Assembly (NCBI GenBank): GCA_963704755.1
Contig: OY969938.1
Span: forward strand, 4,080,001 to 4,112,000
Source of the DNA: an uncultured Chloroflexia bacterium
GTDB taxonomy: Bacteria; Chloroflexota; Anaerolineae; Anaerolineales; Anaerolineaceae
DNA length: 32,000 bases
Direction of reading: 5' to 3'
The notes beneath the pieces were generated by a model. The model did no database searches, had not been told where the DNA came from, and saw only the letters and a list, made by a program, of their open reading frames with translations. This document shows, piece by piece, positions 1 through 32,000 of this stretch. The position numbers were made by a program, and so were the translations under genes. Numbering within the stretch: the stretch's first letter is position 1; every line of letters starts with the position of its first letter.

Positions 1-2
1 CT

Positions 3-911
3 CGCAGTAACGCCGGCTGGCCTAATCAACAGCCGCAGCCGGTCAAAGTAGGGTTTGGGCCGCACCCGATTGCGGTACCCAAGCCGCCTAAAAAGCGCCG
101 GGGCGGGGGTTGCCTGCTCACCTTTTTGATTGCCCTCGTCGCGCTGCTGGCGGTGTATTTCCTGGCGCCAGTGCGCACCAACGTGCTCCTGCTGGGCATC
201 GACCGTGCCCCTGACGGCAGCTATACCGGGCGCAGCGACACCAATATTTTAATCAGTGTGATCCCGCTCAAGCCGACCGTCAATATGCTCTCCATCCCGC
301 GCGACCTGTGGGTGACCATCCCCGGGGTGGGCGAGCAGCGCATCAATACGGCCAATTTCTTCGCCGAAGCGCAAAATCCCGGCTCAGGGCCACAGGCGGT
401 CATGGATACCATTAAACAGAACTTCGGTGTGGACGTGCACTATTACGCCCGCGTGCGCTTCGACAGCTTTATGGATATTGTCGACGCGATGGGTGGGGTT
501 ACCATCCACCTGAGTGAGCCCACGGCCGGCTATGACGCCGGCACCTACACACTCGACAGCACCCAGGCGCTGGCTTTTGCGCGCAATCGTACCGGCACCG
601 ACGACTTCTTCCGCATGGCCCAGGGGCAGATCCTGCTCAAGGCGGCCATATCGCAGTTACTCTCACCGGCCTCCTGGCCGAAACTGCCAGCGGTGTTCAG
701 CGCCTTGATGAAAGCCGTGGATACCAACATCCCGGCCTGGCAGTGGCCGCGATTGGGCCTGGCCCTGCTGCGGGCCGGTCCGAATGGCATCAACAACCGC
801 ACGCTGGATCGCGAAATGGTCACATCCTGGACCACCAACGAAGGCGCGCAGGTGCTGCTGCCTAACTGGGACGCGATCAACCCGGTGTTAAAAGAGATGT
901 TTGGGCAATAA
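3..911 (+). CDS. LytR-CpsA-Psr (LCP) family protein, 5'-partial (frame open to window edge)
   Basis: The frame is open from nt 3 with no ATG/GTG before the TTG at 126, and that TTG would cut the predicted TM helix (CLLTFLIALVALLAVYFLA). LCP hallmarks present: LLLGIDRAPD, RSDTNILISV, LSIPRDLWV, QRINTANFF, TQALAFARNR. Confidence 0.85.
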   Translation, partial: RSNAGWPNQQPQPVKVGFGPHPIAVPKPPKKRRGGGCLLTFLIALVALLAVYFLAPVRTNVLLLGIDRAPDGSYTGRSDTNILISVIPLKPTVNMLSIPRDLWVTIPGVGEQRINTANFFAEAQNPGSGPQAVMDTIKQNFGVDVHYYARVRFDSFMDIVDAMGGVTIHLSEPTAGYDAGTYTLDSTQALAFARNRTGTDDFFRMAQGQILLKAAISQLLSPASWPKLPAVFSALMKAVDTNIPAWQWPRLGLALLRAGPNGINNRTLDREMVTSWTTNEGAQVLLPNWDAINPVLKEMFGQ

Positions 912-1059
912 AGATCACTTATTCCGGATAACAACCTTATATTACCCGGTGAGCCTTACCCGCCGAAAAATTTATCTCCAGCGTGTTTTTGGATTATAAG
1001 GCTAGAAAAGGGGTCGTCCAAAAAGGATCTCCCCGCATAAATGAACCTCCATATATGGC

Positions 1060-1100
1060 GTCGGGGCAGGTCATTCGACCTGCCCCGACGGTTCGTTTTG
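1060..1100 (+). terminator. Intrinsic-terminator-like hairpin downstream of the LCP gene
   Basis: Perfect 13-bp stem GTCGGGGCAGGTC (1060-1072) / GACCTGCCCCGAC (1077-1089), loop ATTC, followed by GGTTCGTTTTGGG. Confidence 0.55.
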
Positions 1101-1163
1101 GGAATAGGATCCCTTTTGAGACAACCCCTTGGGTAAATGATTTAAAGGTGAATACTGCGGGGG

Positions 1164-1661
1164 TTAGCGGATTTCTTGCATGCTTTCAGCGATGGCGAAG
1201 AACGCTTCTTTTTCCAACTCCCCGGGCTGGTAGAGGTTAAGGCCGTAACCGATGCCATTCTCGTCCCAATACAGTTCCTGGCGGCAGTCGGTACCTCCCG
1301 TCACAGCGTCCCAGCACATCTTGCGATATACACCGGTCTGGCCGTTGACCGTGACATATTCGAAGCCACCCCAGGCATACACTTCGTCCAGGCTGCGCAG
1401 TGCGCCGCTTACCTGGCTGAAGACGAAGTTGTAGTCGATGCCACCGCGTACAGGTTTTCCTACTGGAGTGTATATCAGTGCGACCGCTTCGGCCGGGTTG
1501 CCCGGTTCCCCAGCGGCGCGGTCCATTTGGACGGCGCCTTGCTGGTACACGGCGTGCTCAAACTGGCTCCCGACTATCATTTGGGTAGGCGCTTTCAAGC
1601 TGAAGCCTGCCAGGGTGCTGGCGTCTTCCAGGGTCTCGAATCTTTCGCGGGTCGATTTCAT
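1164..1661 (-). CDS. DUF4367-like module protein (third module after the anti-sigma gene), hypothetical
   Basis: 165-aa ORF from ATG 1661. It begins ..FETLEDASTLAGFSLKAP and ends ..LEKEAFFAIAESM, the same start and end signatures as the C-terminal domain of the upstream anti-sigma protein. No signal peptide or clear SD. It may be the 3' part of a longer frameshifted gene. Confidence 0.55.
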   Translation of the reverse strand: MKSTRERFETLEDASTLAGFSLKAPTQMIVGSQFEHAVYQQGAVQMDRAAGEPGNPAEAVALIYTPVGKPVRGGIDYNFVFSQVSGALRSLDEVYAWGGFEYVTVNGQTGVYRKMCWDAVTGGTDCRQELYWDENGIGYGLNLYQPGELEKEAFFAIAESMQEIR

Positions 1662-2203
1662 CGTCCGGAAGTGTGGCTACACCGGTCAAGTTCTCGGCCA
1701 GGTGTTGCATTTCGAGGCGGCTGATAAAGACACCGCCCTGCATCTGGTCCAGCATTCCAAAGATGACGTAATCCATGCCGCCAGACTGCCAGTAAAGGGC
1801 CTGGTTGGCGCTAAGGTCCTTCTGCGGGCACAGGTTGCCGGCGTTGACCCCATTGGTGATCAGCGTGCCTTGCCCGCCATCTGCGCCGCCGACTTCCACG
1901 GTCTCAGGAACGATAGGCAGGGTGATGATTTTACCGTCGCCAATATCCACCGTGGAGATGGTGATGTCGTTCAGGTCCAGCGGTCCAGCGGCCGGACGCT
2001 CTGCTATCGCCAGCACGGGCAAATTGCCCTGCCCGTAATTGAAGTACAGGCAGGCTGTGTTTTGTTCGGAGGTATATTCTGCACCGAGGTAGGTATATTT
2101 AGCCCGGCAGCCAGCCTGGCTGGATAACTGTGAAGCCTGCCTGCGCCGAAAGCGCTTCGATTTCCAGCGGCTGTAGGCGCTCGTTGCCGGAGTGGTCATC
2201 CAC
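1558..2203 (-). pseudogene. Frameshifted DUF4367-like module (second module)
   Basis: The domain start VDDHSGNERLQPLEIEALSAQAGFTVIQPGWLPG is encoded from GTG 2203 to TAA 2101-2099. The domain continues (KYTYLGAEYTSEQ...ISRLEMQHLAENL) in the +1 frame of ORF 1558-2316. That frame then runs about 100 nt into the next ORF with an Arg/Pro-rich, out-of-frame-looking tail. Confidence 0.45.
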
Positions 2204-3023
2204 GCCGGTCGATCAATTGTCCGGCCAGGTACAACATGTCTGCCTTGTCGAGCTTGCTGCCGATATCTTTGCCGGCGCGGAAGACCATGGTGTAAAGGAC
2301 GGAGCCGGCTTGCCAACGCAGGGTCTGCACAAATGGATCGGCCGTCCAGGCGATGCCCTTGCCAGTATCGATAGAGAGCCAGCTGCCCTGGACGTATTCG
2401 CCTTCAACGCCATCGATCGATACCGTTTCTACATCGGCGCTGGCAGCCACTTGCCGGACCGCTTCGCTGCCTTCGCCGGCTGGTTCCTGGGTGATGGTCA
2501 GCGCTCCGTTGACGCTTTCACTTGTGTAGACCAGCATGACTTGCTCCGGCCCGCCGGTAGCGCCCGCAAAGGTGAGGCCGTCGACTGTGTTGACTAACCC
2601 GCTGATCGGGAAAGTCGTCATTGCGCGAATTTCGTCCAGCCCGCAGCGAGCGTGCAAAATGTCGCCGCAGGTTTCCTCGAAGGGCAAGCGCGTCCCAAGG
2701 GCCGGGTTGGCGCTATCATCGCCAGTTGCGCCGGGCGTAGGGACCATGGAAACCAGGGTCGGTACGGGGCGTGTGTCGCCTTCGGTGCGGACAAAGAATT
2801 GCAATATGCTCTGCGCAAAGGCATGCCCTTGGGGTGTAGAAGCGATAAACAGGACGACGGCCAGGAAGGCACACACCGCAGCCGTGTTGATGAGTAGATG
2901 GTGGGTAACCATTCGCGGTGTCCACGGGGCGTGGGCCAAGCGGCGCTCGAGCCGCCCGTTTGGTTCGGGTGCAAGGTTTGTGAGCATTTCTTCGATCTGT
3001 TTTTCATCAGGAATGGGTTTCAT
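2196..3023 (-). CDS. Anti-sigma-factor-like membrane protein with C-terminal DUF4367-like domain
   Basis: ATG 3023 is preceded by GGAG (GGAGATTCCCTATG) and overlaps the sigma gene end by 17 nt. One TM helix (LLINTAAVCAFLAVVLFIA). Extracytoplasmic domain ends ..LRWQAGSVLYTMVF..KLDKADMLYLAGQL. The position directly downstream of an ECF sigma gene supports the call. Confidence 0.75.
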   Translation of the reverse strand: MKPIPDEKQIEEMLTNLAPEPNGRLERRLAHAPWTPRMVTHHLLINTAAVCAFLAVVLFIASTPQGHAFAQSILQFFVRTEGDTRPVPTLVSMVPTPGATGDDSANPALGTRLPFEETCGDILHARCGLDEIRAMTTFPISGLVNTVDGLTFAGATGGPEQVMLVYTSESVNGALTITQEPAGEGSEAVRQVAASADVETVSIDGVEGEYVQGSWLSIDTGKGIAWTADPFVQTLRWQAGSVLYTMVFRAGKDIGSKLDKADMLYLAGQLIDRRG

Positions 3024-3594
3024 AGGGAATCTCCTCTTGGGAAAAGACCGCGGGCTGGCAGTCAAATTCGGCGGCCAACCATTGTTCCTTCATCCGGGAA
3101 AGCGTCCGGTGAATAGTGACAGAAACGTTGTTTTCCGTCATGCCAAGGTGATCGGCAATCTCATTCACCCGCCAGCCTAGCGTGTAGCGTAGGATGAGCA
3201 TTTCACGCTGCCCATCCGGCAAACTGGCCAACTGGTCGAGCAGAAAGAGCTTTTGCTCTTGGGCGATTGCTGCCTGTTCGGGCAATGCTCCTGCCGGGAA
3301 CTCATCCGGTTGAATGCGGGATGCCTGAAGCGTGTGGCGGTATTCGTCGATGACCAGGCGCTTGGCGATACGGATCAACCAGCCGGTGGCCGAATTTGCC
3401 GTTCCCTCGAAGCGGTGCCTGGCTTTCCAGGCGCGCATGAAGGTCTCCGCTGCCAGGTCTTCGACGATATCCTGCGGGCCGCCGGTAAGGCCGTAGATGT
3501 ACCGAAAAACCGGGAGGCGGTTGCGCTCATACAGGTCGCTAAAACTTGCCGGAGTGGTAATTGGGGATTTAGGGTGTCGCTGGAAAAGGTTCAT
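3007..3594 (-). CDS. ECF-type RNA polymerase sigma-70 family factor
   Basis: Region 2 (DIVEDLAAETFMRAWKARHRF, WLIRIAKRLVIDEYR) and region 4 HTH (LPDGQREMLILRYTLGWRVNEIADHLGMTENNVSVTIHRTLSRMKE). GGAG lies upstream of ATG 3594. Confidence 0.9.
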   Translation of the reverse strand: MNLFQRHPKSPITTPASFSDLYERNRLPVFRYIYGLTGGPQDIVEDLAAETFMRAWKARHRFEGTANSATGWLIRIAKRLVIDEYRHTLQASRIQPDEFPAGALPEQAAIAQEQKLFLLDQLASLPDGQREMLILRYTLGWRVNEIADHLGMTENNVSVTIHRTLSRMKEQWLAAEFDCQPAVFSQEEIPYETHS

Positions 3595-3845
3595 AGAGTC
3601 TCCAAAATTGCGCGCGCGTGCTACTATGAAAACGGGCGAAACCGGAAAATCTTACAGTTAATTGTATATTGGTATGTTGGCTGAGGGGCCGGTCTTTCAG
3701 TACAGGACTTATACAGGTAAAGAGGGTTGATTGATGCTATAACAAATTACCTGCATTTCCTTGGCGGGCAACAACCTACTGCCTCGAGCAGGCTATGAGC
3801 GCTTGTTGTCTTTATAGTCGTAATCTACCTCACCCCGAATTCGTA

Positions 3846-3890
3846 TTAAAAACCAAGCCGCCGGAGGTTTTTTCCTCCGGCGGCTTGGTT
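3846..3890 (-). terminator. Intrinsic terminator of the PIG-L gene
   Basis: Perfect 17-bp stem AACCAAGCCGCCGGAGG (3851-3867) / CCTCCGGCGGCTTGGTT (3874-3890) with loop TTTTTT. On the minus strand the hairpin is followed by TTTTTAATA. It lies 23 nt after the stop at 3913. Confidence 0.8.
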
Positions 3891-3912
3891 ATCCTTATGG
3901 ATTATTTCCCGC

Positions 3913-4665
3913 TCAAGCCTCGACTTCGCCGTGGTGCTTTTCCCAGTATTCGTCGTTTTCCAGGGTGACCACCCGGAAGCTTTCGGCGTAGGCCATTTCT
4001 TTGCCCTTGGCGACCTCGGCGGATCGCTTCTTGATCTCTTCAGCCGGGTCCCAGCCGTTCATCTGGCTGGTATGGGCCTTGAGCGCCTCGACTTTGACGT
4101 CGATGGTGTCGGTGATATCGATGAAGAGGTCGCCGCGGTCCCAACTGGTGACGTAAACTTTGCGCGGTTTGAAGGCTTTCAGGCCTTCGTCGGCCAGTTC
4201 CTCGAACAGGTTGGGCTGGCCTGAAGCCGGGAAGACGGCGTCGATGGCGGCCGTAGCAGCCGCGCGATGGTCGGGGTGGTTGATGTAATCCGCGCTGGCC
4301 AGGACGACCGTTGGGTCACTGGTGACGACGACCTCGGGCTTGAACCGGCGGATTTCACGCACCAATTTCTTGCGCAGTTCCAGGGTGGGCTGGAGCAGGC
4401 CGTCTCGCTCGTGTAAAAAGATGATCTCACGCGCGCCGGCGATTTCGGCGGCAGCGCGTGCTTCCGCTTCGCGGATTTCGGCCGCTTTGGCGCGGGTCAT
4501 GCCGGGTTCGGCGATGCCCACGTCACCGCTGGTGCATAAAACGTAGCTGATCCGCGCGCCTTCACGCGCCCAACGCGCCATCGTGCCGGCGCAGGAAAAT
4601 TCGATATCGTCCGGGTGCGCGACGATGGCCATAGCACTTTCAGGAATGTAAAATGGTCGCGACAT
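3913..4665 (-). CDS. PIG-L / LmbE family N-acetylglucosaminyl deacetylase
   Basis: Motifs [11 protein letters not shown] and [12 protein letters not shown] 4665 is preceded by GGAGAAATAATC, so I prefer it over the ORF-track start at 4704. Confidence 0.85.
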
Positions 4666-4696
4666 GATTATTTCTCCAATTAAATAATGATCTCCG

Positions 4697-4800
4697 CTAA
4701 CCACTCAGGTTCGGGAGGGGTATGTTGGATGATTTTCGCGGGTTTCGCTTGCGAAAATCATCCAACATACCCTTTTTCTTAGGGATAGCTGAGTGGTTAC
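4697..4800. mobile_element. MITE-like nested-palindrome element, copy a (104 bp)
   Basis: Termini CTAACCACTCAGG / GCTGAGTGGTTAC. Central 21-bp perfect stem 4719-4739 / 4751-4771. Flanking 8-mers GATCTCCG (4689-4696) and GGTCTCCG (4801-4808) match 7/8. Confidence 0.8.
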
Positions 4801-4867
4801 GGTCTCCGTATTGTAAGCCTCACAACACGAAAAATCAAAAAATATTTCCCCGTGGATAATTAATGGT

Positions 4868-4981
4868 TTGACAGCTCAACCCAACGATTGAGAATCCCGT
4901 AATTGCGGTATTTACGTAGACTTCGCGTCCGCAAATACCCCCTAATTTCGGGTACTTATTAAAGTGATCCTGAGCAGTTAT
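4868..4981. mobile_element. Probable degenerate copy of the same element (a2)
   Basis: Right arm CCTGAGCAGTTAT (4969-4981) matches the family right arm 10/13. Left arm TTGACAGCTCAACC matches weakly. There is an imperfect inner palindrome CCCGTAATTGCGGTATTT .. AAATACCCCCTAATTTCGGG whose centre carries CTTCGCG. No recognisable TSD. Confidence 0.35.
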
Positions 4982-4994
4982 TTGGAAGAAAAAA

Positions 4995-6668
4995 TTATTG
5001 AAACAGCAGCCCGGCGATGGCCAGGATCAGCGCCACGATGCCGAATCCACCGGCTATCCAGAGCTGGTTCATTTGGAAAGATTGAACGGCAGCGAACAAG
5101 AAGGCCGCAAAGAAAATCGCCGTACCCAGGCGATGCGTGCTGCGCTCCAGGCGGGTGACCTGCGATTGTAGCTCCGGCATACGCACTTCCAGCCGGCCTC
5201 GTTCCAACTTGGAAAGCAGCGCTTCGGTGCGACGGGGCAGGCTGATCAATGCCTGGACGAACTTTCCAATGGAGGAAAGCGCTTTTTCGACCACCGGCCC
5301 GGCCTGGTCGGCTACCAGCTTACGGGCGTAAGGCACGATGCTCTGCCAGACGTTGAAATTCGGGTCCAGCCCGGTACAAATGCCGTTGAGGATGCTCAGA
5401 CAGCGACCCAGCAGAATGATATTGTCCGGCAACTGGAAGGGCATGTCGTAGAGCAGCCCGCGGAACTCGCCCACAAAGGCGGCCGCCTCGCGGGTGGAAA
5501 TGTTCATCAATTCGGGAGTGGTCTTGCCCCAGAAACGATCGAAGGCGGCCTGGTTGGCTTTGCGCAGCAGGTCCACGTCGGCGGTGGGAAGCAGCATCCC
5601 CATGGTCTGGTAGGCCTGGATGAGCTGGTCGGCGTCCTGGTTGGCCACCGCGATCAATCCCTGGCGCAGCCCGTCCAGCATGTTGGGGGTGATTTCACCG
5701 GCCATACCGAAATCGACGAAGACCAGTTTCCATCTGGCGGCCTGCCCATTCTCGTCCAGGTCTTCTGGCAGGACGAAAAGATTACCCGGATGCGGGTCGG
5801 CGTGGAAAAAATGGTCTTCGAATATTTGCTTGAGATAGACATCCAGCAGCCGCGAGGCCACTTCGGCCCGATCGATGCCATACGCCTCGATGGTAGCGTA
5901 GTCGGTAATCTTGATGGCCCGGATTTCTTCCAAAGTGAGCACGTGGCGGGTCGTGTGGCCCCAATATACGGCCGGTACGCGCACGCGGGGTTCATCGGCA
6001 AAGTTGGCGGCAAACGTCTCGGCGTTCTTCCCTTCATGGAGGTAATCCACTTCTTCCCACAGCGATCGGCTGAACTCGTTGAGCAACCCCTGCACGTTGA
6101 CGCGTTTGCGGATGGGCCGGTATAACTCCACCCAGCGGCTGACCACTTTTAGCGCGGCCAGGTCGGTCCGGATCAGCATTTCGATATCCGGGCGCTGTAC
6201 CTTGACCACTACTTCGCCCGGCCTTTCCACAAGCGGATCATCGTCACCGGCCGGGTCGAACAAATGAGCACGGTGGACCTGGCCAATGGACGCGGCGGCG
6301 ATGGGCTGAATTTCGAAGCCGGTAAAGTGCGTCTCGACCGGCCCGCCGAATTCCTGTTCGACCACTTTGCGAATATCGGCGAACAACTCCGGGCGAACTT
6401 CGTCTTGCAGACCGGAGAGCTCATCGGTAATTGCCTGGGGCAGCACGTCCAGGCGCGAGGAAAGCCATTGGCCGACCTTGATGAGCACACCCCCCAACTG
6501 AATGGCCAGCTCGCGGTAATTGGCAGCGACCCGGCGTAAGCGGTTCTCGCGGGTTCTTTTGGAGAGGCGCTGCAACCCGATGTGGGGCAAGAGAATATCC
6601 CACCAGGCCAGATGGATCAACACCCCGGCAAAAAACGTGATTATGCGTCGATAGCGGCTGCGTAACAT
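4995..6668 (-). CDS. ABC1/UbiB (AarF) family atypical protein kinase
   Basis: 557 aa. ABC1 signature LGGVLIKVGQWLSSRLDVLPQAITDELSGLQDEV, IAAASIGQVHRA, HADPHPGNLFV, DFGM. Two C-terminal TM helices. Confidence 0.9.
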   Translation of the reverse strand: MLRSRYRRIITFFAGVLIHLAWWDILLPHIGLQRLSKRTRENRLRRVAANYRELAIQLGGVLIKVGQWLSSRLDVLPQAITDELSGLQDEVRPELFADIRKVVEQEFGGPVETHFTGFEIQPIAAASIGQVHRAHLFDPAGDDDPLVERPGEVVVKVQRPDIEMLIRTDLAALKVVSRWVELYRPIRKRVNVQGLLNEFSRSLWEEVDYLHEGKNAETFAANFADEPRVRVPAVYWGHTTRHVLTLEEIRAIKITDYATIEAYGIDRAEVASRLLDVYLKQIFEDHFFHADPHPGNLFVLPEDLDENGQAARWKLVFVDFGMAGEITPNMLDGLRQGLIAVANQDADQLIQAYQTMGMLLPTADVDLLRKANQAAFDRFWGKTTPELMNISTREAAAFVGEFRGLLYDMPFQLPDNIILLGRCLSILNGICTGLDPNFNVWQSIVPYARKLVADQAGPVVEKALSSIGKFVQALISLPRRTEALLSKLERGRLEVRMPELQSQVTRLERSTHRLGTAIFFAAFLFAAVQSFQMNQLWIAGGFGIVALILAIAGLLFQ

Positions 6669-6749
6669 AATGAAACCAAGGCGTATTATATCATCCGCAC
6701 CGGGAGTATAATTTGTGCCTACCCAATCTTACAATTTTTTGAGAATTTT

Positions 6750-8096
6750 ATGTCTGTAAAAAAGAATATCGATAATATAACCACGGCTCCAACCGTGGGC
6801 AAGATATCACGCGTCCCCAATACTTTTCGCGCTTTACGGCACCCCAATTATCGTTTATGGTTTGGCGGCCAGACCGTGTCACTGGTGGGATCCTGGATGC
6901 AAACCATGGCCCAGCAAGTGCTGGTCTATGACCTGACCGGGTCGGCGGTGGCCTTGGGGATCGTCAATTTTGTCTATCTCATTCCGGTGATCCCGTTTTC
7001 ATTCTGGGGCGGCTCGATTGCCGACCGGTTCGACAAGCGCAAGGTCATTATTTTTACCCAGATCTGTTTTTCCATTCAGGCCTTAATTATGTGGGCGCTG
7101 ACGGCCACCGGCGTGGTGCAGGTCTGGCATGTTTATCTGCTTTCGTTTATGTTCGGCGTCATCGATGCGATCGACCTGCCGGTGCGCCAGGCATTTACCG
7201 TCGATATGGTCGAGGGCAAAGACGACTTAACCAATGCAATCGGCCTGAACTCGGCCATGTTCAACACGGCCCGGGTGGTGGGGCCGGCTCTGGCCGGGAT
7301 GGTGGTTGCGACGACCGGCGAAGCTAACGCCTTCCTGTGGAACTCGATCACCTTTGCGGCAGTGATCATCAGCCTGTTCTTCATGCGCAACCTGCCCAAG
7401 TCCTCGCACCAGCTTACCGAGAAAGGCCATGCGATTAAGCACATGTCGGAAGGGATGCACTTTGTCCTTTCGAACCGCACCATCACGGTGTTGATCAGCC
7501 TGGTCGCGGTTAGCGCATTTTTGTCGATGCCTTATAACACCCTCATGCCGGTCTTCGCCGAAAACATCCTCAACGGCAGTGCGACCCCGGTGATCAATTT
7601 CTTCTGCCGCTCGGGGAGCGGCATGCTCACCTGCCAGTCCCCGGAGGCGCTGCCCCTGGGCATTCTGCTGGCTGCGGTAGGGATCGGGGCGGTGATTTCG
7701 GCCCTGGTGGTGGCCTCGATGGACGAATCGGCCAGACGCGGGCGGATGCTGACTGTTGGCAATATCCTTTTCCCGGTGGTGTTGATCTTCTTTGCCTGGT
7801 CGAAATCTTTTGTTTTCTCGACCCTCGCGATGGTAGTGGTGGGCTTCAGCTTTGTGATGCAGAACGCCCTGGCCAACACCTTGCTGCAAATCGTCGCACC
7901 GGACGAGCTGCGCGGCCGGATCATGAGCTTTTATACCATGACCTTCCAGGTGACCATGCGCATGGGCGGCTTGCAGGCCGGCTACGTGGCCGACTGGCTA
8001 GGCGCTCCAATTTCGGTGGGGGTGGGGGCGATCGTATCGTTGTTCTACGGCGTTTTCGTCGCTTTCCGCTATCCCAAGGTGCGGAACCTAAAGTAA
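6750..8096 (+). CDS. MFS transporter (EntS / transmembrane-secretion-effector-like)
   Basis: 448 aa and highly hydrophobic, with about 12 predicted TM segments. N-terminal FRALRHPNYRLWFGGQTVSLVGSWMQ and loop GGSIADRFDKRKV are typical of this MFS subgroup. Confidence 0.85.
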   Translation: MSVKKNIDNITTAPTVGKISRVPNTFRALRHPNYRLWFGGQTVSLVGSWMQTMAQQVLVYDLTGSAVALGIVNFVYLIPVIPFSFWGGSIADRFDKRKVIIFTQICFSIQALIMWALTATGVVQVWHVYLLSFMFGVIDAIDLPVRQAFTVDMVEGKDDLTNAIGLNSAMFNTARVVGPALAGMVVATTGEANAFLWNSITFAAVIISLFFMRNLPKSSHQLTEKGHAIKHMSEGMHFVLSNRTITVLISLVAVSAFLSMPYNTLMPVFAENILNGSATPVINFFCRSGSGMLTCQSPEALPLGILLAAVGIGAVISALVVASMDESARRGRMLTVGNILFPVVLIFFAWSKSFVFSTLAMVVVGFSFVMQNALANTLLQIVAPDELRGRIMSFYTMTFQVTMRMGGLQAGYVADWLGAPISVGVGAIVSLFYGVFVAFRYPKVRNLK

Positions 8097-8102
8097 AAGA
8101 TC

Positions 8103-8213
8103 GTTGCTACTCAGGCCCATTCGGAAATCAGGGGTGTTTTTATTATTTTTCGCGTGCGAAGTACACGAAAAATAATAAAAACACCCCTCTTTTTGCGGTA
8201 GCTGAGTAGTTGC
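8103..8213. mobile_element. MITE-like nested-palindrome element, copy b (111 bp)
   Basis: Termini GTTGCTACTCAGG / GCTGAGTAGTTGC. Central stem 8131-8156 / 8164-8187. Perfect 8-bp direct repeats AAAAGATC at 8095-8102 and 8214-8221. The left TSD overlaps the MFS stop codon (8094-8096). Confidence 0.9.
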
Positions 8214-8440
8214 AAAAGATCTATATTTCCATTAGCATCGAACGTAGCGATGCCAGAAGGATCCTGATATTATTTGCCGGATCCACTGCCTACCGGATGA
8301 CCCTCCAGGCGTATTTAAGGTACGCATAACGCCCCTCTGAAACAGGCAATATGTCCATACAAAACCGGGCTAGCGGCTGTATCTTCTGCTAAAAAGAGCC
8401 CCTTGCAGGAACGGATTTTCGCTACCTGGTGTCCCACTAA

Positions 8441-9388
8441 CTAATTGTTTCGATATAGTTCAAGTGTATTTGTCAGGTTTTCGACGAGCAATTTTCTTAA
8501 TTCCTGTGGTTCAAGGATTTCGGCCTCATGGCCGAAAGTTGCAATTAAGGATGCGATATAAGGATATTCACGTTTAGAAATCTTCTGGTGTAAAATGCCG
8601 ATATTTTTATCTTCCCAAACAATTCCTGAAAACTGAAAAAAGGTGTTTGGAAAATCTCGGACTGCTTTTCGGCTGATCCGTAACACGAGCTCTACAAAAT
8701 CTTCGGCAGATAGGTCACTCCTATGTTCCAACCATTGGGCCATCGTTAGGAACTCGATATTGCTAATCTCTCCCTCTTGAAGACTCAATACCCTGTCCAC
8801 CCTGAAAAGATAAATGCGTTCATGTTCCAAGTCATAGGCAGGAAAATACCAATATCCGTTTTCGGAATATATCCCAAGGGGGATGGCTCTTTTGTTTTTA
8901 TTGCGATCCAAAGAATCATAACGGAATAATAATATCTGTTTTGCTATGGAAGCTCGAAAAACGGATTTAAGATAAGGGCTTTTTTCTGCTCGGCGAGGAA
9001 CCTTCATGAGTATATGTTCATGAAAGCTATTTAATTTTTCCTTTAGAGGATTAGAAACCCGGGCCAAGAGTTTATTGATTACTTCGTCAATTTCGGCTTC
9101 ATAAGGTATTTCTTGATATTGCTTCAGCGATTCATAAGTGAAAATAATCGAGGCTGTTTCTTCCTCATTAAAAGAAATAGGCGGAAGCATTTCACCATGA
9201 ATCATGCTATATCCACCATTTCTCCCAACTTCTGAGTAAAAAGGGACACCCAAAGCGCTAAGGTCCAACAGGTCCCTTTGAATCGTGCGTAGGCTGACAC
9301 CAAAATCATTGGCCAACTCCTTCGCTGTAAAAAAATTCTTTCGATTGATATATAACCAGATATCAATCAACCGGTTCATTTTAGACAT
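8441..9388 (-). CDS. YafY-type transcriptional regulator (HTH + WYL domain)
   Basis: N-terminal HTH FTAKELANDFGVSLRTIQRDLLDLSALGVPFYSEVGRNGGY. Central WYL-like region ...PLGIYSENGYWYFPAYD..RIYLFRVDRV. The start is taken at ATG 9388 (MSKMNRLID), inside the longer ORF. Confidence 0.85.
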   Translation of the reverse strand: MSKMNRLIDIWLYINRKNFFTAKELANDFGVSLRTIQRDLLDLSALGVPFYSEVGRNGGYSMIHGEMLPPISFNEEETASIIFTYESLKQYQEIPYEAEIDEVINKLLARVSNPLKEKLNSFHEHILMKVPRRAEKSPYLKSVFRASIAKQILLFRYDSLDRNKNKRAIPLGIYSENGYWYFPAYDLEHERIYLFRVDRVLSLQEGEISNIEFLTMAQWLEHRSDLSAEDFVELVLRISRKAVRDFPNTFFQFSGIVWEDKNIGILHQKISKREYPYIASLIATFGHEAEILEPQELRKLLVENLTNTLELYRNN

Positions 9389-9407
9389 AATTGAATCCCT
9401 TCGTAAT

Positions 9408-9428
9408 TTACGACATAAAGTGTCGTAA
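9408..9428. promoter_or_regulatory. Candidate operator in the divergent WYL-regulator / hydrolase promoter region
   Basis: 8-bp inverted repeat TTACGACA-taaag-TGTCGTAA, plus direct repeats TCGTAATT at 9401 and 9423. It lies between the start codons at 9388 (-) and 9475 (+). Confidence 0.3.
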
Positions 9429-9474
9429 TTCAAGTGTACAATTTGATTATCATTATGTAAAGGAGGTGATTTGA

Positions 9475-10347
9475 GTGGCTGAAAATAAAAATGTACCGGT
9501 CTTCATCCACAAGAGCGTCGTTGCCAAAGGTATTCCCATTCATGTTGTCGAAGCTGGCCAGGCAACGGAACCGGCAATCCTTTTTATTCATGGCTGGCCG
9601 ACAAATTGGCGGGAATTTTCACCTGTTATGCAGATGCTTTCCGATGAGTATCACGTAATTGCCGTTGATATCCCCGGCATCGGAGAATCAAAGGTCCCGG
9701 TTCAGTCCTATAGCAAGCAAAATATCGCAATCTATATCCTTGCGTTGATCGAGGCGATGAATTTAAGGGATGTCACCCTTGTTGGCTGCGATTGTGGCGG
9801 ACAAATCGTTTATGCCTGTTTAAAAATATCTCCAGACTGCGTTTCCCATGCCGTTATTATGAATGTTGTGATCCCAGGAGTAGAGCCGTGGAACGAGGTG
9901 AAGAACAATCCATACATATGGCATTTCAAATTCCATTTAGTGCCCGAATTACCTGAAAAACTGGTTTCTGGAAGAGAGCTTGAGTATTTTTCATATTTCT
10001 ATAATGTTCTGGCAGGTAAAGGAAATCGAATATCTGACGAGTATAGAGCCTGGTTTTCTCGAGCATACTCGAATTTGGACGCCTTGAAAGCCGGATTCGA
10101 TCTATATCGGTGTTTTCAAACAGACGAAAATGACAATATACAATTAAAAAACGTGCCTGTTCCAATGCCCGTTCTCTACCTGCGTGGAGGAGATGAGCCT
10201 GTTAATATTGAAACCTATGAGGAAGGCTTTAAGGAAAATGGCATCGAAAATATAGAAACAGCAATTATTGAGCATTGTGGACATTTTTCGGCCATAGAAC
10301 AGCCTGAAGAAGTCGCTTTAATGATCCGTAAATTTATAAAAAGGTAA
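9475..10347 (+). CDS. Alpha/beta-fold hydrolase (epoxide hydrolase / haloalkane dehalogenase-like)
   Basis: GTG start 8 nt after AGGAGGTGA. HGWP oxyanion motif (LFIHGWPTNW), nucleophile elbow GCDCGG, C-terminal HCGHF. The stop codon TAA (10345-10347) is supplied by the terminus of MITE copy c. Confidence 0.85.
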   Translation: MAENKNVPVFIHKSVVAKGIPIHVVEAGQATEPAILFIHGWPTNWREFSPVMQMLSDEYHVIAVDIPGIGESKVPVQSYSKQNIAIYILALIEAMNLRDVTLVGCDCGGQIVYACLKISPDCVSHAVIMNVVIPGVEPWNEVKNNPYIWHFKFHLVPELPEKLVSGRELEYFSYFYNVLAGKGNRISDEYRAWFSRAYSNLDALKAGFDLYRCFQTDENDNIQLKNVPVPMPVLYLRGGDEPVNIETYEEGFKENGIENIETAIIEHCGHFSAIEQPEEVALMIRKFIKR

Positions 10348-10454
10348 CTGCACAGCCCAGAGGGAAGAAACCCGAATTTGAGGTGTATTCGTGGGCTTCG
10401 CCCACGAATACACCTCAAATTCGGGGACTTTTTCACAGGGTCCTGAGTAGTTAC
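10344..10454. mobile_element. MITE-like nested-palindrome element, copy c (111 bp)
   Basis: Termini GTAACTGCACAGCC / CCTGAGTAGTTAC. Perfect 26-bp stem 10371-10396 / 10400-10425 with loop TTC. Perfect 8-bp direct repeats ATAAAAAG at 10336-10343 and 10455-10462. Confidence 0.9.
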
Positions 10455-10479
10455 ATAAAAAGTAAATAAGGAGACGAAT

Positions 10480-10983
10480 ATGAAAATCACATCTGCTCCA
10501 TTACCCCATGGCAAACAAACCGTTACCCCCTACATCATCATCAAAGACGCGGCGCAGTTCATTGACTTCCTGAAACGCGCATTTGACGCATTTGAATTTG
10601 GCCGTGTAGAAAATTCTGACGGCAGTATTGGTCACGCTGAGGTGCGGGTTGGCAGTTCCACCCTCATGATCGCAGATGGCAAGAAAGAATGGCGCGACAC
10701 GCCTGTTTTCTTGAGCATTTATGTAGACGATGCCGATGAGGTTTTTGCACAAGCGCTTAAAGCCGGCGCTGCCCAGGTGACTGAAATGACCACCTTCAAC
10801 ATCCTCGGAGACCGAACCGGGCGAATACGTGACCCGTTTGGCAACATTTGGTGGATTCAAACTCATCTTCGGGATGTATCTCCTGAAGAGACGATGGAAT
10901 TATTCCAAAATTCTGCCGAGATGGCTGTCATGACGAAAATGCAGGATACCTTCACCCAAGAAATGGACCGGTGGTTGCTATAA
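10480..10983 (+). CDS. VOC (glyoxalase/bleomycin-resistance/PhnB-like) family protein
   Basis: SD AAGGAGA lies 6 nt before the ATG. ..VTPYIIIKDAAQFIDFLKRAF...GHAEVRVGSSTLMIADG...DPFGNIWWI is typical of the PhnB-like VOC fold. Confidence 0.75.
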   Translation: MKITSAPLPHGKQTVTPYIIIKDAAQFIDFLKRAFDAFEFGRVENSDGSIGHAEVRVGSSTLMIADGKKEWRDTPVFLSIYVDDADEVFAQALKAGAAQVTEMTTFNILGDRTGRIRDPFGNIWWIQTHLRDVSPEETMELFQNSAEMAVMTKMQDTFTQEMDRWLL

Positions 10984-11145
10984 AATGTGGTTCGCCGCAT
11001 TTATATAACACGAATTTTCAATCGGACCTGGAGATGAGAGATGGGCGACAGAAACGCGCGTCGATCACCCATTTTTAGGATCGGTTGACCAAATTTCAGA
11101 ATCCAGCTTTGAAGGGTGGTCATACGCGAAATGTATTCTTTCCTG

Positions 11146-11255
11146 GTAACTGCTCAGACTGGTTAAGAAGTTGAGAGTGTTTTAAAGATTTTCGTGTGCG
11201 AAGCACACGAAAATCTTTAAAACACTCTCTTTCAATCGGATAGCTGAGTAGTAAC
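11146..11255. mobile_element. MITE-like nested-palindrome element, copy d (110 bp)
   Basis: Termini GTAACTGCTCAGAC / AGCTGAGTAGTAAC. Perfect 26-bp stem 11173-11198 / 11204-11229 with loop CGAAG. Flanking 8-mers CTTTCCTG (11138-11145) and CTATCCTG (11256-11263) match 7/8. Confidence 0.85.
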
Positions 11256-11407
11256 CTATCCTGTTCTTCCTTTGGATTTGTTCTCTGTTTGAGCCAGAAA
11301 AGGTAAAGGGATTTCCTGGATGAGCGCCGCTAATCCAATTCGGACCGGCGGTGCTTGCATTTAATACCACGTTGCAGTGTAAAATAGACGGGTTGAAGAG
11401 GTAATTC

Positions 11408-13294
11408 ATGAACATTCAAGGACCCTGGTTCAAAGACGATCAAGGCCGCACCTTGCTGCTGCGGGGTGTGAACCTGGGTGGCTCAAGCAAGATACCGGTC
11501 GTGCCGGATGGTGCTACTTACCAATCCGCGGGATTTTTCAATCACCGCCAGGTTTCGTTTGTCGGCCGGCCCTTCCCGCTGGCCGAAGCGGACGAACATT
11601 TCCGCAGGTTGAAATCCTGGGGGATGACTTTTTTGCGTTTTCTGGTCACCTGGGAGGCGATCGAACACGCCGGCCCGGGCCAGTACGATATGGAATACCT
11701 GGATTACGTTCACGCCATTTTGCGCAAGGCCAACGATTATGGCATTCAGGTATTTATCGACCCGCACCAGGACGTGTGGAGCCGTTTTTCGGGCGGCGAT
11801 GGGGCCCCGGGTTGGACGCTCGAGGCAGCCGGGTTCGATCTGCAACGTTTGAGCGAAACCGGCGCGGCGATTGTCCACCAGGTGCACGGCGATCCCTTCC
11901 CGCGTATGATCTGGCCGTCCAACAGCGCCAAGCTGGCCTCGTCGACCATGTTTACCCTGTTTTTTGCCGGCAATGATTTTGCCCCTGGGCGTACGCCGAT
12001 CGGCGTGCCGGGTGAATCGATCCAGGATTATCTCCAGCGCCATTACGTCCGGGCCATCCAGGTGCTGGCTGAACGCCTGAGTGACCTGCCCAACGTGATC
12101 GGCTACGATACGCTCAACGAGCCCCTGCCGGGTTATATCGGCTGGAAGGACGCCGCCAGGCGCGACGGGGTGCTGCAAACCGGCCCCAGCCCTACGCCTT
12201 ACCAATCCATGCTCCTGGGCAGCGGTTACCCACAGGTGGTGGATGTGATGGAGCGGCAGGTGTTTGGCATCCGCCGGGTGGGCCGTAAGCTGCTCAACCC
12301 GGGCGGGTTGAGCGCCTGGCAGGCGGGCAGTGCGTGTCCCTGGCGCGAGCAGGGCATCTGGGAAGTGGACAGCAGCGGAAAACCGTATTTAATCAAGCCG
12401 GAATATTTCAGGCGCATCGCCGGGCACGAAGTGAATTTCGAGAACGATTATTTGCGTCCATTTACCACCAAAGTAGCCGAGGCGGTCCATGCCATCCGGC
12501 CCGAAGCGCTGATTTTCCTGGAGGGGGAGGCCTTTCACGAACCCCCTTGTTGGGATCGCGAACAACGAGCACAAGTAGTGTTTACCCCGCACTGGTACGA
12601 TGCATACGTATTGTTTTTCAAGGCCTTCAGCCCCTGGCTGGGAGTGGATGTTCGTGGTGGTGGAAAACTGGTAGCCGGAGAGCAGGCCATCCGGCGTTCT
12701 TTCGCGTCCCAAATTGGCACGTTTAAGGAAATGTCGCGCAAATGCCTGGGGAACGCCCCGGTCTTTCTGGGAGAGTTTGGAACGCCCTTTGACCTGGATC
12801 ACAAACACGCTTACCACAATGGCGATTTCAGCCGCCAGGCGCAGGCTTTGAACCGTACTTTTCGGGCCTTGGAAGATAATCTGGTCAGCTACACCATCTG
12901 GAATTACAACCCCGATAACAACAACCGCCGCGGTGACCTGTGGAATGACGAGGACCTGTCGATCTTCAGCCGCGATCAGCAGCACGACCAGGGCAACATC
13001 AACTCAGGCGGCCGCGCACTGCAAAGCATCCTGCGGCCTTTCCCGCGCAGCACGGCCGGGGAGCCGCTCTTCCTGGAATTCGATTATCGCACAGGGCGAA
13101 TGGAATACCGTTTCCGGCACGCTCCGGCGATCGATGCACCCACCGAGTTCTATCTGCCGGCCCTGCAATATCCGCGTGGCTGCCGGGTGACGGTCAGCGA
13201 TGGGGATTATCGCCTGGACCTGGCCAATCAAACCATGACGTATCGTCATACTGACCGTTTGGCCGAGCATAAGATCGTTTTGCAAAGAATTTAG
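11408..13294 (+). CDS. Glycoside hydrolase family 5 protein (endoglycoceramidase/cellulase-like)
   Basis: 628 aa. LRGVNLGG.., FLRFLVTWEAIEH, VFIDPHQDVWSRFSGGDGAPGW, and the catalytic-acid motif GYDTLNEP. Confidence 0.8.
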   Translation: MNIQGPWFKDDQGRTLLLRGVNLGGSSKIPVVPDGATYQSAGFFNHRQVSFVGRPFPLAEADEHFRRLKSWGMTFLRFLVTWEAIEHAGPGQYDMEYLDYVHAILRKANDYGIQVFIDPHQDVWSRFSGGDGAPGWTLEAAGFDLQRLSETGAAIVHQVHGDPFPRMIWPSNSAKLASSTMFTLFFAGNDFAPGRTPIGVPGESIQDYLQRHYVRAIQVLAERLSDLPNVIGYDTLNEPLPGYIGWKDAARRDGVLQTGPSPTPYQSMLLGSGYPQVVDVMERQVFGIRRVGRKLLNPGGLSAWQAGSACPWREQGIWEVDSSGKPYLIKPEYFRRIAGHEVNFENDYLRPFTTKVAEAVHAIRPEALIFLEGEAFHEPPCWDREQRAQVVFTPHWYDAYVLFFKAFSPWLGVDVRGGGKLVAGEQAIRRSFASQIGTFKEMSRKCLGNAPVFLGEFGTPFDLDHKHAYHNGDFSRQAQALNRTFRALEDNLVSYTIWNYNPDNNNRRGDLWNDEDLSIFSRDQQHDQGNINSGGRALQSILRPFPRSTAGEPLFLEFDYRTGRMEYRFRHAPAIDAPTEFYLPALQYPRGCRVTVSDGDYRLDLANQTMTYRHTDRLAEHKIVLQRI

Positions 13295-13403
13295 GATCTA
13301 CTCAGCTGCTGGAAGAGAGAGGTGTGTTTCAATGTTTTTCGCGTGCGGAGCACACGAAAAACATTGAAACACACCTGATTTCCGTACTGGCCTGAGCCGG
13401 AAC
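13294..13403. mobile_element. MITE-like nested-palindrome element, copy e (about 110 bp, termini degenerate)
   Basis: Left arm GGATCTACTCAGC, right arm CCTGAGCCGGAAC. 26-bp stem 13320-13345 / 13351-13376 with one mismatch and loop CGGAG. Only a weak flanking repeat (GAATTTAG vs GAAATTTG). It starts at the last base of the GH5 stop codon. Confidence 0.7.
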
Positions 13404-13417
13404 CTTGAAATTTGGTA

Positions 13418-13446
13418 TTGTATTAGAACATGCGTTCCTGTATAAT
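13418..13446 (+). promoter_or_regulatory. Sigma-70-like promoter for the PP2C gene
   Basis: TTGTAT (13418-13423), 17-nt spacer, TATAAT (13441-13446). It lies just upstream of SD AAAGGAG and ATG 13468. Confidence 0.45.
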
Positions 13447-13467
13447 GTTTTCAAAAGGAGAGCTGCT

Positions 13468-14508
13468 ATGGATCCTTATGATTTTGACCAGATGAAAGCC
13501 AAATTAATGGAAAAACGGCAACAGGTTTCCGACTTCATCGAGACCACTCCCCCAGATCAAAAAGAAAAATTCCTTGGCCCGGCCAAAGATAATGCGTTGG
13601 AAACCCATTTGCAAGTGCTGGACGATGCCATCTATGAGGCGGAAGAGAAAACCCTGGGTTCCTGTGTGGTTTGCCAGGGTTTTATCGAGGAAGAACTGCT
13701 GGAGGCGGATTACACATCCCACGTTTGTTTGACCCACCTGTCCGAAGACGAGCAGCGCAGCCTGGAATATGAGCTGGAGCTTTCCCAGACTGTTCAAAAG
13801 GCTTTCCTGCCGCAGCAGGCCCCGGCTTTCCCAGGCCTGGAGGTGGCCGTGTTCAACCAGCCGGCCCAAATCGTCAGCGGCGATTTTTACGATTTCTTCC
13901 AATTCGGCGATGATTCGTTTGGACTGGCCATCGCGGACGTGGCCGGCCATGGGGTATCCTCTGGTTTAATCGTGGCCAGCCTGCAAACGGCGCTGCGCAC
14001 CCTGGCCCCAATGTACACTGATCCTGCCGCCCTGGTGGACCACCTCAACCGCTTTTTCATTCACAACCTCAATTTCACTACCTTCGTGACCCTGTTTGTT
14101 GGGCGGCTGGTACTGGCGCAGAACCAGTTGGCGTTTACCAATGCCGGCCATAACCCGCCCTTACTGCACCGGGCGCACCTCACAACAGGCGATCACCTGA
14201 CCTGGTTAAATCCCACCGGGCCGGCGATTGGCCTGGTAGAGAATGCCCAATATCGCTCAGGGTCGGTAGAAATCTCGGCCGGGGATTTGCTTATCCTGTA
14301 TACCGATGGGGTCACCGAGACCACCAACCCTGCGCTGGAATTGTTCGGCCAGGATCGTCTCGCACAGGTCATTTGCCGGCAGGCGGGTTTACCGGTCCGT
14401 GAGCTGGTGCAAACGATCCGCAGTGAATTATTTACCTTTAGCGGCGAGAGTCCATTGGCCGACGACACGACCATCGTGGTCAACCGGTTCTCGACGGAGA
14501 GGGTCTAA
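13468..14508 (+). CDS. PP2C/SpoIIE-family serine phosphatase with N-terminal DksA/TraR-type zinc-finger module
   Basis: ATG 13468 follows AAAGGAG. N-terminus is coiled-coil-like and carries C66-x2-C69-x17-C87-x2-H90. The C-terminal PP2C domain has SGDFYDFF, LAIADVAGHGVSSG, TNAGHNPPLL and LILYTDGVTE. Confidence 0.8.
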   Translation: MDPYDFDQMKAKLMEKRQQVSDFIETTPPDQKEKFLGPAKDNALETHLQVLDDAIYEAEEKTLGSCVVCQGFIEEELLEADYTSHVCLTHLSEDEQRSLEYELELSQTVQKAFLPQQAPAFPGLEVAVFNQPAQIVSGDFYDFFQFGDDSFGLAIADVAGHGVSSGLIVASLQTALRTLAPMYTDPAALVDHLNRFFIHNLNFTTFVTLFVGRLVLAQNQLAFTNAGHNPPLLHRAHLTTGDHLTWLNPTGPAIGLVENAQYRSGSVEISAGDLLILYTDGVTETTNPALELFGQDRLAQVICRQAGLPVRELVQTIRSELFTFSGESPLADDTTIVVNRFSTERV

Positions 14509-14540
14509 AAGTTTTCGTCAGCCGCCTCCGTAGCATCATC

Positions 14541-14664
14541 CCGGTAAGCGCAAAGAATCCCCCCAGCCCCCCTTACGGAAAGGGGGTAAGAAAGCACAAC
14601 TCGATGGGGGGAGTTGCCCTTTGCCCCCCTTTTAAAAGGGGGACTGGGGGGATTCTTGAACCGG
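14541..14664. repeat. Complex nested palindrome rich in C6/G6 homopolymer runs
   Basis: Outer arms AAGAATCCCCCCAGCCCCCC (14553-14572) and GGGGGACTGGGGGGATTCTT (14638-14657) pair 19/20. Two inner hairpins share the same stem: CCCCCTT-ACGGA-AAGGGGG and CCCCCTTTTAAAAGGGGG. It lies between convergent genes. Confidence 0.7.
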
Positions 14665-14789
14665 CCTGGAAACCCGCCAACTGGATGACGTACTTTTTTT
14701 TTGTGACCACCCAGGCTTCCGTTAAAAGAACTCCGGCATAGAGGTATTACTTTCCAGGCAGTCCAGTTACTATATTTTAGGACCGGCGA

Positions 14790-15425
14790 TTAGATCACCC
14801 TGAGGGCTCCTTGCCAGGGGTGCTCCAACCCGGATTGCATGCCGACCCACACCAGAGCCAGCCCTTCGAGCTGGCGGGCGCGTTTCAGCGAGCCGGCATC
14901 GATCGCGTGCATCCCGCCGGACTCGATCAGGCGGGCCAGGCTGGCTTTGGCGCCAGCATCATCACCGGCCAGGAAGATATCGACCTTTTCGCCGCCCACC
15001 TGCCTGGCCGCAAGAGTGGCGGCAAAGATGGTGTTGAAGGCCTTGATCACATTTGCTTCCGGCACAACTTTTGCGATTTCTTCAGCGGCGGAAGTATTGA
15101 CGAACTTCAGGTCAGCCATAACCGAGGTAAACAAGTTGCTCAGATCGACCAGAATTTTTCCGCTCAATTGGCTTTGGTGAGCCTGAACGGTTTCTTTCAC
15201 CGCCGGAAAAGGGATGCTGCTGATAACGATCTCATCCTGAAGGGGATCGCCTAATTTATTGATTTTCAACGCGGCGTCATTTTTGGTTTGGGCCGCGAAC
15301 TGGCCGGTCAACTCGGGCGCTTTTTCCGCGGTGCGGGTAAACAGGGTGACGGTGTTGCCGCCTGCGAGAAAACGTGCGACCAACCCCTTGGCCATATTGC
15401 CGATTCCGAGTATGGATACGTTCAT
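14790..15425 (-). CDS. npdG: NADPH-dependent F420 reductase-like (F420_oxidored family NADP oxidoreductase)
   Basis: N-terminal Rossmann motif VSILGIGNMAKGL. Length of about 210 aa and the central/C-terminal pattern (..IKAFNT.., ..FLAGDDAGAK..) are typical of the family. cofD/cofC lie nearby. Confidence 0.65.
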   Translation of the reverse strand: MNVSILGIGNMAKGLVARFLAGGNTVTLFTRTAEKAPELTGQFAAQTKNDAALKINKLGDPLQDEIVISSIPFPAVKETVQAHQSQLSGKILVDLSNLFTSVMADLKFVNTSAAEEIAKVVPEANVIKAFNTIFAATLAARQVGGEKVDIFLAGDDAGAKASLARLIESGGMHAIDAGSLKRARQLEGLALVWVGMQSGLEHPWQGALRVI

Positions 15426-15814
15426 GATGTACTCCTGTGTTTGTGTCCAGTAATGTTATGGGCTGAAATTGTTGGGCGAGGAGCTCGGCACAAGTGATGG
15501 TTGCCGGACTTCTTGTTACAACGTGTGTTTACTAGGCGTCAATTGTTGCTTTTGTATGGCGTAACCGTCCGGTGAAGAATATTCAATACTCGATAGTTCA
15601 ACATTGACGGAAAAGCAACAAAGATCGGTTTTTGTCGGTCATTCTTTTGGAGGATTTAAGAGTGATCTCGCCGGGCGGGGTAAATTCCGCCGGGAGCTTT
15701 GTTATATAATCAAAATACGCCGGCTAAAAATAGCCGGATTGGGAAAAATCCACAACTTTTTCAGGAATTGCTGGAAAACGATGGTTTCATATGGGCTAAA
15801 TTGGAGGTCGGAAA

Positions 15815-16918
15815 ATGCCTGCCGCTCAATTATTTCGCGCCGAGGACTTGAAGGATTACATCATTCGTTTCTTTACCCAATTGAACGTTCCAGAGGATCA
15901 CGCCCGTATCGCGGCTGAAATCCTGATTTCGGCCGACCTGCGCGGTGTCAGCTCGCACGGGATTATCCGCCTGAACACCTATTACGGCAGCCGCATTCTC
16001 AAAGGGCTAATCGATCCCTCTTCGCCGTTCCGCATCGAGCGCGAGACGCCGGCTACACTGCTGGTGGACGGGGGCAATGGACTGGGCATGGTGGTGGGGT
16101 ACAACGCTATGCTGCGCTGTATCGACAAGGCGCGCGAATCCGGGGTGGCCTTCGTGACCGCCCACAACAGCAACCACTTCAGCATCGCCGGCTATTACGC
16201 CATGATGGCCTTGCCGTACGATATGGTCGGGATGTGTTTTACCAACGCACAGCCCCTGGTTGCCCCCACTTATGGAAGGACAGCCCTGATCGGTACCAAC
16301 CCGATTTCTGTGGCAGCCCCGACATTAAGTGAGAAACCGTTCGTGTTGGATATGGCCACCAGTATTGTGCCGATCGGTAAAGTGACGGTCTATGATAAGG
16401 CCGGCGAGAAAATTCCGGAAGGCTGGGGGGTGGATAAGGACGGCAAGGTGACTACCGACCCGAAGGCGGTATTGCAAGGCGGCGCCCTAATGCCGCTGGG
16501 CGGCACCGACCTGATGCGTGGCTACAAGGGTTATGGGTTGGGCTTGATGGTCGACATCTTCTCCGGAGTGCTATCCGGGGCGGCTTTTGGTGCCCACGTG
16601 GGACGCAGCGGCCAGAATTTGCCGGCCAATGTAGGCCATTTTTTCGCGGCGGTGCGTATCGATGCCTTCCGCGACCCGCAGGCTTTCAAGGCCGATATGG
16701 ATGACATGATCCGTACCCTCAAAGAGGCGCCTAAGGCCGCCGGCCAGGAGCGTATCTATATCCATGGCGAGAAAGAGTTTGAGCTGGCCGAAAAATATAC
16801 TCGTGAGGGTGTGCCCCTGCTGACGGAAGTGGTCAAGGGATTGAAGGAGGCCGGCCAGACGGTTGGGGTACCTTTCGACCTGGAGGTGGTTGGCGAGGTT
16901 AGCGGCGAAGAGGGCTGA
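15815..16918 (+). CDS. Ldh2-family (malate/L-lactate/sulfolactate-type) dehydrogenase
   Basis: SD GGAGG lies 8 nt before the ATG. LRGVSSHGIIRLNTYY, AHNSNHFSIAGYY, TNPISVAAP and GYKGYGLGLMVDIFSG are characteristic of Pfam Ldh_2 proteins. Confidence 0.85.
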   Translation: MPAAQLFRAEDLKDYIIRFFTQLNVPEDHARIAAEILISADLRGVSSHGIIRLNTYYGSRILKGLIDPSSPFRIERETPATLLVDGGNGLGMVVGYNAMLRCIDKARESGVAFVTAHNSNHFSIAGYYAMMALPYDMVGMCFTNAQPLVAPTYGRTALIGTNPISVAAPTLSEKPFVLDMATSIVPIGKVTVYDKAGEKIPEGWGVDKDGKVTTDPKAVLQGGALMPLGGTDLMRGYKGYGLGLMVDIFSGVLSGAAFGAHVGRSGQNLPANVGHFFAAVRIDAFRDPQAFKADMDDMIRTLKEAPKAAGQERIYIHGEKEFELAEKYTREGVPLLTEVVKGLKEAGQTVGVPFDLEVVGEVSGEEG

Positions 16919-17011
16919 TGCAAGCGTGGGTTCCCGTCGGGTTTACTTCCGTTTTCCTTCCTCCGGCGTTACAATCCAGGCAAACCGACCCGGGAGGGAG
17001 TAGCAAACCCA

Positions 17012-17983
17012 TTGGAACCTGATCTTGATTTTTCTGGACTGCATGTAGCCGCCCTGGCGGGTGGTGTGGGCGGGGCGCGCCTGGCCCAGGGATTGGCGGC
17101 GCTGCTGCCTGCGGAACAATTGAGCATTATCGTCAATACCGGTGATGATTTCGAACACCTGGGCCTGGCAATTTGCCCGGACCTGGATACGGTTACATAT
17201 ACCCTGGCCGGGCTTTCCAACCCCGCAGCCGGCTGGGGGCTGGCGGACGAGACCTATCACTGCCTGGAGGCGCTCGGCAAGCTCGGCGGCCCGGATTGGT
17301 TCCGCCTGGGCGATCGCGACCTGGCCACTCACCTGGTGCGCACCAGCCTGCTCCGCTCCGGCATGCGCCTGACCCAGGCTACCGGCCAGATTACCCAGGC
17401 ATTGGGTGTGCGCCATGCCATCCTGCCGATGTGTGATATGCCGGTCCACACGCGGGTGATCACCGACCAGGGCGAGCTGGATTTTCAGGAGTATTTCGTC
17501 CATTTCGGCTGGCAGCCACGGCTGACCGGCCTGCGCTGGGAGGGGATCGAAGAAGCCCGGCCTTCGGCCGAGGTGCTGGCGGCTCTAGACCAGGCCGACC
17601 TGGTGGTGATGTGCCCCTCGAATCCCTTTGTCAGCATCGACCCAATTCTGCTGCTGCCGGGGATCCGCCCGCTGCTGCAAAAGCGGTTAGTGGTGGCAGT
17701 CAGCCCGATTTTAGGCGGGAAGACGGTCAAGGGACCGGCGGCCAAGATGTTCCAGGAACTGGGCATCGAGCCCTCCGCGCCGGCGGTGGCGGAGCATTAC
17801 CAGGACGTGCTGGACGGCTTTGTACTGGATGAGATCGACGCAGCTTTGCAGGCTGCGGTGGAGACTTTAGGGATGGCAGCCTGCGCGATACCTACCCTGA
17901 TGTCCGGGCTGGACGAGCGTAAGGCGGTGGCACAGGGGGTTTTGGAGTTCGCAAAAAGTATAAAGAGCGGGAAGCGCGGATGA
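17012..17983 (+). CDS. cofD: 2-phospho-L-lactate (or EPPG) transferase CofD/FbiA
   Basis: [17 protein letters not shown] glycine-rich N-terminus, NTGDDFEH.., [16 protein letters not shown] start at 17012 after GGGAGGGAG, and the start is uncertain. TGA overlaps the cofC ATG. Confidence 0.85.
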
Positions 17984-18585
17984 AAATTTGGGCAGTCGTG
18001 CCGGTCAAGCCCGGGACCGCCTCCAAGTCTCGCCTGGCGGGCGTGCTCTCGGCTGACCAACGGGCACGGCTGGCCGAAAGCCTGCTGGAGCATACCCTGG
18101 GTGTGCTGGCCGATTGGCCGGCTCTGGCCGGGGTGCTGCTGGTCACGGCCGGTGCGGAAATGCGCCAAATTGGGCTCCGTTACGGGACGGAGGTGTTGTG
18201 TGAGCCAGACCTGCCCGGTTTGAACCACTCCCTGGAGCGCGCCTGCCGGGATGTCGCTGCACGGGGAGCCGAGGCCATCCTGGTGGTGCCGGCGGATTTG
18301 CCCCTGTTGAGCCGCGAGAGCTTGAATGAAGTGATCGCGGCCGCGGTCACACCGCCGCTGGTGGTCATCGCCCCGGACCAGTTAGGCAATGGGACCAATA
18401 TCTTGATGCTCGCGCCGATCTCGGTTATTCCATTCCGCTTCGGGCCGGGGTCGCTGGCAAAACACACCCTGGCTGCGCAGGAAGCCGGCGCCGCCCTGGT
18501 GCGGGTCGATTCGCCGGCGCTCAGCTTTGACGTTGACCGGCCGGAGGATCTGGATCGCCTGGAGGCGTTGGGTATTTTCCGCTGA
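17980..18585 (+). CDS. cofC: Phospholactate/phosphoenolpyruvate guanylyltransferase CofC/FbiD
   Basis: ATGA overlap with cofD. WAVVPVKPGTASKSRL.., ..LVVPADLPLL.., GTNILML.., F.FGPGS..H. Confidence 0.85.
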   Translation: MKIWAVVPVKPGTASKSRLAGVLSADQRARLAESLLEHTLGVLADWPALAGVLLVTAGAEMRQIGLRYGTEVLCEPDLPGLNHSLERACRDVAARGAEAILVVPADLPLLSRESLNEVIAAAVTPPLVVIAPDQLGNGTNILMLAPISVIPFRFGPGSLAKHTLAAQEAGAALVRVDSPALSFDVDRPEDLDRLEALGIFR

Positions 18586-18815
18586 GCCACGTTGGGGAAT
18601 AAGAAGATTACACCGCAGAGACGCGGAGAGCGCTGAGAAGATTATTTGAAAAGAGCCCGCAGGTTGGGTTCGGGCCTATCGAGGAAATTGGCCGGACATC
18701 GGGCGTTTGTCTGCCAGGAAATTGCCCGAACCCAACAAGTTCACATAGGTGAAAACCGATCTGCGGTATGGTAGCCCGGCTTTCGAAGCCGGCGCGTGCT
18801 ATCTTTAGAAAATTA

Positions 18816-18927
18816 GTAACCGCTCAGATAAGTGCGCAAAGAGAGGGTATTTTTATTATTTTTTGCGCGCAAAGCGCGCAAAAAATAATAAAAATACCCT
18901 AATCCTCTGCAGTAGTTGAGTAGTTTC
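18816..18927. mobile_element. MITE-like nested-palindrome element, copy f (112 bp)
   Basis: Termini GTAACCGCTCAGAT / AGTTGAGTAGTTTC. Perfect 27-bp stem 18844-18870 / 18874-18900 with loop AAA. Perfect 8-bp direct repeats GAAAATTA at 18808-18815 and 18928-18935. Confidence 0.9.
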
Positions 18928-18951
18928 GAAAATTACTAGAAAGAAGCTGGT

Positions 18952-20568
18952 TTAGTGCTGCCCGTTCTTCTGGATCAGCAAAAGGGCCTCATAGCCGGCC
19001 AGTTTCAACAGGGCTGTATTCTTAATCGATTCCAGGCGCTGGCGTTTATTGGAAAGCAGCAGGTCCCAATCGCTCCCGCGGACCATGGCCCCCAGGGCCA
19101 GTTTGACTGGCCGTTTGCCAAAGTTGAGCGCTACCAGGACGGTCTGGTCCCGGTCCTGGCGCAAATACGCCAGCAGGCGCTGAGGTTCGAAGGTCAGCGG
19201 CTGGAAAAAGCCATCGCGCAGGGCGGGCACTTCCTTGCGCAGGCGGATCAGCGCTTTGTAGAAGTTGAGCAGCGAATCCGGGTCGGACTGTTGGGCGGTC
19301 ACATTGCGGTGGAGGTAATTTTCGTGCACGGGCAGCCAGGGTTTGCCCTGGCTGAAACCGGCCTGGGGGGAATCGTCCCACTGCATGGGCGAGCGGCAGC
19401 CATCCCGTCCTTTAAAGAATGGCCAATAGCGTTTGCCGACCGGGTCCTGGACCTGTGATTTGCGCAGGGGGATATCCCGCATGCCGATTTCCTCGCCGTA
19501 ATAGAGGAAAGGGGTACCATGTTGGGTCAGCAAAAGCGCAGCAGCCACTTTGAGCAGATCGTCGTCTTCGTTGTGGGTATAACGGGTAGCCGAGCGCGGA
19601 TTATCGTGGTTGTTGAGTACATAGGTTGGCCGCGAACCCTCTTCCATGGCATTTTCCCAATCCTGAATGGCTTTTAAAAAGCGGGCAGGTTTCCAGGGCG
19701 TTTCCAGGAAGGTGAAATCGAATGCGGCGTGTAAACGGCCTGGGGCGCAATAAGCGGCGGCCTTCCTGGGGGTGTGCTCGAAGGTCTCGCCCACAGCGTA
19801 GCGCTCGGGGTACTGGTCCAGCAGATTGCGGATTTCGGCTAACAGGGGCATCATCTCTGGCTGGTCGCAGTCATGGATGTGCTTTTGGCGGTCGAATCCA
19901 CGGATGCCAATGGCCGGGGGGTTATTGGGAAAGCGGTCGTTCTTGAAATACATATTGAACACGTCCAGGCGGAAACCATCGACCCCGCGGTCGGCCCAGA
20001 AGCGGAACACGTCCAGCATAGCCTGGCGTACCGCTGGATTGCGCCAGTTCAAGTCCGGCTGCTGTTTGTAAAACATGTGGTAATAATACTGCCCGGTTTG
20101 CCGGTCCATTTCCCAGGCGTGGCCGCCAAAGACGGAATACCAGTTGTTGGGCACGCCACCGTTCGAGGCAGGTTCGTGCCAGAGGTACCAATCCCGGTAG
20201 GGGTTATCGCGGCTGCTGCGCGATTGGGCGAACCAGGGATGCTGGTCGGAAGTATGGTTGAGCACCAGGTCCAGTACCACATGGATGTTCAGGCGGTGGG
20301 CCTGTTCTACCAGCCGGTCGAAGTCCGCCAGGGTGCCGTATTTTGGGTCGATATCGTTGTAATTGCTGACGTCGTAGCCAAAATCGGCGTCCGGACTGGG
20401 GTTGACTGGCGAGAGCCAGATCGCGTCCACACCCAGGCCGGCCAGGTAATCCAGCCTGGCGGTGATCCCGGCCAGATCTCCAATGCCATCTCCGTTGTCG
20501 TCCATAAAAGAACGCGGGTAAATCTGATAGATAACGCCGTCGCGCCACCATAAGAATTGGTCGGCCAT
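18952..20568 (-). CDS. GH13 alpha-glucosidase / oligo-1,6-glucosidase family
   Basis: WWRDGVIYQIYPRSF, GVDAIWLSPV, DLVLNHTS, GVDGFRLDV, YAVGETF, LNNHDNPR (the conserved GH13 regions). Confidence 0.9.
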   Translation of the reverse strand: MADQFLWWRDGVIYQIYPRSFMDDNGDGIGDLAGITARLDYLAGLGVDAIWLSPVNPSPDADFGYDVSNYNDIDPKYGTLADFDRLVEQAHRLNIHVVLDLVLNHTSDQHPWFAQSRSSRDNPYRDWYLWHEPASNGGVPNNWYSVFGGHAWEMDRQTGQYYYHMFYKQQPDLNWRNPAVRQAMLDVFRFWADRGVDGFRLDVFNMYFKNDRFPNNPPAIGIRGFDRQKHIHDCDQPEMMPLLAEIRNLLDQYPERYAVGETFEHTPRKAAAYCAPGRLHAAFDFTFLETPWKPARFLKAIQDWENAMEEGSRPTYVLNNHDNPRSATRYTHNEDDDLLKVAAALLLTQHGTPFLYYGEEIGMRDIPLRKSQVQDPVGKRYWPFFKGRDGCRSPMQWDDSPQAGFSQGKPWLPVHENYLHRNVTAQQSDPDSLLNFYKALIRLRKEVPALRDGFFQPLTFEPQRLLAYLRQDRDQTVLVALNFGKRPVKLALGAMVRGSDWDLLLSNKRQRLESIKNTALLKLAGYEALLLIQKNGQH

Positions 20569-20718
20569 GCTGTTGTACCCCTGACGAATGAAAAGATTGG
20601 CCTGAAAAAATCAAATAGGTCCAGAAAAGTATAGCATAGGGACCGCCAAGGAAGGGCAAAGGATAGGATTGAAAATATGAGAGTGTTGAAGAACGCATTC
20701 ATATAAAAATAAAAATTT

Positions 20719-20761
20719 TTTGGATATACGTGGCGGGGCGGCTTCGCCACGTATATCCAAA
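20719..20761. repeat. Solitary strong hairpin in the divergent GH13 / nusA intergenic region
   Basis: 16-17-bp perfect stem TTGGATATACGTGGCG (20720-20735) / CGCCACGTATATCCAA (20745-20760). The loop carries GCTTCGC, the complement of GCGAAGC. It is preceded by an A/T tract and bracketed by an imperfect outer inverted repeat GAGAGTGTTGAA (20679-20690) / TTCAACACCCTC (20785-20796). Confidence 0.6.
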
Positions 20762-20807
20762 CCCGGATGATGAAAAGCGACTTTTTCAACACCCTCAAAT
20801 ATCTCGC

Positions 20808-20836
20808 TTGCGCCTTGACAAGGATTATGATAGAAT
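20808..20836 (+). promoter_or_regulatory. Candidate nusA operon promoter (extended -10)
   Basis: TTGCGC (20808-20813), 17-nt spacer, TG-a-TAGAAT (20828-20836). Confidence 0.35.
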
Positions 20837-20870
20837 CTCAAAGTAAGCGGTGGAAAGGTTGGACCGTATT

Positions 20871-20900
20871 GAAAAGTGGGCGCTCCCCACTTTTCTTATT
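20871..20900 (+). terminator. Terminator-like hairpin in the nusA 5' leader (candidate attenuator)
   Basis: GAAAAGTGGG-cgctc-CCCACTTTTC followed by TTATT. It sits 36 nt upstream of the nusA ATG and downstream of the candidate promoter. Confidence 0.5.
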
Positions 20901-20935
20901 ATGTAACCAGTTAGTATCTTGGAGAATGCGCAGGA

Positions 20936-22975
20936 ATGAAGAACGAATTTAATCTGGCTTTCAACGAAGTCATTGAGGAAAAACAACTACCCAAAGAGAT
21001 AATTCTCAAGGCTTTGGAATCAGCAATGGTTTCCGCCTACCGGCGGGCTGTCAATGCCTCAAACGCACAGCATGTTGAAGCCAAAGTGGATGTCGAGACG
21101 GGTAAGGTGACGGTTTATGCCGAGAAAGAAGTAGTCGATGCGGTCCAGGATGAGCGCACCGAGGTTTCTTTGGCAAATGCGCGTGTCGTTGAACCTGAAG
21201 CCGAGATGGGGGATATGGTTGTCGTCGAAAGTACCCCTCGCGATTTCGGCCGTGTAGCCGCACAGACTGCCCGGCAGGTTATCCAACAGCGCATCCGGGA
21301 TGCCGAGCGACAGGCTCAGCTCAACCATTATCAGAAACAGGTGGGCGAGATTGTCAGCGGCCTGGTTCAAGCGGTCAATGCCCAGGGTGTAACGGTCGGC
21401 CTGGAAATGAAAGCCGAAGGCGTTATGCCCCGTAAAGAAATGATACAGGGTGAACGGCCACGAATTCACGACCGGGTCCGCGCCCTGGTCGCCGAAGTTA
21501 AAGATAACCCGCGGGGTCCCCAGATTATTCTCTCCCGCACGCACCGCAATTTCTTGCGCCGCTTGCTGGAGAATGAAGTACCTGAAATTTATCACGGGGT
21601 CGTCGAGATTCGCTCTATTGCCCGCGAGCCGGGTGAGCGCGCCAAAGTGGCCGTTTCGGCTACCCAACAGGGTATCGATCCGGTCGGCGCTTGCGTAGGC
21701 ATTCGCGGCGTGCGCATCCAGGCCATTGTCAGGGAGCTGCACGACGAAAAGATCGACGTAATCGAATGGAACGCAGACACGGCCATATTTATTGCCAAAG
21801 CCATCAGTCCCGCCCGGGTGACCGGCGTTTATTTGAACGACCATTCCAGCGGCGGAAAGACGGCCACGGTGGTGGTGCCCGAAGACCAGCTCAGCCTGGC
21901 GATTGGGCGCGACGGGCAGAATGCCCGCCTGGCCGCCAAGCTGACCGGCTGGCGCATCGATATCAAGAGCCTGCCTGAAGCGGCCAGTGATGCCCTGAAC
22001 AAGCTGCAAAAAGAAGAAGTCATCCGTGAACTGGCTGCCCAGGAAACCGGGTCGATGCACCAGGTGGAAGAATTGCTGGCCCGTAAGGCCGAAGGCCGGC
22101 CTTTGCAGCCAGAAGAATACGACCAAATGTCTCGCTTCGTGGATCGGGTCGAACGGCGCATCAGTTCCAAGGTTGAAGAGACGAAAGTCGATGACAAGGC
22201 TCTCACCGAAGCTCGCGCCAAGGTTCCGGCAGACACCTTCGATGTCAGTATTTTGGACAGCGGGCTGCCCGAACACGTGGCCTATATTTTACAAGAAGCC
22301 GGCTTCAGCACCCTGGGTGAAATGGCCGTGCAGATGAAGCTCAACGCAGACGATATTTTGCGGTTGAACGGTATTGGACCGCGAGCCTTGCAGGAAATCG
22401 AAAGCCTCATGCAGTCCCTGGACGAGCGGGTAGCCGCGATGGCAGAAGCGAAAGCGGCCGCTCCGGTTGAGGCTGAAGCTCCTGCGGAAGTTACGGCCGA
22501 AACAACCGAAGCGCTCGAAACGGCGCCGGCTGAAGAAGCGGCTGAAATCGTTGCGGGTGAGGCCGAACAGGCTGCAGAAGTGCTCGAATCGCCGGCAGCC
22601 GGAGAGATCAGCGAAGAAACCTCACAGGCAGTTGGGGAACCTGAGTCTGTTGAGGAAGGTGTTGCGGAATTAAGCGAAGCACCTTCAGTCGAAGGGGAAG
22701 AGGAAGAGGAAGAAGAGGAAGAAGGCGAGGAAGAGGAAGAAGAGGCCGAAGAAGAAGGAAGTTTTGGAAAGTTATTCGAACTCCGGCCTGATGCGATCGG
22801 CGCAATTCCCTTCGAAGACGAAGAAGAAACGGATAGCACCGGTGCATCCAAAGATAAGAAAAAGTCGAAGAAGAAGAAAAAACATACCGAAGTTGAATTC
22901 GATCCCGATCGGGGCGAGGTAATCGTCCACAAGAAACACCGCCGCGATGGCGACGATTGGAATTGGGAATTATAG
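20936..22975 (+). CDS. nusA: Transcription termination/antitermination factor NusA with long acidic C-terminal extension
   Basis: NTD, S1 ([11 protein letters not shown]), KH1/KH2 ([40 protein letters not shown]) and an HhH-like region ([13 protein letters not shown]). These are followed by an Ala/Glu-rich tail of about 180 aa with a poly-E and a poly-K patch. Confidence 0.95.
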
Positions 22976-22999
22976 GGTTTAAATCAAAGAGAAAGAAAG

Positions 23000-23299
23000 G
23001 TGGCGAAAAAACCGTTCAAACATGTGAAACACGTGCCGCAGCGAACCTGTGTGGGATGCCATCAGGTTTTGGCCAAGCGGTCTCTAATCCGGGTTGTGCG
23101 CAGCCCGGAAGGGATCCGCGTGGACACCACTGGCAAAGCCGCTGGTCGCGGGGCATATGTTCACGATAAGCGTGTTTGTTGGGAGGAAGCCTTGAAAGGT
23201 GGGCTCTCCCATGCTTTGAAAACTGAATTGACCGAACAGGACCGGGAAGTTCTTCTAGAATTTATGAAAACCCTGCCGGAAGAAATTATCGAAGCCTGA
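23000..23299 (+). CDS. ylxR: YlxR/RnpM (DUF448) RNA-binding protein
   Basis: GTG start. PQRTCVGCHQV..K..LIRVV and GRGAYVH motifs. It occupies the canonical position between nusA and infB. Confidence 0.9.
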   Translation: MAKKPFKHVKHVPQRTCVGCHQVLAKRSLIRVVRSPEGIRVDTTGKAAGRGAYVHDKRVCWEEALKGGLSHALKTELTEQDREVLLEFMKTLPEEIIEA

Positions 23300-23469
23300 A
23301 ATTCTCAGTCCCGTTCTTGGATAGAGCAAACCCTTGAAGGTTTAGTCGTATTGTCCCTTCAATTAGCTCAACCCACCATAAGGCGCTATCCCCGGCCAAT
23401 TCTTTTTCAAACATTGTCGCCAGGAAAGAATAGGGGATGCAGGGAGTAACATGGAAAGTGAGGTGAGAT

Positions 23470-25263
23470 ATGAGCAATAACGGGTCAAAAACGATTGAAT
23501 TACCTGCCAGTATGACGGTGCGCGATCTCGCTCAACGCACGGATTCCAGCCCGATCCAGGTCATCAAGATCTTGATGTCGAATGGGGTTATGGCAAATAT
23601 CAACCAGCAGGTCGATTTCGATACGGCCGCGGTGGTTGCTTCCGAGTTGGGCTTTGAAGCAAAAGCAGAAATTTACGAAGAGGTTCAGGAACAAGAAACC
23701 GGAGAGGTGCCTCTCTGGCGGCAAATTATTGCCCGCGAAGACAGCGGTAACCTGGTTACACGCCCTCCGGTTGTGACAATTCTGGGTCATGTCGATCACG
23801 GCAAGACGACTCTTCTGGATGCGATCCGAAACACCAACGTGGCCGGCGGCGAAGCCGGTGGGATTACCCAGCACATTGGGGCTTACCAGGTGGAGCACAA
23901 AGGCAAGTTGATCACCTTTCTGGATACGCCCGGGCACGCGGCTTTTACAGCCATGCGCTCGCGCGGCGCCCAGGGTGCCGATATCGTCATTCTGGTCGTG
24001 GCGGCCAACGATGGTGTGATGCCGCAGACCCGCGAGGCCATTTCACACGCGAAGGCAGCCCGGGTGCCGATCATCGTGGCGATGAACAAAATCGACCGGC
24101 AGGATGCCAATCCGGACTTTACCAAGAACCAGTTGGCCGAAGCCGGCCTGGTGCCGGATGATTGGGACGGCGATACGATGGTCGTCCCGGTATCGGCGAA
24201 GCAGCGCAAGGGCATCGATGATTTGCTGGAAGCTATTTTGCTGGTCAGCGATACGATCACGATCGACGCCAACCCGGAAGGGAAAGTGCTGGGCACAGTC
24301 ATCGAAGCGCAGATCGACAAGTCCAAAGGTGTCATTGCCACGCTGCTGATCTACAACGGCACCATGGAAACGGGCGATGTTGTGCTGGCCGGTACAGCTT
24401 ATGGCCGCATCCGTGCCATGTTCGACTTCCACGGGCGCAAGATCCGCAAAGCCGGGCCATCAACCCCGGTCCAGATCATGGGATTGAACCAGGTGCCGGA
24501 TGCCGGCGACCTCTTTGTGGTCGAAGACTCCGAGCGGACAGCCCGGGCGATCATCGACGAGCGTGTTGCCCGAGCCCAGCAGCGCCAGGCAGCCGCGCCA
24601 AAAGCTACCCTGGAAGAGCTGTTCAGCAAGGTCCAGTCTGGTGAAGACCACGAGCTGCGCCTGATCGTCAAAGCGGACGTGCAAGGCTCCCTCGAACCGA
24701 TTGTGTCCTCGTTGAACGAATTGGGCAAAGGCGATATCAAGATCAACATCTTGCACGCCGAGACAGGCAATATCAGTGAAAACGATGTTATGCTGGCCAC
24801 AGCCTCACGGGCCATTGTGGTCGGCTTCAACGTACAGGCAGACGGTGGCGCTCGCCGGTTGGCCGAGACCGAGGGTATCTCCATTCGTCTTTACGACATC
24901 ATTTACCGGCTGACCGAAGATATCGAAAAAGCCATGAAAGGTCTGCTGGAACCGGTGGCGAAAGAAGTCATCCTGGGCCGTGGTAAAATTCAGGCAATTT
25001 TCCGCATATCCAAAGTTGGTGTTGTAGCCGGCTGTAAAGTAGCCACGGGTGAATTCCGGCGAAACGCCAAAGTTCGCATCTATCGCGACGATACCATGCT
25101 CTACGAAGGCGAATTTGCCTCTTTGAAGCACGAGAAAGACGATGTGCGCGAAGTACGGACCGGTTTTGAATGCGGCGCTTCGTTTAAAAACTACAACGAC
25201 TGCGAAGTCGGTGACGACCTGGTGTGCTACACAATAGAACGCGGTACAATAGCGGCTTCGTAA
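23470..25263 (+). CDS. infB: Translation initiation factor IF-2 (short form)
   Basis: SD GAGGTGA. G motifs GHVDHGKTTLLD, DTPGH, NKID. C-terminal domains are conserved. Confidence 0.97.
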   Translation: MSNNGSKTIELPASMTVRDLAQRTDSSPIQVIKILMSNGVMANINQQVDFDTAAVVASELGFEAKAEIYEEVQEQETGEVPLWRQIIAREDSGNLVTRPPVVTILGHVDHGKTTLLDAIRNTNVAGGEAGGITQHIGAYQVEHKGKLITFLDTPGHAAFTAMRSRGAQGADIVILVVAANDGVMPQTREAISHAKAARVPIIVAMNKIDRQDANPDFTKNQLAEAGLVPDDWDGDTMVVPVSAKQRKGIDDLLEAILLVSDTITIDANPEGKVLGTVIEAQIDKSKGVIATLLIYNGTMETGDVVLAGTAYGRIRAMFDFHGRKIRKAGPSTPVQIMGLNQVPDAGDLFVVEDSERTARAIIDERVARAQQRQAAAPKATLEELFSKVQSGEDHELRLIVKADVQGSLEPIVSSLNELGKGDIKINILHAETGNISENDVMLATASRAIVVGFNVQADGGARRLAETEGISIRLYDIIYRLTEDIEKAMKGLLEPVAKEVILGRGKIQAIFRISKVGVVAGCKVATGEFRRNAKVRIYRDDTMLYEGEFASLKHEKDDVREVRTGFECGASFKNYNDCEVGDDLVCYTIERGTIAAS

Positions 25264-25283
25264 GGTAGAACAGGGAAAGGTAC

Positions 25284-25694
25284 ATGCCCTCGAAATTAAG
25301 ATTGCAGCGAATCGGTGACCGGATTCGCCAGGAATTATCTGAAATGTTGGTCATGGGGCAGGTGCATGACCCGCGCCTGCTCGGGGCGAATATTACCGAT
25401 GTGAAGGTAGATCGCGAACTGGCCTTTGCCGATATTTACGTGTCGGCAATCGAAGGCAGCCAGCGGTCCGCGGAAATATTGTCCGGACTGGAATCAGCCA
25501 GCGGGTTTATTCGCCATATGCTGGCTGAAAAAGTCGAACTTCGGGTGTTCCCCAGGCTTAGATTTCATTGGGATCCAACTCCTGAAAAGGCAGACCGTAT
25601 CGAACAAATTCTGGCGACCTTGCGCGAAGATACGCAGGATCCGCCCGAACCAGACGATCTGGAGGAGGACGATAGCGATGACAGCCAGGAATGA
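25284..25694 (+). CDS. rbfA: Ribosome-binding factor A
   Basis: RLQRIGDRIRQELSEML.., ITDVKVDRELAFADIYV, LRVFPRLRFHWD. Acidic C-terminal tail. Confidence 0.9.
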   Translation: MPSKLRLQRIGDRIRQELSEMLVMGQVHDPRLLGANITDVKVDRELAFADIYVSAIEGSQRSAEILSGLESASGFIRHMLAEKVELRVFPRLRFHWDPTPEKADRIEQILATLREDTQDPPEPDDLEEDDSDDSQE

Positions 25695-26658
25695 TGCGGA
25701 CTTATTGGCTCAAATCAAGGAACGCCTTGCAGCAGCCCAGAAGGTGCTCATTTCCACTCACGTGCGTCCCGATGGCGACGCGGTTGGCTCGATTCTCGGG
25801 CTCGGCCGGGCGTTAGCCCTGGCCGGGAAAACGGTCGGCATGGTCATGGCCGACCCGGTGCCAGGCAGTTTCCACCACCTGGCCGGTTTTAAGGATATAA
25901 AACAAAAGGCCAAGGGTGAATTCGATACCTACATCGTCGTCGATGCCGCTGATATCCAACGGATCGGTGGCGTATTTGGTGACCGGCAGCCAGATTTGCA
26001 ATTTGACCATCACATCACTAACCCGGGTTATGCTAAAATAAACTATGTAGATCCCGAGGCTGTAGCTACTGCCGCGTTACTGGCTGATGTTCTTGAACCG
26101 CTCGGTTTTACGATCGACAAGACTGCGGCCTGCGCATTATTGACCGGCATTATTACCGATACCATTGGTTTCCGCACTTCAAATATGACTCCACAGGCGC
26201 TAAGGTCTGCCGCCACGTTGATGGAAAAAGGCGCAGACTTGCCGGAACTTTACTACCAGGGACTGGTCCAAAGGTCATTTTCGGCTGCCCGATACTGGGG
26301 TACAGGGTTATCCTCTCTTCAGAAGAAAGATCGCATCATATGGGCAACCCTTACGCAGGCAGATCGTACCCTGGTCGGGTATAATGGCAATGATGATGCT
26401 GACCTGACCAATATGCTTTCGTCGATAACCGAAAGCGATATTGCTGTACTTTTTATCGAGCAAAAACAAGGACAGGTGAAAGTAAGCTGGCGAGCCCAGC
26501 CCGGTTTGGATATTTCGAAAATCGCGGTCGAGTTTGGCGGTGGTGGACATCCGGCTGCCGCCGGCGCAGATTTAGCGGGTTCACTTGAAGAAGTGCAAAC
26601 GCGGGTACTGGCTGCTACGGAGGCATATTTAAAAACGAATGGCTCTGAAACAAATTGA
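25678..26658 (+). CDS. nrnA: DHH/DHHA1 phosphoesterase (NrnA-type nanoRNase / pAp phosphatase)
   Basis: Start taken at ATG 25678 (MTARND..), overlapping the rbfA end by 17 nt. HVRPDGDAVGS, VVDAAD, FDHHITN, GGGGHPAAAG. Confidence 0.85.
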   Translation: MTARNDADLLAQIKERLAAAQKVLISTHVRPDGDAVGSILGLGRALALAGKTVGMVMADPVPGSFHHLAGFKDIKQKAKGEFDTYIVVDAADIQRIGGVFGDRQPDLQFDHHITNPGYAKINYVDPEAVATAALLADVLEPLGFTIDKTAACALLTGIITDTIGFRTSNMTPQALRSAATLMEKGADLPELYYQGLVQRSFSAARYWGTGLSSLQKKDRIIWATLTQADRTLVGYNGNDDADLTNMLSSITESDIAVLFIEQKQGQVKVSWRAQPGLDISKIAVEFGGGGHPAAAGADLAGSLEEVQTRVLAATEAYLKTNGSETN

Positions 26659-26709
26659 TCAATATCTAAACCATCGAGGGGAGATTTTTAGGCAAGGGGA
26701 TTATCACCG

Positions 26710-27615
26710 ATGAATAGCAATATTGACGTAAACAATGCCATTTCTGGCGTGCTGGTGGTGGATAAACCCGTTGGGCTCACTTCTCACGATGTGGTCCAGG
26801 TCATCCGCCGGGGGACGAATATTCGGCGTGCAGGCCATACCGGTACGTTGGATCCGCGGGCTTCAGGCGTGCTGGTGGTCCTGGTTGGTCCGGCTGTTCG
26901 TTTAAGTGAATACGTGTCGGCGTCGGATAAACGTTACCAGGCTGTGATCCAATTGGGGACAACCACCGACACCTACGACGCCGATGGTAAAATTCTGACT
27001 TCCCAGCCGGTAAATATCACCGAGCAGCAATTCGAGAACGCCTTACAGCAATTTATTGGTGAGATCGAGCAAGTACCTCCCCCCTATTCTGCCGTAAAGG
27101 TTCAGGGCCGTAAGGCTTACGAAATGGCCCGTGAGGGCGAAGTGGTTGATCTTTTACCGCGCAAAATTACCGTGTACAGCCTGGAGCTATTGGAATGGGC
27201 TCCCCCGGAGGCCGTCATCGACGTCTATTGTTCCTCGGGAACCTATATCCGCTCGCTGGCCAATGACCTGGGCAAGATGCTCGGCTGTGGCGCCCACCTG
27301 GTGGGTCTGCGACGTACCAAGAGCGGGCGGTTTACCTTGCGGGACGCCGTACCCCTGCGCAAACTGCGCGAAACCTTCGAGGATGGCTCCTGGTATCAGT
27401 TCTTGATCCCGGCGGCCGAAGCACTTTCGGACTGGCCCTCGATTGAATTGAGCGATGAACAGGTCGATTCGATCCGCCATGGCCACCGGATCCCGGCTGA
27501 ACCGGGAGTGGGCAAGTTGGCCAGAGGGATCAGTGACCAGGGAGAGCTGGTCGCCCTGCTCGAATTCAATCCGGCATCCAACGAATGGCAACCCAAAAAG
27601 GTCTTTTTCTCCTAA
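26710..27615 (+). CDS. truB: tRNA pseudouridine-55 synthase
   Basis: GVLVVDKPVGLTSHDVV, GHTGTLDPRASGVL (catalytic Asp), YSAVKVQGRKAYE, and a PUA-like C-terminus. Confidence 0.95.
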   Translation: MNSNIDVNNAISGVLVVDKPVGLTSHDVVQVIRRGTNIRRAGHTGTLDPRASGVLVVLVGPAVRLSEYVSASDKRYQAVIQLGTTTDTYDADGKILTSQPVNITEQQFENALQQFIGEIEQVPPPYSAVKVQGRKAYEMAREGEVVDLLPRKITVYSLELLEWAPPEAVIDVYCSSGTYIRSLANDLGKMLGCGAHLVGLRRTKSGRFTLRDAVPLRKLRETFEDGSWYQFLIPAAEALSDWPSIELSDEQVDSIRHGHRIPAEPGVGKLARGISDQGELVALLEFNPASNEWQPKKVFFS

Positions 27616-27640
27616 ATTCGCTTGCGGGTAGAAAATACGC

Positions 27641-27687
27641 AAAAAGGGTGTGCGTGCGGGCGTACGCCCATACACATACCCTTTTTT
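27641..27687. terminator. Terminator-like hairpin between truB and ribF
   Basis: A5, then a 17-bp stem 27646-27662 / 27665-27681 (13 Watson-Crick pairs, 2 G-T, 2 C-A), then T6. Confidence 0.55.
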
Positions 27688-27764
27688 AAACTTCGTTACG
27701 GAAATAGGGAATTTAACACAAATTATCCGGATAACCCATTTATTTAGAACGGGATTGTTCGCCC

Positions 27765-28694
27765 ATGCAGCATTTTTCTTCAATTGAAAACGTCCATTTG
27801 AATGGTACCTGGCTGTCGATTGGTGTATTCGATGGAGTCCATCGCGGGCACCAGACTATTTTGAAACAATTAGCCGTAGGCGCGCAGAAAGCCAACTGTA
27901 CCAGCACCGTAGTCACCTTCTTTCCCAACCCGGGTGTTGTGCTGGGGAAAATCGCAAAAGCTTATTATTTAACTGCCCCTGAACAGCGGGCAGAATTAAT
28001 CGGCGAGCAAGGGGTAGAAAACGTGATTACCGTGGAGTTTACCCGCGATTTATCCGCCCTTTCTGCCCAGGAGTTTATGCATTTGCTAAATCGGCACCTG
28101 GGGCTGCGCCATTTGATCGTAGGCGAGGACTTTGCCCTGGGCCACGGCCGTGAAGGAAACACAACCCGCCTGGCCGAAATCGGCAAGGAGATGGGCTACG
28201 ACCTGACCGTAATCTCGGCGGTTATCGAGAACGGTGAACGCATCTCTTCGACCAAGATCCGCAACCTGATCCAGGAAGGCCAGGTGAGGCAAGCCGCGGA
28301 AATGCTCGGGCGCTATTACAGCACGGCCGGTTCGGTCGATCATGGCGATGGACGGGGTAAGTCGTTGGGCTTCCCTACGGCTAACCTGAATTTTTGGAAA
28401 GAACAACTCCTGCCTCCTGCCGGAGTCTATGCCACCTGGGCCTGGTCCGGAAACGAGCGGTTTGCCTCTGTTTCGAACCTGGGCGTGCGGCCTACGTTCG
28501 ACCAACCCAATCCGCAGCCGCATTTGGAAGCGCACCTGCTCGATTTCGATCGTGACCTGTATGGAAAAACGGTCAGGCTGGAATTTGTCGAACGCATCCG
28601 CCCCGAAGTAAAATTTTCTTCAGTGGATGAGCTGGTTGCGCAGGTAAACCACGATAAAGGTACTGCCAGAGAGATACTCGGCCATGACGCCTGA
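27765..28694 (+). CDS. ribF: Bifunctional riboflavin kinase / FAD synthetase
   Basis: GVFDGVHRGHQ, ..FFPNP.., GEDFALGH, GRGKSLGFPTANL, and E..L.DFD.DLYG in the kinase domain. Confidence 0.95.
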   Translation: MQHFSSIENVHLNGTWLSIGVFDGVHRGHQTILKQLAVGAQKANCTSTVVTFFPNPGVVLGKIAKAYYLTAPEQRAELIGEQGVENVITVEFTRDLSALSAQEFMHLLNRHLGLRHLIVGEDFALGHGREGNTTRLAEIGKEMGYDLTVISAVIENGERISSTKIRNLIQEGQVRQAAEMLGRYYSTAGSVDHGDGRGKSLGFPTANLNFWKEQLLPPAGVYATWAWSGNERFASVSNLGVRPTFDQPNPQPHLEAHLLDFDRDLYGKTVRLEFVERIRPEVKFSSVDELVAQVNHDKGTAREILGHDA

Positions 28695-30111
28695 GCGGCA
28701 GGTCTATTTGCTCGACCCGAAACATCTTTCGCCGGAAACGATTGCGGTTACCTTTGCCAAGACCTCCCGCTCACCGGAGAGTTTCCGCGAGATCGCGGCC
28801 GGTTTGACCGATGAAAAGAGCGCAGAATTCCACGAGAAATGGGTGGTCGGGTACGGGCACGCATCGGTGGCCGAGCACGCGGTGCTGCATATTGCCGTAG
28901 AGAACCTGTCACGGTTGGCGGTCGAGACGCTCGAATCCTGCCGCCTGGCATCGTACACCGAAAAATCGACCCGCTATCAAAAATGGACGACTGAAGATTT
29001 CTTCCTGCCCGCCGAATTAGCCGGGCATCCCTTGCGCCAGGAATATATCGATACGGTCAGCCTGCTGTTCCGCAGTTATCAAGAGGCCCTTCCGGCCGTG
29101 CGGAGGGTGATCGAAAAAGCCTATCCGCAAAAAGCTGAGGAGAGCAGTTCTGCCTGGGAGCGGCGCATCCGCTCGCGCTACGTGGATATTTGCCGCTACT
29201 ATCTGCCGGCCGCTTCGTTGGCCAATGTAGGGATGACCATCAATGCGCGTGCCCTGGAGCATTCGATCTCCAAAATGCTCTCCCACCCCCTGGCGGAGGT
29301 GCGCGGGCTAGGCGCCGAACTGAAGCTGGTTGGCCAGGCTTGCGTACCCACCTTGATCAAATACGCGGAGCGGGTTCCTTACCTGGCTCAGGCCCGAGAG
29401 GCCTTGCAGTCGCTGGCAGTCGAACAGGCTGCCCTCCCTATTCAGGATGGCGAATTTTGCCGGCTGGTCTCTTTCGACGCCGACATCGAGGAACGGATTT
29501 TGGCGGCTGCCTATTACAGCCAGGCCGCTATCAGTTATCGCCAGGCCTGGGAGGAAATCCGGGCTTTGGGACCGTCAGCGCGCGAAGCCCTGGCGCAGGC
29601 GCTCTTTACCGGCCTGGGTAAATACGATATTCCCATGCGTGAATTAGAATATGGCAATTTCGTTTTCGATGTGGTTCTGGACCAGGGCGGCTATTTCGAG
29701 CTCAAACGCCACCGTATGATGACCCAGACCCCGCAGATGCTAACTACTCGCCTGGGATATGCCCTGCCGGGCGGGCTGGTCGCGGCAGGGCTGGAAGAGC
29801 ACTTCCGCGCAGCCATGCAAACCGCCGCGAACACTTACGAGCACCTGGCCGCCTGGGATCCGATTGTGGCGGCTTACGTCGTGCCGAATGCGTACAACCG
29901 CAGGGTGCTGTTACAGTTCAATTTGCGATCGGCCGATCACCTGCTCAGTTTGCGCAGTGCACCGAATGCACATTTCGCCCTACGCCGGGTCGTTCAATGC
30001 ATGGGGGAACAGATCCGGGCGGTATTGCCCACCCTGGGCGCATTTATCCGCACCAACCCGGACGAGACCTGGCAGAAGATCGAGCAAGAAAACTTCGCCC
30101 AGGTCAAATAA
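28684..30111 (+). CDS. thyX: Tandem-domain ThyX-like (Thy1 family, FAD-dependent thymidylate synthase-like) protein
   Basis: 475 aa with two ThyX-like halves. The N-half has HASVAEHAVLHI..SCRLASYTEKSTRY plus INARALEH. The C-half has FVFDVV..ELKRHRMMTQ plus FNLRSADHLLSLRS. The ATG overlaps the ribF end by 11 nt. Confidence 0.7.
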   Translation: MTPERQVYLLDPKHLSPETIAVTFAKTSRSPESFREIAAGLTDEKSAEFHEKWVVGYGHASVAEHAVLHIAVENLSRLAVETLESCRLASYTEKSTRYQKWTTEDFFLPAELAGHPLRQEYIDTVSLLFRSYQEALPAVRRVIEKAYPQKAEESSSAWERRIRSRYVDICRYYLPAASLANVGMTINARALEHSISKMLSHPLAEVRGLGAELKLVGQACVPTLIKYAERVPYLAQAREALQSLAVEQAALPIQDGEFCRLVSFDADIEERILAAAYYSQAAISYRQAWEEIRALGPSAREALAQALFTGLGKYDIPMRELEYGNFVFDVVLDQGGYFELKRHRMMTQTPQMLTTRLGYALPGGLVAAGLEEHFRAAMQTAANTYEHLAAWDPIVAAYVVPNAYNRRVLLQFNLRSADHLLSLRSAPNAHFALRRVVQCMGEQIRAVLPTLGAFIRTNPDETWQKIEQENFAQVK

Positions 30112-30120
30112 AAAGGATGT

Positions 30121-30170
30121 GTTACTACTCCGGTTAGTTCGGAAATTCGGGGTGTTAGTCGAGTAGTTAC
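30121..30170. mobile_element. MITE-like element, internally deleted copy i (50 bp)
   Basis: GTTACTACTCCGG..TTCGGAAATTCGGGGTGTTA / GTCGAGTAGTTAC. Both termini are kept, together with the left spacer and the first 8 nt of the central stem. Flanking 8-mers AAGGATGT (30113-30120) and AAAGATGT (30171-30178) match 7/8. Confidence 0.8.
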
Positions 30171-30180
30171 AAAGATGTTT

Positions 30181-30234
30181 AAATTATGATCCCGTGCGGT
30201 GAAACCCACGGGATCATAATTTAATATTTTTTTT
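30181..30234. terminator. Bidirectional terminator between convergent thyX-like and thioredoxin-like genes
   Basis: Perfect 16-bp stem AAATTATGATCCCGTG (30181-30196) / CACGGGATCATAATTT (30207-30222), followed by AATATTTTTTTT on the plus strand. Confidence 0.75.
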
Positions 30235-30844
30235 AGCCGGCTATTTCCGGCAGGCCCAATAACGCGGCGACTTCACAGACCGTCTCGGATTGCAACCCCT
30301 GGTTATAAGCAGTTTCCATATCCTTGAGCATTAGATCGGTCACGTCCTGGAGCATGGCGCGTTTTTCCTCGGATGTGAGGTCGGCTCGTTTGCGGGTGAT
30401 CTCGATTTCCGGGTGGTTGGATTTCCAGTTGGCCATCCATTCGTGCGCCGCAAAAGGCCGTTCGATCCAGGAGCCGATCAATTTGAAATCCCCTTCCATG
30501 AAAGCGGCTACCGGGATGCTGTGAATATCCTGGCTGGTGAAGTATTCACGGATGCGCAGCCACTGCCGGCGGATGTAGATACGCAACTCCATCCTGGGTG
30601 AGGCCTCGGCAATGCGGGCCAGGATGGGCAGGTTCATCAAACAATCGGTGCACCATTCCTCGGTCAACACGGCCATGTAAATCTGGCGGTCAAGGGACTT
30701 GAATTGGTCTTGCTCGGCTTTGGTCAGGTGGACCTGGTCGTAACGCCGCCGCATAGCCTGCTTGTGGGTATCCATGGTCTCGATAAAGTCAGATAGGGTC
30801 AATCCATAATCCCATACATTGCGGTCGATTGGGAAACCTGCCAA
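30233..30844 (-). CDS. Thioredoxin-fold family protein (CxxC)
   Basis: Redox motif EEWCTDCLMNLP. The ORF is open to TTG 30880, but I prefer TTG 30844, which lies 5 nt after GGAGGA (30850-30855). Confidence 0.7.
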   Translation of the reverse strand: MAGFPIDRNVWDYGLTLSDFIETMDTHKQAMRRRYDQVHLTKAEQDQFKSLDRQIYMAVLTEEWCTDCLMNLPILARIAEASPRMELRIYIRRQWLRIREYFTSQDIHSIPVAAFMEGDFKLIGSWIERPFAAHEWMANWKSNHPEIEITRKRADLTSEEKRAMLQDVTDLMLKDMETAYNQGLQSETVCEVAALLGLPEIAG

Positions 30845-31130
30845 AGCAATCCTCCAATATTTTTGTTTCGTTCGGGGCAATGCAACCCCGGCATAGCCGA
30901 TCGTGCTGTTTTTATTTCCCCGGCTTATAGTTAATTTTAACTCACATTTCGTATTATTCCAGCCGGAAAATCGAGGCTGTACCGGCGGCCGGCTGGTGGC
31001 TTTATGGCCTCTTTAAGACCTGCGCTGTGCCAGGAGATTGGCTGGCGGATCGGTACTTTCCCTCCCGCCAGCCAAAACTGATTTAAAGATACCCCCTGTT
31101 GGGACCTCTTTCGTGGCCCCTGGCAAGCGA

Positions 31131-31763
31131 TCAACTGCCGTAGGCTTCGTCGTAGTCGGCCATGGCCGCTTCAACCACTTTCATCGCGCGGGATGCGTCA
31201 TAGACTGCTTCGATAAAGGTCTGGTTTTCTTTGCCGGGCACTAACTTATAGGTGCCAAAGTAATGGCGCAGGCGCTCGACCAAAACGCTGGGCAAGTCGC
31301 TGACGTCATTGGCATTTTCCCAGAACTTATCGTTGGCCAGAACGGCAATGATCTTGTCATCCGCATCGCCGTTGTCGATCATCAACAGGCCACCGACAAC
31401 CCGGGCGTTCAAAATGATCTCGGATTTGGTGATGGGCCGTTCACTGATGACACAAATATCGAGCGGATCACCGTCACCACGGCCGGCCGTGGGAGACAAA
31501 TCACCAACGCGTTTGCCGCAATATGTGCGTGGAATAAACCCGTAGAGCGTAGGAGGTTGCGAAGAGCTGCGCTGTGGGCGGTCCACTTTCAGGTAACCGG
31601 TCGTCTTTTCAACTTCGTACTTGACCAGATCGAACGGTGTAATTTCGATGTAGGCAGTGACGACTTGGGGTGGGTTTGGGCCAACTTCAAGCCCGTGCCA
31701 CGGGTGTGGTCGCCAGCGATAAAAAGGATTGGGAAAAGTCAAATTAGTCACCTCAAAATACAT
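31131..31763 (-). CDS. ppa: Inorganic pyrophosphatase (family I)
   Basis: ..YIEITP....KYEV.., [32 protein letters not shown]. Confidence 0.9.
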
Positions 31764-31871
31764 TACAGGTTTAGTCTAATTATATCCTATACCATCGTTA
31801 TCACCTGGGATAAATATTGATTTCTGGTAATCACCCAGGCACAGGGTTCTTCTGGCCGGTCGTTAATGAGA

Positions 31872-31900
31872 TTGACATAGAAATTACACAAATTTCTAAT
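31872..31900 (+). promoter_or_regulatory. Candidate sigma-70 promoter facing the right window edge
   Basis: TTGACA (31872-31877), 17-nt spacer, TCTAAT (31895-31900). The spacer contains the inverted repeat AGAAATT-acac-AATTTCT. No downstream gene is visible in the window. Confidence 0.25.
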
Positions 31901-32000
31901 TCGATCTGAATTGAATCTAAACAAGTCTGGCCTATATTATCACTGTGGTTTTCCCCTGGGCCGACATAGCAAATATTCCTTTTTGATTTCGGGGCAGCCT

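Follow-up and report, generated by a model that had tools for sequence, protein, structure and literature searches.

Our analysis of the window, a stretch of 32,000 nucleotides of DNA taken as a whole, reveals eight copies of a non-coding element of about 110 bp, of which six are full, one is a 50-bp deletion derivative, and one is decayed. We are strongly confident that these elements are MITEs with the termini of the ISBst12 group, the single-ORF branch of the IS66 family. The explanation as a whole, in which non-autonomous MITEs have ISBst12-group recognition termini and a core maintained by arm copying, is in our judgement very likely. A preliminary description of this DNA had read the elements as MITEs, and that reading is upheld: their small size, lack of coding capacity, terminal inverted repeats, and exact 8-bp duplications all fit it, and are seen at scale elsewhere.

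The copies range from 50 to 114 bp in size, occur at a density of about one per 4 kb, and lie in all eight intervals in which such elements had been described. No ORF of at least 80 aa lies inside a copy; flanking ORFs touch the copy ends only. The elements and their flanking duplications, none of which is assigned a strand, are as follows.

4697..4800, 104 bp: copy 1, with termini CTAACCACTCAG / CTGAGTGGTTAC and core hairpin arms 4718-4739 and 4751-4772 (22 nt, 100%; fold z -11.3)
4689..4696 and 4801..4808: copy 1 duplication, left GATCTCCG, right GGTCTCCG (7/8)
4868..4981, 114 bp: decayed copy, with recognisable right terminus CTGAGCAGTTAT and a fold z of only -2.5
8103..8213, 111 bp: copy 2, with arms 8125-8155 and 8163-8193 (31 bp at 90% complementarity) and centre GAA (fold z -8.6)
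8095..8102 and 8214..8221: copy 2 duplication, both AAAAGATC (perfect, 8/8)
10344..10454, 111 bp: copy 3, with arms 10371-10396 and 10400-10425 (26 nt, 100%) and centre TTC (fold z -10.1)
10336..10343 and 10455..10462: copy 3 duplication, both ATAAAAAG (perfect)
11146..11255, 110 bp: copy 4, with arms 11173-11199 and 11203-11229 (27 nt, 100%) and centre GAA (fold z -10.9)
11138..11145 and 11256..11263: copy 4 duplication, left CTTTCCTG, right CTATCCTG (7/8)
13294..13403, 110 bp: copy 5, with arms 13320-13346 and 13350-13376 (27 bp at 96%) and centre GGA (fold z -7.5)
18816..18927, 112 bp: copy 6, with arms 18844-18870 and 18874-18900 (27 nt, 100%) and centre AAA (fold z -11.1)
18808..18815 and 18928..18935: copy 6 duplication, both GAAAATTA (perfect)
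30121..30170: 50-bp internal-deletion derivative, with both termini and the left spacer retained
30113..30120 and 30171..30178: derivative duplication, left AAGGATGT, right AAAGATGT (7/8)

The core hairpins in the window measure 22–27 bp apart from the longer, imperfect hairpin of copy 2, and are 100% complementary in four copies; in single-strand folding, the fold z-scores of the six full copies run from -7.5 to -11.3. The derivative has lost the palindromic core (the hairpin) and the right spacer, and matches the left 36 nt of copy 2 (8103-8138) at 78%. The decayed copy, which is similar to the CCCGAATTTGAGG subfamily, has an imperfect core (CCCGTAATTGCGGTATTT...AAATACCCCCTAATTTCGGG), a poor left terminus, and no duplication. 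Copy 5 likewise lacks a duplication, and its outer termini are degenerate (GGATC.../...GGAAC). Comparison of the cores among the window copies gives 64–84%, a considerable divergence, which suggests, from sequence comparison, that the activity of the element in this window may be ancient.

Several copies lie close to genes. The terminal GTAA of copy 3 provides the stop codon (10345-10347) of a hydrolase gene at 9475-10347. The likely ATG of a PIG-L gene is located 32 bp downstream of copy 1; convergent MFS and WYL genes flank copy 2; and convergent cofC and alpha-glucosidase genes flank copy 6.

The window copies have in common the termini GTAACTRCTCAG...CTGAGYAGTTAC. When as many as 2 mismatches are allowed, the 12-mer CTGAGTAGTTAC has 14 matches in the window, as compared with 0.63 expected, and none of 100 shuffled windows reaches that number. 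All 14 matches fall at element ends claimed in the preliminary description, which had ascribed terminal inverted repeats to all the copies; the repeats are confirmed for most copies, and are degenerate at the outer ends of 13294-13403 and poor at the left end of the copy at 4868. Its claim of 8-bp direct repeats flush with the element ends holds for six copies, with three perfect pairs and three 7/8 pairs.

The partner family is the ISBst12 group of the IS66 family, the single-ORF elements of which have GTAACTRYTCAG ends and 8-bp duplications. Ends and duplications of this type are present in about ten metagenomic elements, as well as in elements carried by Geobacillus pHTA426, by a plasmid of the Chloroflexota, and by one of Nostoc. 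In particular, ISGka4 on pHTA426 has ends GTAACTATTCAGCC and duplication GACGAGTT; the Nostoc plasmid element has ends GTAACTGCCYAG and duplication ATTTTACG; and the elements on plasmids of Ca. Chlorohelix, which establish that an ISBst12 partner exists within the Chloroflexota, have duplications TTCAATTT and AATTATTT. One of the two Ca. Chlorohelix plasmids (NZ_CP128402, L162) also carries a 165-bp MITE-like element. Transposition has been observed experimentally for ISDge4 (IS66 family, ISBst12 group), which has terminal inverted repeats GTGACTACTCAGCA / GTAACTGCTCAGCA and an 8-bp repeat (PMC12898284). The metagenomic elements encoding P0147, P0187, P0212, P0322, P0198, and P0290 have ends GTAACTGCTCAG(G/C)C or near variants, and five of the six have perfect 8-bp duplications, with none on the P0187 contigs. 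The missing flank match in several P0187-type elements on short metagenomic contigs probably reflects assembly chimerism. The left terminus of copy 4, GTAACTGCTCAG, has all 12 nt in common with the ends of the P0187, P0322, P0198, and P0290 elements.

ISBst12, ISGka4, and ISDge4 resemble the window elements in having 12–14-bp termini GTAACTRYTCAG(S)C, an 8-bp duplication, and hosts that include Chloroflexota. The termini of the window elements read GTAAC followed by TRYTCAG, and terminus positions 5–12 (CTRCTCAG) match all ISBst12-group elements examined and no classical IS66 element. The ISBst12-group elements differ in being 1.47–1.64 kb long with one DDE transposase of 450–505 aa, whereas the window elements are 50–114 bp long and non-coding. 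The interiors of the window elements show no relationship to subterminal DNA in the ISBst12-group insertion sequences examined, and simple deletion within the full-length elements examined does not account for the MITE interiors.

The window was described as free of transposase genes, and Pfam scans of all large ORFs agree, showing housekeeping genes only. A tblastn search with ISBst12-type transposases found no transposase or remnant in the window or in 119 MITE-bearing blocks from other genomes. Rfam 15 gave no match at gathering thresholds; its sub-threshold matches are eukaryotic microRNA hairpin models only, as expected of any long AT-rich hairpin. REP/BIME sequences, which are mobilised by the Y1 HUH transposase RAYT, are imperfect palindromes of 20–40 nt with no target duplication and with an associated RAYT gene. 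We rejected a REP/BIME assignment, since the elements are about 110 bp long with 8-bp duplications and no Y1 transposase is present among the window ORFs. Correia and RUP elements duplicate TA. To our knowledge, the element differs from REP/BIME, ERIC, Correia, BOX, and RUP in the defining features of each and belongs to none of them.

The same termini bound elements of about 95–125 bp in at least 119 genome blocks from many phyla (Chloroflexota, Desulfobacterota, Zeta- and Gammaproteobacteria, Elusimicrobia, Acidobacteria, Armatimonadota, and Fibrobacterota), with interiors that are unrelated from lineage to lineage. Flanking 8-bp duplications, which we sought in these other genomes, are found at scale: 71 of 151 elements have 8/8 matches and 25 have 7/8, and a control shifted by 10 nt yields no element scoring at least 7 of 8. 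The terminal columns are invariant, or almost so, across 27 aligned copies. The duplications have a GC content of 32%, as compared with 53.5% in the loci, and 76 of 79 classifiable insertions are intergenic. The gaps occupied (15 convergent, 16 divergent, and 45 co-directional) follow the abundance of such gaps, with no enrichment of convergent ones. The same gene pairs occur in relatives without the element; for example, in a relative with an 81% identical alpha-glucosidase, the convergent gene pair that flanks copy 6 is separated by a 12-bp gap without a MITE. The flanks have diverged too far for empty sites to be compared base by base, and we found no exact empty site; intergenic sequence could not be aligned in the only relatives.

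In the mechanism that we propose, a DDE transposase (DUF6444 + zf-IS66 + DDE_Tnp_IS66) encoded elsewhere would bind the 12–14-bp termini, GTAACTRCTCAG(S)C, and would join them to a target site cleaved with an 8-bp stagger; repair of the gaps would then leave the 8-bp direct repeat. The termini and duplication length are those of full-length ISBst12-group elements, and the targets are AT-rich and almost always intergenic. We infer that mobilisation occurs in trans, with a partner present now or formerly in this genome. The interior would be free to diverge between lineages. Within the core, one arm would be copied from the other, likely when the replication machinery switches template at a hairpin or cruciform, a process that would also invert the 3-nt centre.

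The variation of the core is the basis for this last part of the mechanism. In the Anaerolineae copies, the 19–28-bp core forms a perfect DNA palindrome with 3 nt at its centre, which are usually GAA/TTC. Covariation is present at 24 of 25 core pairs, with G-U in only about 8 of about 660 cells. In one subfamily, each of the 30 deviations from the consensus appears in mirrored form on both arms, with no one-armed case. With orientation set from the spacers, the centre is TTC in nine copies and GAA in six; a Brevefilum subfamily has AAA versus TTT centres; and inverted centres occur within one genome. The presence of the centre in both orientations points to arm-to-arm template switching, and, from the pattern of variation, it is rather likely that arm copying keeps the two core arms identical. 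A perfect core could instead result from selection, if only hairpin-intact copies keep transposing and the sampled copies descend from hairpin-perfect masters, a possibility that we consider somewhat unlikely. It is favoured by the conservation of the centre (GAA/TTC and other GNA-type triplets) and the closing C-G pair across subfamilies with different stems, which suggests that hairpin nucleation matters to the element, and by the decayed copy at 4868-4981, in which pairing has not been kept. However, single-copy substitutions are mirrored, whereas neutrally ageing insertions should show one-armed changes, and selection alone fails to explain inverted centres within one genome. Core selection and arm copying are compatible, and selection of this kind concerns the core only, not the identity of the element. 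A bolder proposal, which we consider improbable, is that the palindromic core is a functional single-strand DNA module rather than passive baggage, with the GNA-type centre nucleating hairpin extrusion and the hairpin aiding propagation; for example, the hairpin could join the two 12-bp termini for the transposase, or could prime fold-back synthesis that regenerates half of the core in each round. If so, the MITE would be copied by a mechanism unlike that of its parent insertion sequence, and would report, naturally and genome-wide, on template switching during replication in uncultured bacteria.

Three alternatives bear on the identity of the element itself. It is highly unlikely that the copies are host-selected structural modules, REP/BIME-like in role, that act as bidirectional intrinsic terminators or mRNA-stabilising hairpins and have terminal repeats only incidentally. 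Every window copy lies just past the 3′ end of a gene, three of four convergent gaps hold one, three window copies score as terminator-like, and the folds are extremely stable; but flush 8-bp duplications of unrelated sequence, together with identical termini on transposase-bearing insertion sequences, demand transposition. Moreover, convergent gaps are not enriched across the 79 insertions, in the largest subfamily no T-tract follows the stem, and pairing that is Watson-Crick only fits a DNA palindrome rather than selection at the RNA level. Individual copies may nevertheless have been exapted as terminators. Less probable again is mobilisation by a classical three-gene IS66 element (tnpA-tnpB-tnpC), the literal sense of the IS66-like partner predicted in the preliminary description. 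Classical IS66 elements (IS66, IS679, ISCro1, and ISEc8) are of the same DDE_Tnp_IS66 superfamily, make 8-bp duplications, and start with GTAA (ISCro1 end GTAAGCGTCAACGG; L124 GTAAGCGTGTCCGC, with duplication CTAAAAAC; L121 GTAAGCGCCAAATA). Their termini, however, go on with GCG... rather than CTRCTCAG, so that GTAAGCG stands against GTAACTR in the MITEs with the first four bases alone in common, and they have three genes, including accessory tnpA and tnpB. The predicted partner family exists, as the single-ORF ISBst12 group rather than as classical IS66. The least probable alternative is another transposon family with 8-bp duplications (ISL3, IS1595, IS256, IS6, ISAs1, or hAT-like). The duplication alone does not tell these families apart, but their termini start with GG, CAGGG, or similar, rather than GTAAC; a family with exactly matching 12–14-bp termini, the ISBst12 group, has already been found; and no transposase of another IS family is linked to the termini in any locus.

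The quasipalindrome-correction (Ripley) model holds that, where a repeat forms a hairpin, a change in one of its arms is transferred to the other and its centre may become inverted; these predictions fit the mirrored deviations and flipped centres of the Anaerolineae core. Work in E. coli by Lovett and by Sinden reportedly deals with laboratory strains and with mutational hotspots at individual loci; the evidence here, in contrast, is standing variation in uncultured Anaerolineae, over dozens of copies of a mobile element. Known bacterial MITEs (Correia, RUP, ERIC, MITEPsy1, MITEAba12, Chunjie, and Nezha) are small and non-coding, with terminal inverted repeats, target duplications, stable predicted folds, a preference for AT-rich or intergenic sites, and dependence on an IS transposase (PMC3184786; PMC3189936). 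The window elements share these general traits and differ in termini and duplication length, the duplication being 4 nt in MITEPsy1 (PMC3189936) and 9 bp in Chunjie (PMC3184786). No attribution of these named MITEs to the IS66 family appears in the literature searched. Nezha is a cyanobacterial MITE tied to ISNpu3; because a Nostoc plasmid carries an ISBst12-group element with GTAACTGCCYAG ends, it is possible that the window elements are related to, or identical with, Nezha. The bacterial MITE literature examined describes no core that is at once perfect, mirrored in its substitutions, and flipped at its centre, and this palindrome of the Anaerolineae copies, with its jointly changing arms, is the one new feature.

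The findings name a transposase family for very abundant small repeats of the Anaerolineae and, with different interiors, of at least eight other bacterial lineages. These repeats break metagenomic assemblies and are at present unannotated; the 12-mer pair provides a simple search key for annotating them. Single insertions alter genes, as in the hydrolase stop codon at 10345-10347. One 12-bp sequence is reused across phyla, mobilising unrelated DNA, which points to the ISBst12 group as a broad generator of MITEs. With dozens of natural replicates of a perfect palindrome in the Anaerolineae core, one can count the mirrored substitutions and the flipped centres, so that the long-standing template-switch model of palindrome evolution becomes testable outside laboratory E. 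coli.

Direct inspection of the window confirmed that each of the eight intervals named in the preliminary description contains what was described for it:

4697–4800, full-length copy of the MITE
4868–4981, decayed relative with one recognisable terminus
8103–8213, full-length copy, hairpin of 31 bp at 90% complementarity
10344–10454, full-length copy
11146–11255, full-length copy
13294–13403, full-length copy with decayed outer termini and no direct repeat, hairpin of 27 bp at 96% complementarity
18816–18927, full-length copy
30121–30170, 50-bp derivative retaining both termini and the left spacer, hairpin gone

The six full-length copies (104–112 bp) share a single common layout. In particular, each carries inverted repeats of 12 bp at its ends (GTAACTRCTCAG / CTGAGYAGTTAC) and spacers of 13–17 nt on either side of a central hairpin of 22–27 bp, which is 100% complementary in four of the six; single-strand folding z-scores for these copies range from −7.5 to −11.3. 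Searching both strands of the window for the 12-mer CTGAGTAGTTAC with ≤2 mismatches gave 14 matches versus 0.63 expected, a number reached in 0 of 100 shuffles of the window, and all 14 are claimed element ends. The 8-bp boundary duplications proposed earlier are likewise borne out: perfect direct repeats abut the termini in three cases (AAAAGATC, ATAAAAAG, and GAAAATTA), and three further pairs match at 7 of 8 positions. The loss of the core in the 50-bp derivative is a deletion of the type provoked by palindromes. The window copies have diverged from one another and may therefore be old.

The window is ordinary chromosome, with genes for LytR, an ECF sigma factor, a PIG-L deacetylase, an ABC1 kinase, an MFS transporter, a WYL regulator, a hydrolase, a glyoxalase, a GH5 enzyme, a SpoIIE phosphatase, an alpha-glucosidase, a thioredoxin-like protein, and a pyrophosphatase, together with the F420 genes cofD and cofC, a nusA-ylxR-infB-rbfA-nrnA-truB-ribF cluster, and thyX. 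No transposase of any kind is among these genes, and the absence of a transposase claimed from the sequence alone holds both in the gene scan and in tblastn with the relevant transposases; no tRNA gene or Rfam family match was found in the window. All copies are intergenic and lie beyond gene 3′ ends. The copy at 10344 is inserted in the final codons of the hydrolase gene, with the terminal GTAA of the MITE providing the present stop codon (10336–10347, ...ATA AAA AGG TAA). Subtraction of the element and one 8-mer (10336–10347, 10455–10470) yields ...ATA AAA AGT AAA TAA (...TTTATAAAAAGTAAATAAGG...), restoring IKSK followed by a stop, and the insertion thus changed the C-terminus from IKSK to IKR. 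Judged by the names of protein homologues, the host is an Anaerolineaceae-like Chloroflexota bacterium, and its contig measures 4.87 Mb. The host's closest relative in the protein collection has only 81% identity in alpha-glucosidase; two orthologous gene pairs in relatives are without the element, with flanks too diverged to align.

Several other features of the window were recorded. The segment 8100–11260, which carries the WYL-domain regulator, alpha/beta hydrolase, and glyoxalase-family genes, is low in GC (41–45% versus 55–60% around it), has the copies at 8103 and 11146 at its two ends, and contains a third copy at 10344; it may be acquired DNA that drew AT-preferring insertions. A distinct palindromic element rich in C/G runs (AAGAATCCCCCCAGCCCCCCTTACGG...) and without GTAAC termini occupies 14553–14657, where the SpoIIE phosphatase gene and a gene for an F420-type oxidoreductase converge, with arms of 37 nt that are 81% complementary. 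Between cofC and the copy at 18816, positions 18600–18800 hold a short inverted repeat (GTTGGGTTCGGGC ... GCCCGAACCCAAC) around a direct repeat of CAATTTCCT, and a GC hairpin (GCCGGCTTCGAAAGCCGGGC); the corresponding gap in a relative (L164) is 12 bp and has none of these repeats. Adjoining the 50-bp derivative, in the convergent gap between thyX and the thioredoxin-like gene, is a 29-nt inverted repeat (30168–30235, 83% complementary) that is probably a bidirectional terminator and has weak, sub-threshold matches to microRNA models. The C-terminal half of NusA (20936–22975, 679 aa) includes a long acidic stretch, coded by GAA/GAG-rich 9-nt periodic repeats (22701–22879), and ThyX (28684–30111, 475 aa) has two Thy1-domain stretches and about twice the usual length, and appears to be a tandem-domain form.

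The same termini occur in other genomes. A scan of one genome per species for GTAACYRCTCAG followed by 70–100 nt and CTGAGYRGTWAC, in which near-perfect termini were demanded at both ends so that counts and host range are lower bounds, returned at least 119 blocks. The matches listed come from many Anaerolineae and other Chloroflexota, Desulfobacterota, Zetaproteobacteria, several orders of Gammaproteobacteria, Elusimicrobia, Acidobacteria, Armatimonadota, and Fibrobacterota; elements of different lineages share nothing but their termini, and their interiors are unrelated. A relaxed detector produced a catalogue of 154 elements, with both flanks present for 151, of which 71 have perfect 8-bp duplications and 25 have duplications matching at 7 of 8 positions; control 8-mers offset by 10 nt never reached ≥7 matches. 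The GC content of the duplications is 32%, versus 53.5% in the same loci, and 76 of 79 insertions classifiable with crude longest-ORF gene calls are intergenic. Single genomes hold near-identical copies with differing duplications, indicating recent amplification there. In a gammaproteobacterial MAG (L060, 5827–6834), a 1008-bp non-coding unit lies between MITE termini with a perfect duplication, GTATTTTT, encloses a further MITE nested at the right end, and is adjoined by another complete MITE, indicating that the termini can mobilise larger passenger DNA. A 121-bp proteobacterial variant had no BLAST match among plasmids.

Two sets of loci have other architectures. In a Desulfosarcinaceae MAG, identical 106-bp elements (L002, L006, L084, and L118) are always followed by AGTTCGAGATAG and have no duplications, and the terminus pair there seems to be a portion of a longer repeat unit. 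In L026, L032, L038, L041, L064, L069, and L071, from Desulfobacterales, Elusimicrobia, and a proteobacterial MAG, the interiors consist of inverted short tandem motifs (GGCTGAA, CAGAATT, and GTGAACC), an architecture unlike the Anaerolineae palindrome.

The position of all window copies past gene 3′ ends, and the terminator-like scores of three of them, would fit host-selected terminators, but this reading is not supported by the wider data: insertions fall in 15 convergent, 16 divergent, and 45 co-directional gaps, tracking gap numbers with no convergent enrichment, and a T-tract is missing from the largest subfamily. The individual flush duplications exclude three further readings: REP/RAYT elements, integron attC sites, and a composite transposon extending over the low-GC 8.1–11.3 kb segment. 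Specifically, an attC site is at odds with a direct duplication proper to each copy and with neighbours that are housekeeping genes, and a composite transposon is at odds with its mismatched outer flanks (AAAAGATC versus CTATCCTG).

For MITEs moved by a transposase, the best match is the ISBst12 group, the single-ORF branch of the IS66 family. The preliminary description had predicted an IS66-like partner from GTAA ends and 8-bp duplications; the family was right, and the exact match is narrower, to this branch. Classical three-gene IS66 elements (ISCro1 on an E. coli plasmid and two faecal virome elements) end in GTAAGCG, unlike the MITEs; one of them, a faecal virome element with compared flanks (L124), has a perfect 8-bp duplication. 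No other family with 8-bp duplications is known to have matching termini. DDE-type transposition is established for the IS66 family, and an ISBst12-group member is active, moving in a manner that the authors call copy-and-paste (PMC12898284). ISDge4 of Deinococcus geothermalis, in the ISBst12 group, has a single 449-aa transposase and an 8-bp direct repeat; its terminal inverted repeats are GTGACTACTCAGCA and GTAACTGCTCAGCA, and its transposition has been caught (PMC12898284; copy data in PMC8369957). Further elements are as follows.

ISBst12-group elements: source; size; termini; duplication
ISGka4-family, Geobacillus pHTA426; 1635 bp; GTATCTATTCAGCC / GTAACTATTCAGCC; GACGAGTT
Metagenomic, six transposase clusters; 1548–1598 bp; GTAACTGCTCAG(G/C)C or near variants; ATAAAAAG, CTTTTGTT, ATCTATCG, ACCCTTTC, GAGAGATG, AACTTTTG
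Ca. Chlorohelix allophototropha plasmids (Chloroflexota); 1504 bp; GTAACAATTCAGCC / GTAACAGTTCAGAC; TTCAATTT and AATTATTT
Nostoc sp. UHCC 0870 plasmid (L163, 19885–21361); 1477 bp; GTAACTGCCCAGGT / GTAACTGCCTAGCT; ATTTTACG

One metagenomic contig has an IS and a 139-bp MITE-like element together, and of the two Ca. Chlorohelix plasmids one (L162) carries a MITE-like element of 165 bp, whose termini are related and whose duplication matches 7/8. The ISGka4 transposase has thousands of homologues; among the matches listed, every one has DDE_Tnp_IS66 and nearly all have zf-IS66 and DUF6444. The best 120 matches of a profile search include no Chloroflexota-named ISBst12-type transposase, and the Chloroflexota case came from the plasmid collection. 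The Nostoc element has repeats of GTTTCAGTCCCCTTGCGGGGTAATAGGCTTTGGAAAC on both sides and cas1 and cas2 ~16 kb away, and was thus apparently inserted in a CRISPR array.

No full-length, autonomous element was found in the at least 119 MITE-bearing blocks. Specifically, terminus pairs 300–6000 bp apart with matching flanks enclose only housekeeping genes or the L060 1008-bp composite; solo termini are decayed MITEs; all-against-all BLAST of block ORFs revealed no repeated transposase; and neither ISCro1 TnpC (phmmer) nor ISBst12-type transposases (tblastn) gave a match in the window or blocks. The MITEs themselves display the terminal sequence, the duplication length, AT-rich intergenic targets, and no coding capacity. 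We propose that an ISBst12-group transposase, acting in trans, would bind the 12–14-bp termini and insert them at an 8-bp staggered cut, now or in the past.

Of the catalogued elements, 39 have a perfect-stem core with a 3-nt centre; all of these are from Chloroflexota, most of them from Anaerolineae, and their stems are 16–28 bp long, versus never more than 7 bp in shuffled interiors. GAA/TTC centres occur in 23 and GCA/TGC centres in 6, and three of the 39 have a centre of 4 or 9 nt. When 27 copies, drawn from the window and ten other genomes, were aligned, 24 of 25 core pairs had changes on both sides, and 94.9% of cells of the tested structure were paired, versus 67% in shuffled controls and 35–49% with partners slid. 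G-U occurs in only ~8 of ~660 core cells, and this Watson-Crick-only pairing fits a DNA palindrome, not selection on an RNA helix. The conserved GNA-type centre and closing C-G pair suggest that easy hairpin nucleation matters.

In a subfamily of 16 copies with 6 arm haplotypes from two lake genomes, each of the 30 deviations from consensus, including private substitutions of single copies, has its mirror image on the opposite arm, with no one-armed change. With orientation set by the non-palindromic spacers (alignment scores 24–34 versus ≤4), 9 copies have a TTC centre and 6 a GAA centre, and one genome contains both; in a Brevefilum subfamily the centres are AAA versus TTT. The best explanation for the mirrored private substitutions together with the flipped centres is that one arm was copied from the other. 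From these patterns of variation, the copying likely happens when replication switches template at an extruded cruciform or hairpin; the quasipalindrome-correction model describes template switching of this kind.

MITEs linked to an IS family are well known as a class. The literature searched assigned no MITE to the IS66 family or the ISBst12 group, and contained no instance of the 12-mer terminus in a relevant context. Nezha, a cyanobacterial MITE, has been linked to ISNpu3 (PMC3184786) and may be a named relative, because cyanobacteria carry ISBst12-group elements. Two features are out of the ordinary: the reuse of a single 12-bp terminus across phyla with unrelated interiors, and the concerted evolution of the arms, with flipped centres, in the Anaerolineae core.

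What the first reader, a model, noticed from the sequence alone, without database searches (positions are those of the whole stretch)
8131..18900. The central hairpins differ between copies, but both arms change together, and the loops carry GCGAAGC-type caps
The central stems are alignable between copies. Copy b is GGGGTGTTTTTATTATTTTTCGCGTG, copy f is AGGGTATTTTTATTATTTTTTGCGCGC, copy d is GAGAGTGTTTTAAAGATTTTCGTGTG, copy e is AGGTGTGTTTCAATGTTTTTCGCGTG, and copy c is CCCGAATTTGAGGTGTATTCGTGGGC. They differ at many positions. Within each copy the partner arm carries the matching change, giving 26/26 bp in copies c and d, 27/27 bp in copy f, and 21/21 bp in copy a. Comparing b with f, G to A on the left arm is mirrored by C to T on the right arm at two positions. 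This is compensatory covariation over about 25 bp, far more than a terminal inverted repeat needs for transposase binding. The apices are GNA-type. GCGAAGC sits at 11198-11204 in copy d. Its complement sits at 10395-10401 in copy c and at 20741-20747 in the solitary hairpin. Copy b has GCGAAGT, copy e has GCGGAGC, and copy f has GCAAAGC. d(GCGAAGC) is known as an unusually stable DNA mini-hairpin. Together this points to selection on a folded single-stranded DNA or RNA form, or to hairpin-templated self-correction of the palindrome.
Basis: partly seen in the sequence, partly recalled or inferred. Interest (0 to 1): 0.65.

Follow-up and report, generated by a model that had tools for sequence, protein, structure and literature searches.

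The report
IS66-type MITEs with self-correcting hairpin cores
The hairpins are the cores of small non-coding jumping elements (MITEs of the IS66/ISBst12 transposon family), and their two arms change together most likely because one arm is recopied from the other during DNA replication, so this is a known kind of element.

Summary
Six hairpins have stems of 22-27 bp that are perfect or carry 1-2 mismatches. Their sequences differ between copies, yet the arms always mirror each other, and most apices are GC-GNA-GC.

Each hairpin lies inside a 104-112-bp element with 12-bp termini GTAACYRCTCAG...CTGAGYRGTTAC and an 8-bp target-site duplication. A seventh copy has lost its hairpin. The same termini and duplication length occur in single-ORF IS66-family (ISBst12-group) insertion sequences. 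These are ISDge4 in the literature and three real ISs I checked. A termini-only scan found 51 further loci in several phyla, and 33 of the 51 elements have intact duplications.

Across 18 hairpin-type copies, 436 of 440 stem cells are Watson-Crick and every stem position varies. Wobble intermediates are almost absent. Arms diverge about as fast as flanks. The 3-nt loop is flipped between near-identical copies. Arm homogenisation plus spacer inversion is the published signature of replication template switching at quasi-palindromes.

I therefore favour DNA-level self-correction over RNA-level selection. Selection for a GNA-capped ssDNA hairpin is not excluded. This is a new member of a known kind, of moderate interest.

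The parts
4697..4800 (+). MITE copy a: termini CTAACCACTCAG / CTGAGTGGTTAC; flank duplication GATCTCCG (4689-4696) / GGTCTCCG (4801-4808)
4718..4772 (.). central hairpin of a, 22/22 bp, 11-nt loop
8103..8213 (+). MITE copy b: termini GTTGCTACTCAG / CTGAGTAGTTGC; 8-bp duplication AAAAGATC (8095-8102 and 8214-8221), which overlaps the MFS stop codon
8131..8187 (.). central hairpin of b, 25/27 bp, loop GAA (apex GCGAAGT)
10344..10454 (+). MITE copy c: termini GTAACTGCACAG / CTGAGTAGTTAC; duplication ATAAAAAG (10336-10343 and 10455-10462). Same subfamily as L010, L024 and L052 in other Anaerolineae MAGs
10371..10425 (.). central hairpin of c, 26/26 bp, loop TTC (complement of GCGAAGC), flipped relative to its relatives
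11146..11255 (+). MITE copy d: termini GTAACTGCTCAG / CTGAGTAGTAAC; duplication CTTTCCTG / CTATCCTG
11173..11229 (.). central hairpin of d, 27/27 bp, apex GCGAAGC
13294..13403 (-). MITE copy e, in the opposite orientation (the spacers are asymmetric). Decayed termini GGATCTACTCAG / CTGAGCCGGAAC; duplication no longer recognisable; its first base completes the GH5 stop codon
13320..13376 (.). central hairpin of e, 26/27 bp, apex GCGGAGC on the + strand
18816..18927 (+). MITE copy f: termini GTAACCGCTCAG / TTGAGTAGTTTC; duplication GAAAATTA (18808-18815 and 18928-18935)
18844..18900 (.). central hairpin of f, 27/27 bp, apex GCAAAGC (not GNA)
30121..30170 (+). MITE copy g: same termini (GTTACTACTCCG / TCGAGTAGTTAC) and left spacer, but the hairpin is deleted; duplication AAGGATGT / AAAGATGT

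Best explanation
The hairpins are the cores of seven copies (six full, one internally deleted) of a 104-112-bp non-autonomous transposable element (MITE).

Anatomy: 12-bp terminal inverted repeats GTAACYRCTCAG ... CTGAGYRGTTAC, two non-identical and only partly complementary spacers of about 15 nt, and a central palindrome of 22-27 bp per arm, usually with a 3-nt loop.

The termini and the 8-bp target duplication are those of single-ORF IS66-family (ISBst12-group) insertion sequences. The elements are presumably moved in trans by such a DDE transposase encoded elsewhere in the genome (inferred; none is in the window).

The arms change together because the palindrome evolves in concert at the DNA level. 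A mutation in one arm is either erased or copied to the other arm when a nascent strand folds back, or switches across the fork, during replication. This is template switching at quasi-palindromes, which also occasionally inverts the loop. The GC-GNA-GC apex, an exceptionally stable DNA mini-hairpin, probably nucleates the fold-back (inferred).

Shown here: the element anatomy, the family assignment of the ends, the covariation, the near-absence of wobble states, and the loop flips. Inferred: the template-switch mechanism itself, the role of the GNA cap, and any effect on neighbouring genes.
For: MITE identity:
- Six copies have an 8-bp flank duplication with 0-1 mismatch: the five full copies a, b, c, d, f and the internally deleted copy g.
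- No ORF lies in the elements and no transposase is in the window.
- ISDge4 (IS66 family, ISBst12 group) has TIRs GTGACTACTCAGCA / GTAACTGCTCAGCA and an 8-bp direct repeat (PMC12898284).
- Three real single-ORF IS66-family ISs have the same ends and 8-bp duplications: pHTA426 (Pfam DDE_Tnp_IS66, E = 1.9e-64), Clostridium estertheticum and Nostoc.
- A termini-only pattern gave 51 loci against about 5 expected. Of the 51 elements, 33 have a duplication with at most 1 mismatch, where the chance per element is 0.0004.

Concerted evolution of the arms:
- 436 of 440 stem cells are Watson-Crick in 18 copies from 4 subfamilies, and all 27 positions show at least 2 pair types. Column shuffles give 49.6%.
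- 22 of 27 pairs change on both sides (77 cells). Only 2-3 cells changed on one side while keeping a wobble pair.
- Arm identity between copies (0.64-0.92) is close to flank identity (0.56-0.85), so the arms evolve nearly as fast as the flanks yet stay complementary.
- The loop is inverted relative to the asymmetric flanks in L008a (AAA) versus L008b (TTT), whose flanks are 97% identical. It is also inverted in c (TTC) versus L024, L010b and L052b (GAA).
- Arm homogenisation plus spacer inversion is the stated outcome of template switching (PMC8604942 abstract; PMC5941160).
- Copies with decayed termini and lost duplications keep their stems (e: 26/27; L010a: 25/25).
- Only GNA triloops form the mini-hairpin, with stability A > G > C > T (PMC13037366). 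The observed loops are GAA 7, GGA 3, GCA 1 and AAA 4.
Against: - Most copies still have intact target duplications. Much of the arm perfection could therefore be inherited from perfect master copies rather than restored in place.
- When imperfect subfamily members (L014, L013b, L017) are included, arm mismatches (11/487) are only about 3-fold rarer than duplication mismatches (10/160). This is my hand count, chi-square about 6, p about 0.02.
- The conservation of G and A in the loop, with variation at N, looks like selection for a folded form, which template switching alone does not predict.
- No replication-direction or strain-level data are available.
- The source genome outside the 32 kb, and hence its transposase, could not be examined.
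- The T-rich subfamily (b, d, e, f) was found in no other public sequence, so it rests on four copies.
Confidence: 0.6

Rival explanations
1. RNA-level selection. The hairpins act in transcripts as intrinsic or bidirectional terminators, or as 3'-end stabilisers, and compensatory mutations are selected to keep the RNA stem.
For: All copies are intergenic and mostly sit just after stop codons. The left spacer is A/G-rich and the right spacer is T/C-rich. Copies a, b and c have a T-run after the stem, and the consensus scan lists a, c and d as terminator-like.
Against: - Only 2-3 cells changed on one side while keeping a wobble pair, against 77 double changes, and many swaps are G-C to T-A, which have no wobble path.
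- Perfect Watson-Crick stems of 27 bp far exceed what a terminator needs.
- Element orientation relative to the upstream gene is mixed (b, c, d co-oriented; a, e opposite), and d, e and f lack a proper T-run.
- The loops are of the DNA mini-hairpin type (GNA triloop), and they flip between near-identical copies.
- There is no Rfam match.
Confidence: 0.12
2. Selection at the level of the mobile element. A GNA-capped perfect ssDNA hairpin (or cruciform) is needed or helpful for mobilisation or replication of these MITEs. Only lineages with perfect stems multiply, and the inserted copies are simply young.
For: G and A of the loop are kept while N varies (GAA, GGA, GCA), in the order of mini-hairpin stability. 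Most duplications are intact, so copies are young. The hairpin-bearing subfamilies are the ones seen in multiple copies in Anaerolineae.
Against: - Elements with the same termini in Proteobacteria, Bacteroidota and other phyla have no long perfect hairpin.
- In the Nostoc IS the transposase ORF runs into the right terminus, leaving no room for a hairpin. Only short subterminal stems were seen by eye in the other two ISs, so the transposase does not need one.
- Decayed copies e and L010a keep their stems.
- Near-identical copies differ by a both-arm change plus a loop flip, which is hard to obtain by two-step selection in so little time.
Confidence: 0.18
3. No maintenance at all. The copies are very recent descendants of a handful of master elements that happen to be perfect palindromes, for example each created once by a fold-back replication error.
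For: Duplications have 0-1 mismatch in most copies. Some young copies (L014, L013b, L017; duplication 8/8) already have imperfect arms, so perfection is not universal.
Against: - The six full copies in the window all differ from one another (arm identity 0.59-0.85 across the five pairwise-scored copies a, b, d, e, f; c belongs to a different subfamily), and the same subfamily in other genera differs by compensated changes only.
- The spacers are not palindromic, so a single fold-back origin of each whole element is excluded.
- In the perfect-stem set, arm mismatches are 3/431 against duplication mismatches 8/144, p = 0.001 (this set is ascertainment-biased).
Confidence: 0.07
4. REP/REPIN elements moved by a RAYT (Y1 HUH) transposase.
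For: They are extragenic palindromic repeats, a GTAG tetranucleotide lies inside CTGAGTAG, and compensatory changes are common in REPIN hairpins (PMC3116915).
Against: The elements have 8-bp target duplications and DDE-type terminal inverted repeats identical to IS66-family ends. No Y1 transposase is in the window.
Confidence: 0.02

Closest known systems
IS66-family insertion sequences of the ISBst12 group (single transposase ORF): ISDge4 of Deinococcus geothermalis, the ISGka4-family copy on pHTA426, and IS66-family copies on Clostridium estertheticum and Nostoc plasmids
   Same: Terminal repeats GT(A/T)AC(T)(A/G)C(T/C)CAG at both ends and an 8-bp target duplication. The left and right ends show the same TG/TA asymmetry as ISDge4.
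   Different: The window elements have no transposase and are 104-112 bp instead of about 1.4-1.8 kb. Their interior is a long perfect palindrome that I did not find in the three ISs inspected.
Bacterial MITEs in general (e.g. Correia/NEMIS, ERIC, MITEPsy1/2 in PMC3189936)
   Same: Short, non-coding, with terminal repeats and target duplications, intergenic, multi-copy, and able to fold.
   Different: These derive from the IS66/ISBst12 group, and I found no paper describing such MITEs. The centre is a perfect GNA-capped palindrome that differs between copies, whereas the spacers are not palindromic.
REPINs / REP-RAYT (PMC3116915)
   Same: Miniature palindromic mobile DNA in which compensatory changes on the two sides of the hairpin are common.
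   Different: REPINs are moved by a Y1 HUH transposase through ssDNA and leave no DDE-type duplication. The elements here have 8-bp duplications and IS66-type ends.
Quasi-palindrome correction by replication template switching (Ripley model; PMC5941160; PMC8604942)
   Same: Homogenisation of inverted-repeat arms together with inversion of the spacer, and a preference for perfect inverted repeats over evolutionary time.
   Different: It was described for scattered short inverted repeats and reporter genes. Here it would act on the cores of a multi-copy mobile element, with arms of 19-32 bp.
d(GCGNAGC) DNA mini-hairpins (PMC13037366; PMC3201870)
   Same: An exact GCGAAGC, GCGGAGC or GCGCAGC heptamer sits at the apex of 9 of 15 triloop copies. 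Loop frequencies follow the stability order A > G > C.
   Different: The known natural examples are priming or origin signals in ssDNA phages and plasmids. Here they cap long stems inside MITEs, and four copies have the non-mini-hairpin loop AAA.

Membership tests
MITE derived from IS66-family (ISBst12-group) insertion sequences | Terminal inverted repeats matching the ends of the autonomous IS | tested here: met
   The window consensus is GTAACYRCTCAG / CTGAGYRGTTAC. Compare ISDge4 GTGACTACTCAGCA / GTAACTGCTCAGCA, pHTA426 GTATCTATTCAG / CTGAATAGTTAC, C. estertheticum GTTACTGCTCAG / GTGAGTAGTAAC and Nostoc GTAACTGCCCAG / CTAGGCAGTTAC.
MITE derived from IS66-family (ISBst12-group) insertion sequences | 8-bp target-site duplication | tested here: met
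   Window: b, c and f match 8/8; a, d and g match 7/8; e is lost. Outside the window, 33 of 51 elements have at most 1 mismatch. The three ISs checked also have 8-bp duplications.
MITE derived from IS66-family (ISBst12-group) insertion sequences | Small, non-coding, multi-copy, dispersed | tested here: met
   The elements are 104-112 bp. There are seven copies in 32 kb, all intergenic, and several loci elsewhere hold additional copies.
MITE derived from IS66-family (ISBst12-group) insertion sequences | A cognate transposase in the same genome | not testable with these tools
   No transposase is in the window or in the fetched loci (phmmer).
MITE derived from IS66-family (ISBst12-group) insertion sequences | Evidence of mobility (empty orthologous sites) | tested here: inconclusive
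   Relatives L002, L005 and L007 lack elements at the MFS-GH5 junction. They are only about 67% identical in protein, and the locus also differs by a 3.1-kb insert.
REP/REPIN-RAYT | Insertion without a DDE-type target duplication; association with a Y1 (RAYT) transposase | tested here: not met
   8-bp duplications are present, and no Y1 transposase domain occurs in any window ORF scanned.
Intrinsic (Rho-independent) terminator | Stem-loop immediately followed by a U-run on the transcribed strand | tested here: inconclusive
   A T-run follows the stem in a, b and c on the element's + strand only. Copies d, e and f are weak or lack one. For copy a the T-run is on the non-transcribed strand.
Intrinsic (Rho-independent) terminator | Transcript 3' ends map to the hairpin | not testable with these tools
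   No expression data are available.
Quasi-palindrome template-switch correction (mechanism class) | Homogenised arms together with spacer (loop) inversion | tested here: met
   99% of stem cells are Watson-Crick although every position varies. Loops are flipped in L008a versus L008b and in c versus L024, L010b and L052b. The definition comes from PMC8604942 and PMC5941160.
Quasi-palindrome template-switch correction (mechanism class) | Dependence on replication, fork direction and exonucleases | not testable with these tools
   This needs genetics or strain-level comparisons.
d(GCGNAGC) mini-hairpin | GC-GNA-GC heptamer | tested here: met
   The heptamer is exact in c, d and e. Copy b has GCGAAGT (closing pair broken) and f has GCAAAGC (not GNA). 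Including relatives, 9 of 15 are exact and 11 of 15 have GNA loops.
Any Rfam RNA family | Covariance-model match at the gathering threshold | tested here: not met
   There are 0 matches in the whole window.

The most novel reading that the evidence does not exclude
The GNA-capped perfect palindrome is not merely a by-product of template switching. It would be a selected single-stranded-DNA module of this MITE lineage. It could, for example, let the element be recognised, primed or protected on ssDNA at the replication fork, like the mini-hairpin signals at phage G4 and RSF1010 ssi origins. That would add a hairpin-dependent step to IS66-family mobilisation. The unexplained G+T richness of every 5' arm would then be part of that signal.
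Probability: 0.13. Interest if true: 0.6.

Novelty: new member of a known kind. Interest (0 to 1): 0.4.

Why it matters
- It turns a puzzling set of covarying hairpins into an identifiable mobile element. This is an IS66/ISBst12-type MITE superfamily that shares one 12-bp terminus across Chloroflexota, Proteobacteria, Bacillota, Bacteroidota and other phyla. I could not find it described in the literature.
- It is a clean natural example of DNA-level concerted evolution that mimics RNA-style compensatory covariation. Scans that use covariation (R-scape and similar) to call structured RNAs would score these stems very highly.
- The features that reveal the DNA origin are perfect Watson-Crick pairing with almost no wobble, double-transversion swaps, loop flips and target duplications. 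These are reusable filters.
- A genome with many such copies would give a multi-copy read-out of the rate and direction of template switching in an uncultured lineage.

Tried and rejected
- A frame-plus-apex pattern (CTCAG..TTCGYG-N9-CRCGAA..CTGAGTAG) matched b, d and e in the window. It found nothing in 185,579 species genomes and one non-palindromic chance hit in metagenomes (L001).
- An exact-protein look-up of a window gene found no public contig.
- Syntenic loci of the closest relatives (L002-L007) have no such elements and only one ordinary GC-rich hairpin.
- I looked for full-length ISs between distant terminus pairs and by phmmer with the pHTA426 transposase in all fetched loci. None was found.
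- MAFFT alignments of whole elements were not symmetric, and RNAalifold recovered only the termini and the apex. I used loop-anchored counts and a hairpin-only alignment instead.
- The 'duplication clock' test is significant on the perfect-stem set, but that set is ascertainment-biased. The inclusive version is a hand count, because the script machine was lost.
- A composite transposon bounded by b and d was rejected, because each has its own duplication.
- REPIN/RAYT was rejected on the duplications and the IS66-type ends.
- The Streptomyces IS66 copy (L062) showed no matching termini within 3 mismatches, so not all relatives share the terminus.


Full report
OBSERVATION

- a: 4718-4772, 22/22 bp, 11-nt loop.
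- b: 8131-8187, 25/27 bp.
- c: 10371-10425, 26/26 bp.
- d: 11173-11229, 27/27 bp.
- e: 13320-13376, 26/27 bp.
- f: 18844-18900, 27/27 bp.

The apex heptamers are as quoted. Folded as single-stranded DNA, the six elements give -31 to -39 kcal/mol with z-scores of -7.5 to -11.3, and none of 200 shuffles folds as well.

ANATOMY

About 15-17 nt outside the stem on each side lie 12-bp terminal inverted repeats, consensus GTAACYRCTCAG on the left and CTGAGYRGTTAC on the right.

Immediately outside these termini the flanking 8 bp are repeated in direct orientation:
- b: AAAAGATC / AAAAGATC.
- c: ATAAAAAG / ATAAAAAG.
- f: GAAAATTA / GAAAATTA.
- a: GATCTCCG / GGTCTCCG.
- d: CTTTCCTG / CTATCCTG.

The two spacers are not each other's complement, which gives the element a polarity. 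By that polarity e is inverted relative to the others. A seventh copy, g (30121-30170), has the termini, the left spacer and the first six stem bases, but has lost the rest of the hairpin. It too has a 7/8 duplication.

All copies are intergenic. The window otherwise holds housekeeping genes (nusA-infB-rbfA-truB-ribF, thyX, cofC/cofD and others) and no transposase. No Rfam family and no tRNA is present. The window belongs to an Anaerolineae-like chromosome. Its GH5 protein sits on a 4.87-Mb contig, and the nearest relatives are about 67% identical (Bellilinea MAG).

FAMILY

A literal search for the terminus in the paper library returned a description of ISDge4 of Deinococcus geothermalis. It belongs to the IS66 family, ISBst12 group, and has one 449-aa transposase, TIRs GTGACTACTCAGCA / GTAACTGCTCAGCA and an 8-bp direct repeat (PMC12898284).

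I checked this against real sequences.
- The IS66-like transposase on Geobacillus plasmid pHTA426 (Pfam DDE_Tnp_IS66, E = 1.9e-64) is bounded by GTATCTATTCAG ... CTGAATAGTTAC and the duplication GACGAGTT.
- A single-ORF IS66-family copy in Clostridium estertheticum is bounded by GTTACTGCTCAG ... GTGAGTAGTAAC with CAAAATTT / CAAAATTA.
- One in Nostoc is bounded by GTAACTGCCCAG ... CTAGGCAGTTAC with ATTTTACG / ATTTTACG.

The window elements are therefore MITEs carrying the ends of this IS group.

A scan of one genome per species with a termini-only pattern, with nothing specified in the interior, returned 51 loci. I expect about 5 by chance (my calculation: 42 bits, 17 gap lengths, two strands). 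The loci come from many Chloroflexota MAGs and also from Polaromonas and Paenibacillus isolates and from Rhodoferax, Piscirickettsiaceae, Bacteroidota, Verrucomicrobiota and Spirochaetota MAGs. Of the 51 elements, 33 have a duplication with at most one mismatch, where the chance per element is 0.0004. The duplicated sites are 67% A+T.

The interiors differ completely between lineages. Long perfect palindromes are a feature of the Anaerolineae-type subfamilies: L009, L010, L024, L032, L039 and L052, plus the Brevefilum copies L008, L022 and L055. One Chloroflexia family also has them. Window copy c belongs to the same subfamily as L010, L024 and L052 from two other MAGs.

HOW STRONG IS THE COVARIATION

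I anchored 18 hairpin-type copies at the loop.
- 436 of 440 stem cells are Watson-Crick, 2 are G-T and 2 are other mismatches.
- All 27 positions carry at least two different Watson-Crick pair types.
- Shuffling partners within columns gives 49.6% paired (maximum 55.5%), and sliding the partner gives 35-47%.

The pair-counting tool on a symmetric 11-copy alignment gives similar results.
- 97.6% of cells are paired. The unpaired cells are mainly padding at the stem base.
- 22 of 27 pairs change on both sides, in 77 cells.
- 0 of 500 shuffles reach any of the five measures.

WHAT DRIVES IT

Several observations point to a DNA-level process rather than stepwise compensatory selection.
- Wobble intermediates are nearly absent. 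Two or three cells changed on one side while keeping a wobble pair, against 77 double changes. Many swaps are G-C to T-A, which have no wobble path.
- Between copies the arms are about as diverged as the flanks, although the flanks include the constrained termini. For L008a versus L055, flank identity is 0.85 and arm identity 0.89. In the T-rich group flanks are 0.59-0.73 and arms 0.64-0.85. Stems under two-step compensatory selection should evolve much more slowly than unconstrained sequence.
- The 3-nt loop is inverted relative to the asymmetric flanks. L008a has AAA and L008b has TTT, although their flanks are 97% identical and their stems also differ by a both-arm change. Copy c has TTC where its relatives L024, L010b and L052b have GAA. 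Copy e has TCC where other copies have GGA.
- Homogenisation of inverted-repeat arms together with spacer inversion is exactly what template switching between the arms produces (PMC8604942 abstract). Comparative work in Proteobacteria supports preferential correction of imperfect to perfect repeats by this route (PMC5941160).
- Copies whose termini and duplications have decayed keep their stems. Copy e has 5 terminus mismatches, has lost its duplication, and has a 26/27 stem. L010a has 3 terminus mismatches, a duplication at 4/8, and a 25/25 stem. By hand, neutral decay at the terminus rate would give about 10 and about 6 mismatched pairs respectively. Some terminus variants may be inherited, which weakens this argument.
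- The few mismatches that exist are transitions within five pairs of the loop (b, e, L022). Intramolecular switching cannot correct that region, because those bases prime the fold-back. The sample is tiny, and weak selection near a loop predicts the same pattern.

LIMITS ON THAT INFERENCE

Most copies have intact duplications and so are young. Part of the perfection is therefore simply inherited.
- On the perfect-stem set, duplication mismatches (8/144) exceed arm mismatches (3/431), p = 0.001. That set was chosen for good stems.
- When I add the imperfect members of the same subfamilies (L014, L013b, L017), the ratio falls to 10/160 versus 11/487. This is a hand count, chi-square about 6, p about 0.02. 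The script machine was lost.

The excess of paired changes between lineages stands whatever the age of individual copies.

THE APEX

Of 15 triloop copies, 11 read GNA on one strand (GAA 7, GGA 3, GCA 1), and 9 are exact GCGNAGC. The other four read AAA.

Among all 64 GCNNNGC heptamers only GNA forms the extraordinarily stable DNA mini-hairpin, with stability N = A > G > C > T (PMC13037366; the closing-pair dependence is in the abstract of PMC3201870, listed). Variation is concentrated at N while G and A are kept.

This suggests that a folded single-stranded DNA form matters. It could matter because it nucleates the fold-back that drives correction, which is my preferred reading, or because the hairpin itself is selected. 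I cannot separate these two.

RIVALS

- RNA-level selection (terminator or stabiliser) has some support. Three copies have a T-run after the stem, the spacers are A-rich and T-rich, and the scan flags a, c and d. It is contradicted by the wobble deficit, the mixed orientation relative to upstream genes, the length and perfection of the stems, and the loop flips.
- Element-level selection for a hairpin needed in transposition is weakened by two facts. The same termini mobilise hairpin-less interiors in other phyla. The Nostoc IS leaves no room for a hairpin, because its ORF runs into the terminus.
- REPIN/RAYT is excluded by the duplications and the IS66-type ends. REPINs are nonetheless the closest precedent for compensatory changes in miniature mobile DNA (PMC3116915).

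KNOWN OR NEW

MITEs, IS66-family ends, quasi-palindrome correction and GNA mini-hairpins are all established. I found no paper linking ISBst12 or IS66 to a MITE family.

The combination here is a cross-phylum MITE superfamily sharing one terminus, with Anaerolineae subfamilies whose cores behave as self-correcting, loop-flipping palindromes. It appears undescribed. It is a new member of a known kind, not a new kind.

Its practical value is twofold. It warns that covariation-based RNA discovery can be misled by DNA-level concerted evolution. It also offers a natural multi-copy reporter of template switching.

Noticed in passing
window 8214-11145: A 3.1-kb block of low G+C (41-45%) encodes a WYL/HTH regulator, an alpha/beta-hydrolase and a glyoxalase-family protein. 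It lies between the MFS_3 and GH5 genes, which are directly adjacent in relatives L002, L005 and L007. MITE b and d bound it and c lies inside. Each MITE has its own duplication, so it is not a composite transposon.
   Followed up: partly
window 8094-8096, 10345-10347, 13292-13294: Three MITEs touch stop codons. The TAA that ends the hydrolase ORF lies inside the GTAAC terminus of c, so the insertion rewrote the last residues. The first base of e completes the TAG of GH5. The duplication of b overlaps the TAA of the MFS gene.
   Followed up: partly
all 19 hairpin-type copies (window a-f; L008-L055): The 5' arm is G+T-rich in every copy (G 190, T 148, A 65, C 53; 74% G+T). On both strands the 5' arm is therefore GT-rich and the 3' arm AC-rich. 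I have no explanation for this.
   Followed up: no
window 30179-30224: An ordinary terminator-like hairpin (18 bp, 10-nt loop, followed by T8) lies directly after the hairpin-less MITE copy g, between convergent genes.
   Followed up: no
window 14553-14657: An unrelated foldback of about 105 bp has outer inverted repeats AAGAATCCCCCCAG / CTGGGGGGATTCTT and C/G-run sub-hairpins. It lies between the SpoIIE-type phosphatase gene and a convergent oxidoreductase gene.
   Followed up: no
window 18662-18737: The inverted repeat GGTTGGGTTCGGGC ... GCCCGAACCCAAC, with a spacer of about 47 nt, lies in the same intergenic region just upstream of MITE f.
   Followed up: no
window 20719-20761: The 'solitary hairpin' (17 bp, 9-nt loop containing GCTTCGC) has no termini or duplication and is not a family member. 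It lies about 175 bp upstream of nusA, in a divergent intergenic region.
   Followed up: partly
L043 320-432 and L051 7648-7760: A Bacillota MAG and a Dehalococcoidia MAG carry an identical 114-bp element of this superfamily. This indicates either recent horizontal transfer or mis-binning.
   Followed up: no
L039 165-274 (also L010 from 6408): A second MITE-like frame has different inverted ends (...GGTTCTTTGGGA). It surrounds a 27-bp perfect palindrome whose core resembles the hairpin of L032 from the same MAG. Similar cores may therefore occur in more than one frame.
   Followed up: partly
L019, L020, L023, L044, L054 (HGW-Chloroflexi-1 MAG): Copies with identical termini have interiors that are rearranged or inverted versions of the same segments (GCGTTTTTTGCG, CGAAGCAATC and others). 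These look like further template-switch or inversion products.
   Followed up: no
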